Shown in pieces: positions 1 to 64,000 of a stretch of DNA of 64,000 bases. The position numbers and the translations under genes are program-made. The DNA is from an uncultured Gemmataceae bacterium (lineage in GTDB: Bacteria; Planctomycetota; Planctomycetia; Gemmatales; Gemmataceae), in contig CAVVPN010000003.1 of the NCBI GenBank assembly GCA_963750165.1, forward strand, positions 1,344,001-1,408,000, in the 5' to 3' direction. Under the pieces are notes generated by a model that had not been told where the DNA came from, searched no databases, and worked only from the letters and a program-made list of their open reading frames with translations. Numbering within the stretch: position 1 is the first letter of the stretch; the number at the start of each line of letters is the position of its first letter.

Positions 1-1727
1 AAGAAGGCCATCCAGGCGGTGCCGTCGGCCTGCTCCAACGCGGCACCGCCGGGCAGCGGCCGGCTGCGGTCGAAGACGCCGATATTGTCCAGCCCCAGGA
101 AGCCGCCCGAGAACAGGTTCCGGCCGGACACGTCCTTGCGGTTGACCCACCAGGTAAAGTTGAGCAGCATTTTCTGGAACACGCGCTCCAGGAAGAGGCG
201 GTCACGGCAGCCACGAGCCGAGCAAATCTTGTAGACGCGGAAGGCGGCCCAGGCGTACACGGGCGGGTTGGCGTCGCCGAAGTCGTACTCGTAGGCGGGC
301 AGCTGACCGTTGGGGTGCATGTACCACTCGCGCGTCAGCAGCAGCAGTTGCTGCTTGGCGAAGTCCGGGTCGATGCGGGCGACGGCAACGAGGTGAAACG
401 CCAGGTCCCAGGTGGCGTACCAGGGGTACTCCCACTTGTCCGGCATGGAAATCACGTCGCGATTAAACAGGTGCGGCCAGTCATGGTTGCGGCCCGCGCC
501 GTGACCGGACTGGGGCGGTGGCTGGCCGGGATCGCCCTCCAGCCACGGCCGCACCGCGTAATGGTAGAACTGCCGCGACCAGATCAGCCCGGCGTAGGCC
601 AGCCGTGCGAGGCGCCGCTGCTCCGGCTCGACTGCGGCGGGGATGCGGTGCGCGTAGAACTGATCGGCCTCGGCAAGGCGGCGTGCGAACACCGCGTCGA
701 AATCCGCGAAGGGCGTGGTGGTCGCGTCGGCATCGCGACACAGCCGCAGCCGCACCACCGCCGCGGCGCCCGCCTCCAGGTCGAGCACGTACAGCGCCGC
801 CACCTTGGTCCCGGTCAGTTGTGGGTTGACCGCGTCCGTTCGGCCGTGGATGACGTACTCGTGAAAGGCATCCTTGGTGTACGATCCGGCGTTGACGCTG
901 CCGAAGAGGCGTGCCGCGTTCGTCTCGTTGTCGGTGAACAGCAGCGGCGGCGGCCGGCCATCGGGGTCAGGCCCGGCGACCAGGCGGAAGGGGTCGAGGG
1001 CGACGTGTGCGGTCGTGATGGTCGCGGGGCCGGCGGCGGTCAGGCGCGGCTTCGGCCAGCAGCCTTCGTGCGTGCATTGCCATGACCAGGTGTTGCGAAA
1101 CCACAGTGTCGGCAGCAGGTGCAGCCGGGCGGGGCCGGGGCCGCGGTTGGCCACGGTCACGCGGATGAGGATGTCATCGGGGCTGGCCTTGGCGTACTCC
1201 GCGAACACGTCGAAGTAGCGCGAATCGCGGAAGACGCCGGTGTCGGCCAGTTCGTACTCGCGCTCATCGCGGCCGCGCCAGCCATTCTCCGCGACCAGTT
1301 GCTGATAAGGGAAGGCGGCGTGCGGGTACTTGTAGAGGCCCTTGCAGTACGAAGCGGTCGGCGTGGCATCGAGATAAAAATATTCCTCTTTCACGTCCTC
1401 GCCGTGGTTGCCCTGCGGGTTGGTCAGGCCGAAGAGGCGTTCTTTCAGGATGGGATCCTGGCCGTTCCACAGGGCCAGGGCGAAGCACAACCGACATTCG
1501 CGGTCGCAAAAGCCGAGGAGGCCGTCCTCGCCCCAGCGGTAAGCGCGGCTGCGGGCCTGGTCGTGCGGGAAGTAATCCCAGGCGTCACCGTCGGCGGAGT
1601 AGTCCTCGCGGACGGTGCCCCACTGCCGCTCGGACAGGTACGGCCCCCAGCGCTTCCAGTTTTTCTGGCGGCGCATGTCTTCCAGGAGGCGCTGCGTTTC
1701 GGGGTCGGGTGGCAGGTCAGGGGGCAT
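1..1727 (-). CDS. Glycoside hydrolase family 63-like (MGH1-like) glucosidase, 3' end outside window
   Basis: Manually translated open frame from ATG 1727 to the window edge (absent from the ORF track because it has no stop): [85 protein letters not shown]. Confidence 0.85.
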
Positions 1728-1779
1728 GGCCCGGAGACTCCTTGCGCATATTCCACTGCCGTGACGCCGCCCCAGGGAT

Positions 1780-1829
1780 GCCGAATCTCGACATGTGAAA
1801 AAGTTGGCTCCCTTGGCTCCCTTGCTGCG
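1780..1829 (+). repeat. Dispersed repeat family X, single core
   Basis: TCTCGACATGTGAAAAAGTTGGC-TCC-CTTGGC-TCC-CTTGC; same core at 20609, 20719, 23916 (+) and 32022, 32132, 49748 (-). Confidence 0.9.
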
Positions 1830-1874
1830 TAAACGGGGGACACGTCGCGCCGCCGCGTGCCACCGCTGCCAGCA

Positions 1875-2864
1875 TCAGTGCGGCGCCACGGCCAGCCACG
1901 ACGCGACGCGGGCGGCGCCCAGCAGGGCGGTGTTCTCGTTCAGCACGACGCGCACCGGGATCGCCTGCAGCAGGTGCAGCATCCGTCCCTTGTCCAGGAA
2001 CGCTTCCAGGAAAAGCGGTTCGCGGAACTTCGCCAAATTCTTCGGGACGATGCCGCCGCCCAGGAAAACGCCGCCGGTCGCCAGCAGTTTCAACGCCAGG
2101 TTGCCCGCCTCGGCGCCGTAGATGCTGACGAACAGGTTCAGCGCCTGCACGCACAGTTCGCTCTGGCCCGCCAGCCCCGCTTTGGAAATCGCCGCCGCGG
2201 GGTCCGTGACGCCGAACTGCTGACACAACGCGGGCAGTTCGTCCGCTCGGCCGCCGCGCTGCCGCAAAAATTCATAGACGTTGTGCAGCCCCGGCCCGGA
2301 GAGGACGCGCTCGAAGCTGACGCGGCCGAACTGCGCGGTCAGGTGGACCAGCAGTTCCGACTCCAGGGCGTTGCGCGGCGCGAAGTCGCAGTGGCCGCCC
2401 TCGGAGGCGAACGGCCGGTGTTTGGTGCCGTCCCAGTACAGCCCCGCCTCGCCCAGGCCGGTACCGGCCGAGATCAGCGCCGCGTTGCCGGACACGGCCG
2501 GGCCGCCGGGGTTCAGGACGGCGAAGTCGTCCGGCCCCAGCGCGGCCAGGCCGTGGGCGTTGGCCTCCAGGTCATTGATCAGCAGCACCGACCGCGCGCG
2601 CAGTTCGTCCTGGAGGTGGTCGGCGTCCACGATCCAGGGCAGGTTGGGCGTCTCCACGCGGCCCTGCCGCACCGGCCCGGCGATGCCCAGACAGATGCGC
2701 TCCGGCTGGCGCTGCCCGTCCAGGAACGCGCGCAGGATCGGCGCCATCCCCGGGTAGTCACGACTTTTGTAGACGCCCTGGACGATTGCGCGGACGCGGT
2801 CGCCGTCGCGCTCGAAGAGCCCGAGGCGTGTGTGTGTGCCACCGATGTCGCCGGCCAGGAACAT
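1875..2864 (-). CDS. glk: Glucokinase
   Basis: LAGDIGGT, LINDLEA, AGTGLG, SEGGH, ERVLSGPG, GGVFLGGGI motifs. Confidence 0.93.
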   Translation of the reverse strand: MFLAGDIGGTHTRLGLFERDGDRVRAIVQGVYKSRDYPGMAPILRAFLDGQRQPERICLGIAGPVRQGRVETPNLPWIVDADHLQDELRARSVLLINDLEANAHGLAALGPDDFAVLNPGGPAVSGNAALISAGTGLGEAGLYWDGTKHRPFASEGGHCDFAPRNALESELLVHLTAQFGRVSFERVLSGPGLHNVYEFLRQRGGRADELPALCQQFGVTDPAAAISKAGLAGQSELCVQALNLFVSIYGAEAGNLALKLLATGGVFLGGGIVPKNLAKFREPLFLEAFLDKGRMLHLLQAIPVRVVLNENTALLGAARVASWLAVAPH

Positions 2865-2879
2865 GCGGGGAACCTCCGG

Positions 2880-3314
2880 TTACGACGCGGGCAGCAGCGT
2901 GGCCTTGAGTTCAATGCGCGGCCCGGCCAGCGCCTTGGACACGGGGCAATTCTTCTTCGCCGTTTCGGCCTGTTGCTGGAACATGGCAGCATCAATGCCG
3001 GGCACTTCCGCTTCCGTTTCCAGGTCGATCCGGCTGATCTCGAAGCCGCCCGGGATGGCGTCGAGGCGGACCTTCGCGGTGGTGTGGATGCGGCGCGGCG
3101 GGTGGCCGGCCGCCGACAGCTGGGCGGACAGGGCCATGCTGAAACAGCCGGCGTGGGCGGCGGCGATCAACTCCTCGGGGTTGGTGCCGGTGCCGTTCTC
3201 AAACCGCGACTTGAACGTGTACGGCCCCGTGTAGGCGCCGCTGCCGAACTTGATGGTGCCGTCGCCGTTTTTCAAATCGCCACGCCACTCGGCCTCGGAA
3301 CTGCGCACGACCAT
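2880..3314 (-). CDS. osmC: OsmC family peroxiredoxin
   Basis: GTNPEELIAAAHAGCFSMAL and AKKNCPVSKAL motifs. Confidence 0.93.
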   Translation of the reverse strand: MVVRSSEAEWRGDLKNGDGTIKFGSGAYTGPYTFKSRFENGTGTNPEELIAAAHAGCFSMALSAQLSAAGHPPRRIHTTAKVRLDAIPGGFEISRIDLETEAEVPGIDAAMFQQQAETAKKNCPVSKALAGPRIELKATLLPAS

Positions 3315-3387
3315 GAATCACCTCCCAAGTTAGTAGCCGAAGTCGTGAGACTTCGGACGGAACTGAACTCTCACGCGATGCAACCCC

Positions 3388-3555
3388 CTGTTGTGGCCCG
3401 GTCTCCCGACCGAGCCACGGCTGCGACCGAAGGTCTCCTCTTCAAGCGCCCGGCACGCGGGGAGACCTTCGGTCCGGCCCGGTGGCGTGGTCGGGAGACC
3501 ACGCCACAACAGGGGTCCGGCCCGGTGGCGTGGTCCGGAGACCACGCCACAACAG
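3388..3555. repeat. Composite REP/BIME-like palindromic element with a 43-bp tandem duplication
   Basis: CTGTTGTGGCCCGGTCTCCCGACC (3388) inverted to GGTCGGGAGACCACGCCACAACAG; inner IR GACCGAAGGTCTCC/GGAGACCTTCGGTC; unit 3471-3512 repeated at 3514-3555. Confidence 0.85.
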
Positions 3556-3588
3556 AAAACCCACCTCTTTACTGGGCGAGGGTGCGGG

Positions 3589-5712
3589 TCACTTCGCCTT
3601 CGCCAGCTGGGCCTTCGCCGCGGCGACGACGTGCTCGACCGTGAAGCCAAACTTCTTCAGCAACTCCTTCAGCGGGGCCGACGCCCCGAAGGTCTTCATG
3701 CCAAGGATGACGCCCGTGGTGCCGACGTACTGGTTCCAGCCGAACGTGGACGCCTGCTCGACCGCCACGCGCACCGTGACGCCGGCCGGCAGCACGCTAT
3801 CGCGGTACTCCGCCGGCTGATGCTCGAACACGTCCCACGACGGCATGCTCACCACGCGGGCCTTGACGCCCTCCTTCTTCAGCTGCTCGTACGCGCCGAC
3901 GCACAGTTGCACCTCGCTGCCGGTCGCCAGCAGCAGCACGTCCGGCTTGCCGTCCGGCGCGTCAGCCATCACATATGCGCCCTTGTGCAGCCCCGCGGCG
4001 GAGGCGTACCTGTCGCGGTCCAGGATCGGCAGATCCTGGCGCGTCAGCACCAGCACGGCCGGCTCGTGCCGCAATGGCATGATGTACTTCCACGCCTCGA
4101 CGACCTCGTTCGCGTCCGCCGGCCGCACCACGGTCAGGCCCGGGATGGCCCGCAGCGACGCCAGCTGCTCGATCGGCTGGTGCGTCGGCCCGTCCTCGCC
4201 GACGCCGATCGAGTCGTGCGTGAACACGTAAATCACCGGGATTTCCATGATCGCCGCCAGGCGAATGGGCATCCGGCCGTAGTCGCTGAAGATCAGGAAG
4301 CCCGAGCCGAAGGGCCGCAGCTTGCTCACGGACAGGCCGTTCATCACCGCGCCCATCGCGTGTTCGCGGATGCCGAAGTGGAAGTTCCGACCGCCGTAGT
4401 TGTCCGGCTCGAAGTCGCCAGCCCCCTCGAACTTCAGCGTCGTCTTGGTCGAGGCCGCCAGGTCGGCGGCGCCGCCGAGCAGCCACGGCACGTTCTTCGC
4501 GACGGCGTTCAGCATCTTGGCCGACGCCTCGCGCGTGGAGATGGCCGCGGCCTTTTTCTTGCCGGGGTTCTTGGGGTCGTCCACATCGGCCCAGGAAAAG
4601 CTGGGCAGACCGCGGTCCCAGCCGTCGGGCAGCCGTCGCTTCTGCATGCGCTCCAGGGCGTCAGCCAGGTCGGGGTGCTGCTTCTTGTACTCGGCCAGCT
4701 TCGCCCACCAGGCGGCGCACAGCGCCTTGCCGCGGGCGCCGATGCCGGCGCGAAAGGTGTCATACACACCGGCGGGCACGTCGAAGTGCTTGTCGGGGTC
4801 CAGGCCGAAGAACTGCTTGGCGCCGCGGATGGCGTCCTCGCCGAGCGGCTCGCCGTGCGCCTTGGGCGAGTCCTGCTTGCCCGGCACGCCGTAGGCGATG
4901 TGGCTGTCCACGACCACGAACGTCGGCCGGCCCTTCGTCGCGTGGAAGTCCGCCAGCACCTTGCGGATCATGCCCACGTTGTTGGCGTCGGTCACGTGCA
5001 GGACGTTCCAGCCATACGCCTTGAAGCGCTCCCCCACGTTTTCGGTGAACGTGATGGAGGTCTTGCCGTCGATGGTGATGTGGTTGTTGTCGTACAGCCA
5101 GCACAGGTTGTCGAGCTGGAGGTGGCCGGCCAGCGACGCCGCCTCGCCGGAGATGCCCTCCATCATGTCGCCGTCGCCGCAGATGGCGTAGACGTTGTAG
5201 TCGAACAGCTCGAAACCGGGGCGGTTGTAGTGGACGGTCAGCCACTTCGCGGCGATGGCCATGCCGACGCTGTTGGCGACGCCCTGGCCGAGCGGGCCGG
5301 TGGTCGTCTCGACGCCGCTGGTCAGGCGGTACTCGGGATGGCCGGGCGTCTTGCTGTCGATCTGGCGGAAGTGCTCGATGTCCTTGAGCGTCACCGACGG
5401 GTTGCCGGGGATCTCGTAATCCTTGTCGACGGCCTTGACGCCGGCCAGGTGCAGCAGCGAATACAGCAGCATGGAAGCGTGGCCGTTGGACAGGACGAAG
5501 CGATCGCGGTTCGGCCAGATGGGGTCGGCGGGGTCGAAGCGGAGCACGTCCTGCCAGAGAGTGTAGGCCAGCGGGGCCAGGGCGACGGGCGTGCCGGGGT
5601 GGCCGGAGTTGGCTTTCTGCACCGCGTCCATGGCCAGGCCGCGGATGGTGTTGATGGCCAGCAAATCGGCGGCGGCGCTCCTGGCGGGGGCCGCGGGGGT
5701 CGCTACAGACAT
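3589..5712 (-). CDS. tkt: Transketolase
   Basis: ANSGHPG, RDRFVLSNGHAS, GDGDMMEG, THDSIGVGEDGPTHQP motifs, 707 aa. Confidence 0.97.
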   Translation of the reverse strand: MSVATPAAPARSAAADLLAINTIRGLAMDAVQKANSGHPGTPVALAPLAYTLWQDVLRFDPADPIWPNRDRFVLSNGHASMLLYSLLHLAGVKAVDKDYEIPGNPSVTLKDIEHFRQIDSKTPGHPEYRLTSGVETTTGPLGQGVANSVGMAIAAKWLTVHYNRPGFELFDYNVYAICGDGDMMEGISGEAASLAGHLQLDNLCWLYDNNHITIDGKTSITFTENVGERFKAYGWNVLHVTDANNVGMIRKVLADFHATKGRPTFVVVDSHIAYGVPGKQDSPKAHGEPLGEDAIRGAKQFFGLDPDKHFDVPAGVYDTFRAGIGARGKALCAAWWAKLAEYKKQHPDLADALERMQKRRLPDGWDRGLPSFSWADVDDPKNPGKKKAAAISTREASAKMLNAVAKNVPWLLGGAADLAASTKTTLKFEGAGDFEPDNYGGRNFHFGIREHAMGAVMNGLSVSKLRPFGSGFLIFSDYGRMPIRLAAIMEIPVIYVFTHDSIGVGEDGPTHQPIEQLASLRAIPGLTVVRPADANEVVEAWKYIMPLRHEPAVLVLTRQDLPILDRDRYASAAGLHKGAYVMADAPDGKPDVLLLATGSEVQLCVGAYEQLKKEGVKARVVSMPSWDVFEHQPAEYRDSVLPAGVTVRVAVEQASTFGWNQYVGTTGVILGMKTFGASAPLKELLKKFGFTVEHVVAAAKAQLAKAK

Positions 5713-5786
5713 GAGATTCTCCTTGCACAGGGGGAACGAGGCACGCCATCGTCATTGTGCGCGGCGCCGCCGCGGTGGCCAGAGGC

Positions 5787-6335
<549 letters not shown>

Positions 6336-6417
6336 TATTAAGCCTCTTTTCCCCGGGCGATGCACGATTCGCGAATAATGAACCAGAGGCACCTTCCCGG
6401 ACCCCTTGGAGAAACCC

Positions 6418-6850
6418 ATGTCACGAAAAGCCACTGGCTGGTTCCGCGAGCAAGACGGCTTCTACAACACCACCTTCTGCGGCAAGCAAGTCAAACTGTC
6501 CCAGGACAAGGACGAGGACGAACGGGCATTCCACGCCCTGCACGCCAGCGTCTCCGAAGAGCCCGAGGCTGGCGGCTACCGGCCGACCTTCCGCAAGCTG
6601 GCTGACCTCTATCTGGATTTTACCCAGCAGGCCAAGAGCGAGCAGACTTACGCCCACCAGAGGTATTTTTTGCAGCTGTTCTGCGACCACCTCTGCAGCT
6701 AACGAGCCGCCGAGGTGAAAGCGGGGGATGTGACCGCGTGGGTGCTCAAGTTCAAGGGCCGGTGGGGGCACAACACGTAGGTGATATCCCGTGGCCTCGT
6801 CGCGGCGTGCCTGAATTGGGCCGTCGAGCAGGGCTTCCTGCCCTACTGCC
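6418..6850 (+). pseudogene. N-terminal remnant of a tyrosine recombinase/integrase
   Basis: MSRKATGWFREQDG..GKQVKL..TFRKLADLYLDF..SEQTY..LQLFCDH then through stops TAA 6700 and TAG 6778: AAEVKAGDVTAWV..WGHNT*..VAACLNWAVEQG; resembles arm-binding and SAM-like domains; no catalytic domain follows. Confidence 0.65.
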
Positions 6851-6954
6851 GCCCCGATTCCGAATCCGCCCAGCCCTTCGGCGGAGGTTCGGCTGGGCTT
6901 GGCTGTCGCGAACACCCGGTGGCGTTTTTCCCAGCCCTCGGCCAAAATCAACGG

Positions 6955-9761
6955 TCAGTTCGTGCTCTTGGTAATGAACTCCACCACCGGCTGGAGGTGT
7001 TTTGGCGCGAGCGGGTAATGCCCCGCGCCTTCCTGGACGATGACCGTGATCCGGCCATCGAGTTCCCGGTAGCGCTTCTCGGCGACTCCCGTCTGCCCCT
7101 GGAGCCAGGGGTCGCGGCTGCCGCAAACGTGTAGCAGCGGCACCCCGGCCTTGGCCAGCACCGCCAGCTGATCGAGGGGCTGTTTTTTCGACATGTGACT
7201 GCGCAGGATGGGGTTCTCGCCGTAGACGCAACTCACCTTGTCCGGGTTCGCGACCGCCCAGGCGTACGCCTCCCCGGCAGCCCCCCCGCGCCTGCCAGGA
7301 CCGGCTTTCGGGAAAAGCCGTGGTTGGTGAAATACTTGTACACGGCGTTCCACTGTTGCAACACTGGGCCGTTGGTGTCCGTGGGCACGGGGCCAGTGAC
7401 GACGTGAAACCCTTTGGCCAACAGCGCCAGATCCACCACTGCGTCCCGGCCGACGAAGTCCGCCCGGAACACCCAGGGCTTCCCCAGGGCCGCCGCCCGC
7501 GGCGCGATCACGGTGACGGCCCCCTTGATGCCGTTGAGCCGAAATTCGTAGCGGTCGAAAGACGCCGTGAACGACGGCCCGCGACAGGTGATGTACGTCC
7601 CTTCCTTCGGGAAGTCGCGGTACAGGCTCTCGACGCCGTAGAAGGCGGACTTCGTGTGCAACTTGCCGGCGAAGGTGGGCGGGGCGCCGCCGGCCGGCTG
7701 AAGGCTCCGCACAATGAAGTCCGCAATCGGCGCCGGGTCGCGCAGGCTGTGCGGGTGATGACCGGCGCCTTCCTTAATCATCATGGAGATGCGGCCGCCC
7801 AGCTGCTGATAAATGTTCTCGACCACCAGCGTGTGCTTTCCCAGGAGGGGGTCGAGGCTGCCGCAGACGTGCAGCAAGGGGATGTCGTGCCGCGCCAGCG
7901 CCCCGAGTTTCGCCAGGCTGTCCGGGCTGATCGCGGGGTTGTCGGCGTAGATGCAAGCGACCTTGTCGGGGTGGGTCGTGGCCCAGGTGAAGGCGTTACG
8001 CCCGCCCCGGCTCATGCCGACGAACGCCGGCCGGGGAGACAGCCCGTGCTTCTCCGTCAGGAACGTGTACCACGCCTCCCACTGCTTGCCGGCGTCGGCC
8101 TGGATGTAGCCGACGTGGAAGCCGCGCCGGAGCAACTCCACCTCAACCTGGGGCTCGTGGTCGAAGTAATAGCCGCGCCAGGACCACGGCTTGCCAGGCG
8201 CCGCCTTCTTCGGGACGACCACCACGCACCGTAACTGACCCTTGACCTGCTGTTTGATCCCGTTTTTCTCATCCGCCGTCGCCTTGAACGGCTTGATGGC
8301 CAGGCTCTCCTTGTCCATCAGGAAGTCGTAACGGTCGAACCCGTGCCAGGCCGTCTTCTCGCCCGTGAAGGCCGCGGGGGCTTCCGCCTTGCGCTGGGCC
8401 GCGGCGGCGTCGCCGGATTGCCTGGGGCCTGCGGGTTTTTCCCGAACCGGCAACTCGTCCCGGGCCGCCACCTCGCCGCGCAGGAGCTTGCCCGCCATGC
8501 CCGTCAGCCACAGGTAATGGTCACTGGGCAAGCCTTGCAGGGTGAGGAACTTGCTCGCCCCCACCGGTGGGTCATTCGTGCATTTGAAGATCGCCGTGCC
8601 CTCGTCCATTTCGTCGAACATGGCCACGTAGAGCATCGCCGCCCCGGCTTTTTTCGCCTCGGCGAACTGCTTCCACAGGAACCGGCCCTGCTGCCGCGGG
8701 ATCTCATCCAGCGCCGACTTCGGGCGCAGGTTGTGCCAGCTGAAACCGGGAAAGACGACCGGCAGGTACTCCTTGCCCCGGTCCTGGCACCATTTGCCAT
8801 CAGGGGCCCAGCGCTGCCGGGCGTGGTCCGCAACGTTTTGGAGCGACCGATAGCGGCCCACCGTCCACGGACTGACGACATCCGCCCTGGCGATGATCCG
8901 GTGCAGGGCCGGGTCCTTGACGCTGTCCCGGTCCAGGGTGCGCCAGCCGGTCGGCACGCCCAGCAAGACGGTGCAGCCCCCGTATTCCTTGTCGTTCTTG
9001 AGAAAATCCACAAGCTTCTCACATTCGTCCAGGCTGTACTTCCGGCCGTCGTTGAAGCCGACGCCCCAGACCGCCACGACCGGCCTGCCCTGGTGGCGCA
9101 GATAGGCGGCGTCCTTCGCGTCCTTGCCGATTTTCATGCGGCCCACCAACAGCTTCCAGTCCTCAATGACGCGCCGGGTGCCACCGGCGGACAGGCCCGA
9201 CAGGTCGTACATGACGGCGTAACAGCGCCCGGAGCGGTTGGCCCCTTCGCGGCAGTGCGCCAGGACGGTGTTGCAGTGCCGCAGGTCTTTCGGCTGGACC
9301 GTCTCGACGGCGAAGCGCTGCACGAACACGCCGTCAATGCCGTACTGCTCCATCCAGCGGAAGTGCCGCAGCACGGTTTTGGGGTGATGGGAGCTGAACA
9401 CCTCGGCCACCCGGCCGTTCTGGTGCCGGAAGGGCGTCGCGATTTTTTCGTCTGCTTCCAGTTCGCTCACGTCGGGCCACAGGTCGATGCTGCACGAGCC
9501 GGGTTTGAACTGACCCCGACTCGGGTAGTGGCGCCAGCCGCGGCCGGACCCGTCGCCGGGAGCCGTGAACCAACCCTGGTAGCCGCACAGAACCTTCCCG
9601 GTCAGGGTGGAAGCATCCACGCCCTTGGCCGACGGCCCGTCGTAGGGGCGCATGGCGGCGATCACTGCATCCCGGGTCGGCGTTGGCTGCTCGGCCTCAG
9701 CCGGCGCCCAGCAGCCGAGGGGGAGGGCCAGGAAGACCAGAACTCGAACCAGCGGGTTCAT
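6955..9761 (-). CDS. Secreted GH71/99-like glycoside hydrolase fused to two alpha/beta-hydrolase domains (1-bp frameshift ~7285)
   Basis: Signal peptide MNPLVRVLVFLALPLGCWAPAEA; YQGWF, DGVFVQRF, PVVFPGFSWHN, YVAMFDEMDEGTAIFK; GMSRGG hydrolase; second repeat continues in ORF 6955..7353 after a G-run indel. Confidence 0.75.
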
Positions 9762-9951
9762 CGGGACCACCTCCGCGCACCAGAAGAGAGCGCAACCAAG
9801 TGACTTGGTTTTTATGTTACAGAAACCGTCCACAGCCCCCAACCAAGGGACGGCGAGAGACGCGCAAGGCAGCGGTTGGTAGAATTTGCTGAGGGCTGCA
9901 GGTGGCCCACCAAAGTTGGCAATCCGATGTCGCCGCCCAGGAAGGACCCGC

Positions 9952-10182
9952 ATGGCACGGAAACCCAAGGAGGCCCGTCGGGAGACGCTCTCCGTCAGCG
10001 TCGATGCTTGCCGAGTCCGTATGCAGACCGGGGAAGCCGTTGTGTTTCTCGACGTTCGCAAGGACGAGGACCGGGCTGCCAGCCCTAGCCAGATAGCCGG
10101 TTCTCTCCGCCTCGCCGCTGCCGACGGGGCCGCTCAGCCGCCCTGCCCGAAGCACAACTACATCGTCGTCTACTGTGCCTGA
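9952..10182 (+). CDS. Rhodanese-like domain protein ending in YCA-UGA (possible Sec read-through)
   Basis: VVFLDVR..SQIAGSLR..IVVYCA*; in-frame continuation LRQASSTRVVLRLM. Confidence 0.65.
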   Translation: MARKPKEARRETLSVSVDACRVRMQTGEAVVFLDVRKDEDRAASPSQIAGSLRLAAADGAAQPPCPKHNYIVVYCA

Positions 10183-10276
10183 CTGCGTCAAGCCTCCAGC
10201 ACCCGTGTGGTGCTGCGGTTAATGATGACGGCGGTAGTGGTTGTCATGGTTTTTCCTGCGCGTTCGGCGAATGCAA

Positions 10277-11312
10277 TCAATCAAACAACGTCCCCTGCGG
10301 ATCAGGCGGCCGCTTCATCGGCTTGCCGAGGTGCTGGTACGCCCTGGGCGTCGCCAGCCGGCCGCGCGGCGTACGGACGATGTACTGCTCGCGCAACAAA
10401 TACGGCTCGATCTCGTCGCTGAGCGTGTCCGCTGGCAGATTCATGGTGGCGGCGATGGCCTCGACGCCCGTCGGGCCGCCCTGGAAGACGCCGATCAGCG
10501 TTTCCAGGTAACGGCGGTCCTGTTTGTCCAGCCCCTCAACATCGACCTCCGCCATTGCCAGCGCGGCCTTCGCCACGTCGAGACTGATGCGGCCGTCGTG
10601 CTCGCTGGTGGTGTAGTGGCGCGCCCACCACAGCCGGGCGTTGGCGATGCGCGGCGTGCCGCGGCTGCGGCGCGCGATCTCCAGCGCCGCGTCGTCGCTG
10701 ATCTCCGTGTTCAGCTTCTTCGCGTTGATGCGGACAATCGTCGACCAACTCCTCGACGGTGTAAAACTCCAGGTGCTCGTGCATCTTGAAGCGGTCGCGC
10801 ATCGGGCTCGACAGCATACCGCTGCGTGTGGTGGCGCCGATGAGCGTGAAGTGCTTCAACTTCAGGTTGATGGTCCGGGCGTTCATGCCCTCGCCGAGCA
10901 CGATATCGACGCGGAAATCCTCCATCGCCGGGTAGATGAACTCTTCCACGACGCGCGGCATCCGGTGGATTTCGTCGATGAACAGGAACGAGCCTTCCTC
11001 GACATTGGTGAGGAACGGCAGCAGGTCCGCGGGCTTGGACAGGGCGGGGCCGCTGGTCATCTGAATGGACGTGCCCAGCTCGTTCGGCAGCACTGTGGCG
11101 AACGTGGTTTTGCCGAGGCCGGGCGGCCCATCGAAGAGGATGTGCGACAGCGGTTCCTTGAGTTTCTTGCAGGCGTTCAGGACGATGCCGAGGCGCTGCA
11201 CCACCGCTTTCTGGCCGATGACTTCGCGCAGCCAGCGCGGCCGCAGGGCGGCGTCGCGCTCGCGCTGGTTGTCGCCGTCCGGGTTGCCCTGGACCACTGC
11301 TTGCCGGGCCAT
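10277..11312 (-). CDS. ruvB: Holliday junction branch migration helicase RuvB (1-bp frameshift ~10745)
   Basis: LRP, GPPGLGKTT, FIDEIHR, GATTRSG; C-terminal part ARRSRGTPRIAN..EPYL..RTPRGR in the shifted frame. Confidence 0.93.
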
Positions 11313-11340
11313 GAATGGAGTCTCCCGCGAAGGGCCCGCT

Positions 11341-11422
11341 GTTCTGCCGCTTGCGGCTTAGCGCTCTGAAACCCATCTCCCGTTCGATGGGCCGCAGCGC
11401 GCTAAGCCGCAAGCGGCAGAAC
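11341..11422. repeat. REP-like palindrome (GCCGCTTGCGGC family), copy 1
   Basis: 24-bp IR GTTCTGCCGCTTGCGGCTTAGCGC / GCGCTAAGCCGCAAGCGGCAGAAC; related copy at 18059-18141. Confidence 0.85.
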
Positions 11423-11424
11423 CA

Positions 11425-12099
11425 TCAGGTTACCTGTTTGTTGTAAATCTCCAGCAGAATCTCTTCCACTGTCTTGAACTGCTTGCCGCGCGCCAGTGCC
11501 TTGTCGAGCAGGTCACGCGCCTCCAGCGGACTGTGACCGATGCTCAGCAGCGCCCGATAGGCGTCCTCCAGCATGTTGCCGTCCACCACGTCCGGCGCTG
11601 GCGTCGTGGCCCCGGCAACCGCCTTGCCGTCCGCGCTGGGCTCCGCGTCCGCCGTCGGCCCGGTCATGGCGAAGCGCGTCACCTTGCGCTTCAGCTTGGC
11701 CACCATCTGCTCCGCCGTCGCGGCGCCGACGCCCGGCAGCGTCGTCAGCCACTTGCTGTCCTGCCGCTGGATGGCGTTGGCGATCTCCCGCACCGGCCGC
11801 ATCAAGGCCTTGAGCGCCTTGCGCACGCCCACCTTGTCCACCGTGCAGAACAGCTCGAAAAACTCCAGGTCCGCCTCGTGCAGAAAGCCGATCAACCGCG
11901 GCACCACCCGGCCCTGCATCGGATTGCCGTCCAGGTATTCCGTGGTGTGCAGCGTCAGTTCCTGACCGGTGTGCGTCTGCAACTGCCGGCGGACGAACTC
12001 CGGCACCAGCACCTGATATTCAAGCGGCCCGACCAGCAGCCGCACTTCCTCGTCGAGCACCCGGTTGAGCACGCCGGTCATGCGCGTAATCATGGCCAT
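11425..12099 (-). CDS. ruvA: Holliday junction branch migration protein RuvA
   Basis: HhH motifs TVDKVGVRKAL and TLPGVGAATAEQ; lies between ruvC and ruvB. Confidence 0.9.
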   Translation of the reverse strand: MAMITRMTGVLNRVLDEEVRLLVGPLEYQVLVPEFVRRQLQTHTGQELTLHTTEYLDGNPMQGRVVPRLIGFLHEADLEFFELFCTVDKVGVRKALKALMRPVREIANAIQRQDSKWLTTLPGVGAATAEQMVAKLKRKVTRFAMTGPTADAEPSADGKAVAGATTPAPDVVDGNMLEDAYRALLSIGHSPLEARDLLDKALARGKQFKTVEEILLEIYNKQVT

Positions 12100-12102
12100 G
12101 CC

Positions 12103-12609
12103 TCACGCGGAGAGTTTTTGCGTGTAGTAATGACACAGCGCCGCCGCCAGGGCGTCCGCCACGTCGGGTGGCTCCGGCAGCGCCACCAGACCCAACTCGC
12201 GCTGGACGGTGCGCTGCACCTGCTCCTTCGTGGCGTGGCCGTTGCCGGTCACCGTCTTCTTGATGCGCGTCGCGTTGTAGCTCACCACCGTCAGCCCCTT
12301 TTGCGCCGCCGCCAGGAAGATGACGCCGCGGGCGTGGGCCATCAGGATGGCGGTGCGCGGGTGATCGTAGTGAGCGTACAACTGCTCCGCCGCCACCACG
12401 TCCGGTTGCAACTCTTCTAGAATCTCTACTAAACCATTGTACAGAGAGAGCAGACGGGGTGCCATGTCAGTCGTGGCGCGACCCTCGGCGCTCTTGATAA
12501 CGCCTGCCTCGCAGACTACCGGGCGCGTGCCGACCTCAACGACGGCGTAGCCGGTGACCTGCAGGCCGGGATCGATGCCGAGGATGCGCTGGCCACGGGG
12601 GGGAGGCAT
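12103..12609 (-). CDS. ruvC: Crossover junction endodeoxyribonuclease RuvC
   Basis: ILGIDPG..TGY, AHARG, IKKTVTGNGHATKEQV, DVADALA; start position uncertain. Confidence 0.93.
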   Translation of the reverse strand: MPPPRGQRILGIDPGLQVTGYAVVEVGTRPVVCEAGVIKSAEGRATTDMAPRLLSLYNGLVEILEELQPDVVAAEQLYAHYDHPRTAILMAHARGVIFLAAAQKGLTVVSYNATRIKKTVTGNGHATKEQVQRTVQRELGLVALPEPPDVADALAAALCHYYTQKLSA

Positions 12610-12716
12610 GACGGACTCCAGAGCGGTATTCGGTGTTCGGTTGTCTACGAACATGGTCGGCCCGGGGACGGCGTGGACGTGAACAAAACTCACCACCGAC
12701 CACCGAACACCGCCGC

Positions 12717-14213
12717 TTATCCGATCCGCCAGCCGGTGCCGCCGGGTCGGTCTTCCAGCGTCACTTTGAGATCGGCGAGCCGTTTACGAATTTGGTCGCC
12801 CAGCGCGAAATTCTTGGCCTTGCGCGCTTCCGTGCGCAGGTCGATCAACAGCTGCATCAACCCCTGCACGAGCTGATCCTGTCCCGCCTGTTCGCCCTGC
12901 GGCGGGGCCAGGAACAGGCCAAGGATTTGACTCAGTTCCTTGAGCACCAGTACGCCGCGCTCCAGCGCCTTGAGATCGGCGGCGGCGCCGTTGCCGGCCT
13001 CCAGTTGCTTGGTGTCCGCAAAGCGGTTCAGCAATTTCAGCAACTCGAACAGCACGCCGATGGCGCCGCCGGTGTTGAAGTCGCTGTCCATGTGATCCAG
13101 GAACGCCTCCCAGAGCCGCTGCACATCGATCAGCAGTTCCGCTGTGCTGCCGTCCGTGTCAAACTTCTTTTTGCTGCTCGGCGGCTTCAGATCGTAAAAG
13201 CTCTTGCCGGTGACGCGCAGGTATCGCTCGAACAGGCGGTAAAAGCTGTCCAGGCTGCGCTCCACTTCCTTCAGCCGTTCGTCGCTGTATTCGATGGGGC
13301 TGCGGTAGTGCGTGCCCAGGAGCAGGAAGCGCACCGTCTCCGGCTGGTGCTTCTGCAGCAGGTCGGCGATGTTGATGACGTTGCCGAGCGAACCGGCCAT
13401 CTTTTCGGGCTTGCCCTCCTCCGAGCGCAGTTTCAGCAGCCCGTTGTGCATCCAGTAGCGCGCGAACGTCTCGCCGGAGTACGATTCCGACTGGGCCAAC
13501 TCGTTCTCGTGGTGCGGGAACTGCAAATCCAGGCCGCCGCCGTGGATGTCGAGCGTCTGGCCGAGGAGCTTCATGCTCATGGCGGAGCACTCGATGTGCC
13601 AGCCCGGCCGGCCCGGGCCCCACGGACTCTCCCACGCCGGCTCGCCCGGCTTGGCGCCCTTCCATAGCGCGAAGTCGCCCGGGTTGCGCTTCTTCTCGCT
13701 GACCTCGATGCGCGCCCCCGCCTCCAGCTGCTCCGGGTCGCGGTTGCACAGTTTGCCGTAATCCGGGTCGCGTGTCACATCGAAATACACGTCGCCGCCG
13801 GCGGCATACGCATACCCCGTCTCGATGAGCTTGCGCATCATCTCGATCATTTCGGGGATGTGCTCGGTCGCGCGCGGCATCTGGTCAATACCCGTCACCC
13901 CCAGCTTCTTCAGGCACTCGACGTAATCGACAGTCATGCGCTCCGCCAGTTCCTTGACGGCGGTGCCGAGTTCGCGGGCGCGGACGATGAGCTTGTCGTC
14001 CACGTCAGTGATGTTGACGACCCAGGTGACCTGATAACCCAGATACGTCAGGTAGCGCTTGACGGTATCGAAGATAACGGGGCCGACCATGTGGCCGATG
14101 TGGCTGGGCTTGTAGACGGTGGGGCCGCACAAGTACATGCGCACCTTGCCGCGCTCGACCGTCTCGAACGGCTCTTCCTTCCGCGACAACGTGTTGAACA
14201 CGCGCAAGGCCAT
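12717..14213 (-). CDS. cysS: Cysteine--tRNA ligase
   Basis: CGPTVY..HIGH, NITDVDDK, GRPGWHIECS, DIHGGGLDLQFPHHENE; KMSKS replaced by KMAGS. Confidence 0.96.
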   Translation of the reverse strand: MALRVFNTLSRKEEPFETVERGKVRMYLCGPTVYKPSHIGHMVGPVIFDTVKRYLTYLGYQVTWVVNITDVDDKLIVRARELGTAVKELAERMTVDYVECLKKLGVTGIDQMPRATEHIPEMIEMMRKLIETGYAYAAGGDVYFDVTRDPDYGKLCNRDPEQLEAGARIEVSEKKRNPGDFALWKGAKPGEPAWESPWGPGRPGWHIECSAMSMKLLGQTLDIHGGGLDLQFPHHENELAQSESYSGETFARYWMHNGLLKLRSEEGKPEKMAGSLGNVINIADLLQKHQPETVRFLLLGTHYRSPIEYSDERLKEVERSLDSFYRLFERYLRVTGKSFYDLKPPSSKKKFDTDGSTAELLIDVQRLWEAFLDHMDSDFNTGGAIGVLFELLKLLNRFADTKQLEAGNGAAADLKALERGVLVLKELSQILGLFLAPPQGEQAGQDQLVQGLMQLLIDLRTEARKAKNFALGDQIRKRLADLKVTLEDRPGGTGWRIG

Positions 14214-14232
14214 CACCCACTCTCCCTTTCGG

Positions 14233-14317
14233 GAGAGTCATTAGTCATTAGTCATTAGTCATTAGTCAACTGGGGTCCGGTTGATTAATGACTAATGACT
14301 AATGACTAATGACTCTC
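14233..14317. repeat. Inverted pair of heptamer tandem arrays (AGTCATT)4 / (AATGACT)4
   Basis: 38-bp arms with one mismatch around a 9-bp loop; overlaps the ispF stop codon. Confidence 0.95.
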
Positions 14318-14785
14318 ATGATCAATCAGCGCCACCGCCTGGCAGCCGATCGCCTCCGCCCGGCCGATGCTGCCGACGCCCTCGCCGGTCTTCGCCTTGA
14401 CGTTCACGCAGTCCTCGCCCAGCCCGAGCAGCTCCGCCAGCTGCCGGCGGATGGCCGCCTTGACCGGCCCCAACTTCGGCTGCTGGGCGAACACAATCAC
14501 GTCCACATTGACAACACGCCAGCCCGCCTGGTTCAGCCGCGCCAGCGTTTCGCGCAGGAACAGCCGCGAGTCGGCGTCCTTGTACTTCGGATCGGTGTCG
14601 GGGTAGGCGTCGCCAATGTCGCCGAGGCCGGCGGCGCCGAGCAGGGCGTCGGTCAGGGCGTGCAGCACCACGTCGGCGTCACTGTGGCCGACGAGGCCGC
14701 GCGGGTGTTCGATGCGAACGCCGCCCAGCAGGAGCGGCCGCCCGTCCGCCAGACGGTGGGTGTCGTGACCGATGCCGACGCGCAT
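14306..14785 (-). CDS. ispF: 2-C-methyl-D-erythritol 2,4-cyclodiphosphate synthase
   Basis: MRVGIGHDTH, GHSDADVVLHA, GDIG, NVKAKTGE. Confidence 0.95.
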   Translation of the reverse strand: MRVGIGHDTHRLADGRPLLLGGVRIEHPRGLVGHSDADVVLHALTDALLGAAGLGDIGDAYPDTDPKYKDADSRLFLRETLARLNQAGWRVVNVDVIVFAQQPKLGPVKAAIRRQLAELLGLGEDCVNVKAKTGEGVGSIGRAEAIGCQAVALIDHESH

Positions 14786-14857
14786 GCTGTCCTCCGTGCA
14801 TCCCCGGACTTCAGGCACTATAGCGACCGACCGGGCCGGCTGACAACGCGAGTCGGC

Positions 14858-16213
14858 TCAGGCGCCGTAGCCGAAGGGTGGCTCGACGGCGAAGTTCTCA
14901 TAGCGCATGAACTGCTTGAGGTAGGTGAGCGTGACCTCGCCAGTGGGGCCGTTGCGCTGCTTGGCGATGATGACCTCGATGACGCCCTCGTGCTGGCCCG
15001 GTTCGTGCAATTCCGGACGGTGCAGCAACATCACGGTGTCCGCGTCCTGTTCTATACTTCCAGACTCCCTTAAATCCGATAATCGTGGCCGATGGTCCTG
15101 GCGGTCCTCGGAACTGCGATTCACCTGGGCCAGCGACATCACCGGGATGTTGAGTTCGCGGGCCAGGAACTTGAGACGGCGCGAGATTTGCGCCACCTGT
15201 TCCTGGCGCGGGTCGCGGCGGTTGTCCGGCTCAATGAGCTGCAGATAATCGATGACCACCAGTTTGAGGCCGTGGCGGAGTTTCAGCCGGCGGGCATTGG
15301 CGGCGATGCGGAGCATTCCCTGGCCGGGCGAGTCGTCGATGAACAGCTTCGCCTGCCGCAGATTATCGCCCGCCTGGATCAACTTGTCCATGTCATCGCC
15401 ATTGAGATGGCCCTTGCGCAGTTTATGGCTGTCCACCCTGGCGTGCGAACACAGCAACCGTTCGGTCAACTCGATGCGCGACTGCTCCAGGCTGACGAAG
15501 AACACGGTGGCCTGTTCTTCCACGGTGACGTGGCGGACAACGTTCAAGGCGAAGCTCGTCTTGCCGACCGAGGGCCTGGCGGCCAGGATGACGAGTTCCG
15601 AGTTTTGCAGTCCCGCGGTGAGATTGTCCAGGTCGATGAAGCCCGTCGAGATACCGCTGATCGATTGTTTGTGCAGCAGCCGGGCGTCAATGCGGTTGTA
15701 GGTTTCGTCCAGCGCTTTTTGCAGAGTGACCGTTTCACCGGTAATGCCCAGTTCGGCGATCTCAAAAATCTTGCGCTCGGCGCCGCCGATCAATTCGTCG
15801 GCGGGGGAGGATTGCTCGTAACAGTCGCGGAGGATTTCGGTGCTGGTGTGGATGAGCGTGCGCAGCAGCGCCTTGTCACGGACAATGCGGGCGTAATATT
15901 CAGCGTTCGCGGCGGTCGGGGCGGCGTCCCACAAATCGGCCAGGTAGGTCAGACCGCCCACGTCTTCGAGGAACTTTTGTTGCTTCAGCCATTCCGCCAG
16001 CGTCACCAGATCGGCAGGGTTATTTTTCCCAGCGTAAAGGGCCTTGATACCTTTGAAGATTTTGCGGTGGGCGTCCGTGTAAAAAAAATCCTCGCTCTGG
16101 AGAATTTGAAACACATCATCAATGATTTTATTATCGCGCAGCATGCTGCCCAGCACGCTGCGTTCGGCGTCACGGTTCTGAGGGGGAAGACGTTCGCTTC
16201 CTTGCTCGGACAT
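14858..16213 (-). CDS. dnaB: Replicative DNA helicase
   Basis: AARPSVGKT, IDYLQL, DLRESGSIEQDAD, KQRNGPTG; no intein present. Confidence 0.97.
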   Translation of the reverse strand: MSEQGSERLPPQNRDAERSVLGSMLRDNKIIDDVFQILQSEDFFYTDAHRKIFKGIKALYAGKNNPADLVTLAEWLKQQKFLEDVGGLTYLADLWDAAPTAANAEYYARIVRDKALLRTLIHTSTEILRDCYEQSSPADELIGGAERKIFEIAELGITGETVTLQKALDETYNRIDARLLHKQSISGISTGFIDLDNLTAGLQNSELVILAARPSVGKTSFALNVVRHVTVEEQATVFFVSLEQSRIELTERLLCSHARVDSHKLRKGHLNGDDMDKLIQAGDNLRQAKLFIDDSPGQGMLRIAANARRLKLRHGLKLVVIDYLQLIEPDNRRDPRQEQVAQISRRLKFLARELNIPVMSLAQVNRSSEDRQDHRPRLSDLRESGSIEQDADTVMLLHRPELHEPGQHEGVIEVIIAKQRNGPTGEVTLTYLKQFMRYENFAVEPPFGYGA

Positions 16214-16252
16214 GGCCCACCTCCTTCCTGGCGATGAGCAATTCAGGATGTG

Positions 16253-16317
16253 GTTCGTGGTCCCGCCTTCGGGCGGAATCTAACACGCAGATTCCGCCTG
16301 AAGGCGGGACTACGAAC
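16253..16317. repeat. REP-like palindrome (GTAGTCCCGCCTTCAGGCGG family)
   Basis: IR GTTCGTGGTCCCGCCTTCGGGCGGAATCT / AGATTCCGCCTGAAGGCGGGACTACGAAC; related to 62213-62266. Confidence 0.85.
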
Positions 16318-16332
16318 GAAGAATCTCACCGC

Positions 16333-16854
16333 TCACTTCTTGGCTTCGGTCTGCTTCAGCGGCACCACCATGACGGTGACCTTGCTCTCGATCTCGTAAC
16401 CCAGCCCCAGGTTGACCTCGTACAGCGCACACTGTTTGATCGGCCCTTCCAGCTTGACCATGTCGGGCTCGACCTTGAGGTTCTTGCCCTTGAGCGCTTT
16501 GGAAATCTCCGTGGCACCGACGGAGCCGAACAGGTGGCCGTCCTCGTTGGCCAGCGCCTCGATGCTGATGTGCGGCACACGCTGGATCTGCTCGGCGAGC
16601 ACCTTCAAGTCGGCGATTTTGGCCTCGCGGGCCTGGTTGATGCGGATCTTGTGGCGCTCCAGCAGCCGCAGGTTGTGCGCGCTGGGCACCGTCGCCATGC
16701 CGTTCGGCACCAGGTAATTGCGGCCGTAGCCCGGCTTGACCTCGACCACGTCGCCCTGCTTGCCAAGGTTGGGCACGTCCTCGGTCAACACCAGTTGCAT
16801 GCCGCGGTGACTGCCCCGGATGATCTGGTTGCGCTGCTTGATTTTGCCTGCCAT
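16333..16854 (-). CDS. rplI: 50S ribosomal protein L9
   Basis: LGKQGDVVEVKPGYGRNYLVP, GHLFGSV. Confidence 0.95.
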   Translation of the reverse strand: MAGKIKQRNQIIRGSHRGMQLVLTEDVPNLGKQGDVVEVKPGYGRNYLVPNGMATVPSAHNLRLLERHKIRINQAREAKIADLKVLAEQIQRVPHISIEALANEDGHLFGSVGATEISKALKGKNLKVEPDMVKLEGPIKQCALYEVNLGLGYEIESKVTVMVVPLKQTEAKK

Positions 16855-16893
16855 GAGTCAACCTTTTTCACTGGGAGCGCCACCCCGCGGCGC

Positions 16894-17394
16894 TCAGAAC
16901 GGGATTTCTTCGTTGGTGCCGCCGCCCGAGGACGGCTCCTCGCCAAAGTCATCGTGGACCGGGGCCGTGCTTGGCGTGGCGGCGCTGGCCATCGGCTTGC
17001 GCTGCTGGTAACTGCCGCCGCCGCTGGCGCCGCCAACGTCGTCCTTCTTTTCCAGGAACTGGAAGTTCTCGACGACCAGCACGTGCTTGCTGCGCTTGCC
17101 GCCGCCGTTCTTGTCGTCCCAGGTCTCCATGACCAGGTGACCTTCCAGAAAGACCTGATGGCCCTTCCGCAGACTTTGCGCGGCCAGGTCTGCTTGCCGG
17201 CTGCTCTCGGCGCTGCCGTAAATCTTCGTGTCGATGAACATCGGTTCGTCCACCCACTGGCCGGTCTGCTGGTCCTTCTTGCGGTTGCTCACCGCAAAGC
17301 CAAACTGCACCACCTTGCCACCGCTGGGGAAATTCCGCGTTTCCGGATCCCGGGTCAACCGACCGATAAACAGCACCTTGTTCACGTTTGCCAT
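16894..17394 (-). CDS. ssb: Single-stranded DNA-binding protein
   Basis: MANVNKVLFIGRLTRDPE..acidic tail EEIPF. Confidence 0.95.
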   Translation of the reverse strand: MANVNKVLFIGRLTRDPETRNFPSGGKVVQFGFAVSNRKKDQQTGQWVDEPMFIDTKIYGSAESSRQADLAAQSLRKGHQVFLEGHLVMETWDDKNGGGKRSKHVLVVENFQFLEKKDDVGGASGGGSYQQRKPMASAATPSTAPVHDDFGEEPSSGGGTNEEIPF

Positions 17395-17463
17395 GGGGCG
17401 TCTCCTTGAGTTTGCACCGTCCGCACCGAAACCGCGCACCCCACGCCGGGATTGCGCGTTTGT

Positions 17464-17493
17464 AGTATACATCCGTCCGCCGAACGGAAGCAA
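17464..17493 (-). promoter_or_regulatory. Candidate sigma70 promoter for ssb
   Basis: Minus strand TTGCTT-N18-TATACT, 70 bp upstream of the ssb ATG. Confidence 0.4.
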
Positions 17494-17571
17494 GCTCGGT
17501 TGGTCGGAAGCGTGCCGGAAAGCAAGTGCAGTTCGCGGAGTAACCCGTTTGGCTGGCAAGGCCGACGCGGT

Positions 17572-18024
17572 TTAACCCTTGTCGTCGTCATCGCGGCGCC
17601 GGCCGCCGCGCCGTTCGCCGCCGTGGCGGTCACCGTCGCCGCCGAGGCCGTCCTCGGTCGAGTCGTCATGGATGAGCTGCAGCGCCAGCGCGTTCTCGTC
17701 GCGGGCCAGCGTCAGCATGGTGTCCACCATCTTCGGCTCGACCTTCAACATCAGCGCGCGCAGCACCATTTCGAGCAGTGCGTAGTCGTGCTTGATGACA
17801 TCCAGGTTCTTGCCCTCGGTGCGGAAGTACGTCAGGTAGTACAACCCCTTCTTGTGCTTCTTGATGGGGTAGAGCAGGCGGCGCTCGTCCCAGGGGCGGC
17901 TGGCGAGCACCTCGGCGTTGTGTTTTTCCAGAACGGCGTGGAGCTGCTTGGCGGCAGCCGGCACGTCGCCGGACACCTTGTTCGTGTCCAGCAGGAACAT
18001 GCACTCGTAAACGTTCGCTGGCAT
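17572..18024 (-). CDS. rpsF: 30S ribosomal protein S6
   Basis: YECMFLL..WDERRLLYPIKKHKKGLYYL; position between pth and ssb. Confidence 0.9.
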   Translation of the reverse strand: MPANVYECMFLLDTNKVSGDVPAAAKQLHAVLEKHNAEVLASRPWDERRLLYPIKKHKKGLYYLTYFRTEGKNLDVIKHDYALLEMVLRALMLKVEPKMVDTMLTLARDENALALQLIHDDSTEDGLGGDGDRHGGERRGGRRRDDDDKG

Positions 18025-18058
18025 AAGCCTCACTCAAGCGTTAGGGACACAGAATATC

Positions 18059-18141
18059 CTTTCTGCCGCTTGCGGCTTGGCGCGCTGCAGCCCATCTGGC
18101 GTTAGAAGGGTTGCAGCGCGCAGGCCGCAAGCGGCAGAAAG
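18059..18141. repeat. REP-like palindrome (GCCGCTTGCGGC family), copy 2
   Basis: CTTTCTGCCGCTTGCGGC..GCCGCAAGCGGCAGAAAG; shares inner CCCATCT and GCAGCGCG with 11341-11422. Confidence 0.85.
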
Positions 18142-18145
18142 ACCG

Positions 18146-18720
18146 TCAACCGTTATACCGATTCATGCAGTCGCCGATGCCCTTGTTCAACCACAGGTCC
18201 GCCGCCTGCACCGCCGCTTGCAGCGCCTCCTCGATGACCGCCCGTTCGCTGGGCCGGAAGCGGCCGAGCACATGGTCCACCGTGTCGTGCTCGTCCGGAG
18301 CGCCCACGCCGATGCGCAGCCGGGCGTACTCGGTGGTGCCCAGGTGGTTCTGGATGTCGCGCAACCCGTTGTGACCGCCGTGCGTCCCCTTGGCCCGCGC
18401 CCGCAGTTTGCCGAGCGGCAGGTTGATGTCATCCGCGACGATCAGCAAATCCTCCAGCGGCAACTGGTAGAAATCGACAATCTGCCGGACGCAGCGGCCG
18501 CTCAGGTTCATGAAGGTCTGCGGCTTGACGAGCAGCACCTTGATGGCGTCCTCGATCACCTCGACGACCTCCGCGTCGAAGCGACTCTGCGCGCGACCGC
18601 GCGCGGGCTCTCGGCCAGGGCATCGACCACCGCGAACCCGACGTTGTGTCGGGTGCCGTGGTACTTGCTGCCCGGGTTGCCCAGACCGACCACCACCTTC
18701 AGCCGCAACCCAGACGCCAT
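18146..18720 (-). CDS. pth: Peptidyl-tRNA hydrolase (1-bp frameshift ~18598)
   Basis: [22 protein letters not shown] in one frame, [23 protein letters not shown] in the next; span 575 bp = 576 minus 1. Confidence 0.92.
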
Positions 18721-18735
18721 GACGCACCCAATTCA

Positions 18736-18801
18736 ATTGCAGATGGCAAATGGAAAGACCGAAACCGGCTGTCTTTCCATTTGCCATCTGCAATCTGCAA
18801 T
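18736..18801. repeat. Inverted repeat built from degenerate heptamers
   Basis: ATTGCAG ATGGCAA ATGGAAA GAC / GTC TTTCCAT TTGCCAT CTGCAAT CTGCAAT (perfect 24-bp arms plus one extra unit). Confidence 0.85.
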
Positions 18802-19442
18802 TATTTCTCCTCTTCCTCCTCGGCGGCCTTCTGGCGACCGATGACTTCCGGCTCGGCCTGTTCGCCGGCCTCGGCGGTCGCGGCGGCGGCCTCGGCGATC
18901 GGGGGCTTCACCTGAACCACGATGGCGTCCGGGTCCGTCATCGCCTTGACGCCTTCCGGCAACTTCAGGTCGCTCACGTGGATGATACCGTCGATCTGCA
19001 ACTCGCCGATATTGACGCGGATCGAATCCGGCATACTGATGGCCAGGCACTCGATCTCGATGTTGTGCAGCGGCTGGTCCAGGACGCCGCCCGCCGTGAC
19101 GCCCGGAGCGATGCCGCGCAGCTCGATCCGCACCTCGACGGTGACGCGCTCGTCGATGGAGACGCGCGTGAAATCGACGTGCAGGATGTCGTGGCCCAGG
19201 TGGTCGAACTGCAGGTCGCGGATCAGGACCTTTTCGGTCTTGCCGTCGAGCTTGAGGTCGAGCACGCGCGTGCCGTGGCGGATGATTTTGCCCAGTTCCT
19301 CGGCCTGGACCGCGATCGGAACGGTGGCTTCCTTGTGGCCGTAGATGACTGCCGGCACCAGCCCGGTGCGGCGCAACTGGCGGGCCTTGTGCGTGCCGCG
19401 CGTGCCGCGCGGCTGGGTGACCAACGTGACCGAATCGGCCAT
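18801..19442 (-). CDS. rplY: 50S ribosomal protein L25 / general stress protein Ctc
   Basis: ARQLRRTGLVPAVIYG, ILHVDF, C-terminal beta domain, EPEVI tail. Confidence 0.95.
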   Translation of the reverse strand: MADSVTLVTQPRGTRGTHKARQLRRTGLVPAVIYGHKEATVPIAVQAEELGKIIRHGTRVLDLKLDGKTEKVLIRDLQFDHLGHDILHVDFTRVSIDERVTVEVRIELRGIAPGVTAGGVLDQPLHNIEIECLAISMPDSIRVNIGELQIDGIIHVSDLKLPEGVKAMTDPDAIVVQVKPPIAEAAAATAEAGEQAEPEVIGRQKAAEEEEEK

Positions 19443-19474
19443 GACTGACTTCTCCTCGATGCCCTGCGCCCAAC

Positions 19475-19511
19475 AAAAAAGAGAACACCGCCCGCACGGG
19501 TGGGTGTTCCC
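19475..19511 (-). terminator. Intrinsic-terminator-like hairpin in the rplY upstream region
   Basis: Minus strand GGGAACACCCACCCGTGCGGGCGGTGTTCTC followed by TTTTTT. Confidence 0.5.
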
Positions 19512-19634
19512 GGTGCAACCTGTGTTGAAGATAGTTATTATTTCAACCGACCGGCCCGGTTGGCAAGAGCGCCGCGGAAAAATCGTTACCGTCCTCAGAA
19601 GTGGCAGGCCCCGACCGGGCCCCTCACGTCACGG

Positions 19635-20090
19635 TCAGCGCTTCTCAAGACTCTTTAGCATCTCGTCGAGCGTGTCGATGATGTCCTGCTCGATGTCCTG
19701 AGTGGCACGGCCGACATCGCCGCGCATCAGGCGTCGCTGGACGATCTCCATGTCCTTGCGCAGTTGATGAAAGACTTCGGGAAAGGCGACCGCCGCTCCT
19801 TGCGCTTCCAGAACGGCAATGGCTTTCGTCGCCTCCTTGATGATTGCCGTTTCGTCGGCGGCCAGTTTGAGCGCAGCGCGCCGACCCTCGGGATGCAACT
19901 TCCTGGCGGCATTGCCCTCGATGACCTGGTGCAGTCCCTTCGTGTCGTTGAGGACCGCCGTTTGCAGGTAGAGCATTCGTTGGCAACGGCTCCGCAGCGT
20001 GGCCAGGAGTGACCCCGTTTCTCCCCGAGAGAGGGCGGAGGCGCCGACGGCCGCCGCGAGGATCGGAACCAGGAAAACCGCAGGATTCAT
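19635..20090 (-). CDS. Hypothetical exported helical protein
   Basis: Signal-like N-terminus; AVAFPEVF..DM..VQRRL..DVG..TQDIEQDIIDTL helical pattern. Confidence 0.65.
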   Translation of the reverse strand: MNPAVFLVPILAAAVGASALSRGETGSLLATLRSRCQRMLYLQTAVLNDTKGLHQVIEGNAARKLHPEGRRAALKLAADETAIIKEATKAIAVLEAQGAAVAFPEVFHQLRKDMEIVQRRLMRGDVGRATQDIEQDIIDTLDEMLKSLEKR

Positions 20091-20109
20091 GACCTGGCGC
20101 CCCCTCTGC

Positions 20110-20526
20110 CTATCCAGTCACGTTGGTCATGACGGCGAAGGTCAATTCCGGCACTTTCTTGCGGTGGATGGCGGCCGCGATCTCCGCCCGCAATTTCCCG
20201 AGCGCCTGGTGCAGGTGGGCCGTGATCTGGGCGGGATCGCACGGCCCGGGCAGCAGCGGCCCCACCGTGACCAGCAACCGCGCCTCATCCGGGGCCGGTC
20301 GCACCGCCACGACGCCCAGCTCGCGCAGCACGTCATCATTACAGACGCCGGCGAAGGCATAGTTGAGGGCCTCGGCGACCTGGCCGCACAGCTGCTGTGT
20401 TTTGCGGCCGCCCGTTTTGCGACCGGCCTGGCGGAGGGCGTCCCGCGGGTCCACGCCATCTTCCGGGCCGGTTTCCGAACAGAGGCCCTGCAGCGCTTTC
20501 CGAGAAGGTTGTCTGGGATTCGTCAC
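20110..20526 (-). CDS. Ribosome-binding factor A (RbfA)-like protein
   Basis: RKTQQLCGQVAEAL..V.PAPD..RLLVTV..GKLRAEIAAAIHRKKVPELTF; GTG start inferred. Confidence 0.7.
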   Translation of the reverse strand: MTNPRQPSRKALQGLCSETGPEDGVDPRDALRQAGRKTGGRKTQQLCGQVAEALNYAFAGVCNDDVLRELGVVAVRPAPDEARLLVTVGPLLPGPCDPAQITAHLHQALGKLRAEIAAAIHRKKVPELTFAVMTNVTG

Positions 20527-20600
20527 GATTCCACCGCTTCTTTGCAAGCTAGCGCGGTTCGCAGTCGCGTGGCCCACAAACGGCAGGCCGGCGCTGCCAG

Positions 20601-20773
20601 GCGCCGCATCTCGACGTATGAAAAAGTTGGCGTTCTTGGCGTTCTTGGCGTCCTTGCTGTGGCAACCGCCGCCGCTGGTGGTCGCGCCGTGCCACTCCCA
20701 CGCGGCCAGGGCGCCGATTCTCGACGTGTGAAAAAGTTGGCCCCCTTGGCCCCCTTGGCCCCCTTGCTGCGAC
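20601..20773 (+). repeat. Dispersed repeat family X, two cores 110 bp apart
   Basis: Cores start at 20609 and 20719; 9-mer fillers GTT/GTT/GTC and CCC/CCC/CCC. Confidence 0.92.
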
Positions 20774-21040
20774 AGCGCAGGCCCCTGCTGGTCAAGCTGT
20801 GCCCGCCGTCCCACCGCGGGCGCGATCCGCGTGCGAACCGCTCCAGGAGAGAAATGCACCGGAACTCCATCGCCGGCGCACCGGCTCAGCGTACCAGGGG
20901 CTGAAACCGCACGCAATAGGATGGACCCGTTTACACGGGGTTCGGTTCACGTTGCGGGCGCCCTTGCGGAGTCTGCCGGGCTCGATCACAATGAAGCCCG
21001 CGCATCCCGTGAAAACTCAAGCGACCGGACTGGAAGGAGC

Positions 21041-23722
21041 ATGAGCGACCATCCCCCGCTGAAGTACATCCTCCGCAGCGACGACTCCGACCCGCAGGCG
21101 CCGCTGGGCGGCAAAGCGCGAGCGCTGGCGGCGCTGCGCGAGGCGGGCTTGTCCATCCCACCCTGGTTCGTGCTGACGCCGGCCGCCTTCGAGGCCAGCC
21201 TGGAGCCCGCCCAGTACGCGGCGCTGTGCAACGCCAGCAGCGCCGCCGCCCTCCGTGCCGCGGTCGATTTCCTCCGCCCCGGCGCCGAGGTCGCCGGCGA
21301 GCTGCGCCGCGCCGTCCGCGAACTGTGCCCCGACGGCGCTGCCGTGGCCGTGCGCTCCTCCGCCTCCGACGAGGACGGCCCCGAACACTCCTTCGCCGGT
21401 CAGCTCGACAGCTTTTTGACCGTGCCGCCCGAGGCAGTTGCCGGCCGCGTCGCCGCGGTGTGGCGCTCCGGTTTCAGCGAACGCATCCTCGCCTATCGCC
21501 GCGAACACCAGCTGTCGCCGGTGCCGCGGCCGCCGGCCGTGCTCGTGCAGCGCCTGGTGCGTGCCGACGTGTCCGGCGTCGCCTTCGGGGCCGACCCCGT
21601 CAGCGGCCGCCGCAGCGTCGCCGTCGTTGCCGCCATCTATGGCCTGGGCACCGCCCTGGTCTCCGGCGCCTGCGACGCGGACACCTTCCATGTCGATCGC
21701 GCCGGCACCATCATTCAGCGGACGCTCGCCGATAAGCGCACCGCTCACCGGCCCGCCGCCGGCGAAGGCGAGGGCGTGCGCGCCGAGGCCGTTGCCGCCG
21801 ACCTCGCCAGCCGGCCCGCGTTGAGCGACGAGCAGGTGCGGCAGGTGGCGGACCTGGTGCGGCAGTGCGGCAAGCATTTCGGCCGGCCACAGGACATCGA
21901 ATGGGCCATCGAGCGCGGCAACCTGTACCTGCTGCAATCGCGGCCGATCACGTCGCTGGCGCGAACCGCCGACCCCGACGGCGTGCTCAATTTGTGGGAC
22001 AACAGCAACATCGCCGAGAGCTACAACGGCGTGACGACGCCGCTGACGTTCTCGTTCGCCCGCTGCATTTACGAGGGAGTGTACCGTCAGTTCTGCAAGA
22101 TTCTGCGTGTGCCGCCGGCGCGGCTGGCCGAAAACGACGACGTGTTCAGCCACATGCTCGGCCTGGTGCGCGGCCGGGTCTACTACAACTTGCTCAGCTG
22201 GTATCGTGTGCTGGCGCTGCTGCCCGGCTTCAAGACGAACCGGCGCTTCATGGAGCAGATGATGGGCGTCAAGGAGCCACTGCCGGACGAACTGGTGGCG
22301 AACCTGGCGCGCTCGACGGGGCTGGAGCGGCTGCAGGACCGCTGGCATTTGCTGGGCAGCGTGCTGGCGCTGGTGCGCAACCATTTCACGCTGGGCGGCC
22401 AGATCCGCCGCTTTTACTGGCGCTTGCAGGACGCGCTGGGCGCAGCCGGCCGAACCTGGAACCGCTGCGGCCGGACGAGTTGGCGACGCAGTACCGCGAC
22501 CTGGAGCGGCGGCTGCTGACGCGCTGGGACGCGCCGCTGGTGAACGACTTTTTCGCGATGATCTTCTACGGCGTGCTGGGCAGGTTGACGCGGGCCTGGT
22601 GCGGCGACGCGGACGGCAGCTTGCAGAACGACCTGGTGCGCGGCGCGAGCGGCATGATTCAGCGCCGAGCCGGCGCTGCGGGTGCGGCAGCTGGCCGAGG
22701 CAGCGCGGCCGCACGCCGAACTGGTGGCGGCGCTGTGCGAGGGCTCGCGCGGCGACGTCCGCCGCGCGGCGGAGCGGGTGCCGTCGTTCGAGGCGCCGTA
22801 CCGTGAATATCTGGAGAAGTTCGGCGACCGCTGCCTGGAGGAGTTGAAGCTGGAGAGCGCGACGCTGCACGACGACCCGCTGACACTGCTACGAGCGGTG
22901 GGTCAGCTGGCGCGGCGGCCGGACCAGGGCGGCGGGCTGGCGGCAGGCGCGTCGGAGGCGCAGCGGCGGCAGCGGGCGGAGGGGCGAGTGCGGACGGCGC
23001 TGCGGTGGCGGCCGCTGCGACAGCTGCTGTTCGGCTGGGTGGCGGCCAACGCCCGGGCGCGGGTGCGCGACCGCGAGAACCTGCGCTTCGAGCGGACGCG
23101 GTTGTTCGGCCGGGTGCGGCAGATTTTCGTGGAGTTGGGCCGTAAACTGCACGCGCTCGACGTGCTGGCGGAGCCGCGCGACGTGTTTTACCTGGAAGTG
23201 AACGAGGTGCTGGGCTTCCTCGACGGCACCGCGTCCACGACGGACCTGAAGGGGTTGGTGGCGCTGCGGCGGACGGAGTTCGAGCGCTACCGCAAAGAGA
23301 CGCCGCCGGCCGACCGTTTCGAGACGCGCGGCGTCGTGCATCAGGGCAACAGCTTCCAGGGCAAGCCCGCGGCGGTCGAGGCGGACGGCGAGACGCGGCG
23401 CGGCCTGGGCTGCTGTCCGGGCGTGGTGCGGGGGCCGGTGCGTGTGGTGACGGACCCGCGGGGGGTGGACTTGCGGCAGGGCGAGATTCTGGTGGCGGAG
23501 CGGACGGACCCAGGTTGGATCATGCTGTTCCCGTCGGCAGCAGGGCTGCTGGTGGAGCGCGGCAGTTTGTTGTCGCACTCGGCGATCGTGGCGCGCGAGT
23601 TGGGGCTGCCGGCGGTGGTGTCGGTGGCGGGGGTGACGCGCTGGCTGCGCGACGGCGACGAGGTGGAGATGGACGGCGGCAGCGGTGTGGTGACGCGCAT
23701 TGGACGGGGGCCGCCAGGCTGA
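21041..23722 (+). CDS. PEP-utilising enzyme with ATP-grasp / central / swivelling His domain order (RPH/PigC-like); two frameshifts (~22440, ~22660)
   Basis: GGKA, AVRSSA..ED..SFAGQ, QDIEWA..LQSRPIT, TDPGW, GSLLSHSAIVARELG across three consecutive frames. Confidence 0.85.
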
Positions 23723-23908
23723 ATCCGTCTCAACTGGCCAACGTCGCGGCAATCTGCCAGGCACCGGACGAGCGCAGCAGATCGAGCGCCGGCACCAAAC
23801 GCCACAAAGCCACGAACCGTGCCCGCCGGACCCGAAGGCACCCGCGGTCATTGGACCGAGTTTTGGCCGGATGCAGCGCTACTCTGGCCGCGTGCTCCAG
23901 GGCCAGGT

Positions 23909-24052
23909 CGCCGATTCTCGACATGTGAAAAAGTTGGCGTTCTTGGCGTCCTTGGCGTCTTTGCGCTGCCCGGCGCTGCCGGACATCTCACGGCACTGCT
24001 TTTTGGTTCCGCCCTGGCACACGAGCCGTTGACCGCCCTGGCCCCCTTGCGC
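23909..24052 (+). repeat. Dispersed repeat family X, core plus ~90-bp tail
   Basis: Core at 23916; the whole ~144 bp aligns with the reverse complement of 31886-32030. Confidence 0.9.
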
Positions 24053-24448
24053 CGACCGACACCGCCTGACACCGCAACTGGCCCCGGTCGAACCCCGATG
24101 CCCAGGGCCCGGGCTGAAGCCGATTATGCTCCGCACCGAAAAAAAGAACTCCCGGTCGGCGGTGACGCTGCTTGCCGACAACTTCCGCGTTGGCAATGGA
24201 AAACGAAAATTCAGCGCCGGCAGGAATTGCCCGGGCTGTGGGCGGCGATTCCGGGGCAAAATCCCTACTTCTTGAACTTTCTGCTTGCTTCCAACGTGGG
24301 TCCGCGATTAAAAAGTGGAAGACTTCCCCCCCGTTGGTGTCGGGCATCCGCCTGCCCGTTCCGGCATCCTGAAGTACAGTTATCAGGAAGGTAGCTCTGC
24401 GGACTGCGGCAGGGCGCAGACTGAACAAAGGTTCCAGAGGAACAAGTC

Positions 24449-25057
24449 GTGACGGCGATACCAATCCGTGATGCGAACAGCTGGCAAGACTTTGCCGTTC
24501 TGATGGCCCGGGTCCGCGCCGGCGACGCCGCCGCGATGCACGAACTGGTCGCGGACTACGGCCCGTACCTGCTCCGCGCGGTGCGGATGCGGCTGCACCG
24601 GCAGATGCGACCCAAGTTCGACTCGACCGACTTCGTTCAAGATGTCTGGGCGTCGTTCTTCGCCGACCTGCCCCGCGACCGCCCCTTCAACCTCCCGGAA
24701 GAACTGATTGCGTTCCTGACCCGCGTGGCGCAGAACAAGGTGGCCGACGCGGCCCGACAGCGGTTGCTGGGCCAGAAGTACAACGTCAACCGCGAGCGCT
24801 CGCTGGACGATTCCCGGGTCGGCCCGCCGCCGGAACTGGCCGCCCGCCAGCCGACGCCCAGCACCGTGGCCATGAACCGCGAGGAATGGGACCGCCTGCT
24901 CCAGCGCCAGCCCGCGGTGTACCGCCGCATTTTGATCCTGTTGAGCGAGGGCAAGTCGCAGTCCCAGGTCGCCCAGGAACTGAACATCAGCGAGAAGATG
25001 GTTAGTCGCCTGATCAGGCAGTTACGCAAGCAATCCAACCAGGATTCAAACCCATGA
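24449..25057 (+). CDS. ECF RNA polymerase sigma factor (kinase-associated type)
   Basis: GDAAAMHELV..DSTDFVQDVWASFF..NKV.D..QPTPS..SQSQVAQELNISEKMV; stop overlaps the kinase start (ATGA). Confidence 0.88.
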   Translation: MTAIPIRDANSWQDFAVLMARVRAGDAAAMHELVADYGPYLLRAVRMRLHRQMRPKFDSTDFVQDVWASFFADLPRDRPFNLPEELIAFLTRVAQNKVADAARQRLLGQKYNVNRERSLDDSRVGPPPELAARQPTPSTVAMNREEWDRLLQRQPAVYRRILILLSEGKSQSQVAQELNISEKMVSRLIRQLRKQSNQDSNP

Positions 25058-27443
25058 ATACCGGCGAACAACAGACCGCTCCGGAGTCGAATCTTTCCCG
25101 TCCGGCGAGCGTGGCTTCCCACCTGCGCCTCGCAGATCAAGGCCAGCTGGCGGCGCGGGCGCCCCCGGACGCGCAGGCCGCGCTGGACGAATTCCCGGAG
25201 GTCCGGTCCGACCACTCTGCGGTCCTGGACCTGGCCCTGGAGGAGTTCTTGCAGCGCCTGCGCCGCCGGCGAAGCTGCTCGACCCCGAGGAGTTCTGCGC
25301 AGCTTCCCCGAGCACCAGGCGTCGTTGCGCAAGCTGGTGCAGGCCCAGATGTTCCTGAATGAACACCCGAACCTCTGGGAAGACACCGCGGAGGTTTCCT
25401 GGCCGCTGCCGGGCGACACCTTTCTGGAGTACCAGCTGGAGCGGGAACTGGGCCGTGGGGCGTTCGCCCGGGTGTTTCTGGCCACCGTGCCGGGGCTGGG
25501 CGGGCGCCAGGCGGTGCTCAAGGTGTCGCTGCGCGGCGGTGCCGAGGCCGAGATCCTCGGCAAGTTAAACCACCCCAACATCGTTCCCGTCCACTGCGTC
25601 GGCCGAGACCCAGCCACCGGGCTGACCGCCATCTGCATGCCCTACCTGGGCAGCGCCACGCTGGACGACGTGCTGGAGCGGGCGAAAGGCCCCGCGCGCA
25701 GGACGTTCGGGGCCGGGTTGTTCTCGAAGCCGCCGAGCCGGTGGTGCCGGTGGTCGGGCCGGCCGCGGACCCCCCGGCGCGGGTGCTGCGGCACGGCGCC
25801 TACGTCGATGCCGTGCTGCACCTGGGCGCCCAGCTGGCCGACGCCCTCGCCTTCATCCACGCCGAGGACCTGTGCCACTGCGACCTGAAGCCGTCCAACG
25901 TCCTGGTCAAGCCGGACGGCACCCCCATGCTGCTGGACTTCAACCTGGCTTACGGCGACGGCGCGGACAATTTCCTGGGCGGCACGATTCCCTACATGGC
26001 GCCCGAGCAGTTGCGGGCGCTGGGGCCGGGCAACGCCGGGCCGGCCGAGTTTCGGCTGACTGCCGTGGACGCCCCGACCGCCGCCGCAGTGGCGCCCGAC
26101 GCCCGGGCCGACCTGTACGCCCTCGGCGTGATCCTGTACGAACTGCTCACGGGCGAGCATCCGTTCGGGCCGTTCTCGTTGAAGTTGACCCAGCAGGAAG
26201 TCCGCCAACGGCTGCTGGAGCGCCAGGAGAGCGGCCCGCGACCGCTGCGGCAGTTCAACCGCGGCGTCAACCGTTCGCTGGCGCAGCTGGTCGAGCGCTG
26301 CCTGGCCCATGACCCCGAAGAGCGGCCCCAGACCGCCGCCGAGCTGGCCGCGGAGTTACGCCGCCAGTTAACGCTATTGCGCCGCGCCGGCCGCTGGGCG
26401 CAGCGGCGACCGTTCGCTGCGCTGGCCGCGGTGCTGGGCACCGTCCTGCTCGCCGCGAGCCTCACAGGCGCGGCCAGGCTGGCGGTCGCGTTGTTGCCCG
26501 AGCAGGAAAGTTCGCCGGCCCCCGCGCCGACGGTCGCGGAACTGCTGGACCTCGGCGACCAGGCGGTCCAGAAACAGGAGTACGCCCGCGCGGTGAAATA
26601 CTACAACCAGGCCCTCAAACTGGAGCCCAACCAGGAGGACATCTGGTTCCGCTGCGGGCACGCCTACGTGCGGCTCGGGGAGGGAGGCAGCTTGAACGAC
26701 TTCAGGCAGGCCAAGGAGTGCTTTATCGCAGCGGATCGGCTCAAGTCGCTTGGGAAGTACAAGGCCTGTATCGCCTACTGCATGAGCCACCTGGGGCAGA
26801 AGGAATCCCTGGGACAATACGCCGCCGCGATGCAAGCGGGGTACGCCCCGGCGGCGGTCCTGAACAACCAGGCCGCCATGTATCTGAAAGGGAAAGTTAA
26901 CAATTTGCCCACGGCAGAAGGACTTCTGAACGCCGCCCTGAAAAAAGAGCCGCGACTTCAGGCCGCGCTCCACAACCGGGGCTTGCTGAGGTATCGCCAG
27001 GCCCTTCAGGCTCTTCGGAAAGCCCCCGCCGTCGCCCTGATGGACATTGAGCAGGCCGACAAGGACTTTGAAGCGGCCCTCCAAAATGGCCCGTCTTCCG
27101 CGGAACTTTATCGAGACGCCGCACTCCTGTGTGCGCTCGGAGCGGAAACGGAAGTGAAGCTGGCTCAGGCGGCCGGGAAGCACCAGGTTGCCAACCTTGG
27201 TGCCGGTGCGGCCGCGCTGGGGCGCAAGGGAAAATGAGGTGGATTCGGAAAGGTCGGGAGTTGTTCCAGAAAGCCGTTACACTCGGCTGCGACCATACCC
27301 AGCTCACAGACAACGACGGGTTGGCTCGGCTGCGGAGTGCAGACTTCAGCAAAACCCTGGCAGATGTAACTCGCAATCACCCAGCGCAAACCCTGCCGCC
27401 CACGAAACGCCTGGTCGATCCCGTCGAGGTGACTGTCCAGTAG
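25054..27443 (+). CDS. Ser/Thr protein kinase with TM helix and TPR repeats (several frameshifts)
   Basis: ELGRGAFARVFLA, HPNIV, HCDLKPSNVL, LLDFNLA, GGTIPYMAPEQ, DLYALG, TPR YARAVKYYNQALKLEP; pieces distributed over ORFs 25054, 25325, 25741, 27129. Confidence 0.85.
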
Positions 27444-27458
27444 GGCTGGCGGACAAAA

Positions 27459-27526
27459 GGCGAGCGGCGCGGCGTCAGCCCGCCGGTAGAGCGCGTTACC
27501 GGTGGGCTGACGCCGCGCCGCTCGCC
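27459..27526. repeat. REP-like palindrome downstream of the kinase
   Basis: GGCGAGCGGCGCGGCGTCAGCCCGCCGGTA / TACCGGTGGGCTGACGCCGCGCCGCTCGCC. Confidence 0.85.
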
Positions 27527-27975
27527 GGATGTGTGAGTTCGGTCCAGTAACTCCTGGCGCTGCTCACGCCGGGCAGCCTGGCTATTTTTATCTGACCCCC
27601 CGTCACCGATGAACGGCCTGACGGGTCGTCAGCGGCCTCGTCTTGTCTCTGTAACCTTCTGTCGCTCAATGCTTTAGAGTTATTCCTTTCGCTCCGGTAT
27701 CTCTGATGGACCAGGTCGGTCTTTTTTTTCCAAAATTCTGAAAAACTCGTGTCCAGTTTTCGACTCGATTCTCGATTGCATAATTAGCCCAACCAGACGC
27801 CTCCGTTTGACGGAATAACATCCCAGTTGTCCAGTGGTGCCCCGCGCAGGCATGGCTCGCACCTTGTCCCTGCGCCGCACCGGACTGTCGCGCCCCCCGC
27901 GCCCATTGGGTTAGCCCAGACCGCGCCTTTTCGCCCCTGAATCGCCCTACCCCCCTTGTTTCAGGAGTCCCGTTT

Positions 27976-28851
27976 ATGTTCGGTCTGTTCAATTCCCGTT
28001 CTCGTCGCCCTGCTGCCTCGTTCCGTCGTGCCTCGCTTCAGGTCGAAGCTCTGGAGAGCCGATACTGCCCCGCCAAGGTCAGTGCCCTCACACTCGCCGT
28101 CAAGCCCGAGTCGGGCACCAACGTGCTGCTGTCCGGCACCCTCAATGATCCCCAACCCAGCAATGTCCAGGTGAACTTCGGCGGCGTGGTGAACGCCTCG
28201 GCGTACACGGACTCCACTGGCTTCTTCTCGTTGTTAACCCCCGCCAACGGTCTGGGGGACGTGACGGCCAGTACCCAACCGTCGGACTGCAAGACGCCGA
28301 TCAACGCCGACGTACTGCTCACCAGCACCGGCCCGACCATCACCAACCTGGCGGTGGTCTACGGCACCAACTGCAGCGTGACCATCAGCGGCCAGGTCAA
28401 CGATGTCAGCCCCGGCGGCCTGTCGGTGACCTTCAGCGGCGTCACCAACGGCACGACGACCACCAACGTTGACGGCACCTTCAGCGCCACCCTCACCGCC
28501 AGTCAGCTGGGCCAAATCACGGTGTCCGTGACGAACAACTGGGGCGTGTCGGCCCAGAACGCCGCCGTCAGTTTGGCCAGCAACGGCCCCACGATCCAGA
28601 GTTTCGACGTCTCCCACGGCGACGGCAACATCTGGTGGCTCGAGGGCACGGTGAACGACACCTCGGACCAGGCCGTGCGGTTGACCTTCAGCGGTATGGC
28701 CGGCCTGGCCGGTGCCAGCACCACCACCGACGCGGACGGCAACTTTGAACTGGGCATCTGGCTGGCGCCGACCGGCAACACCGTCATCACCGCAATCGCA
28801 ACCGACTGCTGGGGCATGCAAGACAGCATGCAGGATTTGCTGGTGACGTGA
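27976..28851 (+). CDS. Secreted protein with planctomycete LEPR-XLL-like export motif and three Ig-like repeats
   Basis: RRASLQVEALESRYCPA; three ~90-aa beta repeats (..SGTLND..TDSTGFF; ..SGQVND..TNVDGTF; ..EGTVND..TDADGNF); SD AGGAG. Confidence 0.85.
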   Translation: MFGLFNSRSRRPAASFRRASLQVEALESRYCPAKVSALTLAVKPESGTNVLLSGTLNDPQPSNVQVNFGGVVNASAYTDSTGFFSLLTPANGLGDVTASTQPSDCKTPINADVLLTSTGPTITNLAVVYGTNCSVTISGQVNDVSPGGLSVTFSGVTNGTTTTNVDGTFSATLTASQLGQITVSVTNNWGVSAQNAAVSLASNGPTIQSFDVSHGDGNIWWLEGTVNDTSDQAVRLTFSGMAGLAGASTTTDADGNFELGIWLAPTGNTVITAIATDCWGMQDSMQDLLVT

Positions 28852-28900
28852 GGCGGATAGCACAGACACTCGAACTTTTCACTCCGAAGAGGAGATCATC

Positions 28901-29218
28901 ATGAATCGCAAGAACACCGACCTGGACCTGCTGGCCGCCCGCGCCGGCCGCGGCGACTCGCTGGCGGCGCTGCAACTGCGGCGGCAGCTGGAACCGCAAA
29001 TGGTGCGCATCGTCAGCCAGGCGCTCCGCACCGGCATCGGGCGGACGCCGCTGACGCGGCAAATCCTCGCGCGGGCTCGTCAGGTGGCGCCGCAGAGTAC
29101 CGGCGCTCCCGAGGGACTGGTCCGCACCGTCGCCCGTGACCTGTGTGACTCGGTCATCGGCCGACTGCGGCAGGGGCCGCAGCACGCCCAGCAGTTGCAG
29201 GACACCCTCTGCGCCTGA
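28901..29218 (+). CDS. Small hypothetical protein resembling the N-terminus of an ECF sigma factor
   Basis: SD AGGAG; DLLAARAGRGDSLAALQLRRQLEPQMVRIV. Confidence 0.65.
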   Translation: MNRKNTDLDLLAARAGRGDSLAALQLRRQLEPQMVRIVSQALRTGIGRTPLTRQILARARQVAPQSTGAPEGLVRTVARDLCDSVIGRLRQGPQHAQQLQDTLCA

Positions 29219-29233
29219 CCCGCCCGTCCGGTG

Positions 29234-29317
29234 CCCCCACCCCCGACCCTCCCCCACCAGGGGGAGGGAACATCACTTTCCCCCTCCCCCCTGGTGGAGG
29301 AGGGTCGGGGTGGGGGG
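29234..29317. repeat. REP-like palindrome (CCCCACCCCGACCCTCCCC family)
   Basis: CCCCCACCCCCGACCCTCCCCCACCAGGGGGAGGG / CCCTCCCCCCTGGTGGAGGAGGGTCGGGGTGGGGG. Confidence 0.8.
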
Positions 29318-29374
29318 AGCCGCCGGTCGCCCTCGTGGGGACCGACCACATTCGCCAGGCCGAAAGGGTGCCGT

Positions 29375-31579
29375 ATGTCCGCGACGCATTCCCGTAACTG
29401 GCGCATCCTCATGCCCCGAGGAGCCGAGGACCTGCGCCAGTTCCTTGCCGACCTCTTCCACCCCGGCGTCTGCGAGGTGGTGGAGGCCGACCGCGCCGAC
29501 TTCCTGCCGGCGCTGGGCCAGGGCCAGATGGATCTGGCCGTGCTGGACGCCGGCACGCCGGGCTGGGGTATTCTCGAACTGCTCGGCCAGATCGCCGACC
29601 TCACCGACACCGTGCCCGTGGTGGTGCGGGTCGCCGGCGACCAGCCCCCGGGCCAGGCCGCTTTCCTGCAAGCGGTCCTGGACAGCCTCCGCGACGCCGT
29701 GGTGGTGGCCGACGATGTTGGCAGCGTGCTGTTCTGCAACGCCGCCGCCCGGCAGGCACTGGGGGTCGGCGCCAGCGGGAGCGAGGCGGTCCCGTGGCCC
29801 GAGGAGAACGTCTGCCTGCTCGCGGACGGTGTGACGCCCTGCCCGCCAGCCGAGCAGCCCCTGGCGCGCGCGGCGCGCGGCGAGGCGGTGGACGGCCAGG
29901 AGCTGTTCCTGCACCACCCCCACGCGCCGGGCGGTATCTGGGTTAGCGCCGCCGCCCGGCCCCTGCGCGACGCGGCGGGGGAAGTGCGCGGCGGCGTCGT
30001 CGTCTACCGCGACGTCACCGAGGAGCGGCAGGTGCGGGAGATGCTGCGCCTGTCGGAACAGCGCTACCGCAACCTGGTGGAGGGGTCCGCCCAGGGAGTC
30101 GTCATCCATCAGGACTGGCGCATCCGGTTCGCCAATCCGGCCGGCGCCCGGCTGTTCGGTTACGACGAACCGCGCGAGCTGGTCGGCCGAGACTGGGAGA
30201 GCCTGGTCGCCCCGGAGGGGCGGTCGGTCGTGCGGGCACGGGCGCTGGCCTGTCTGCGCGGCGAGGCGCTGCCGGCCCACCCGGGCTGGCAGGGCGTCCG
30301 CCGGGATGGCGAACACATCTGGGTGGAGTCCCTGGAAAATCAAATCCCCTGGGAAGGACGGTCTGCCGTGGCAGCTTTCCTGATCGACGTCACCGAGCGC
30401 AGCCGCCTGGAAGAACAGGTGCTGCAGGCGCAGAAAATGGAAGCGGTCGGCCAGCTGGCCGGCGGCGTCGCCCACGATTTCAACAACCTCCTCACAGTCA
30501 TCAACGGCTACGGCGAACTGATGCTGAGCCACCTTCGCCCGGAAGACCCAACGCGGCGGCTGGTGCAGGGCATCCTGGAGGCCGGCGAGCGCGCCGCCGC
30601 CCTGACCCGCCAGCTACTGGCCTTCAGCCGTAAACAGACCGTGGAGCCGCGCGTGCTCGACCTCAACCAACTTATCCACGAGCAGGTGCGCATGCTCGAC
30701 CGCCTGATCGGCGAGCACATTGAACTGCGGACGCGGCCGGACCCGACCCTGGCCTCGGTGCGGGCCGACCCCGGACAGCTCGAACAGGTCGTCATGAACC
30801 TGGTGGTCAACGCCCGCGATGCCATGCCGCAGGGCGGCGTCGTCACCATCACCACCGCCAACGTCGATCTGGGCGAACCGGTTCGGCAGGGGTTGCCCGG
30901 CGGCCCCTGCGTCCTGCTGACGGTCAGCGACACCGGCTGCGGCATGGACGAGGCCACCAAGGCGCACATCTTCGAGCCGTTCTTCACCACCAAGGGGCCG
31001 GGCAAGGGCACCGGCCTGGGGCTGGCGACGGTTTACGGCGTCGTGCGGGCCAACCGCGGCCGCATCGAGGTGGACACGGCCCCGAACCGCGGCGCCACCT
31101 TCCGCATTTACCTGCCGGCGGCGCACGCCGCGCCGGATGTCTGGGCGATACCGCGATCCGCGCCGGCCCTGCCCCGGGGCACCGAAACCATACTCCTGGT
31201 GGAGGACGACGAGGGCGTGCGGATGCTCAGCCGCCATGTGCTGCAGGCGCAGGGCTACCGCGTGCTGGAGGCGGTGAACGGCCAGGAAGCGCTGGACCTG
31301 TGCACGGCGCAGCGCGAGGAGATTCATCTGCTGGTGACCGATGTCGTCATGCCGCAGCTGGGCGGCCGGGAACTGGCGGAGCTGCTGCTGCGACAGCACC
31401 CGATGCTGGGTGTGCTGTTCCTGTCCGGCTATCAGGACATCGCCGGTGCGGCCAACAACCTGATGGAGGCGGAGCACGTCGCCTTCTTGCAAAAGCCGTT
31501 CACGCCGAGCGCCCTGGCGGCAACGGTGCGGCGGCTGCTCGATCAGTTGCGGCGACGGTTGGGAGTGCGGGTGTCCTGA
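29375..31579 (+). CDS. PAS-domain hybrid sensor histidine kinase/response regulator
   Basis: Two PAS domains, [33 protein letters not shown], receiver ILLVEDD..TDVVMP..KPF; start uncertain. Confidence 0.92.
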
Positions 31580-31609
31580 GGGGTTACGATCGTTGGCGGG
31601 GGGTAGGAA

Positions 31610-31852
31610 ATGCCAAGGATTTGGATTCACAGTTGGGTGCTGCGGTTGCAGACGTGGTTTGCCGAGCCTGCCGTGGCGCCGCCTGCTGCGCTGTCCGAGC
31701 TGCCGACCGACGGTTACGTGAGCGTGGCGGCCCTCCCGCGCGCCTGGATCGGCGATTACCAGGACCGGATCGTGGAGGGCGTGTCCTTCGGCACACCGCC
31801 GCCACCACCGCCTGCACCGCCGCCGGTCAGCCGGTTGCTGTGGATGCGCTGA
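31610..31852 (+). CDS. Possible small hypothetical protein
   Basis: 80-aa ATG ORF directly after the kinase; no recognisable motif. Confidence 0.3.
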   Translation: MPRIWIHSWVLRLQTWFAEPAVAPPAALSELPTDGYVSVAALPRAWIGDYQDRIVEGVSFGTPPPPPPAPPPVSRLLWMR

Positions 31853-31885
31853 GGCGCTGCCGTGTGAGCCAGGAAGTGCTGGCCA

Positions 31886-32140
31886 GCGCAAGGGTGCCAG
31901 GGCGGCCAACGGCGCGTGTGCCAGGGGGGGACAAAAAAAGCGTGCCGTGGGATGCCTGGCAGCGCCGGTCCGCGCAAGGGTGCCAAGGGTGCCAAGGGTG
32001 CCAACTTTTTCACACGTCGAGATGCGGCGCCCTTGCCCCGCACGGGTGGCTCTGCTCGACAGCGGACGGCAGCGGTTGCCACAGCAAGGGGGCCAAGGAG
32101 GCCAAGGGAGCCAACTTTTTCATACGTCGAGAATCGGCGC
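31886..32140 (-). repeat. Dispersed repeat family X, longest copy: two cores 110 bp apart plus tail
   Basis: Minus-strand cores start at 32132 and 32022; fillers TCC/CTC/CCC and ACC/ACC/ACC. Confidence 0.92.
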
Positions 32141-32256
32141 CCTTGGGCCGGCTACAGCGTCATCCTGCGGACCCCTCAGGAACGCAGCAGCGCGTACCGG
32201 AGTGTGCCACTGCCTCGCCGCCTTGCTGGAACACGCCCCGAGCCGCCAGCGGTTTT

Positions 32257-32910
32257 CTATCCGCCAGAGTTCAACCCCCTATCACCCTCAACCGATTTCC
32301 CGTCTAATGCACCACTTTGAACGCAGCGAATGCGGAAGTGCTGTTGCAGCACTTTGAACGCCAACCCACTGAGCCATGCACCAAGAATTAACCCCAACAT
32401 GGACAGCAGAAAGGCCCGAACAATAACCCACCCAACTTCCATTGTTAACACGATCGGATTGGCCGAAACCAGAATCGGGAGGGAAGTGTAAAACATCCAA
32501 ACGGCGGCCAGAACTGGCACGACGACCATCAAAAGCAAATAGAGCCACCCCTGTGTCCGCGCCGTCCATACCTCGAACTTCTCGAGGGCCACCAGGCCGG
32601 TGATTGCCTCGTCTCGCTCTCGATCCTCGCCCGGAAACAACGCAGCGGGCAGGGCTCGCCCGGTGGAAATCATCCCATCCTGGGGTAAGCGGGAGCGTAA
32701 CAGCAACTCGACGTAGCGCTCCCGAGCCTCCCGGACCGTTTGCACTTCACCAAGGTCGAATTGAAAGGTCACGGCCGACCGGCGATACATGTCGAGCAGC
32801 AGGGCTGTGCGGCTGCGAAACACGGGACCCATCAATGCTCGCAGGAGGCTCTTCCAGGCTCCCAGTTCCTCGGAGTGGTCCCGTACCCGTTTCTCATCGG
32901 ACGCATCCAT
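32257..32910 (-). CDS. Hypothetical membrane protein, lower GC
   Basis: Two to three hydrophobic helices near the C-terminus; many A/T-ending codons. Confidence 0.55.
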   Translation of the reverse strand: MDASDEKRVRDHSEELGAWKSLLRALMGPVFRSRTALLLDMYRRSAVTFQFDLGEVQTVREARERYVELLLRSRLPQDGMISTGRALPAALFPGEDRERDEAITGLVALEKFEVWTARTQGWLYLLLMVVVPVLAAVWMFYTSLPILVSANPIVLTMEVGWVIVRAFLLSMLGLILGAWLSGLAFKVLQQHFRIRCVQSGALDGKSVEGDRGLNSGG

Positions 32911-32948
32911 GACGCCACCTGGAGAAGACAAAGAAGCGGTCAACGGCA

Positions 32949-33743
32949 TCACAACCCCAGCACGTCATTCATCGTGTACCGCCCCGCCGGCCGCCCTGCC
33001 AGGAACTTGGCCGCCTGCAGCGCCCCACGCACGTAGCAGTCGCGCGCGTGCGCCCGGTGCGTCAACTCCAGCGTCTCACCGAGCGTACTGAAGATAATCG
33101 TGTGTTCGCCGACGTTATCGCCGACACGGATCGCGTGGATGCCGATCTCGTGCGCCGGCCGCTCACCCACCAACCCCTCACGGCCGTGCCGCAGTTCCGT
33201 CTGGCCCATCGCCTCCTGGATCAGTTTTGCGAACCCCAGGGCGGTGCCGCTCGGCGAGTCCTTCTTGAAGCGGTGGTGCCGCTCCAGGATTTCCACGTCA
33301 AAACCGCGGCCCTTGAGCACCTGCGCCGCCTGGGCGACCAGCTTCATCAGCACGTTGACCGCCAGGCTCATGTTCGGCGCCATCAATACGGCGGTGTGGT
33401 GCGCTGCCGCCTCGATCTCGCGCTGCTGCGCCGGCGTGTGGCCGGTCGTCGCCACCACGATGCCGATCTGGCGCTCCAGCGCTACCGGCAGCGCCGCCAT
33501 CGTCCCTTCCGGCGTCGAGAAGTCAATCAGCACGTCCAGCCGCTGCTCCACCGGTACGAACGACTGCACCGGCACGCCGAGCTTGCCGATGCCCGCCACC
33601 TCACCGGCGTCGCGGCCCTGCTGCGGATGACCCGGCGCGTCCAGCGCCGCGGCGAGCGTCAGTTCGCGGTCCTCGTGCGCCAGTTGCACGATGCGCTGAC
33701 CCATGCGGCCGCAGGCGCCGTTGACAGCGATGAGCGTCTTCAT
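32949..33743 (-). CDS. dapB: 4-hydroxy-tetrahydrodipicolinate reductase
   Basis: GACGRMG, IDFS, APNMSL, ERHHRFKKDSPSGTA. Confidence 0.96.
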   Translation of the reverse strand: MKTLIAVNGACGRMGQRIVQLAHEDRELTLAAALDAPGHPQQGRDAGEVAGIGKLGVPVQSFVPVEQRLDVLIDFSTPEGTMAALPVALERQIGIVVATTGHTPAQQREIEAAAHHTAVLMAPNMSLAVNVLMKLVAQAAQVLKGRGFDVEILERHHRFKKDSPSGTALGFAKLIQEAMGQTELRHGREGLVGERPAHEIGIHAIRVGDNVGEHTIIFSTLGETLELTHRAHARDCYVRGALQAAKFLAGRPAGRYTMNDVLGL

Positions 33744-33827
33744 GCGAACACCTCGAGGGTATTGATGTCCCGTCCGAGGCGTTTCTATCCCGCGACCGTG
33801 CCCTCGTCGAGGCCGAGCGCCTCCGAC

Positions 33828-36800
33828 TCACGGCGCCACGGCCGTCACGGTGCCATCCGGGTTTAGCCGCGTGGCGTAGCGGCGCTGGAACTGGTAATAG
33901 TCGGCGCTGGTGATGTAGCCGCGCCCCGAATAGTCCAGGAACGCCCGGTATTTGGTCTGGCCGAGCACACTGTTCAGCGACTGCTGCATCGTCGTCAGGT
34001 CCACGTTGGTGACCTGACCGTCGCCGTTGACGTCGCCGAAGTAGCGGAAGAACGCCGCCGCCTGCGCCGCGAACGGGTCGCCCGCCGTCGCCAACCCCGG
34101 CCCGCCCGGGCCGCCGCCCTGGATCGCCGACTCGTTGAATTGCAGCGTGTAATTGCCGTCCTCCAGCGAGGCGAACTCCGTGCCCAGGCCGCTGAAGCTG
34201 TAAATCACCGTGTAGTTGCCGTTCGTGCGGTTGTAGGAAGCGCTGAACACGTTGGCGTGGATCAGCGTGCCGCCCGCCGCCCCGTACGGCCCGTTCACCT
34301 TGATGAGATCCAGGCCGCGGTTCGTCGTCGGTGATTGCAGGTTCGGGTCCAGGAACACGAAACTGCTGAACGTCACCTGAAGGTAACGGATCGCCGACTT
34401 CTGGCCGTTGTTGACGTTGCCGGCGGCTCCGGCCACCAGCGTACTCGTGCCGCCCTGGACCGCCGGGAGCGCGAAGTTCGCCGAGTAATTGACGCTGCCC
34501 ACGACCACCGGCGGCGGCGCCGAGGTGTTGCCGTAGGTCACGAAGCCGAGGCTGCTGTCGTCCAGGTCGTGCTCGATCAGCTGCTCGACCTGGAACAGCG
34601 GCAGGTTGGCGTTGCCGTTCCAGGTGTTGTTCTGAGCGGTCACGTCCATGCGGCCCAGCTGCGGCCCCACGGCGCCGTAGTTGAACGACTGCTCCACGCC
34701 GTTCGGCAGGGCGCCGAACGGAGCCGTGCCAGTGTTCAAATCGCGGATGGCCTGCGGGAAGATCGGCCCCGGGTTGGGCGTGGCCGTGGCCGAGGTATCC
34801 AGCGTGTAGCCGTTGAACGTGTTGTTGCCCGTGCTGTGGGCGGTCGAGCCCAGCGGTGTGCCGCTCAGCAGACCGGTGATGTCGCCGTAGTAGCCGACGT
34901 TGCCGGCCGGCCCGTTCGGCAGCGGTGTCGCCGACGCCGCCAGCTGGCCCGCATCCACGATGCCGCCGTTCTGCACCTGCAGGCCGCTGGCGAAGTTGCC
35001 GACGTTGTCGTTGTTGATGTGGTCGCCCTGCAGCAGCGCCGTGCCGCCGGCGACCAGCACGCCGACGTTCTGGTCCTGCACCGTGCTGTTCTGCAGGTTG
35101 GCGCTGGCCCTGGCCTGCACGCGGACGCCCACGGCGGTGACGTTGCCGCTGACCAGCTTGTCCACCGTGATGCCCGCGGTGGTGCCGATCTGCACGAACA
35201 CGCTGCCTGGGTTCACGTCAATGCCGATGCCGCCCGTCGTCTGCGGGTTGTCGATCGTCAGGTTTTGAATCTGCGTCGGGTTCGCCCGGGTGCTGGCGAT
35301 CACGGCCACCTGGCCCTTGATCGTGCCGCTGCCGTTGAGCACCACGCCGGCCGAGTCCAGGCTGACCGCCCCGCCGTTCACCGTGGCGTTGTTGTTAATG
35401 GCCCCGCTGACCGTCAGCGTGCCGACGTTCACGATCGTCAGGCCGGTGTAGGTGTTCAGGCCGGACAGCGTGAACTGGTCGCTGCTCTGCTTGATCAGGT
35501 TGCCGCTGCCGCTCATGACGCCGGCGAACACGGTGTTGGTGGCGTCGCCCGTCCTCAGGGTGTAGGGGTTGAGCGTCACGAAGGTGCCGGCCACGCCGGT
35601 CAGGTCGCCGATGGTTACGGTGGTCTGCAGGTCGAGCGTGGCGCCGGCCACGGGGATCGTGACAGAATTCGTGGGAAAGATGGGTTGCGCCACCGCCAGG
35701 CTCAGGGTGCCGGCGTTGATCGTCGTCAGGCCGGTGTAGGTGTTGAAGCCGCTCAGCGTCAGTGTGCCGCTGCCGTTTTTGGTCAGCGTGCTGCCGCTGC
35801 CGTTGATTACCGACGAAATGCTGCCGGTGCCGGTGTTGGTCACCGTCATCGGCTGGCCGTTCAGGTTCACCGGGTTGCTGCTGATGCTCAGCGTGCCGGC
35901 GTCGGTGATGTTCACGGGACCGGCGGTCACAGTGATGCCGCCGCTGATGCCGAAGTTGGTGCCGGTCAGGTTGACGCCGCCCGCGGCGCTCGCGGTCAGC
36001 AGGCCGCTGAACGTCGAGGTGCCGGTGCCGGCCGATTGCGTGATCGCGCCGGCGGTGATGGCGCCGGCGTTGACGTTGTTGGCGGTGGTGATCGTCAGGC
36101 TGGTCAGCGGCGCGCTGCCGCCGACCGCCCCGCTCAGATTGACGCTGCCGGCTGCGGTCGGCGTCAGCGTCAGCGTCTGGGCGCCGTTGATGGTGCTGGC
36201 GAAATTGATGTTGCCGCCGCCGGTGTTCGTCACGATGACGTTGCTGGCCAGGGTCACCGGGTTGTTGACCTGGATGTTGCCGGCGCTGGTTTGCAAATTC
36301 GTGTTGAGGAATGTGCCGGCGCCGGCCGGGGCAGCCCCGCCGACGGCAGTGTTGTCCAGCGTCAGGGTGCCGGCGGCGCTCAGGGCGGTGTTGCCTGCCC
36401 AGTCGAGGCGCACGGCGTCCGTGCTGGTGCCGCCGGTGGCGAACACGTCCTTGCCGGTGGCGGTCAGGGTGCCCGCCGAGGTCACCTGGCCGGTGTTCGC
36501 CCCGGTGTGATCGACCCAGGCGCCGCCGGCGCCGACGCCCGCGGCGCCGGTGCCGGCGGTCAGGCTGACGTTGCCGGTGCCGCCCGTGGACAGCGGCGCC
36601 CGCACGATCACGTCCCGTGCCGCCGACAGCGTGGCGTTGCCATTGGTGGCGCTGACCGTTCCCATCGTGATTATGTCGCCGGCCGTAGTGGTCAGGGACA
36701 GGTTGCGCGTTGTCGCCGTCGGGCCGTTGGCCGTGACCGTGTCGGCCGTGATGGTGCCGCCGGCCGTGATGATGATGACACCGTCCGCGGTGGTCACACT

Positions 36801-39800
36801 GGTCAACGTCACCGCGTCCAGCTCGCCGATCCAGATCCCGTGCGTGCCGGCGTTGGGAGTGTTGGTGGTCGCGGCGGTGATGCTGTTGGCCGCGGTGTCG
36901 ATCATGGCCGTCGCCCCGGGCGCTCCAATGTCCACGGCGGCGGTCAGGTTGACCACGTTGCCGCTGATGCGCGTGGCGTTGTTGCCGTCGTCAAGGATGG
37001 AACCGGTGGTCGCCGTCACGGTGGCGGTGGCGGAGGCGGACACGGTCGTCACGGTCAGATTGCCGCTGGCCGCGGTCACGGTGGCGGTGCCGGTGGCGGC
37101 GCTGACGTTGAGCACGTTGGCCCCGGTGGTGTTGCGGATGCTCACGTCGCCGGTGCCGCTGCTGGTGGCCGTGATGTTGCTCACGGTCGTGTCCAGGCTG
37201 ATGCCGGTGCCGGCCGAGGCGGCCAGGCTCGTGGCGGCGACATTGACCGCCGCGCCGTTGCCGTCGGTGATGGCGCCGCCGCCGGCGTTCAGCGTGGCCG
37301 TGGTGCCCGCGGTGATGAGGGCGTTGGCGGCAATGGCCTGCGACGCGATGTTCACCGATCCTGCGAAGTTCACGGCGCCGTTGACGGCGACCGAGTCGGT
37401 GCCCACGCCGGTGTTGATCTGGAAATTGGTGATGTTGCTGGCGGTGCCGTTGGCGCCGCTGACGGTGATGGTGTCGTTGCCGTCAACGGTGGTGGTGTCA
37501 ATCACCAGGCTGGTATCGTTGAAGAAGGCGGGCGTCTCGATGGCCACGCCGCCGCTTGTGCCGGTGACGCGGATGGCGGAGACGGTGCCGGTCTGGAAGT
37601 CGGTGCCGTTGGCGACGGTCAGCACGTCGTTGGCGCCGGGCAGGTTGAGCGTCGCCGTGGTCATGCCCGAGATGTCTACAGGCTGCAGGCCGGTGAAGGT
37701 GATGAGCGTGCCGCCGACATTGATGGTGCCGTTGCCCGTGGTGACGGCGTCGGGCAGGTAGGTGGCGGCGTGGGCGCCGTCGCCCTTGACGTACAGGCGG
37801 TCGGTGATGCCGGCACCAGCGGTGCCGCCGTGGAAGATGACCGGCACCGCGAAAAAGCCGCCGACGTTGTAATCGATCAGCAGCGAATCGCTGACGCCGT
37901 TCTGGCCGTTGAGGGTGTATTGCGACACGGCTGCCACCGGGTGCGAATCGACCAGGACGCCGTTGCGGAACAGTTGCAGAAGGCTGCCGTTCCGCTCCAG
38001 CACGAAGTTGGCGCCGCCGCCGGTCTCGGTGTAGCTGGCCGGGCCGCTGACGTTCAGCGTCACGTCGTTGCCGTCGCCGCCGGCGTAGCTGATGACGCCG
38101 GTGAAGGCGCCGACGCTGACCGTGGCGCCTTCCGGCAAGCCGTTGAAGGTGCCGGTGACGGGATCGGTGCCGTCGTTGTTGATGATCTTGACAACGGTGC
38201 CGGCGGCCGGCGCCGCGGCGCCGCCCACCAGGTTCAGCGTGGCGCCGCCAAGGGTCACGGTGCCGGTCACGTTGGTCTGGTCGTAGTCAGTGCCGGCGGT
38301 GGCGTAAGGGCTGTTCAACTGAACCTTGTAGGTTGAACCGGCGGCCAGCGTCAGATTGCCGGTGCCGAGGATGGCGGGACTGCTGCCGGGGAACAGCGTG
38401 CTGCCGCTGTTGACCTGCACGGTGCCGGCGGCGGTGCCGGTGCCGCCAAGGGTCGCGGTGTTGTTCACGCTGACCGCGCTGCCGGCGGCGGTGGAGCCGT
38501 TGACCAGCAACGTGCCGCCGTTCGCGGTCGTGGTGCCGGTGTAGGTGTTGGTGCCGCTCAGGGTCAGGGTGCCGGCGCCGCTCTTCGTCAGCGCCACGGT
38601 GCCGCTGCCGTTCTGGATTACGCCAGAGAAACTGCCGCCGCCAGCCCCGACCGTCAAGGTAACTGCGCCGGCCACGCCGCTGCTCACCGTGCCGGTGCCG
38701 TTCAGGCCGTTGATCGTCGGGCTGAGGCCGTTCAGGTCGAGCGTGGCAGTCGTGAGCGTGACGCTGGTGGTGGTGGGGACGGCGGCGGCACTGGTGAAGC
38801 GGAACGTGTCGCTGGCCGCACCGCTGAACGTTTCTGTACCTGGGGCGAAGCCGTTGTCCATCGCCGCCAGCTGCACCAGGCTGCTGCTGCCGGCGGTATT
38901 GATGGTCAGGGACGTGGCGGGGTTGGCGAAGGTGGTGGTCTCGAACGCCGGGCCGCCGGTGCTGCGGATCTGCGAGACGCCGTCGGTGAGGTTGCCGTTG
39001 TCTTCCAGGCTGGCCTGGGCGCCGGCGGGCAGGTTGAACACCAGGTTGCCAACGGTGCTGCCGGTCATGTCCACCGGGGCGAGGCCGTCGTAGGTGATCG
39101 TGTCGGTGGTGGTGCCGGCGCCGGTCGTGTCGTAGACGAGACTGCCGCTGTGCCCGGGGCCGGTGGTCGTGAAGGTCGCCGTCGCCATGTTGAACGTGCC
39201 GCCCTTGACGACAAGATTGTCCCCCGCGTTGTTGCCGCCGTGGTAATCGATGGGCGTGGTGAAGAAGCCGCCCGTGCCGCCGAAATTCACCGTCAGCGTG
39301 TCGGTGCCGCCGGCGGTGTTGAAGATCAGGTGGCCGGTGACCGACGCTTGCGGGAGGGTCAGCGTCTGGTTGTTGTTGGAGAGCGTGCCGCCGCTGGGGG
39401 CCGACTGGAACTGCTGGCTGGCGTCGGTGATGACGAAATTGCCCGCGCCGTCGGCGCTGACGGTCAGGCTGTTGTTCACGTTGGCGGTGTCGGCAATGGT
39501 CAGGTTGCCGGAGCCGTCGAGCGTCGGCGCCAGGGTGCCCCCGGTCATCACGGCCTGTATCTGGGCCGTGCTCAGGGCGTTGTCGTAGAAGCGGACGTCA
39601 TCGACCAGGCCCGGGAACCAGATATTATTGTGCGCGTCGCCGCCGATGGTCGTGTACGGGTTGATGGTCAGCGCCGCGGGGTTCACGTTCGTAAGGGAGT
39701 TCTGCTGAACGCCGTCCACGTACAGATAAATCGTGCCGCCCTGCCGCTCCCCGGAGATGAAGTGCCACTGGCCGTCGTTGACCGAGGTGGTGGACTGGAT

Positions 39801-40256
39801 GGTGGTGTCCGGGCCGTAGGAGCCGCCGCCGATGCCGAACCCGAACTTACCGCCGGCGTTGATGGTAGTGCCGAAGTCGTTGGCTACCCCGGGCCACTCC
39901 GAGGTGATGATCGGGTTGCCGTTGTAGAACTGGTTGCCGCCGCCGCTGGCGGTGGTCTTGATCCAGGCCGTGATGGTGAAGTCATTCTGGACCGGCCGGT
40001 TGATCTGGACGTATTGCCCACTGCCGGCGAAACTGAACGCCTGGCCGTAGACGCCGGGGGCGTAGGCGGCGGTGCCGACCCAGGTGCCGTTGTCGGTCCC
40101 CTGGCTGTCATTGGCGTTGCCTTCGGCCTGATACCAGTCCACCAGGGCGGGAGTCAGACGGATTTCAAGGGGCTCCAGCTGCAACCGCACCCGGTTGCGC
40201 CGGGCCGACGTGCCAGAGGAATTCCGAGACCACTTCTTCAGCCAGTTGAAGATCAC
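33828..40256 (-). CDS. Large secreted adhesin-like protein (LEPR-XLL-like motif, LamG, beta-helix/autotransporter-type repeats, C-terminal dockerin-like domain)
   Basis: GTG start after AGGAG; RLQLEPLEIRLTPA; LamG (NDGQWHF..LYVDG..GLVDDVRFY); LTKSGAGTLTLSGTNTYTG-type repeats; RYFGDVNGDGQV. Confidence 0.88.
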   Translation of the reverse strand: MIFNWLKKWSRNSSGTSARRNRVRLQLEPLEIRLTPALVDWYQAEGNANDSQGTDNGTWVGTAAYAPGVYGQAFSFAGSGQYVQINRPVQNDFTITAWIKTTASGGGNQFYNGNPIITSEWPGVANDFGTTINAGGKFGFGIGGGSYGPDTTIQSTTSVNDGQWHFISGERQGGTIYLYVDGVQQNSLTNVNPAALTINPYTTIGGDAHNNIWFPGLVDDVRFYDNALSTAQIQAVMTGGTLAPTLDGSGNLTIADTANVNNSLTVSADGAGNFVITDASQQFQSAPSGGTLSNNNQTLTLPQASVTGHLIFNTAGGTDTLTVNFGGTGGFFTTPIDYHGGNNAGDNLVVKGGTFNMATATFTTTGPGHSGSLVYDTTGAGTTTDTITYDGLAPVDMTGSTVGNLVFNLPAGAQASLEDNGNLTDGVSQIRSTGGPAFETTTFANPATSLTINTAGSSSLVQLAAMDNGFAPGTETFSGAASDTFRFTSAAAVPTTTSVTLTTATLDLNGLSPTINGLNGTGTVSSGVAGAVTLTVGAGGGSFSGVIQNGSGTVALTKSGAGTLTLSGTNTYTGTTTANGGTLLVNGSTAAGSAVSVNNTATLGGTGTAAGTVQVNSGSTLFPGSSPAILGTGNLTLAAGSTYKVQLNSPYATAGTDYDQTNVTGTVTLGGATLNLVGGAAAPAAGTVVKIINNDGTDPVTGTFNGLPEGATVSVGAFTGVISYAGGDGNDVTLNVSGPASYTETGGGANFVLERNGSLLQLFRNGVLVDSHPVAAVSQYTLNGQNGVSDSLLIDYNVGGFFAVPVIFHGGTAGAGITDRLYVKGDGAHAATYLPDAVTTGNGTINVGGTLITFTGLQPVDISGMTTATLNLPGANDVLTVANGTDFQTGTVSAIRVTGTSGGVAIETPAFFNDTSLVIDTTTVDGNDTITVSGANGTASNITNFQINTGVGTDSVAVNGAVNFAGSVNIASQAIAANALITAGTTATLNAGGGAITDGNGAAVNVAATSLAASAGTGISLDTTVSNITATSSGTGDVSIRNTTGANVLNVSAATGTATVTAASGNLTVTTVSASATATVTATTGSILDDGNNATRISGNVVNLTAAVDIGAPGATAMIDTAANSITAATTNTPNAGTHGIWIGELDAVTLTSVTTADGVIIITAGGTITADTVTANGPTATTRNLSLTTTAGDIITMGTVSATNGNATLSAARDVIVRAPLSTGGTGNVSLTAGTGAAGVGAGGAWVDHTGANTGQVTSAGTLTATGKDVFATGGTSTDAVRLDWAGNTALSAAGTLTLDNTAVGGAAPAGAGTFLNTNLQTSAGNIQVNNPVTLASNVIVTNTGGGNINFASTINGAQTLTLTPTAAGSVNLSGAVGGSAPLTSLTITTANNVNAGAITAGAITQSAGTGTSTFSGLLTASAAGGVNLTGTNFGISGGITVTAGPVNITDAGTLSISSNPVNLNGQPMTVTNTGTGSISSVINGSGSTLTKNGSGTLTLSGFNTYTGLTTINAGTLSLAVAQPIFPTNSVTIPVAGATLDLQTTVTIGDLTGVAGTFVTLNPYTLRTGDATNTVFAGVMSGSGNLIKQSSDQFTLSGLNTYTGLTIVNVGTLTVSGAINNNATVNGGAVSLDSAGVVLNGSGTIKGQVAVIASTRANPTQIQNLTIDNPQTTGGIGIDVNPGSVFVQIGTTAGITVDKLVSGNVTAVGVRVQARASANLQNSTVQDQNVGVLVAGGTALLQGDHINNDNVGNFASGLQVQNGGIVDAGQLAASATPLPNGPAGNVGYYGDITGLLSGTPLGSTAHSTGNNTFNGYTLDTSATATPNPGPIFPQAIRDLNTGTAPFGALPNGVEQSFNYGAVGPQLGRMDVTAQNNTWNGNANLPLFQVEQLIEHDLDDSSLGFVTYGNTSAPPPVVVGSVNYSANFALPAVQGGTSTLVAGAAGNVNNGQKSAIRYLQVTFSSFVFLDPNLQSPTTNRGLDLIKVNGPYGAAGGTLIHANVFSASYNRTNGNYTVIYSFSGLGTEFASLEDGNYTLQFNESAIQGGGPGGPGLATAGDPFAAQAAAFFRYFGDVNGDGQVTNVDLTTMQQSLNSVLGQTKYRAFLDYSGRGYITSADYYQFQRRYATRLNPDGTVTAVAP

Positions 40257-40651
40257 AGGTGCGACTCCTGAGCAAAGAGAATGCGGTCTGACCCAGGGCA
40301 ACAGGGAAACCGGCAGGGCCTGGGGCGCGGAGACAAAAGTTGTTACGCGAATCAAACGGAATGATTCTGCAGACCCCTCGTTTTGTGCCCATCCTGCGGC
40401 GCATTGGGAAAACGCATTATGTGTTGGTAGGATGTTACGATCCGGCAAAAAGTTCCGTCAAACGAAAAAGCACCGATTCTGCCCGCCGCGCCAATATAGC
40501 TCCCGTACAGCCGGCAGATCGGAGATTCTTGCCAGATTCGCTACACCTGGCAAATTCACTCCGTTTCTCCCGGGCGCCCCTGCCGACAGCTGACGTAGTG
40601 TATAGTGTTACCCCGGCGCTCTCCCCTTCCATCACCCTGCGAGGACCGGCC

Positions 40652-41620
40652 ATGCACACTCCCAACGACCCGCGCCCCGGCGACTCCCTGACGCGCCGTC
40701 ACCTGCTCGGCGGCCTGGCCGCGGTCGGGGCCGGCGCGGCCCTGGCCGCCCTGCCGACGCCCGCCGCCGCGGCGGTCGTTCAGCAGCCGGCGAAGTTGCG
40801 CGGCAACGTCAACCACTCGGTCTGCTTCTGGTGCTTCAACACCGCCGGCGAGAAGTGGGACCTGAACACGACCTGTCGCCATGCGGCGCAGCTGGGCTGC
40901 CGTTCCGTCGAGATCGTGCCGCCGGAGCAGTGGAAAATCCTGGAAAAACACAAGCTAATCTGCGCCATCGCGCCCAACGGCATGGACGGTATGCCGTTCG
41001 TCCGCGGTTACAACAACCCGAAGTATCACCAGGAATTGAACGCCCGGCTGCGCAAGGTGATCGACGCCTGTGCCGACGCGAAGTTCCCGAACGTGATCGC
41101 CTTCACCGGCTACAAGTGGCGCAACGCGGAGAACCCGAAAAGCGGCGAGATTCCGCGCGGCGAGGCGGCGGACAACTGCGTCAAGGGCTTGCAGGCGGTG
41201 GTGGGCCACGCGGAGAAGCGCGGCGTGACGATTTGCGTGGAGCACCTGAACACGCGCGACAGTTCGCACCCGATGAAGGGCCATCCCGGCTACTCCGGTG
41301 ACGACCTGGACTGGGTGGCGGCCATCATTCGGCGGGTGGGTTCGGCGCGGCTGCGGTTGCTGTTCGACGTGTACCATGTACAGGTGATGCACGGCGATCT
41401 GCTGCGGCGGCTGGAGCAAAACCGCGACATTCTCGGCCACATCCACACGGCTGGCAATCCGGGCCGCGGCGAACTGGACGAGCGGCAGGAGATCAACTAC
41501 CCGGCGGTGATGCGTAAGTTGCTGGACCTGAAATATCGGGGCCACGTCGGCCACGAATTCATCCCAACGCGGGCGCCGCTGGCGGGGTTGCGGCAGGCGG
41601 TGCAGGTGTGTGACGTATAA
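40652..41620 (+). CDS. Hydroxypyruvate isomerase-like TIM-barrel protein with Tat signal
   Basis: TRRHLL Tat motif; VEHLN, LLFDVYHVQVM, HIHTAGNPGRGE, GHEF. Confidence 0.85.
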   Translation: MHTPNDPRPGDSLTRRHLLGGLAAVGAGAALAALPTPAAAAVVQQPAKLRGNVNHSVCFWCFNTAGEKWDLNTTCRHAAQLGCRSVEIVPPEQWKILEKHKLICAIAPNGMDGMPFVRGYNNPKYHQELNARLRKVIDACADAKFPNVIAFTGYKWRNAENPKSGEIPRGEAADNCVKGLQAVVGHAEKRGVTICVEHLNTRDSSHPMKGHPGYSGDDLDWVAAIIRRVGSARLRLLFDVYHVQVMHGDLLRRLEQNRDILGHIHTAGNPGRGELDERQEINYPAVMRKLLDLKYRGHVGHEFIPTRAPLAGLRQAVQVCDV

Positions 41621-41982
41621 CGTAGTGCAGGCGGGCCGCCTCATGCCAACCACATTGGCTATCTTTGATTGATGTAAGTCCTTAACTGCCGGGGGTTGGG
41701 GTTGCCGAAACCCTGGATTTTTCAGCCACGATCCGGAGGGGCCAACGGGACTTGCCGGCGGCCCCCCCAACGGTCGAACCCATGTAAACCAGGGAAAAAC
41801 CACAATTCGGCATCCCGCCAACGATAGCCAATGCGGTTTCCCTTGATTCGACAATTGCCGCCGCCGGTGGACAGGGCGTGGCAGCTGGCGGGCGGTCCCC
41901 GGCGCGCTCCGGACGGAGGCGACTCACTATATTAGCCAGCAATTCGAGTTCGCCACCCCCATTACCCCACGGACGCCGGGCC

Positions 41983-42993
41983 ATGAAAGTCATCGAGTTG
42001 CAGAACCGTTTCGACATCGACTCCCTCGCCGTCACCGAACGGCCCGAACCGCAGCCCGGCCCCGGTCAGGTGCTGCTGCGGTTGCGGGCCTGGTCGCTGA
42101 ACTACCGCGACCTGCTCCTGGTCAAGGGGCTCTACAACCCGAAGGCGAAACTGCCGCTGGTGCCGCTGTCCGACGGCGCCGGCGAGGTGGCGGCGGTCGG
42201 CCCCGGTGTGACGCGGGTCAAGGCTGGCGACCGCGTGGCCGGCATCTTCATGCAGCAGTGGCTGTGCGGTGACGTGACCGAGGCGAAGGCCAGGTCGTCG
42301 CTGGGCGGCGGCGGTCCCGGCATGCTGGCGGAGTATGTCGTGCTGGACGCGGACGGCGTGGTGCGCGTGCCGGAACACCTCAGTTTCGAGGAGGCTGCGA
42401 CGCTACCGTGCGCCGCCGTGACCGCCTGGCACGCGCTGGTGACCGAGGGATCCGTCAAGGCCGGTGACACCGTGTTGACACTGGGCACCGGCGGTGTGTC
42501 GCTGTTCGCGGTGCAGTTCGCCCGTTTGCTGGGAGCGCGCGTCCTCGCCACCTCCGGCCAGGACGAGAAGCTGGCCCGCGTCCTGCAACTGGGGGCGTCC
42601 GACGGCATCAACTACAAAACGACGCCGGACTGGGAAGAGAAGGTGCGCGAGCTGACCGGCGGCGTTGGCGTCGATCACGTCGTGGAGGTCGGCGGCGCCG
42701 GCACGCTCGGCAAGTCGCTGCGGGCCGTGCGCATGGGCGGCCGTATCAGTCTGATTGGCGTGCTGACCGGCGGCGGCCAGGTCAATCCGATGCCCGTGCT
42801 CATGAAGAACGTCCGCGTGCAGGGCATCTACGTCGGCAGCCGCGACATGTTCGAGGCCATGAATCGGGCCATCGCCCTGCACCAGCTGCGGCCGGTCGTG
42901 GATCGCGTCTTCCCGTTCGCCGAAACCCGAGCGGCTCTGCGCCACCTGGAGAGCCAGGCGCACTTCGGCAAGGTCGCGATTCGCCTGGGCTGA
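41983..42993 (+). CDS. NAD(P)-dependent medium-chain (zinc-type alcohol dehydrogenase-like) oxidoreductase
   Basis: SLNYRD, PLSDGAGEV, AATLPCAAVTAW, GTGGVS, HFGKV. Confidence 0.92.
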   Translation: MKVIELQNRFDIDSLAVTERPEPQPGPGQVLLRLRAWSLNYRDLLLVKGLYNPKAKLPLVPLSDGAGEVAAVGPGVTRVKAGDRVAGIFMQQWLCGDVTEAKARSSLGGGGPGMLAEYVVLDADGVVRVPEHLSFEEAATLPCAAVTAWHALVTEGSVKAGDTVLTLGTGGVSLFAVQFARLLGARVLATSGQDEKLARVLQLGASDGINYKTTPDWEEKVRELTGGVGVDHVVEVGGAGTLGKSLRAVRMGGRISLIGVLTGGGQVNPMPVLMKNVRVQGIYVGSRDMFEAMNRAIALHQLRPVVDRVFPFAETRAALRHLESQAHFGKVAIRLG

Positions 42994-43001
42994 CCTCCTT
43001 C

Positions 43002-43067
43002 TCGTGGGGCAGACATTCCTGTCTGCCATCTTTTGAAGGTTGGCAGACAGGAATGTCTGCCCCACGA
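43002..43067. repeat. REP-like palindrome (GTGGGGCAG family)
   Basis: TCGTGGGGCAGACATTCCTGTCTGCCA / TGGCAGACAGGAATGTCTGCCCCACGA perfect IR. Confidence 0.9.
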
Positions 43068-43076
43068 AAATTGCTC

Positions 43077-43105
43077 TTGCCACGCAGGCCGACCGTCGCT
43101 ATACG
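43077..43105 (+). promoter_or_regulatory. Candidate sigma70 promoter of the structured RNA
   Basis: TTGCCA-N17-TATACG. Confidence 0.5.
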
Positions 43106-43111
43106 CCCCCC

Positions 43112-43430
43112 TCGTTGTTGACGACGGCTGACGCCACCGCCGCGGACGACACCCGTTTCACACAGCCGAACTCTGCTGCGTGCCGGATTTTGCGGGAAAC
43201 CGGCACTGTCCGCCCTCCTGGGCAGTAGCGTTCATCTCGCTGGGACCAGTGGTTTTGGGTCGGCCACCCCAGTGGGAGCTTCGCAGTAGAGTTCTTGTCG
43301 GACCGGGAGCCGGGCCCTTGTGCCCGGCTCCCGGGGATACACCGCGACCAGCCTTCCCCTGAGCCGTCGGTCGGCGCCGCCGTGTGCGGGCCGGCCGACG
43401 TTCCAGGGGAGGGCTTGTCGCATTTTTATA
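43112..43430 (+). ncRNA. Candidate novel structured non-coding RNA (~310 nt)
   Basis: 13-bp closing helix 43168-43180/43282-43294 enclosing four hairpins, perfect 13-bp hairpin 43303-43334, long hairpin 43345-43420 plus T-tract; G-U wobbles favour the + strand. Confidence 0.55.
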
Positions 43431-43551
43431 CTCTTGCATGTGCAATTTTTGCAAGCCTGCCCCATTTCACCGCTGTAAAAAAGGTCGCCCAACCGGTCGT
43501 GTCGCCGACCCACATTGCGAAATTTCCAGGGTTTTTCGGCTTTCCGGCGTT

Positions 43552-43567
43552 TGGCACACCATGTGCA
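43552..43567 (+). promoter_or_regulatory. Candidate sigma54 (-24/-12) promoter
   Basis: TGGCAC-ACCAT-GTGCA with GG and GC 12 bp apart; TGCAA-TTT-TTGCA palindrome ~110 bp upstream. Confidence 0.55.
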
Positions 43568-43710
43568 ACATTTATTTCTAGTTGGTACATCTTGCGGAAC
43601 AACCCGGGGGCCAACCGACCCCCGGAAACACACCCCGTTGCTTTCCTCGGAACAAAGCCACGGTTTTTCCGGACGCGCACCCCGTGCGCAACAGAGAAGA
43701 GGTACGTCTC

Positions 43711-44268
43711 ATGGCCGCCCTGCAACTGGCCATCGCCCTGGTTTGGCTGTCCACGCCCCCCGATCAATTTACCTGCCCTGAGATGAACCAGTGGCACCGG
43801 GTGCTGGCCGGGCCGATCCGGGTGCTGGCCCTGCGCTGGGAGGTGCTCGACCCGCGCGAGGCCGGCCACCTGCTCGCCCGCGCCGAGGACTTCAAGGACG
43901 ACCTGCGCACCCTGCAGGAGCGCTGCGAGGAGTTGCGCACGGCGCCGCCGCTGTGCGAGGCCGAGCGTTTCCCGGGCCGCGATCTGGTCAGCGACATGAT
44001 GGCCTTCAACCGCGCCTATCACGACAACCTCAGCAAGCGGCTTGAACTGGACCGCATCCACGCCGAGGAGTTGCGTCAGGCACTGCAGGAGACCGATCAG
44101 CTGCACCGCGTTTGGAATACCGTCCACGAGATCAACTGCCCGTATTACTACGTCACCTACCGCCGCCAGGCCCTGCGGCAGTTGCGCGAACTGATCGGCG
44201 AGCAGGCGTTCTACACCGGCAACCTGCCGCCGCACGTGCCGCTCTGGCGCATCCCGGAAGCCCGTTGA
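43711..44268 (+). CDS. Hypothetical protein, probably exported
   Basis: SD GAGG, hydrophobic N-terminus, normal codon usage, ends LPPHVPLWR. Confidence 0.8.
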   Translation: MAALQLAIALVWLSTPPDQFTCPEMNQWHRVLAGPIRVLALRWEVLDPREAGHLLARAEDFKDDLRTLQERCEELRTAPPLCEAERFPGRDLVSDMMAFNRAYHDNLSKRLELDRIHAEELRQALQETDQLHRVWNTVHEINCPYYYVTYRRQALRQLRELIGEQAFYTGNLPPHVPLWRIPEAR

Positions 44269-44271
44269 GCA

Positions 44272-44324
44272 AAAAAGATTCACCACAGCGAACGCTCTCC
44301 GCGTTCGCTGTGGTGAATCTTTTT
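44272..44324. terminator. Bidirectional terminator-like palindrome between convergent genes
   Basis: Perfect 24-bp IR AAAAAGATTCACCACAGCGAACGC / GCGTTCGCTGTGGTGAATCTTTTT. Confidence 0.8.
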
Positions 44325-44338
44325 AACCCCCGAGGTCG

Positions 44339-45793
44339 CTACTTGCCGCCGCCGCGGTTAATGGTGAGGCCGATGACGCGCGCCCGCGGCCCGGTCACGC
44401 GCACGACGATGCCTGCGGGTTCGCTGCTGCCGCTCGAGATCAAGGACACGAGCACGACGCGCGTCTGCGCCGATGGCAGCTTCAGCAGATACGCGGAGTC
44501 CGCCGGACTCGCCTTCTTGGCATACTCCTCCACCGTCACCACGTTGCCCACCTTGAACGACGCCTGCTGTTGCTTGAGTTGCTCCTTCATCCCCTCGAAC
44601 ACCATCTTGAAGAAGCCGTCCAGGTCTTCGCGCTTCGTGAACTGGGCCGCGCTTGCGAAGTTGAAGGGCACGTCCGTCGATTTCTGGAACATTTTGAAGT
44701 CGGTGTTCAGGATGCTGTTGAGGAACTGTCGGGTTACGTCCCGCGAACGCTGCTGCGTGTTGGCGAAGAACAGATCCGTGTCGCTTTTCGCCAGGTCGAA
44801 CTTGGCCGCGCGCTCCTGCCACCACTGCTTCCAGGCAGCCTGGGCCTTGCCGCGCACTGCCGGGTCGTCGGTCACCGCGGCCTGCGGGGCGGCGTTGCCG
44901 GCAACGCGCTGCAACAGATCCTCGGCCTGCTCGGCGTAGCGGAACGGGCCGTCGGCCAGCAGCGCGATCAACACCGGCACGCCGATCTTGTCGCGAGCGC
45001 ACAGCAGCCCCTGGGCGGCGCGGAAGCGAACCATCGCCTCCTTATCGGCCAGCAGTTTGCGCACCTCGGCGCGCTGGGTAGTGCTGCCCTCGCGGCCGAG
45101 CACCAGCGCCGCCACGGCGCGCCGCAGCGGCGACTTGTCTGTCAGGGCCGTCGCCAGCACCGGGTCGATCTTCTTCGCGTCGATGGTCAGCGTCAGCACC
45201 GTCGCCACCATTTCATCCTCCACGAGGTCGTTGGCGGCGTAGGGCAGGAAGTTCAGCAGCAGCGGCACGGCCCCCTGCGGCCGGCGCTCGCGCAGCAGCC
45301 GCACGGCCGCCCCGGTCTGGGCGCTGGTGAACTTCCCCTCGATCTCCTGCATGATCTTGCTGGCGCGGCGGCTGGTCTCCAGATCACGGCCTTCCATGAA
45401 GGTGCGCAGCAACGGCAGCACCCGCGGGCCTTCCTTGAGCAGATCCCGGGTGGCCTTGTCGCGCACCTTGAAGGACTTGTCGGCCAGGTTCTTGATGATC
45501 GGCTCCAGGCGGGTGCGGTCCTGCTCGGTGGGAATGCGGTTGTTCAGGAATGTCAGCAGGGCGGGCCCGTCGGTGGCGACCCTGGCTTCCTTGAGCAGGT
45601 GCTCATCCTCGGCGATCTGCGGATCGACGGGCAGAGCGAACAGTTCGAAGAACCGCGACTGCTGCGGTCCCTGGGCCTTCTTGTCCTTCTTCTCCATCGC
45701 CTGCTGGCCGCGCAGCCCGGCGGTCGGCCCGCCGACGGCCAGTGCCAGCGCCGCCAGCAAACCGAGGGTGACAACCATCCGTTTCATGGGCAC
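44339..45793 (-). CDS. Exported HEAT-repeat protein (paralogue 1)
   Basis: Signal peptide; TDGPALLTFL, LADKSFKVRDKA, RRAVAALVLG, VRFRAAQGLL. Confidence 0.85.
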   Translation of the reverse strand: MPMKRMVVTLGLLAALALAVGGPTAGLRGQQAMEKKDKKAQGPQQSRFFELFALPVDPQIAEDEHLLKEARVATDGPALLTFLNNRIPTEQDRTRLEPIIKNLADKSFKVRDKATRDLLKEGPRVLPLLRTFMEGRDLETSRRASKIMQEIEGKFTSAQTGAAVRLLRERRPQGAVPLLLNFLPYAANDLVEDEMVATVLTLTIDAKKIDPVLATALTDKSPLRRAVAALVLGREGSTTQRAEVRKLLADKEAMVRFRAAQGLLCARDKIGVPVLIALLADGPFRYAEQAEDLLQRVAGNAAPQAAVTDDPAVRGKAQAAWKQWWQERAAKFDLAKSDTDLFFANTQQRSRDVTRQFLNSILNTDFKMFQKSTDVPFNFASAAQFTKREDLDGFFKMVFEGMKEQLKQQQASFKVGNVVTVEEYAKKASPADSAYLLKLPSAQTRVVLVSLISSGSSEPAGIVVRVTGPRARVIGLTINRGGGK

Positions 45794-45907
45794 ACTCCGT
45801 CCAAGGTTGCGAACGCCGCGCCGGCAGCGGGTCGGTCGTTCTGGGGAGGAATCCTGATACAGCCTCCACCGGATTGTGCATGAGATTTCCGGTGTTCGGG
45901 AGCCTGG

Positions 45908-47521
45908 TCAATAGCCGCCGTTGAAGCCGAAGGGTTGGTACGCCACGACGCGCACGTCGTCACCGCGCACCGACACCACCAGCGCCACCGAGCCGAACAG
46001 AATATTTTGGTCGCGCACGTCGGCCGTGGCCACGAACAGGCCGCTGTGTCGGTAGGTCTGCAGGAACGACTTCCATCCCTGCGGGGCCTTCTTGGCGAAC
46101 TCCGCCGCGGGCATGAAGCGCTTGAACGTGAGCGGATAGCCGAACTGATTGGAGGCCATCAACTGCGGATAATACTGGTCCAGCTGAGCCCGCGTCGTCA
46201 GCCACGAGAACGACACGGGTTGCATAACGCCCTTGCCGTAGCCACCCCCGTAGGGGTTCATCTGGTTCTGGCGGGTGAACAGGGCAAAGGGCGCGTCCGT
46301 GAGACGCCGAAACGCCTGCGCGTCGTGTTCGTTCAAACAGCGGACGAATTCCACGGCGACGGCGTAAGCGCGGGGCAGCGATCCCGTCCGCGGCCCGACG
46401 CCGGTGAGTGCCGGCAGCGACCGCCGGCCGCTGCGCTCCTGCCACCAGGTGACCCAGCCGTCGTGGTATTGTTTGCGGACGTTGCCGAAGGTCGCCTCCA
46501 GCGGTTGCTGATTCGGTTGCGGTGTGTTCGGCGTGTAGACCGCGGACATCGGCCCCGAGTAGATGCCGTTCATGTTGGGTTGCTTGGGCAAGGGCGGCAT
46601 CTTCTTGTCGAACTTCGGATACAGCGCCAGCGGCGCTGAGTCGCCGGCCAGGCGCAGCAGCACTTCCTCCGCCCGCTCCGCCCACGGCAGCGGGGCCTCG
46701 GCCAGCATGTCGAGCAGCACCGGGACGGCGGCCCGGTCGCCGCCGCCGAGCAGCCCCTGCGCGGCGCGGAAGCGCACGCCCGGGTCGGTGTCTTGCAAAC
46801 ACTGTCGCGCCACCTGTTGATGCCGGGCGCTGCCGTGACGGCCCAGCACCAGCGCCGCGGCGGCGCGGCGCGCGGGGATTGGGTCTGTTATCGCCACGCG
46901 CATCAGGTCAATGGTTTCGCCTTCGGGCATACCAATTTCCCACAGGGTTGCCAGCGCCTCCTCTTCTCCGTGTTCGTCCGCCACCGGCAAATATTGCAGC
47001 AGCGCCGCCGTGGCGCCGGCCGGCTTGCGGTCGCGCACCAGGCGCAGCGCGGCGCTGACCGCCTCCGGCCCCTGGCGGCGGACCATCAACTCGCGCAGCC
47101 GCTGCAAACGACGTTTCAACTCCAGGCCGGCGGTTTTGTCCAGTTCCGCCAGCGGCGGCAGCGCCGAGGGGCCGACGGCGATGAGATCCTTCAGGGCCTG
47201 TTCGCGGACGCGGTAGTTGCTGGACGACAGCCGCGGCAGGGCATGGGTGACGCGCTGGTAGGGCGACTTCGGCCCGGCCTGCCAGCCGACCACTTCCAGC
47301 AGTTCGCGCGGCTTGACCAGCGGCGCGGGCGGCCGGGCCGCGGTGTGCTGCCAGCGCAGGAACTCGAGCAGGGCTGGGCCGTCAGTCGGCAGCTGGAGGC
47401 CGCGCAGCAGCCGCTCGTCGTCGGCGCACCGGGCGGCGTGCGCCGCGGTCGGGACGCTGGGCTCCAGAAACCCACCGAACGCCAGCAGCAGCATGGGCAA
47501 GGCAGACACTCCAGTGGGCAT
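45908..47521 (-). CDS. Exported HEAT-repeat protein (paralogue 2)
   Basis: SD AAGGAGG before ATG 47521; TDGPALLEFL, RRAAAALVLG, VRFRAAQGLL. Confidence 0.82.
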   Translation of the reverse strand: MPTGVSALPMLLLAFGGFLEPSVPTAAHAARCADDERLLRGLQLPTDGPALLEFLRWQHTAARPPAPLVKPRELLEVVGWQAGPKSPYQRVTHALPRLSSSNYRVREQALKDLIAVGPSALPPLAELDKTAGLELKRRLQRLRELMVRRQGPEAVSAALRLVRDRKPAGATAALLQYLPVADEHGEEEALATLWEIGMPEGETIDLMRVAITDPIPARRAAAALVLGRHGSARHQQVARQCLQDTDPGVRFRAAQGLLGGGDRAAVPVLLDMLAEAPLPWAERAEEVLLRLAGDSAPLALYPKFDKKMPPLPKQPNMNGIYSGPMSAVYTPNTPQPNQQPLEATFGNVRKQYHDGWVTWWQERSGRRSLPALTGVGPRTGSLPRAYAVAVEFVRCLNEHDAQAFRRLTDAPFALFTRQNQMNPYGGGYGKGVMQPVSFSWLTTRAQLDQYYPQLMASNQFGYPLTFKRFMPAAEFAKKAPQGWKSFLQTYRHSGLFVATADVRDQNILFGSVALVVSVRGDDVRVVAYQPFGFNGGY

Positions 47522-47918
47522 ACGATCCTCCTTGTTAGTGATCCCGGTACGAATTACAGCGATTGTAAGTTTTTCGCCGCCGTTTCCGCCAGCCGGAACG
47601 GACGCGAAAAATCCACGGCGACCCCAACACACTTCCGACGAATGACTTGTGCTGTCGGATTGCAGCGTCCGCGCCGACCGGCACGCGATCTGCAATGACA
47701 TACATTCGACCTGATCGAGCCAAGAAGCGCAGGTCACTCCGGTGGGTTGGCAGCCCGCCGCCTTCCCCGGCGGCGGCCACGGCTTCCCCCGGCCGTGCGG
47801 CGAACGGCGTTCGTTGCGGAGGTTCTTCCCCACCTCCCGACCCAAGGCGACCGCCCCGCGGCGAACCCCCGGATGACCGGTGCTTCCCTGTCTAACTCCC
47901 GCCCTGACCCCTACCGAT

Positions 47919-48335
47919 TTACCCCCCTTCGCCACCCGCTTCCCCCGGCGGGTGGCTTCTTTTTTTGATTCCGGCATCGCGCAATTTCATGGTGGTGTTG
48001 GTTGCCTCCACGTCGGGAAGTTCCCTGCGCGGATCCTGGTCGCCGAGTTGCAACAGGAAGACATGCTCGCCCACCTGGAGACGATCGCCGTTGTGCAGCG
48101 GCGCCTGGCTGCGGATGCGCTGACCGTTGAGGAACGTGCCGTTACTGCTGCCGAGGTCGGCGATCGTGGCCTCGGCGCCGCGCAACCGCAACAGGCAGTG
48201 GTGGCGGCTGATGGCCGCGTCGTGCAGCCGCAGGTCGCAGTCGCTGCCGCGGCCGACCAGGAACTCGTCCTTCACGATGGCGATTTCATGGCTCAGGGCG
48301 GATGCTTCCGCCATCTCGATGAGTTTGGCCGTCAT
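47919..48335 (-). CDS. FHA domain protein
   Basis: VGRGSDCD, ISRHH, DLGSSNGTFLNG. Confidence 0.92.
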   Translation of the reverse strand: MTAKLIEMAEASALSHEIAIVKDEFLVGRGSDCDLRLHDAAISRHHCLLRLRGAEATIADLGSSNGTFLNGQRIRSQAPLHNGDRLQVGEHVFLLQLGDQDPRRELPDVEATNTTMKLRDAGIKKRSHPPGEAGGEGG

Positions 48336-48439
48336 GAGAGTGTCTCCGAAAAAGCAGCCGCGTGGTGGTCCAGGTCGTTTTCGTTATGATAACCGCGACG
48401 CCGCCTGCAAGATAGGGCCTACCCGCCAGGAGCTTCCGC

Positions 48440-49642
48440 ATGGACCCGACCGCCGCCCGGGCCTGCTTCCCCGGCACCCGCGACTGCGTGTTCCTCGACG
48501 CCGCCTGCGTCAGCCTGCTGCCCGTGCAGGCCGCGGCGGCGTTGCAGCGTCTGACGCAGGAACTGCTGACCTGCCCGGCCCGCGACGCCTCGGCGCAACA
48601 TATCGCCCTGGACCGCAGCGCCGACCAACCGCGCCACGAGGCCGCCCGACTGATCGGCGCCCGCCCCGAGGACGTGGCGCTGATCGAGAGCACGACGCAG
48701 GGCTTGCAGGCCATCGCCGCGACGGTGCCGCTGGGGCCGGGCGACACGGTGCTCGTCGGCGCCACGGAATTCATGGGCCTGGCAGTGCCGTGGATTCCGC
48801 GGCAGGCGACGCAGGGCTTTCGGCTGGAGGTGGTGCCGCACCGCGACGGCCGGCTGCTGGCCGAGGATTTTGCGCGCGTGGTCGATAGTCATACGCGCAT
48901 GATTTTGCTGAGCAGCGTGCAGTGGAACAACGGCTACCGCGCCGACCTCGCGGCGTTCAGCGAACTGGCCCGCGCCCGCAACCTCATCCTGGTCGTGGAC
49001 GCGATCCAGCAGTTGGGGGCGGTGGCGCTGGACGTGGGGCGGACGCCGGTTGATTTCCTGGTGACCGGCGGGCACAAGTGGCTGAACGCGCCGGTGGGCC
49101 GTGGTTTCCTGTATGTCCACCCGCGCTGGCAGGAGCGGCTGCGGCCGGCGGCCTGGGGGTATCTCAACATCTGCCAGCCGCCGGAGGGCTGGGCCAACTA
49201 TTTCGCGACGCCGACGATCCCGGCGGTGCGCGACTACGACTTTCACCGCGACGCCCGCGCCTTCGAGGTCGGCGGCACCGCGAACTACCCCGGCAACGCA
49301 GCGCTCGGGGCGGCGCTGGCGCTCATCAACGAACTCGGCATTGATGCCATCAGCGGATACGTCCTGGACCTGACCGAGGAGCTGCTGGAGGGGCTGCGGC
49401 GGGCAGGTACGACGGTGGTGACGCCGCCGGAGCGGGCGAGCCGGTCGGGCATTGTGACGTGTACGCTCGGCCGCGGCGTGGCGGCGGATACGGCGTTGTT
49501 GCAGCAATTGCTGGACCGGCGCATCCTGATCTCGCAGCGCTTCACGGCGGGCGTCGGCGGACTGCGGGTGTCGGTGCATTTCTTCAACAACCGGGACGAC
49601 ATCGGGCGGCTGACGGAGGCAATGCGAGAGTTGTCCGATTGA
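48440..49642 (+). CDS. Class V PLP-dependent aminotransferase (cysteine desulfurase/isopenicillin epimerase-like)
   Basis: STTQGL, VVDAIQ, GGHKWL, FEVGGT, LRVSVHFFN. Confidence 0.88.
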   Translation: MDPTAARACFPGTRDCVFLDAACVSLLPVQAAAALQRLTQELLTCPARDASAQHIALDRSADQPRHEAARLIGARPEDVALIESTTQGLQAIAATVPLGPGDTVLVGATEFMGLAVPWIPRQATQGFRLEVVPHRDGRLLAEDFARVVDSHTRMILLSSVQWNNGYRADLAAFSELARARNLILVVDAIQQLGAVALDVGRTPVDFLVTGGHKWLNAPVGRGFLYVHPRWQERLRPAAWGYLNICQPPEGWANYFATPTIPAVRDYDFHRDARAFEVGGTANYPGNAALGAALALINELGIDAISGYVLDLTEELLEGLRRAGTTVVTPPERASRSGIVTCTLGRGVAADTALLQQLLDRRILISQRFTAGVGGLRVSVHFFNNRDDIGRLTEAMRELSD

Positions 49643-49689
49643 CCGCGCGCGCCCGACAGGACTGGCATTGGTGGTCGCTCGGTGGCGCC

Positions 49690-49750
49690 GGTTGTCGCAG
49701 CAAGGGGGCCAAGGAGGCCAAGGGGGCCAACTTTTTCATACGTCGAGATT
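49690..49750 (-). repeat. Dispersed repeat family X, single core
   Basis: Reverse complement TCTCGACGTATGAAAAAGTTGGC-CCC-CTTGGC-CTC-CTTGGC-CCC-CTTGCTGCGACAACC. Confidence 0.9.
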
Positions 49751-49823
49751 TGACCCCCCTGGTCCTTGCGGGCTGGCGCGGTGAGGCTTCCAGTGACACC
49801 CAGGTTGCTCTCAAGAGGGATCC

Positions 49824-50813
49824 ATGAAACACCTCGGCAAGACCGGCCTGACGGTGTCGCGGTTGGGTCTGGGGTTGGCGGCGCTGGGCCGGCCGGGCTA
49901 CATCAACCTCGGCCACGCCGACGACCTGGGCCATGACTACGACGTGGCGGCCATGCGTCGCCGGGCGTTCATGGTGCTGGACGCCGCCTGGGCCGCGGAC
50001 GTGCGCTACTTCGACGCCGCCCGCTCCTATGGCCGGGCTGAGGAGTTCCTGAGCGCCTGGCTGGCTGCGCGCGCCATCGATCCGGCGGCGGTGACGGTCG
50101 GCTCCAAGTGGGGCTACACCTACACCGCCGACTGGCAGGTGCGGGCAGAACACCACGAGGTCAAGGACCACCGCCTGCCGGTGCTGCGGCGCCAGTACCA
50201 GGAAAGCCGTCACCATCTCGGCCCACACCTCGACCTTTATCAGATCCACTCGGCGACGCTGGAGAGCGGCGTGCTCGATGACCGGGACGTGCTGGCTGAG
50301 CTGGCGCGGCTGCGCGGCGGTGGCGTGAAACTCGGCCTGTCAGTGAGTGGACCGCGGCAGGGCGAAACGCTGCTGCGGGCACTGGACGTGGCCGTGGACG
50401 GTGTGCCGCTGTTCGACTGCGTGCAGGCGACGTGGAACCTGCTGGAACGCTCCGCGGAACCGGCGCTGCGGCAGGCGCACGTGCGCGGCCTGGGCGTCAT
50501 TATCAAGGAAGCGCTGGCCAACGGGCGGTTGACGCCGCGCAACCAGGACGCGGCCTTTGCGGAACAGCGACGGCGGCTGGAAACCACGGCAGCGCGGCTG
50601 GGGACGACGCTCGATGCGCTGGCGCTGGCGGCAGTGCTGGCGCAACCGTGGGTGGCTGTCGTGCTCAGCGGCGCGACGACGGCGGAGCAGTTGCACTCGA
50701 ACCTGGCGGCGCTGACGGTGCGCTGGGACGAGGCGGCCGCGGCGGAGTTGGCGGCGCTGGCGGAGACGCCGCCGGCGTACTGGTCGGAGCGGGCGCGGCT
50801 GGCGTGGAACTGA
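49824..50813 (+). CDS. Aldo/keto reductase
   Basis: LGKTGLTVSRLGLG, FDAARSYG, LDLYQIH, VVLSGA. Confidence 0.92.
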   Translation: MKHLGKTGLTVSRLGLGLAALGRPGYINLGHADDLGHDYDVAAMRRRAFMVLDAAWAADVRYFDAARSYGRAEEFLSAWLAARAIDPAAVTVGSKWGYTYTADWQVRAEHHEVKDHRLPVLRRQYQESRHHLGPHLDLYQIHSATLESGVLDDRDVLAELARLRGGGVKLGLSVSGPRQGETLLRALDVAVDGVPLFDCVQATWNLLERSAEPALRQAHVRGLGVIIKEALANGRLTPRNQDAAFAEQRRRLETTAARLGTTLDALALAAVLAQPWVAVVLSGATTAEQLHSNLAALTVRWDEAAAAELAALAETPPAYWSERARLAWN

Positions 50814-50847
50814 CAACCAGGCTCGGTAAGTGAGGCGGGGCGCCGTG

Positions 50848-53800
50848 TCACGGGCCCGGGACCATGCGTACGCGCAGGCCACCGCTCTTCACGCTGGTCA
50901 CCAGTCGTGTGCCGTCGCCGCTCAGCGCCAGGCCGAACGTTTGCCCGTCCGGCTCCAAAAAACGCCGCAGCATGCGTCCGGTGTCCACCTCCCACACGGT
51001 AATCCGGGGATCCAGCTGGTGCTGTTTATCCAACCGCTCCGTGGCGGTCGCCACGCGCTTGCCGTCAGCGCTCGAGCACCACCTGCCGCACCACCTGCCC
51101 ATCGCCCGCCAGCTGGATCACCTGCTTGCCGCTGTCCGCGTCCCAGACCCGAACGGCGCCGTTGTCGAAGCCCACGGCCACGCGCTTGCCGTCGGCGCTG
51201 AGCGCGAGACAACGGGTATGGCCGTCGTTGCCCTCCACCATCTGCCGACCCGCACCACGGCTGTCCGTGTCCCACACCTTGATCGCCCCGTTCTTGTGCC
51301 GCGTCGCCAGCCGGTGGCCGTCCCCGCTCAGGGCGAGGTCAATAACCGGGTTGGGGGTGTCCGTCTTCCACAGTTCCTTGCCGCTATCGGCGTCCCAGAG
51401 TTTGACCGTCCCGACGGCGTTGGCACGGGCGACGCGGCGGCCATCGCCGCTCAGGGCAGCCGCGTGCCACCAGTCTTGATGCTCCTTCAGCAGCGTCTTC
51501 GGCTGGTCGGCTTTGGGGTTCCACAAAAACATCTCCAGAAGTGGGCCTGGAATGTTTTTTTCAAAGTGCCCGGCAAAACTGGCAATCCGCTCGCCGTCGG
51601 CGCTCAGGGCCACGGCCGTGACGGGCGTCTGGTGTCCGGGCAGCACGCGCAGCACCTGACCGGTGTTGCCGTCCCACAGGCGCACGATGCCGTTGCCGTC
51701 ACCGCTGACGACGCGGCCGCCGTCCGCCGTCACCGCCGCGCTGTGGATCGAATGGGGGCACTTCAGCGCCAGGTAATCCAGGTCGTTGTCGGCGTCCCAG
51801 GCCCTGGCGTAGCGATCGCGGCCGCCGCTCAGCAGCCGCTTGCCGTCCCGGCTCAGGGCCAGGCCCAGTACCAGGCCGTGGTGCCCGTGCAGCGCCACCA
51901 GTTCCTGTCCCGTCGTCAGATCCCAGATTTTAATGGCGTTGGGGAAGCTGCCGCTGAACGCCCGCGTGCCGTCGGAACTGATCGCCACGCACGGCACCCG
52001 GAACCCATTCCCGGGCAGCGTCACCAGCAAATCGCCGGTCGCCGCGTCCCAGACGCGCACCGTACCGTCCTGGCCGCCGCTGACGACACGCCGGCCGTCG
52101 CCGGACACCGCCACGCACAGCACGCCGCCCTTGTGGCCGCGCAGCGTCCGCAATTCCTTGCCCGTCTCCGCGTCCCACACCTTGACGGTGCCGTCCTGGC
52201 TGGCGCTGACCACCTGGCGGCCCCCGTCCGCGAACGTCACGGCCCAGACCCAGTCCGTGTGGCCGCTCAGTGTCCGCAGGGCCTTGCCGGTGTCCGCGTC
52301 CCAGAGCCGCACCGTCATGTCGAAACTGCCGCTGGCAACGCGCTTGCCGTCGAGGCTGAGGGCGACGCCGGCCACGGCCATCTTGTGACCCGTCAGCGTC
52401 CACACGACCTTGCGGTTCGCCACGTCCCACACCTTCACCTTACCGTCCACGCCGCCACTCACCGCCCGACCGCCGTCCCGGTCCAGCGCGACCGCCAGCA
52501 CGTCGCCCCTATGTCCATTCGGCGGGGAAACTTCAAACCCGGTCCCCATGTCCCAGAAGACCAGGTCACCATCCTGGCCGGCGCCGGCGGCCCGCTGGCC
52601 GTCGCCGCTCAGGGCCACGGCGATGACCGCCCCGGGGCGCCGCAAGGAGGTCCAGCTCTCCGGCCGCAGGCCCAGGTCCCAGACCTTGACCGTGTTGAGC
52701 AGGCTGCCCATGACCACCCGCTTGCCGTCGCCCGAGAGGGCCACGCTGTACACCGTCACCGGCAGGTCGCGCAGCGTCAAAATCGGCTGCCCCGTGTGGG
52801 TGTCCCAAAGTTTGGTAGTCCGGTCGCCGCTGCCGCTGGCGATGCGGTTGCCGTCGTGGCTGTACGCCAGGCCCAGCACCGAGTCGGTGTGTCCCTCCAG
52901 CCTTGTGAGATGGCGGCCGGTGTCGCCGTCAAAGACGTGGAGGACAGGGTCGTCGCCGGAAGTGACCAGGCGTTTGCCGTCGGCACTCAAGGCGATGGCG
53001 CGGATGGCCTTCGAGCCGGCCTGGAAGGCGCGACCGTTGTTGGTGTCAAGAATTCGGTCGCGAATCATGCCGCTCATGTCGCCGCAGACCACGCGCTGGC
53101 CGTCCGGGGTGATGGCCAGGCAGGTGACGGCCGCAGTTTGGTCCTTGAACACCTGGAGTTCCTTGCCGGTCCTGGCGTCCCAGACGCGGACGGTCCTGTC
53201 TGCGCCGCCGCTGAAGACGCGGCTGCCATCGTTGCTGAGGGCCACGGCCAGCACGTCCCCGCTGTGCCCCAACAGCCGGCGCACTTCCTTGCCGCTGTCG
53301 ATGTCCCACAGATGGACCTGAGGGCCGCTGGCACTGGCGACCCGCTTGCCATCCGGCGTGATGGCGACGGCGACCACCTTCTGATTAAAGCCGTGCTCCA
53401 GAGTGCGAAGTTCCTGGCCGGTGTCGCCATCCCACACTTTGACGGTGCAGTCGTGGCTGGCGCTGGCGATGCGCTTGCCGTCCGGCGTGACGGCCACGGC
53501 CCGGACCGGGGCTTTGTGGCCGCTCAGACCGCGTTCGACGCGGTTGTACAGCGTCCACAGGAAACGGTGCCCCCAGCCGCGGAATTCGAGCCGGCACTCC
53601 GCCAGCAGGTCCAGCGCCCGGATGAAGTCGCCGGCCTGGCCCTCGCGCAGCGCCAGTGCTACCTTGTTGTCGTACAGCAACCGCTCCGCCCGCAGCAGCG
53701 CCTGCTCGGCCCGCTGCTTATCGAGTTTCGCTTCCAGGGCGTTGTTGCTCGCCTCTTGCCGGGCCGTCTCCGCGTTGACCTTGGCGATGACTTCGGCCTC

Positions 53801-55102
53801 CCGACTATTGACCGCCGCGCGCTCGTTACGCTCGGCGACCGTCTTCTGCGCGGCGAACTGAAGCCGCGCCTCCTCGGCGTCACGCTGGCCCTGCCGCGCC
53901 TCCTCGGCGCTGGCGTGAGCCCAGAGCGCGAAGCCCCACGCCACCGCCGTGCCCAGCAGCAGCGCCGTCGCCACCGCGCCCAGCAGTCCGGCAATGGCGG
54001 GGTTGCGCCGGCCCCAGCGCAGCAGCCGTTCCGCCGCGCCCACCGGTCGCGCCAGGATCGGCTCGCCGTTGCGGTAGCGGCGCAGGTCGTCCGCCAGTTC
54101 GCGCGGCCCGGCGTAGCGCTTGTGCGGCTCTTTTTCCAGGCATTTCAGGCAGATGGTGTTCAGGTCGTGCGGCGTCCCGGGGGCCAGCTGCGACGGCGCC
54201 GCCGGCTCGGTTTGCAGCACCTGCTTGAGCGTCTCCAGGGCGGTCGGGGCGTTGAACGGCGGCCTGCCGGTCAGGCACTCGTAAAGGATGGCGCCCAGCG
54301 CGTACACGTCCGCCGCCGGGCCGACCTCGCGGTTCTTGCCGGCGGCCTGCTCGGGGGCCATGTAACTGGGCGTGCCCAAAATGTGGCCACTGACCGTCTG
54401 ATGGGCCATATCGAGGCGCTTGGCCAGGCCAAAGTCGGCGATCTTGGGGGTGCCGTCGGTGGCGAGCAGCACGTTGGCGGGCTTCAGGTCGCGGTGGACG
54501 ATGCGCACCTGGTGGACCACTTCCAGGGCACGGGCCAGCGCCTCGACCAGCGTGGCGGCCTCATCGGGCGAGAGCGGCTTGCCGGCGAGCTTCTGGTGCA
54601 GGCCGCCGCCGGGGCAGTATTCCAGGGCCAGGAAGGGCCGGCCCTGGTGCGCGCCGACGTGGTAAATCTGCACGATGTTAGGGTGCTGCAGTCGGGCGAC
54701 CGTCTCCGCCTCGGCCTGGAAGCGGGCCAACTCGGCGGCGTCGGCGTCGGGGCCGGCGCGGAGCACCTTCAGCGCCACGGTGCGGTTCAGGCTGACCTGG
54801 CGGGCCTTGTAGACGACGCCCATGCCACCGCGGCCCAGTTCGACCAGATCGGTGTAGTCGGGGATGTGCGGCATTTCCGGGACGGTCGGCCACGGCACAC
54901 CCAGGGTCGCGCCCAGCGGCGGGGCGGAGCCGGGCGTGACGGGCGGCGGCAGCAGGCGGGCGGACAGGGTGTGCAGTTCCTTCAGGTGTCGCTGACACTC
55001 CGGGCAGTTCGCGACGTGGACCGTCAGCAGGGCGGCCTCGTCCGCGCCGAGGCGGTCGTCCAGGAATTGACGCAGCTGCTCGCTCGGGGGACAGGCGGTC
55101 AT
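50848..55102 (-). CDS. Ser/Thr protein kinase with TM helix and WD40 repeats (1-bp frameshift ~51075)
   Basis: N-terminal HVANCPEC zinc finger, LGRGGMG, HRDLKPAN, DFGLA, YMAPE, many GH..WD repeats; last repeats continue in ORF 50848..51102. Confidence 0.92.
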
Positions 55103-55194
55103 GGGTCGTCCTCGCTGGCCGCGGGCGGGACGGCTTTTCCCGGCCATTATGACGGTGCGCGGGACGGCCTGCAACTGTCGCTCCGAGTTCTTTC

Positions 55195-55250
55195 GTGGGA
55201 TGGGCTTGCAGCCTGTCGAGCAGCATGACAGGCCGGAAGCCCATCCTCCC
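55195..55250. repeat. Degenerate REP-like palindrome
   Basis: GGATGGGCTTGCAGCCTGTC / GACAGGCCGGAAGCCCATCC. Confidence 0.65.
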
Positions 55251-55264
55251 GTAGACAATCCGCT

Positions 55265-56227
55265 TTATTTCTCCCGGCCCCACTGCTTGCCCAGGGCCTC
55301 CCAGTCGCGCTCCGGCTGCACGATCAGGCCCAGCACCACGCCGCTCGGGACAGGATAAGTCGGGCACACGGGAGTCACGTCGCCGAAGTGGTTTTTCAAG
55401 GAATTCTCCGTCACGGTAAGCGCCTTTCTGTCCTCCCGCGTCGCCCCGGCGCCGGCGTGGTACAGCACCGGGCCTTCGGGAAACGTCTGTGCCTGCACCC
55501 AGTCACGCACGCGGCGATAGCGCCGCGGCGTGTCGGCCACACTTGTCAGGTAGACGATGAAATAGCCCGCCGCCTGGGCCTTCGCCAGCGCCACCCGGGC
55601 CGCGTTCAGGCCGGCGAACGCGCGCACGGTCTCGGCCTTGCGAAAGTCCTCGGCCCGGTCGGTCAGCGTATGCACATCCACCAGCAGCACCTTGGCCGGC
55701 GGCGGCTTGATCCAGATGCGGGCGTTGTCTGTCGCCGTGGTGTTGCGGGCGCGGTCGAGGTAGCGCACCTGGAAAACGAACATCCCCGGTGGCAGCCGGT
55801 CCGGCCAGGCGAGCGCCACGGCCCCGTCCGCGGCCGGTTCGACCGGTTGGTCGCGCGTCTGGTCCGGCCCCGCTGGCGGCACCATGCGTGCCACGTACAC
55901 CTCGCAGGTGGAGAAGTTGACGCTGCCCCCCTCGGCCGACGCCGGTTCGAGCCGGGCCTGGATGCTGTGATCGTCCTGCGGCCCCAGCCAGAGTTGGTCG
56001 AACGCCACGACTTCCAACACGGGCGGCGGCGGCTTCGGCCAGAACCACCACACGGCCAGGCTGACCGGCAGGGCGAACAGCAGCAGCAGGAGCAGTCCCC
56101 ACGCCAGGCGGCGCGGCCGGCGGCTCCGCACGGAACTTTTCAGCTGGGAGGTGAGTTGCTCCAGCCGCGCCGGATCGACGGGCCTTTTGCCGGCGCGGCC
56201 GGGGGGGGTCGGGTCAAGGTTGCTCAT
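55265..56227 (-). CDS. Membrane-anchored hypothetical protein with degenerate HAD/LNS2-like C-terminal domain
   Basis: TM helix LAWGLLLLLLFALPVSLAVWWFW; LLVDV, GYFIVYLT, FPEGPVL. Confidence 0.65.
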   Translation of the reverse strand: MSNLDPTPPGRAGKRPVDPARLEQLTSQLKSSVRSRRPRRLAWGLLLLLLFALPVSLAVWWFWPKPPPPVLEVVAFDQLWLGPQDDHSIQARLEPASAEGGSVNFSTCEVYVARMVPPAGPDQTRDQPVEPAADGAVALAWPDRLPPGMFVFQVRYLDRARNTTATDNARIWIKPPPAKVLLVDVHTLTDRAEDFRKAETVRAFAGLNAARVALAKAQAAGYFIVYLTSVADTPRRYRRVRDWVQAQTFPEGPVLYHAGAGATREDRKALTVTENSLKNHFGDVTPVCPTYPVPSGVVLGLIVQPERDWEALGKQWGREK

Positions 56228-57362
56228 AACGGTGCCGGTTGCTGCCGCAGCTGCGTCGAGGACACGTCCACGCGGAAGCGCTGCGGCGGGATCGCCTGGA
56301 ACAGGTCGCGCCACGCCGCGGGCACGCCGATGCCGTCCAGGTCCAGATATTGTCCGCTGCCGTCGGCCCGGCACGCAACCAGAAATCGGCAGCCGTGGCC
56401 GCGAATCGCGTCCAGCGCTGCCGCCATGCCTGTCTCACCGTCGGCGTAGTAGTGCGGCGCGAACAGCCGCGCCGCCGTGTCCGCCCCGACCACGAACGCC
56501 GTGCCCGGGAACAATCGCGCCTTCTCCGCGAACGTCGGCGCCGCCGTCAGCCAGACCGGCGCCAGCCACGCGAACTGCCGCAGCCGGATCCGCACTTCTT
56601 CGGGTGGAATCGCCCCCTTATCGACATTGCGGACACTCAGCTCGAAGGCGGCCGGCTGGCCGAGCAGTTCGGCGGCGACGCGGGCCAACTCCCGATGGCC
56701 GTGATGCAGCGGGTTGAATGCCCCGGGCAGCAGGGCCGCGGGCGGCGCCGCGGTGGCGTGCAACCGGCCGTCCGGCGCGACGCACAGCATCTGGCCGGCG
56801 CTTACCAGGAGGGCCGCCCCATCCGCGCCCGGTTCCTCCGTCAACCGATCTCCCGGCAGCAACGCGACGGGCAGGGCGGTGCTGATGCCGAACAATCGCG
56901 CCATGGCACCGAGCAGCAGGGCCTTGACCACGGCTTCCTCGCCGGCACGGTCGCGAGCGCCCTTGTCCAGGGTCAGGCTCAGGGTGAGGGTGGCGGTGTC
57001 CGTGCAGACGGTGATGAAGGCGCGATGGTCGCCGCGCTTGGGCCGGTCGGTCGCCAGGCTGGCGGTACAGCCGATGCCGGCGACGGCGTGCCCCGGTGCC
57101 AGCCAGGCGGCGCGGTCGCGGCGCGCGCGGCCATGGCGCGGCTGGTGGCGGCGGAGCAATACTGTTCAGGGGAGTGGCCCAGGAATTCACACAGCGCCCG
57201 TTCGTGATAGGGGATGACGACTTCCAGCAAGGTCCGCGAGCCGCCGGGCACGTTGAGCAGCTGGGCCGCCGCCCCGGTGCCGCCGCCGGTCAGCGCCAGC
57301 ACGTACTGGTAGCGTCCCTCGCGGTGCAGTGCCTCGATCAGTTGACGGGTGGCGGTGTCCAT
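56224..57362 (-). CDS. CinA/PncC-like plus nucleotidyltransferase (NadD-like) fusion (1-bp frameshift ~57120)
   Basis: TGGG..VPGGSRTLLE..CSAATSRAMA; GIGCTASL; LLPGAFNPLHHGH, FVVGADT, DVSSTQLR. Confidence 0.8.
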
Positions 57363-57443
57363 GAGCGAGCCCTGTCTTTCCTTGCCCTGCTCGGTGCGTG
57401 TAACATCATAAGGATACTCGAACCGCAAGCACCGGACGACGCC

Positions 57444-58307
57444 ATGACCGACCATTTCGATCTTCAAACCGCGGCACGAGCCATGCAGGCAGCAGGCGAG
57501 CAGGGCAAAGCGGTCGCCCCCGTGCTCAAGCGCCTCTGTCCCGCCATTTCCCGGCAGATTGTCACAGATGGGGACACGCCCGGGCTGCTGTCGTTCTGGG
57601 GCCGCAGCGCCAACGTGGATGAAAACGTCGGCCAAACCATCGTCCCGCCGGCGATCCTGCAGGCCATCGGTCAACTGGCCGGGGTGCCGCTGCGGGGGCG
57701 TTTCGTCCACGCTGGCTTGCAGCACACCTACGGCTATCTCTTCAGTCTGATCGAGACGCCGTACGGCTACAAGCGTGACCGCTGGGTGTCGGAGGAGTGG
57801 GAACGCGGCTTCGGCATCGACCGCTCACTGCTCGGCCCGGTCCCGCGGGCCGGCACGCTGCTGGCGAACCTGACCTGGTTCATGGGTCAGGTGGTGTACT
57901 GCGAACTGCCGCGGCCGCTGCATGCCCTCGAACAATGCGCGGCGGCGGTCGCCCCGGAACTTGTTTGCTATCCGTTCCGCGATCTCCCCGTCCGCCGCGT
58001 GGTGGAACAGGTCGAATACCCCCCGGACAGCGGCCGCACGGTGCAGCTGTTTACCGACCTGGTGCCGTACCCCAATCCCCCCGCGGCCCCGGACGCCGAT
58101 GTCGCCGTGCTGCTGTACTCGGTGCAAGCCGGCGCGCGCGTACCGCCGCGGCTCATCACCGCCTTCCCCGTCCGCGAGCAGATGGTGCAGGAACTCACGG
58201 CGTCCGCCTCCGGGCGGGCACGCAAGGATGTGCGGCTGCGCTACAACGCCTACCTGCCGGGACTCTACGGCAAGATCGCGCAGGGCCGCCGCTTCCTGGC
58301 CCGCTAA
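57444..58307 (+). CDS. Hypothetical protein
   Basis: Coding-like codon usage; motif-rich segments FWGRSANVDE, HAGLQHTYGYLFSLIETPYGYKRDRW, RLITAFP, RLRYNA. Confidence 0.75.
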   Translation: MTDHFDLQTAARAMQAAGEQGKAVAPVLKRLCPAISRQIVTDGDTPGLLSFWGRSANVDENVGQTIVPPAILQAIGQLAGVPLRGRFVHAGLQHTYGYLFSLIETPYGYKRDRWVSEEWERGFGIDRSLLGPVPRAGTLLANLTWFMGQVVYCELPRPLHALEQCAAAVAPELVCYPFRDLPVRRVVEQVEYPPDSGRTVQLFTDLVPYPNPPAAPDADVAVLLYSVQAGARVPPRLITAFPVREQMVQELTASASGRARKDVRLRYNAYLPGLYGKIAQGRRFLAR

Positions 58308-58392
58308 GTCAGTGTTCAACGATTACTTCCGCAAAGGGCGGCTAGAATAACCTTGGTCCTTTCGCAGCTTGCTCGAAGGGAGGTAAGGTCCG

Positions 58393-58551
58393 ATGGCCAA
58401 GAAGAAACATCTGGCCAGGAAACGTCTACACAGCGGAAGAGTTGGCGAAGGCAAACCCGGCCCAACAGGCGGAACTCCGCCAACACCTGGAAAGCCGCCG
58501 CCACCGGCGGGTCAACCGCACGCGATCCCCACGCATTCCTCCAGCAGTTAA
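58393..58551 (+). CDS. Possible 52-aa basic, Pro-rich small protein
   Basis: GGAGGT 8 nt before ATG; MAKKKHLARKRLHSG..PPTPGKPPPP. Confidence 0.3.
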   Translation: MAKKKHLARKRLHSGRVGEGKPGPTGGTPPTPGKPPPPAGQPHAIPTHSSSS

Positions 58552-58752
58552 AGGAAAACCTGCTCCGGCCGGCTTTACCGTCCTGGTTTTTTTCTAGGAC
58601 AGCAATCCTGACTGGAGTGGACAGAATTCCCTGTGTATTCAGACAGATGGACTAATGAGCACCGCCATTATTCCCTGGGGAACTCCACGGCTCCAGTCAG
58701 GATTGCCGTCCTAGAAAAAAAGACGAAAGGGTGATGGAGGAAGCGTCCGCCC

Positions 58753-59887
58753 TCAACCGCCTTTTCCGTGCAGCACCTTCTCCAGCAGTGGATACGCCAC
58801 CCGGCCGCTCCACGCATGGCCGCCGTCGAAACGGTCTACCTGCAACTGCTCCGCGGCGCCCAGCACCTTGTACGCCCGGCCCATCCGCTCCAGCGCCCGG
58901 TCCACCCATTTCGGGACCATCAACTTGTCCTTGGCCCCGACCTCCCAGACGCACGGCCGTGGCGCGATCAGTGAGCCGATCTCCGGCACGTCGCCGTACT
59001 CCAGCAGGCCGGGGATCACCTGGGCGCCGCAGCTGTAACGCACCGCCACGCGCTCCTGCATCACGTTCAGCGCCTCCGGAAACCACCGCGACGCGGATGC
59101 GCGGCTCCAGGGCGGCGGTCAGCATGGTCATGCGGCCGCCGTAGGACAGGCCGACGCAGCCGAGTTTCTTCGCGTCCACCTCCGAGCGCCGGGCCAGCAG
59201 TTCCACCGCCCACAGGCAGTCGCGCAGGTTCTCGCCCATCAGCACCTTGCCGAACATTTGCAGTCGCAAAAAGGTGATGCCGCACGCATCCTGTTTGCCG
59301 TAGGTCGCCGGGTCGCCCAGCCGGCGGCCGAACGGCGTCAGGCACGGCACCGCCACCACGTAGCCGCGCCGCACCAGCTGCCGGCCGTAGTCGTAGTTGC
59401 ACGACGCGATCGCCTTGGCCACGCCCGGCTTGTCGTCGCAGCCGGCCACGGGGTCGTAGCCGTAATTGCCGTGGCCGTGCAGCGCCAGCACCCCCGGCCG
59501 CGGTTTGTCCTTGCCGGCGCCTGTCGGCACCAGCACGTGGACCGGCAGCGGCGGGTGGCCGGCGGCGGTCAGGATTAATTCTTCGCGGCGATGGTCCTTC
59601 AGCTCGACGACGCGCTCGACGTGGGTTTTCCACTGGGCGGGCGGCCGGTGCGGGCCGAGCAGGGCGCGGAGCTTGGCGGCGAACTCGGCCTGCCACTTCC
59701 GGCACTCTTCCGCCGTCTGGCCACGGAACTCCAGCTTCAACGGCGCATCCGCGGCCATCTGGCGGAGGCGCTCGTCGATGGTCGGCACCCGCTGTGGCTG
59801 TTGCGCGAACAGTGCGCCCGCGGCGAGCAGGGCCGCGGCGGCAACCGCCAGCAGCGGCCGGCGGACCCAGGAGAAGCATCGACGCAT
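58753..59887 (-). CDS. Secreted alpha/beta hydrolase (dienelactone hydrolase/acetylxylan esterase-like; 1-bp frameshift ~59073)
   Basis: LALHGHG, GLSYGG nucleophile elbow, IAPRP, FDGGH in the shifted frame. Confidence 0.85.
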
Positions 59888-60203
59888 GGAAAACCTCCCT
59901 ATCCGGCGCGCCAACAGCAAACGCCTCTTTGCGCCATCACGTCTTACTAATACGGGGAAATTGGCCTGTGCCAAGCATCGGCGCCGCGCCGTGCCAACCG
60001 CCCTACCCGCAGGGCCGTTGCGCTTCTTGCTCCGCGCCTGGCGGTAAGTTCCCTGGGCGGCGCGGGGTGTCGGATTGTGGGTGGGGAATCCGCGCGTCCC
60101 CTGGGGCTGACAGGGGGGTCTGTGAAATGAAACGAGATGAAAACCTTCCCTGGCACTACCTCCATAATACCGCCCAGCCCGCTTCCGGGGAACCGCCTCT
60201 TTC

Positions 60204-60261
60204 GTGGGGCAGGCTTTCCAGCCTGCCGAGGCGCCACGGCAGGCTGGAAAGCCTGCCCCAC
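60204..60261. repeat. REP-like palindrome (GTGGGGCAG family)
   Basis: GTGGGGCAGGCTTTCCAGCCTGCCG / CGGCAGGCTGGAAAGCCTGCCCCAC. Confidence 0.9.
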
Positions 60262-60295
60262 ATTCCCAGCCTTGAAACAGTGAACGACCCTGGCC

Positions 60296-61180
60296 CTATC
60301 CGGCCAGCACCTTGACCGGCCGCAGCACCCGCGGCCCGGCCTGGTACTCCGCCACGGCCACAAGCTGGCCCGCCGCGTCGAAGATGGCCACCGCCGCCCC
60401 GTCCGCCGCGTCCGCCGGCAGCGCCAGCGCGCCACCCTGGCGCAGTCGCTGGGCCTGATCCGCGCTGACCGTGACCGCCGGCAATTCGGCGACGGCCGCG
60501 GCCACCGGCAGCAGCCGCGCCCGCGCCACGGCGGCGTCGGCGTTCGGCGGCAGGCCCTGCTCGGCGGTGAACGGCCCCAGCCGTGTCCGCCGCAGCGTTT
60601 GCACCAGCGCCCCGCAGCCGAGCCGCTCGCCCAGGTCGCGGGCCAGCGACCGGATGTACGTCCCCTTGCCGCAGCGCACCTCCAGCTCCAGGTGGGGATA
60701 CGCGAAGCTCGCCACGTCGATGCCGTCGATGCGCACGCGCCGCGGTTGCAGCATCACTTCCTCGCCGCGCCGGGCCAGGTCGTAGGCCCGCTGGCCGGTG
60801 ACGCGCGCGGCCGAGAACTGCGGCGGCACCTGCTCGATCACGCCGACGAACACCCGCAGCTGGGCCTCCACCTCGGCGCGGTCGGGCGGCCGCGCCCCCG
60901 GCATCGGCGTAACGGTGCCGTCGGCGTCGTCGGTGTCGCTGCGGCTGCCGAGCAGCAGACCGGCGCGGTAGGTCTTGGCCATGTCCTGCACATACTCGCT
61001 CAGGCGCGTGGCGGCGCCGGCGCACAGCACCAGCACGCCGGTAGCCAGCGGGTCGAGGGTGCCGGTGTGACCCAGGCGGGTGCCGCGCGGGAACCAGCGC
61101 TGGGCAGCGTCCACCGCGGCCCGCGAGGTCATGCCCGTGGGCTTGTCCAGGACCAGCAACCCGTGAACGGCGGCACTCAT
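60296..61180 (-). CDS. truB: tRNA pseudouridine(55) synthase
   Basis: DKPTGMTS, GHTGTLDPLATGVL, QVPPQFSA, CGKGTYIRSLARDLG. Confidence 0.96.
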   Translation of the reverse strand: MSAAVHGLLVLDKPTGMTSRAAVDAAQRWFPRGTRLGHTGTLDPLATGVLVLCAGAATRLSEYVQDMAKTYRAGLLLGSRSDTDDADGTVTPMPGARPPDRAEVEAQLRVFVGVIEQVPPQFSAARVTGQRAYDLARRGEEVMLQPRRVRIDGIDVASFAYPHLELEVRCGKGTYIRSLARDLGERLGCGALVQTLRRTRLGPFTAEQGLPPNADAAVARARLLPVAAAVAELPAVTVSADQAQRLRQGGALALPADAADGAAVAIFDAAGQLVAVAEYQAGPRVLRPVKVLAG

Positions 61181-61307
61181 GACGGCACCTCGGGCAAGGG
61201 ATCTCTTTCAGCGGCGGCCTGGGTCGAGTATAACGCGGAGGGTGGGGCCGTCCAGTCTGACGCCGGAGGCGTCTGGACGGTTCGCGCAGCGGAGACAAGG
61301 GGACACC

Positions 61308-62210
61308 ATGCCGGTGCCGGAACTGTGCGTCATCTTCAACCCCAGGGCGGGCCGGCAGCGGGCGGCCCGCCGGCTGGCACAGCTGCGGCATAACTGGGCG
61401 GCCCGCGCGGTCTTCTGGCCGACGGAGCGGCCCGCCCACGCCGAGGAGTTAGCCAAGTATGCGGCCCAGGAGGGCTTCGCCACGGTGGCGGCCGCGGGCG
61501 GCGACGGCACACTGCACGAGGTCGCCAACGGGCTGCTGCAGGCTGGCCGGCCGAACGTGGTGTTCGGCGTGGTGCCGATCGGCTCGGCCAACGACTATGC
61601 CGTCAGCCTCGCGAGCAACGACGTCGGGCAGCACGAGCCGCAGCCGGTGGACGTGGCGACGATCAGCGACGCCACGGGCCGGCAGCGGCACTTCATCTGC
61701 TGCATGGGCCTGGGGCTGAACGGGGCCGTTACCCTGGAGGCGCGGAAGATCAAACGGTTGCAGGGGCTGGCGCTGTACGGCCTGGCGACGCTGCGGGCGC
61801 TGTGGTATCGCTACGCCACGCCGCCGCTGGAGGTGACCATCGACGGTCAACCGCCGGTGACGTGGCCGACGCTGATGCTGAGCGTGATGCTGGGGCGGAG
61901 TGAGGGCGGGTTCGTGATGGCGCCGCGGGCGCGGGTAGATGATGGACTGTTCGACTACCTGCAAGCGGGGGCGCTGTCGCGCTTCGAGGTGATGCGTTTC
62001 CTGCCGCGGATGGCGATCTGGGGGCCGCCGGACGATCACCCCAAGGTGCGCCAGGGCCAGTGCCGTGAACTGACGCTCCGGTCCCCTGTGCCGTTGACCG
62101 TCCACATCGACGGCGAATTTTTCGCCCGCCCCGAGGACGACGTCCGCACGATGCACATCCGCCTGGTGCCGCACGCCCTGCGCCTGCAGGTGTTCACGCC
62201 GGGCCAGTGA
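61308..62210 (+). CDS. Diacylglycerol/lipid kinase family protein
   Basis: IFNPRAG, GGDGTLHEVANG, PIGSANDYA, HIDGE. Confidence 0.92.
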   Translation: MPVPELCVIFNPRAGRQRAARRLAQLRHNWAARAVFWPTERPAHAEELAKYAAQEGFATVAAAGGDGTLHEVANGLLQAGRPNVVFGVVPIGSANDYAVSLASNDVGQHEPQPVDVATISDATGRQRHFICCMGLGLNGAVTLEARKIKRLQGLALYGLATLRALWYRYATPPLEVTIDGQPPVTWPTLMLSVMLGRSEGGFVMAPRARVDDGLFDYLQAGALSRFEVMRFLPRMAIWGPPDDHPKVRQGQCRELTLRSPVPLTVHIDGEFFARPEDDVRTMHIRLVPHALRLQVFTPGQ

Positions 62211-62212
62211 TG

Positions 62213-62266
62213 GTCTGTCTTCGTTCGTAGTACCGCCTGAAGGCGGTACTACGAACGAAGACAGAC
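62213..62266. repeat. Perfect palindrome/REP between convergent genes
   Basis: 26-bp arms GTCTGTCTTCGTTCGTAGTACCGCCT / AGGCGGTACTACGAACGAAGACAGAC. Confidence 0.9.
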
Positions 62267-62269
62267 TCG

Positions 62270-62887
62270 TCAGCGCGTGTTCTGCGTCCGGGGCCGGACG
62301 GTTTCAATCGAGCGGTTGATCCACCAGCCGCCGGCCACCCCGAGCATGATGGTGAGCACCAGCAGAATCGTCAGCAGACCGAACACTCGCAACGGCGACT
62401 CCGGGGCCGACAAGGGCTCCCGGGCCGGCGGCGGTTCTTCCAGCCGGTCGGGTGGCTCCAGGGACATGCTGGTGATGGCACCCCCCGGTCGGCCCGTGGA
62501 GGGCTCGTCCAGTACGATGGGGTCGAGCACTTCCAGCGGCTCGTCGCTGCTGGGTGAGGAGGGCGGCGGAGCCACGGCCGGCGGAGGTTGTGGCGGGGCG
62601 AGAGGCGACGGCGCTGTCAGGGCAGGGTTGGCCGCCGGCGCCAGCGCAGGGTTGGCCGCCGGCGTGGGAGCCACCGGGCCGTTCGGCGGCGCGGCTTCCG
62701 GGGTCGGGAGCGGTGCCGGCGGTGCCGCCGCGGCTTCAGTCGGCGCAGGCGCGGCAGGCGCCGCAGGCTCTGCGGCCTTCACCTGGAGCTTGAAGCCACA
62801 GGCCGGGCACTTGATATACTTGCCCGCCAGATGGTCCTGCACGCGTAGTTTGCGCTTGCAGCCAGGACAGTGCAGCAGGATGGGCAT
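62270..62887 (-). CDS. Zinc-ribbon, Pro/Ala-rich membrane protein
   Basis: CPGC..CPAC, low-complexity linker, C-terminal TM helix. Confidence 0.8.
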   Translation of the reverse strand: MPILLHCPGCKRKLRVQDHLAGKYIKCPACGFKLQVKAAEPAAPAAPAPTEAAAAPPAPLPTPEAAPPNGPVAPTPAANPALAPAANPALTAPSPLAPPQPPPAVAPPPSSPSSDEPLEVLDPIVLDEPSTGRPGGAITSMSLEPPDRLEEPPPAREPLSAPESPLRVFGLLTILLVLTIMLGVAGGWWINRSIETVRPRTQNTR

Positions 62888-62907
62888 GCGCCACTCCGCC
62901 AGGGGGT

Positions 62908-63237
62908 TCAGCGGTAATCTTCACGGATCGGGTAGAAAATATCCAGCGCTTCCACCGGTTCGTCCAGGGCGACGACCTTGTGGGCCACGCCACCGGGGAT
63001 GCGAAACAGGTCGCCGGCTTGCAGCGTCTTCTCCTCGCCGCCGATGTGGAACACCGCCCGGCCCTTGAGGACCACGCCCACCTGTTCGTGCGGATGGTGG
63101 TGTTCCTCGACGACCGCGTGTGGCTCCAGCCGGGCCAGCGACAGCATCATCCGGTCGGCGACGCAGGTCTGCACCGTCACGCCGGGGAAGATGTTGTGGC
63201 GGGAACACTCGTCGGCGGTGGGGAAATACTGGCTCAT
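62908..63237 (-). CDS. Cupin domain protein
   Basis: HHHPHEQ..IPGGVAH..DIFYPIREDY. Confidence 0.9.
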   Translation of the reverse strand: MSQYFPTADECSRHNIFPGVTVQTCVADRMMLSLARLEPHAVVEEHHHPHEQVGVVLKGRAVFHIGGEEKTLQAGDLFRIPGGVAHKVVALDEPVEALDIFYPIREDYR

Positions 63238-63271
63238 CAGAGACCCTACCCTGACTTCAGCGAAGAAAGAC

Positions 63272-63306
63272 AAAAACCCTGAGCCGCCGTCGGGGCGGCT
63301 CAGGGT
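63272..63306 (-). terminator. Intrinsic terminator
   Basis: Minus strand ACCCTGAGCCGCC-CCGAC-GGCGGCTCAGGGT-TTTT downstream of the 63332 stop. Confidence 0.75.
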
Positions 63307-63331
63307 CCGTTACCTCCACCCCACACGGCGG

Positions 63332-64000
63332 TCAATTTTTCAGAGCGCCGCGCAACTGGTAATGCATCTCCGCGGTGTTGCGGATCATCAACGACATGGT
63401 CGGCTGTTGGAACGTGATGGTGCCGGTGCCGCCGTTGATCTGCCAGCTGCCCGGCTCGACCGAGTTCATGATGTTCAGGATCAGGCCGTTGACGTTGGCG
63501 TACATCTGCTGTTGATTGATGTACGGGTTGGGGCCCATGGCCACCGGCACGACGAGATCCTGCACCGGATAAGCCCGCGTCACCACCGCGTCCTTCGCCT
63601 TGGCCGGCGTCATCACCTGGACGGCGGCCTCCTTGATGATGAACGTCAGCCCCTTGTCGGCCAGGATTTTTTTCAGGATCGTCCGCACGGTCACCTTCTT
63701 CGGCAGCTTGAACGTCACCTTGTCGGTGTCGTATTCAACGCCGGCTTCCTTCAGCGACACCTCATCAATGGAGACGATGAGGTTGGTCTTTTCCTGGATC
63801 ATCTCGATGGCTTCCTTGAGCGTGACCTGATCAAAGTTGGGCGTCATCACGGAGTTGAGGGCCTTGAGCATTTCCAGCTCGGCCTTGGTGTACTTGGACC
63901 GAATATCCCGCTCGGTGGCCCTCACGAACCGTTCCGTGAAGGGCTTCTCCTCCATGTTGCTGTACGTCCGGTAAATGTCATTCGTGATGTTGACGGTGGA
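63332..64000 (-). CDS. Hypothetical protein with secretin N-terminal (STN/N3)-like segments, 5' end outside window
   Basis: Frame open to the window edge; VTLKEAIEMI..TRAYPVQDLV..VEPGSW..GTITF..LMIRNTAEMH. Confidence 0.75.
   Translation of the reverse strand, partial: STVNITNDIYRTYSNMEEKPFTERFVRATERDIRSKYTKAELEMLKALNSVMTPNFDQVTLKEAIEMIQEKTNLIVSIDEVSLKEAGVEYDTDKVTFKLPKKVTVRTILKKILADKGLTFIIKEAAVQVMTPAKAKDAVVTRAYPVQDLVVPVAMGPNPYINQQQMYANVNGLILNIMNSVEPGSWQINGGTGTITFQQPTMSLMIRNTAEMHYQLRGALKN

Follow-up and report, generated by a model that had tools for sequence, protein, structure and literature searches.

What is the asymmetric repeat that recurs between genes in this stretch of DNA, and what could have spread it? 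The window, meaning the whole stretch of 64,000 nt that was analysed, holds seven exact matches to the core TCTCGACRTRTGAAAAAGTTGGC, starting at 1786, 20609, 20719 and 23916 on the plus strand and at 32022, 32132 and 49748 on the minus strand, confirming the positions and strands of the original prediction. Each core is followed by two to three units of the NNN-CTTGGC type. None of the seven overlaps a called gene, and the neighbouring genes are divergent at some copies, co-directional or convergent at others, as had also been claimed. The copies and the features attached to them are:

1773..1862, plus strand: element copy with left arm, core 1786-1808, two 9-bp units and a phased tail ending GTGCCA
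20549..20846, plus strand: 298-bp composite with inverted ends (CTAGCGCGGTTCGCA ... TGCGAACCGCTCCAG), holding an element doublet
20596..20694, plus strand: element copy 1 of the doublet, core 20609-20631, three units
20706..20804, plus strand: element copy 2 of the doublet (110-bp spacing), core 20719-20741, three units
23903..24001, plus strand: element copy with three units and a variant tail, core 23916-23938
24036..24050, plus strand: additional iteron-like unit (CCCTGGCCCCCTTGC), following the 23916 copy and its variant tail
31888..31902, minus strand: additional iteron-like unit, following the 32022 copy and its variant tail
31937..32035, minus strand: element copy 2 of a doublet, core 32000-32022, three units, variant tail
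32047..32145, minus strand: element copy 1 of that doublet, core 32110-32132, three units
49663..49761, minus strand: element copy with core 49726-49748, three units and a tail that ends in TGCCA; inverted ends absent

Across the genome (G000), the core has 273 matches at up to four mismatches, 199 of them exact, and the reversed genome used as a control has none; the core is therefore not a chance motif. These matches make up 197 loci in 9.6 Mb, so the predicted hundreds of copies do exist outside the window. The predicted density of one locus per ~13 kb holds for the window (5 loci in 64 kb) but not for the genome, where the mean gap is 46 kb; the window is simply denser. The unit is ~99 bp long and asymmetric, consisting of a degenerate inverted left arm, an invariant core, usually three 9-bp units (234 of the 273 copies) and four 10-bp-phased sites that extend ~37 bp past the last CTTG to a right end of GTGCCA. 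Around the A/T-rich centre TGAAAAAG, three right-hand units stand on one side and one degenerate inverted left unit on the other. The description of the repeat as lacking an inverted partner holds only in part, as a degenerate one, the left arm CMAGGGNGCCRMW, is present. Core identity is 0.94 among 56 non-redundant copies while the spacers are nearly random, G is conserved at +52/+62/+72/+82, and indels are almost absent. Fillers are homogenised within a copy as stated (first base identical between units in 91-93% of the 56 copies) but are not free, following N-Y-Y. The fixed bases, free spacers and helical phase fit the multimeric protein-binding array that was proposed. Modules are mosaic across copies: the left iteron set, a single degenerate unit, is inherited independently of the tail. 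Tails that end at GTGCCA are near-identical at unrelated loci. Doublet spacings cluster near 100 and 110, and 75 of 76 doublets are direct.

The suggested genome-wide scan found the copies strand-unbiased (123/124) and almost all intergenic, with only 2 of 197 loci inside an ORF call, each time close to its 3' end; a coding repeat was rejected on this count. They are gene-free and lie among unrelated genes. Convergent gaps are over-represented (47/197 loci versus 413/3311, p=1e-5) and copies point the same way as the downstream gene about as often as against it, 109 co-oriented versus 88 opposed. A promoter or regulon was rejected given the balanced orientation, the convergent-gap excess and the unrelated neighbours. 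No replichore pattern is evident along the contigs, whose weak GC skew does not allow ori/ter to be placed, and a replichore-polarised motif was rejected on the strand counts and the lack of such a pattern. Gaps between loci are random (CV 0.99), which does not support a nucleoid-type regular spacing. Copy number is lineage-specific, with 235 arms in G000 versus 1-9 in 8 of 251 family genomes. Most single matches near E 0.005 are probably noise and were left out of the analysis. The exact core occurs in 0 of 40 relatives, and viral-sequence scans gave no matches.

A non-autonomous mobile element, another of the original proposals, is likely. Mobility is favoured by the random gaps, the excess of convergent gaps, the near-identical tails at unrelated loci and an array behind a gene in a metagenome contig, the G000 counterpart of that gene having none. 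The target duplications that were to be looked for were not found: 56 copies show none of 3-5 bp around the unit, and the tetranucleotides flanking the composite at 20549..20846 differ, giving no exact duplication. Our searches brought to light neither a circular intermediate nor an enzyme for insertion, and no clean empty site. The tail as a target preference was rejected, since iteron-less tail-like matches number 279/50/16 versus 378/75/15 in the reversed genome. Composite loci form near-identical subfamilies of 170-300 bp with inverted ends of ~15 bp. In this they resemble MITEs, yet only 71 of 196 loci have both ends (random rate ~7% per side), and terminal inverted repeats are missing from the 99-bp unit itself. 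Their flanking tetranucleotides are identical in 5 of 71 cases, and 12 of 71 have TA at each side, unlike MITE target duplications. The same ends also bracket unrelated REP-like repeats, so that, unlike in MITEs, they carry several unrelated repeats, and no cognate transposase was seen. These ends raise the possibility that the repeat is an inert relic. An IS-derived miniature element would have distributed one origin-like sequence, gene conversion would have kept its copies alike, and a helicase would play no part today; the mosaic modules and a helicase ORF that looks frameshifted would agree with this. However, both ends are missing at 70 of 196 loci, whose copies are the most diverse and still keep core and phasing. 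Nor was an IS with these ends seen among the multicopy regions listed or among 11 DDE_3 matches (genome 93% complete), and gene conversion by itself leaves unexplained why single bases at 10-bp steps are fixed while the spacers between them are free. We regard such a relic as quite unlikely.

Abundant dispersed repeats of bacteria for which a mobiliser has been proposed, such as REPINs and MITEs, are tied to transposases. Like REPINs, as parts of PMC3116915 describe them, the present repeat occurs hundreds of times at random extragenic positions, with many copies in doublets, and has one candidate partner gene adjoined by a copy. In contrast to REPINs, it is non-palindromic, its doublets are direct instead of inverted, and it has no GTAG/CGTC tag; its candidate partner is a helicase, and no core lies near Y1/RAYT genes. 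The nearest cores are 9.4-55 kb from the four Y1_Tnp matches in the genome, and none lies within 10.6 kb of the resolvase matches on core-bearing contigs, which speaks against the proposed transposase or recombinase end sites. One IS630 match lies 803 bp from a core. A search for Y2 transposases (IS91/ISCR-type) gave no matches in G000, the control genomes being likewise silent. Tests of the repeat for hairpins found no covariation, no compensatory pairs and mean fold z of -0.65/-0.86, and Rfam gave no window matches at the gathering threshold; a hairpin or structured RNA was rejected on the covariation and Rfam results. The repeat may resemble IHF and parS consensus sites.

The original prediction also likened part of the repeat to short repeats at GxxExxY loci. 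Such genes are flanked by inverted arrays of period 8-10, CGCCAAG-type arms occur at 2 of 33 GxxExxY loci by pattern and at a third by eye, and G043 and G147 have symmetric CTTGGC hairpins. The repeat might thus be an asymmetric offshoot of the period-9 arms of these PD-(D/E)XK nuclease genes, a REP-like family spread by the nuclease. However, both GxxExxY genes of G000 carry other arms, so the link fails in this genome, and 0 of 20 fetched arm loci have such a gene. The base before GCCAAG is free in the repeat but C in GxxExxY arms, and hairpin covariation is absent. The case for this offshoot is weak and we consider it very improbable; the evidence points instead to an AAA_25 helicase as partner.

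The stand-alone AAA_25 helicase ORF of G000 (contig C4) stops at 1201117, inside the core that starts at 1201112; in only 46 of 6585 G000 genes (0.7%) does the stop lie 100 bp or less from a core. An array also abuts an AAA_25 (RepA/SF4-type) gene in five relatives (G013, G047, G118, G184 and G236), the G236 case coming from a prospective fetch (1 of 20 loci). It is 3' of the gene at 1 of 197 loci in G000 and in one copy in G013, and upstream of it in G047, G118, G184 and G236. Among Gemmataceae genomes, TTGRC arrays lie within ~400 bp of 13 of 45 AAA_25 loci versus 4 of 238 control windows (Fisher p=2e-5, counted as 13 of 90 AAA_25 windows versus controls). The pattern is loose, kin are not independent, and L082, the locus of discovery, is counted among the 45; the remaining 32 loci lack the pattern. 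No adjacency was seen in several multicopy genomes: G158 has none clear among seven AAA_25 matches, G081 and G197 have 0/6 and 0/2, none was seen in G102, and G022, 85% complete, has no AAA_25 match. Two viral helicase loci have no clear array. Compared with homologues, the G000 ORF seems to carry a frameshift close to its 3' end, possibly an assembly error; it lacks an N-terminal primase and has no close relative in a quick tree. The integrase beside it is integron-like with its own cassette-like array; an integron attC was rejected, as no core lies among the cassette-like genes of that integron (C4:1186-1200 kb). The G184 protein matches phage primase-helicase families, and its model (pLDDT 88.8) aligns to RSF1010 RepA with Z 22.4 and rmsd 3.0 over 214 residues. 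The C-terminal domain of the model is H-H-H-E-E, by secondary structure alone a putative winged helix; an Atlas search with the helicase C-terminal domain returned only unnamed clusters.

The anatomy and dispersal of the repeat thus go together with a common iteron motif and with helicase-gene adjacency in six genomes. In SaPI/PICI origins, according to parts of PMC9371898 and PMC6092414, opposed short iterons flank an A/T-rich stretch, with a copy at the helicase gene 3' end. The opposed iterons around an A/T-rich centre seen here are similar, though weaker than the two-per-side rule in that part of PMC9371898. Satellite-like loci in G060, G062, G079 and G089, with GCCAA iterons in both orientations directly behind the gene, match the origins as described there. 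Several differences exist: the SaPI/PICI helicase is SF3/MCM-type while this one is SF4/RepA-type, the left iteron set here is one degenerate unit, and there is an extra 10-bp-phased tail. Whereas those systems have one origin per excisable island with integrase and primase, 273 chromosomal copies here have neither enzyme. We think it somewhat probable that the repeat descends from the iteron origin of an AAA_25 helicase element as a miniature without genes, and that it would spread non-autonomously through recognition by that helicase. The C-terminal three-helix/two-strand domain would bind iterons of the form (G/C)CAAG-RRN-GCCAA, placed at either side of the A-rich core and facing it, an arrangement shared with SaPI/PICI origins, and the bound helicase may open the core. 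The opened unit could then be copied or recombined into new sites, and only copies retaining the contacted bases would propagate. Recombination among copies may shuffle arms, fillers and tails, and a subset of copies was perhaps later captured between MITE-like ends and amplified further.

High core identity despite nearly random spacers could also mean that the host selects these sites, as dispersed auxiliary origins or loading points of a domesticated phage helicase acting with the chromosomal head-gene cluster (GTA-like run-off replication or packaging) or as nucleoid-protein sites. G000 has a terminase-portal-protease-capsid-like cluster at C3:2481-2495 kb, and a terminase-like gene directly follows the AAA_25 gene in 5 of 46 tree-set loci, plus G019. 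In Bartonella, as parts of PMC2697382 describe, one genome combines a phage-derived helicase gene of SF4 type with an origin-like sequence and with head genes clustered on the chromosome, and a GTA is coupled to run-off replication from the helicase origin. G000 likewise has all three components, but Bartonella has one conserved origin and G000 hundreds of putative, lineage-specific sites. Against host selection stand this lineage-specific copy number and the absence of the exact core from the 40 relatives, the random spacing without strand bias, and the lack of any core in 24 kb around the head cluster. We judge it unlikely.

If the family is indeed tied to a replication helicase, as in the origin-derived reading we prefer, it would give DNA without genes a further means of multiplying and would place hundreds of potential melting or loading sites on one chromosome. 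Candidate protein and candidate site are both named, which opens the idea to direct test. A doubtful extension is that planctomycete chromosomes may harbour REPIN-like selfish origin repeats, with one SF4 helicase opening and copying hundreds of them without a dedicated transposase; in lineages with the linked terminase/capsid cluster, these may also seed local over-replication and packaging of host DNA. No description of the repeat was found in literature on GxxExxY, AAA_25 helicase origins and satellites, planctomycete GTAs or Gemmataceae intergenic repeats, and CTTGGC and Gemmata are absent from the main text of PMC3733652. G000 also contains two sister repeat families, and at least eight relatives have related ones, suggesting a recurrent process in Gemmataceae, not a one-off.

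All seven cores that the original prediction had recognized in the window lie at the positions and on the strands it gave. The window is located in contig C3 of the source genome, G000 (9.6 Mb, 12 contigs, 93% complete). Judging by gene content and by the sources of family homologues (Planctomycetia, Fimbriiglobus), the organism is a planctomycete, probably of the Gemmataceae. A genome-wide motif scan of G000 yielded 199 exact cores and 273 allowing ≤4 mismatches, confirming that hundreds of copies exist, also outside the window; the reversed genome, serving as a control, contained 0 cores at ≤4 mismatches. The 273 cores are spread over 197 loci, of which 121 have one core and 76 a pair. Both copies have the same orientation in 75 of the 76 doublets, and doublet spacings group around 100 and 110 bp. 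All copies had been said to be intergenic, and this holds genome-wide for 195 of 197 loci according to gene calls made in the present analysis. Core counts by strand (123/124) reveal no bias, and the loci are randomly spaced (CV 0.99 for n=180 gaps). Convergent gene gaps are over-represented among the loci (47/197 vs 413/3311). The repeat is real, and it is apparently a non-autonomous dispersed repeat undescribed so far; our literature search, mostly without subscription papers, found no description of it.

Using 56 non-redundant three-unit copies and taking the start of the core as reference, we delimited a conserved block that extends from -13 to +85. In it, the 23-bp core follows CMAGGGNGCCRMW and leads into three NYY-CTTGGC units, of which the last ends CTTGC; behind them comes a tail of four phased sites with G at +52, +62, +72, and +82, terminating in GTGCCA. 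Three 9-bp units are present in 234 of the 273 copies. The fillers are indeed homogenized inside copies (91-93%), but the free variation ascribed to them gives way to the pattern NYY. Similarly, the repeat had been held to lack an inverted partner; the left arm is the inverse of one unit, albeit a degenerate one, and only to that extent does the claim stand. Left arm and fillers do not covary, RNAalifold on 32 copies returned 0 compensatory pairs, and folding of 40 copies barely exceeds mononucleotide shuffles. The conservation pattern would fit protein contacts on double-stranded DNA, not a hairpin.

Unrelated loci can have near-identical tails, which stop at GTGCCA, and unlike left flanks. 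The modules are shuffled: among 61 copies lacking inverted ends, a similar tail is no guide to the fillers, the left arm, or the base at core position +9, a comparison resting on 34 similar pairs that are not independent. No 3-5 bp duplication flanking the unit was found. As a second layer, 71 of 196 loci (for example, window 20549-20846) are enclosed by inverted ends of YTAGMGCGGTTCRCA type, and 70 loci have neither end; flanking tetranucleotides are identical in only 5 of the 71 loci with both. No IS carrying such ends was seen among the multicopy regions listed or among 11 DDE_3 matches. An inert relic spread by a MITE, a reading on which the enclosed loci and the 70 loci without ends bear in opposite directions, seems to us quite unlikely. 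Organization resembles that of REPIN-RAYT systems (PMC3116915), and construction that of a PICI origin, yet the element departs from both families, and from the MITEs, in defining features. Recombinase or transposase end sites had also been suggested. RAYT, resolvase, and IS630 matches are not next to cores, the sole exception being one IS630 fragment that adjoins an inverted end.

Genome-wide, YTAGMGCGGTTCRCA-type ends have 273 strict matches, enclose several unrelated REP-like repeats, and often adjoin each other over a CTAG-like junction; no cognate transposase was seen. Other hairpin or REP-like features of the window are as follows.
14233-14317, hairpin with AGTCATT heptamer arms
3385-3515, 11341-11422, 29229-29322, and 42999-43070, four more REP-like inverted repeats of different families

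GxxExxY nuclease genes have inverted short-period arrays on both flanks, a likeness behind the idea that our element is an offshoot of GxxExxY-associated repeats. CTTGGC-type arms, however, occur at only 2 of 33 GxxExxY loci and at neither of the two G000 GxxExxY genes; the suggested link fails in this genome, and we consider such descent highly improbable. By eye, nearly all of the 33 loci (L011, L012, and 31 of L123-L159) have inverted arrays with a period of 8-10 bp on either side, of the types CACAGAG, CACAAAG, CGCAAAG, CACGGAT, and CGCCAAG. These are possibly an undescribed REP-like system in their own right; searching full-text literature for GxxExxY by name found nothing related.

None of 40 relatives contains the exact core, and a phylum-wide scan of 400 genomes found the strict arm pattern in 0. 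When the arm pattern was relaxed, 8 of the 251 family genomes matched, each with 1-9 copies (controls 0), and a profile search detected related multicopy families in G022, G158, G013, G118, and G047, that of G022 having the same layout with a spacer of 17 nt. Cores of G236 have the RTRYGAAAAA half in common with the G000 core. In one metagenome contig the complete element follows a gene that has a counterpart in G000 (85% identity), and behind that counterpart the element is missing; this pair is not a clean empty site because the next gene differs. Contigs of four soil runs contain element parts with other flanks.

Our candidate partner is an AAA_25 gene, encoding a RepA/SF4-type helicase. 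A single arm lies upstream of one in G184, and in G000 the end of the homologue at C4 falls inside a core; a core lies within 100 bp of the stop in 46 of 6585 G000 genes. Arrays adjoin AAA_25 genes in G013, G047, and G118 and, among prospectively fetched loci, in 1 of 20 (G236), and none was seen doing so in G158, G081, G197, G102, or G022. A loose TTGRC-array pattern occurs at 13 of 45 AAA_25 loci, which include the discovery locus and related genomes; of 238 control windows, 4 show it. A quick tree of 46 AAA_25 proteins, leaving out 10 rows not matched by the Walker A pattern used, has arrays on more than one branch and places no protein close to that of G000. The G000 helicase ORF at C4 looks frameshifted; other split genes occur in the assembly. 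The G184 protein is intact, keeps its Walker motifs, and matches phage primase-helicase families. Its model (pLDDT 88.8) has a RepA/RadA fold, with RadA and RSF1010 RepA as best Foldseek hits and a VIA Z of 22.4 against 1g8y, and ends in a three-helix, two-strand domain that, from its secondary structure, may be read as a winged helix. In SaPI/PICI origins, according to PMC9371898 and PMC6092414, iterons flank an AT-rich region on both sides immediately behind rep and are bound by a C-terminal winged helix. Satellite-like loci in G060, G062, G079, and G089 have iterons such as CGAAGATTGCCAA and CATAGGATGCCAA behind a helicase gene, in both orientations. On the opposite strand, the element's arm is an overlapping run of GCAAG-RRN-GCCAA, a form shared with these iterons.

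Alongside the observed anatomy, dispersal, common motif, and helicase adjacency, we somewhat favor an origin-like array, putatively helicase-recognized, that was copied as a non-autonomous unit and partly amplified in a MITE-like carrier. The helicase would bind the iterons and open the A-rich core, and the opened unit could then be copied or recombined to other sites. Selection for recognizability would hold the contacted bases fixed, and some copies may have been amplified later within the carrier. It is unlikely that the copies are instead host-selected sites tied to a chromosomal head-gene cluster, for which PMC2697382 offers a comparison case. Such a cluster (terminase, portal-, protease-, and capsid-like genes; no tail or replication genes in view) lies at G000:C3:2481000-2495100 and is a candidate gene-transfer agent. 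An AAA_25 gene sits directly upstream of a terminase-like gene in G205, G019, G119, G106, G101, and G099.

G000 has further AAA_25 genes. Satellite-like elements at C11:1552000-1559000 and C11:2136000-2145000 contain AAA_25 genes followed by different origin-like iterons (GAACATCATC and GATACC types). A second AAA_25 gene at C12:312453-313948 is truncated by a duplicated 958-bp stretch of rpoC, which may be a misassembly. At C4:1186000-1199911, an integron-like integrase, which bears two SAM_4 domains at its N terminus, lies directly upstream of the helicase gene, with a partial second copy and a cassette-like array. The window itself has a weak AAA_25 match (14858-16156, minus strand, E 4e-12), presumably radA.

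Two further families in G000 have phased tails, that of the first, a sister family, being 10-bp-phased as in the main element.
G000:C3:129141, 744622, 1734912, and others, sister family built of GTTTCATYTCAC / GTGARATGAAAT units; of 17 pattern matches, 12 are intergenic look-alikes
G000:C3:1143259, C4:647394, C11:285609, C11:1409103, and C12:1299765, third family, small, with GTCACCTGGCCAC units in 4 of its 5 copies
TTTCAT units resembling the sister family occur upstream of AAA_25 genes in G013 (locus L233) and G158 (L232), and another AAA_25 gene of G013 (L183) has units like those of the third family on its upstream side.

What the first reader, a model, noticed from the sequence alone, without database searches (positions are those of the whole stretch)
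43077..43430. Candidate novel ~310-nt structured ncRNA with its own promoter and terminator
Seen: an intergenic stretch with no credible ORF, preceded by TTGCCA-N17-TATACG (43077-43105) and ending in a long hairpin plus ATTTTTATA. Helices read by eye: CGGCTG 43125-30 / CAGCCG 43163-68. A 13-bp helix GAACTCTGCTGCG 43168-80 / CGCAGTAGAGTTC 43282-94 closes a multibranch junction containing TGCCGG/CCGGCA (43181-43205), CTGTCC/GGGCAG (43206-25), AGCG/CGCT (43227-41) and TGGG..GTGG/CCAC..CCCA (43241-71). These are followed by a perfect 13-bp hairpin 43303-34 and CGACCAGCCTTCCCCTG..CGTCGGTCGGC / GCCGGCCGACG..CAGGGGAGGGCTTGTCG (43345-43420). Most stem mismatches read as G-U on the + strand (they would be A-C on the minus strand), as expected for a selected RNA rather than a DNA palindrome. 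I saw no hallmark sequences of tRNA, tmRNA, RNase P, SRP or a riboswitch I recognise. Inference: an independently transcribed RNA of unknown class; the downstream gene appears to have its own sigma54 promoter.
Basis: partly seen in the sequence, partly recalled or inferred. Interest (0 to 1): 0.8.

Follow-up and report, generated by a model that had tools for sequence, protein, structure and literature searches.

The report
New folded RNA of budding planctomycetes
This stretch encodes a folded, non-protein-coding RNA that matches no catalogued family; many planctomycete bacteria keep it in one copy, inside their cell-wall gene cluster where they have one and as a gene of its own where those genes are gone, so it probably has a job of its own.

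Summary
The conserved part is 43168-43343, not the full 310 nt: a four-way junction with no unpaired bases (P1-P6) plus a 3' hairpin. Its structure covaries strongly: RNAalifold on 30 sequences at 58% identity gives two-sided changes in 37 of 41 pairs. Rfam has no hit, and the genome's tmRNA, 6S, RNase P and SRP lie elsewhere. A covariance model finds it once each in 68 of 149 genomes of the class and not outside the class. In all 29 genomes that have both the RNA and a murF gene, it sits right after murF, and in 27 of them right before mraY. In 39 genomes without mraY it persists. This genome, which also lacks murE, murF and murG, gives it its own promoter and terminator. It is therefore most likely a trans-acting RNA born in the peptidoglycan operon. 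Best guess (40%): a protein-bound regulator tied to the cell envelope, docking through two invariant G-rich loops. Transcription is not shown and no partner was found.

The parts
43077..43111 (+). Promoter: TTGCCA, 17 nt, TATACG, C-rich discriminator; lacks the last T of the -10 box
   Evidence: Pattern present in 36 of 63 stand-alone loci and 0 of 36 mur-adjacent loci; shuffles 1-2% (the pattern was drawn from these loci). A matrix built from 36 homologous sites without G000 ranks this site first in the genome, 34.7 bits against 24.9 for the next.
43112..43167 (+). Variable 5' leader (start site inferred near 43112)
   Evidence: Leaders of 23-144 nt in 36 loci, with no shared sequence evident on inspection; BLAST matches mostly begin near 43160.
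43168..43294 (+). Core four-way junction with no unpaired junction bases: P1 43168-79/43283-94; P2 43180-86/43200-06; P3 43207-11/43220-24; arm P4 43225-29/43278-82, P5 43236-44/43268-77, P6 43249-54/43262-67
43191..43196 (+). Invariant loop L2, UGCGGG, usually closed by a U-A pair
   Evidence: GCGGG in 62 of 64 sequences (A3); U-A closing pair in 143 of 162.
43212..43219 (+). C-rich loop L3, GCCCUCCU, like the anti-Shine-Dalgarno end of this genome's 16S rRNA; common but replaceable
   Evidence: CCTCC in 45 of 64; loop variants; 16S end.
43255..43261 (+). Invariant loop L6, (N)NUGGGUC
   Evidence: TGGGTC in 61 of 64.
43303..43343 (+). Hairpin P7 (43303-15/43322-34) and GGAUAC tail; covarying, but missing in some members of family f2 and in others
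   Evidence: GGA in the tail in 45 of 64.
43344..43430 (+). Long terminal hairpin plus T-rich tract; probable terminator, variable among homologues
   Evidence: A hairpin plus T tract follows 50 of 63 stand-alone loci by a lenient test without a control, which did not flag this locus itself.
42998..43070 (.). Neighbour, not part of the RNA: REP-like palindrome
   Evidence: BLAST hits in 115 genome bins of 200 nt, against 1 for the core.
43552..43567 (+). Neighbour: sigma54-like promoter of the downstream gene
43711..44268 (+). Neighbour: 185-aa protein of no known family, found only in this order; not a co-distributed partner
   Evidence: No Pfam match; 435 homologues; present in 26 of 30 f1 and 5 of 5 f71 genomes, including those without the RNA, and in 0 of the other 114.

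Best explanation
A new class of trans-acting structured RNA of the class Planctomycetia, linked to building the cell envelope. Shown: the covarying fold, the single copy, the position after murF and before mraY, and survival with its own promoter after loss of the mur genes. Inferred: it is made from the mur operon message, or from its own promoter where the operon is gone, and folds into a rigid four-way junction. Guessed: the junction holds the two invariant G-rich loops (UGCGGG, UGGGUC) at a fixed distance as the docking site of a protein not yet identified; the complex tunes envelope gene expression after transcription, and the C-rich loop is an optional extra contact. Odds: real structured RNA about 0.95, acts in trans about 0.8, this mechanism about 0.4.
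For: Covariation: 25 of 54 pairs with two-sided changes on a MAFFT alignment, 0 of 500 shuffles as high; the same junction is predicted de novo at 58% identity, 37 of 41 pairs. Stems vary freely while two loops hardly vary, the usual sign of a binding surface (inference). No conserved complement of these loops lies within 400 nt of the RNA. One copy in each of 68 of 149 class genomes. It lies within 400 nt after murF in 29 of 29 genomes that have both, and within 330 nt before mraY in 27 of 29 (coordinates compared by hand). It persists in 39 genomes without mraY. G000 gives no tblastn hit to MurE, MurF, MraY or MurG. A convergent P-II gene lies downstream in 7 of 101 loci, and mur genes lie upstream with no mraY or murG following in 11, 2 of which end at a contig break. 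Promoter class: 10 of the 13 other G000 sites above 18 bits precede proteins with a hydrophobic N-terminus, among them BamA, a porin and an FlgI-like protein; the background is 31% of ORFs and 30 of 108 canonical promoters.
Against: No transcript shown. No co-distributed protein found: SpoVG is in 147 of 150 genomes, TROVE in 13 of 150 and none with the RNA, and the neighbour protein is limited to one order. The RNA was not found in 81 of 149 class genomes, including 18 of 47 that have mraY, so it is dispensable for wall synthesis. The envelope link through the promoter is soft: a plain-pattern version gave 5 of 13 against 30 of 108 (p=0.52), and sites of 15-18 bits are as common in shuffled DNA (4 against 4). 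The heads of 20 mur operons score at most 10.9 bits on the matrix. Kin are not independent.
Confidence: 0.4

Rival explanations
1. An Hfq-independent base-pairing small RNA: the CCUCCU loop pairs with ribosome-binding sites of envelope mRNAs and blocks their translation, as the repressing arm of an envelope regulon.
For: L3 matches the 16S end ACCUCCU. 835 of 1871 G000 ORFs carry an SD-like word, against 8% at a control position. No Hfq in 5 of 5 genomes. Precedent: Rli31 pairs through a C-rich apical loop and affects lysozyme resistance (PMC4959528, passages).
Against: L3 is the least conserved loop, 45 of 64, and is replaced by tetraloops or nearly deleted in several lineages that keep the rest. 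The invariant loops are G-rich. No target search was run.
Confidence: 0.2
2. A metabolite-sensing riboswitch or attenuator for mraY-ftsW-murG (for example for a UDP-MurNAc-peptide), with stand-alone copies as orphans or ligand-binding RNAs.
For: Directly upstream of mraY in 27 of 29 genomes and of murG in 4 loci. A hairpin plus T tract lies between the RNA and mraY in 13 of 22 loci. The size and invariant loops suit an aptamer.
Against: 39 of 68 carriers lack mraY. The stand-alone copies in f1, where murF and mraY are found in 0 of 30 genomes, are 75-85% identical across genera. There are no conserved junction nucleotides for a pocket, and no anti-terminator was seen by eye.
Confidence: 0.15
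3. A sponge for CsrA paralogues.
For: G000 has 7 CsrA hits, and four other genomes have 5-13. GGGA in L2 and GGA in the tail are conserved.
Against: Only 2-3 GGA sites; the A of L2 is usually paired. Leaders are not GGA-rich, 44 against 52.5 expected. CsrA is just as common in genomes without the RNA (G129, G324).
Confidence: 0.07
4. A ribozyme or self-processing element that cuts the mur message or another RNA.
For: A junction with no unpaired bases recalls the hairpin ribozyme (recalled, no call). It sits between two genes of one operon.
Against: No Rfam ribozyme hit. The internal loops are not conserved. Stand-alone copies would need a substrate in trans.
Confidence: 0.06
5. A DNA-level palindrome, REP or MITE, or chance folding of GC-rich DNA.
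For: REP-like palindromes flank it; both strands fold well.
Against: Single copy, G-U bias to one strand, class-wide covariation and fixed synteny. No hit in viral contigs, phages or plasmids.
Confidence: 0.02

Closest known systems
raiA-motif, OLE and similar large orphan bacterial ncRNAs (properties recalled, not from a call)
   Same: Highly structured, single copy, conserved gene neighbours yet able to stand alone, function open.
   Different: No Rfam score; smaller; a different fold; found in one class of Planctomycetota.
mraW motif, RF01746 (PMC2864571, table passage)
   Same: A structured RNA tied to the division and cell-wall cluster.
   Different: Listed as cis-regulatory in Actinomycetales; no Rfam hit here; this RNA lies between murF and mraY and also stands alone.
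Rli31 of Listeria with SpoVG (PMC4959528, passages)
   Same: A C-rich apical loop, a link to the cell wall, and SpoVG present in the class (147 of 150).
   Different: Rli31 is one long hairpin plus a terminator; here the C-rich loop is optional and two G-rich loops are fixed.
Rhodopirellula-1 motif (PMC2864571, supplement passages)
   Same: The one motif that this paper's table lists for Planctomycetes.
   Different: A short bulged hairpin of unrelated sequence, flagged as repetitive.

Membership tests
Any Rfam 15 family | Reaches a gathering score | tested here: not met
   Window: 0; only generic hairpin hits far below threshold; 10 diverse homologous loci: 0.
tmRNA, RNase P, SRP, 6S | Family model match, or the role vacant in the genome | tested here: not met
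   Each has its own gene above cut-off elsewhere in G000; ARAGORN finds nothing in the window.
Y RNA | Co-occurs with Ro60/TROVE | tested here: not met
   TROVE in 13 of 150 genomes, none among the 69 that carry the RNA.
CsrB/RsmZ-type sponge | Many GGA motifs in loops | tested here: not met
   2-3 sites; leaders not enriched.
CsrB/RsmZ-type sponge | CsrA present | tested here: met
   7 hits in G000.
Riboswitch | Consistently 5' of functionally related genes | tested here: not met
   True in 27 genomes, but 39 of 68 carriers lack mraY and some copies face convergent genes.
Riboswitch | Ligand binding and switching | not testable with these tools
   Needs probing.
Anti-SD small RNAs (Rli31; cuckoo and RNAIII types recalled) | Conserved C-rich loop | tested here: inconclusive
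   45 of 64; lost repeatedly.
Anti-SD small RNAs (Rli31; cuckoo and RNAIII types recalled) | Pairs with target mRNAs | not tested
   No target search was run.
REP/MITE | Many dispersed copies | tested here: not met
   1 copy in G000 and 1 in each of 68 carriers; one family genome, G162, had two full hits on separate contigs.
Hairpin ribozyme | Conserved internal loops A and B (recalled) | tested here: not met
   The internal loops vary; only terminal loops are fixed.

The most novel reading that the evidence does not exclude
The RNA is the core of an undescribed ribonucleoprotein or ligand-binding RNA machine that arose in the ancestor of budding planctomycetes, inside the peptidoglycan operon. 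It serves their unusual envelope or budding division, and it is needed enough to outlive murE, murF and mraY and to be re-wired to an envelope-type promoter.
Probability: 0.2. Interest if true: 0.92.

Novelty: categorically new. Interest (0 to 1): 0.78.

Why it matters
New bacterial RNA classes of this size, with covariation this strong and a class-wide range, are rare. The 'new' rating is for the RNA class; the mechanism may turn out to be a familiar one. How planctomycetes build their envelope and divide without FtsZ is an open question (abstract of PMC12283558 in a search listing), and many of them lack the standard wall genes (mraY in 47 of 150 genomes). An RNA that sat in the wall operon, survived the loss of that operon, and was itself lost in several lineages gives a small, knock-out-ready handle on that question, with natural positive and negative strains to compare.

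Tried and rejected
Expression: the run search gave one RNA run, X1, holding 0.07 of the words. One 199-nt contig of depth 2.5 matched 43278-43343 and ran on into unlike sequence. This is no evidence either way.

L2-L3 kissing loop: 12 of 18 variant loops complementary against 10.1 expected, p=0.17. The 12-nt complement of L6 at 43501-12 is not conserved: 8 of 158 against 14.8 expected.

Pairing with rRNA: only 6-7 nt complements. The upstream stretch I took as 16S was not verified and the usual helix-37 motif was not found there, so this test is weak.

Diverged remnants in genomes without a hit: none at the mraY junction of 18 genomes (best 11.1 bits; one region was only 152 nt), none upstream of the neighbour gene in 14 f1 genomes, and none in 5 near-complete genomes scored more deeply (one 18-bit hit inside a coding region).

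Outside the class: 0 credible hits in the rest of the phylum sample. 3 of 121 weak hits in the phylum of a Verrucomicrobiia-titled record: one lies antisense across two genes and two match mainly a P7-like hairpin.

The first genome pattern was too short: 11 of 80 listed loci held the RNA at over 140 bits, one more partly, and the rest were chance. The ESM Atlas gave nothing for the neighbour protein. Three look-ups of earlier findings returned nothing.

Full report
OBSERVATION. The region 42994-43710 lies between a zinc-binding dehydrogenase gene (Pfam) and a 185-aa gene of no known family. The + strand of 43110-43430 folds at z = -7.3 and the - strand at -6.6, so energy alone does not fix the strand. 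Across homologues G-U cells outnumber A-C cells 198 to 6, which does. Rfam gives no match at gathering level in the window or in 10 diverse homologous loci. tmRNA, 6S, RNase P and SRP of this genome (G000) lie elsewhere. The core occurs once in G000, whereas the palindrome just upstream hits 115 genome bins.

WHAT IS CONSERVED. BLAST of 150 family genomes gave matches at E of 1e-7 or better in 51, mostly within 43160-43347. On a MAFFT alignment of 30 (G000 and the 29 best hits), 98.7% of cells pair and 25 of 54 pairs show two-sided changes; 0 of 500 shuffles reach this, and slid registers give 2-7 pairs. On 30 hand-picked diverse sequences at 58% identity, aligned without a model, RNAalifold predicts the same junction, with two-sided changes in 37 of 41 pairs. 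The model-fitted alignment of 64 gives 53 of 54 and leans to the model. The fold is a four-way junction with no unpaired junction bases in the family-level consensus (P1, P2, P3 and the P4-P5-P6 arm), followed by hairpin P7. Sequence conservation collects in two loops, UGCGGG (GCGGG in 62 of 64) and UGGGUC (61 of 64). The C-rich loop CCUCC is in 45 of 64. The leader and the long terminal hairpin vary.

RANGE. Titled records with strong hits are mostly Gemmataceae, Gemmatales or planctomycete bins, so I take family f1 as Gemmataceae and the class as Planctomycetia (inference). Model R2 finds one copy in each of 68 of 149 class genomes: f1 8 of 30, f71 5 of 5, f3 17 of 19, f2 20 of 36, f73 0 of 36. 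A phylum sample gave 7 of 149, all in the class. A sample of 121 genomes from the phylum of a Verrucomicrobiia-titled record gave no credible hit. Viral contigs, phages and plasmids gave none. Large searches score few candidates per genome, so misses mean 'not found'. Targeted looks at 18 mraY junctions, 14 neighbour-gene loci and 5 whole genomes found no remnant, which favours real, repeated loss.

SYNTENY. Clustering of flanking ORFs and family scans show two arrangements. In 29 genomes that carry both the RNA and a murF above cut-off, the RNA starts within 400 nt after murF in all 29. In 27 of them mraY follows within 330 nt, and the other two are cut by contig ends (compared by hand). In 39 carriers mraY was not found. 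Some keep the RNA behind a mur ligase gene, others stand alone. G000 has no tblastn hit to MurE, MurF, MraY or MurG queries (genome 93% complete), and f1 has murF and mraY in 0 of 30 genomes. Of 101 distinct loci, 37 have murE/F upstream, 22 mraY downstream, 19 the 185-aa gene downstream, and 7 a convergent P-II gene. Because the operon position is shared by seven families (f2, f72, f76, f77, f78, f80, f82), I infer it is ancestral; no tree was built.

PROMOTER. Stand-alone copies carry TT(G/C)NCA-N17-TA(T/A)NNN plus a C-rich run, nearly always without the last T of the -10 box: 36 of 63 loci, against 0 of 36 mur-adjacent loci, 1-2% of shuffles and 1 of 97 tRNA genes. The pattern was drawn from these loci, and one 'stand-alone' locus later proved to have a mur gene upstream. 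A matrix from 36 homologous sites, G000 left out, ranks this site first in G000. Of the 13 other sites above 18 bits, 10 precede proteins with a hydrophobic N-terminus (14 of the top 20), against 31% of 3353 ORFs and 30 of 108 canonical promoters. Pfam names BamA, a porin, an FlgI-HEAT protein, DUF6134 and a WD40 protein among them. That scan held 17 of the top 20 plus 3 lower sites I picked because they looked envelope-related. Against this link: a plain-pattern version gave 5 of 13 (p = 0.52), and sites under 18 bits are at shuffle level.

MECHANISM. Retention at 75-85% identity across genera that have no gene to control in cis argues for action in trans. Free stems with fixed terminal loops and no conserved complement nearby point to a protein or ligand partner. 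I put a protein-bound envelope regulator at 0.4, anti-SD pairing at 0.2, a riboswitch or aptamer at 0.15, a CsrA sponge at 0.07, a ribozyme at 0.06 and a DNA element at 0.02. Candidate partners tested: TROVE never co-occurs, SpoVG is nearly universal, CsrA is multicopy with or without the RNA, Hfq was not found in 5 genomes, and the neighbour protein is limited to one order. Transcription is not shown.

LITERATURE. Eight searches returned no description of this RNA. The motif could be listed in those unread supplements or in papers outside the library.

VERDICT. A real, previously uncatalogued structured RNA class with a clear evolutionary story and an open function. Interest 0.78.

Noticed in passing
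G000 genome-wide: A promoter class TGCTCTTGACA-N17-TATANN plus a C-rich run, lacking the last T of the -10 box, precedes bamA and other exported-protein genes. It may mark an envelope regulon under an alternative sigma factor or activator.
   Followed up: partly
G000 and family f1: murF and mraY were not found in G000 or in 30 family genomes; mraY is also missing from all 19 f3 and all 36 f73 genomes searched.
   Followed up: partly
window 42998-43070 and 44272-44324: Two different REP-like palindromes, hitting 115 and 27 genome bins.
   Followed up: partly
window 43711-44268: An order-wide 185-aa protein with a hydrophobic N-terminus, no Pfam or Atlas hit, and a conserved sigma54-like promoter where it follows the RNA.
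   Followed up: partly
L003, L005, L006, L009, L017, L027, L298, L309: A conserved bulged hairpin (GCUGAUCGG...CCGGUCGGC) inside the terminal stem of a subset of copies; G000's long 3' hairpin looks related. It may be an accessory domain.
   Followed up: partly
L255:641-760: In a genus where mraY has moved away from murF, a small hairpin with GCGGGA in its loop lies before mraY (11 bits). A sister genome has GCTGGA, so it is probably not a remnant.
   Followed up: partly
G000 C10:88560-90130: An array of 16 tRNA genes in about 1.6 kb; the genome has 97 ARAGORN calls in all.
   Followed up: no
G000, G129, G324, G387, G401: 5-13 CsrA hits per genome and no Hfq.
   Followed up: no
window 33828-40448 (-): A 2206-aa repeat-rich ORF that looks like a secreted adhesin or surface protein (read by eye, not scanned).
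   Followed up: no
L059:2908-3096: A full-length copy (156.7 bits) in a record titled as an Alcaligenaceae bin; probably a mislabelled or misbinned planctomycete contig.
   Followed up: no
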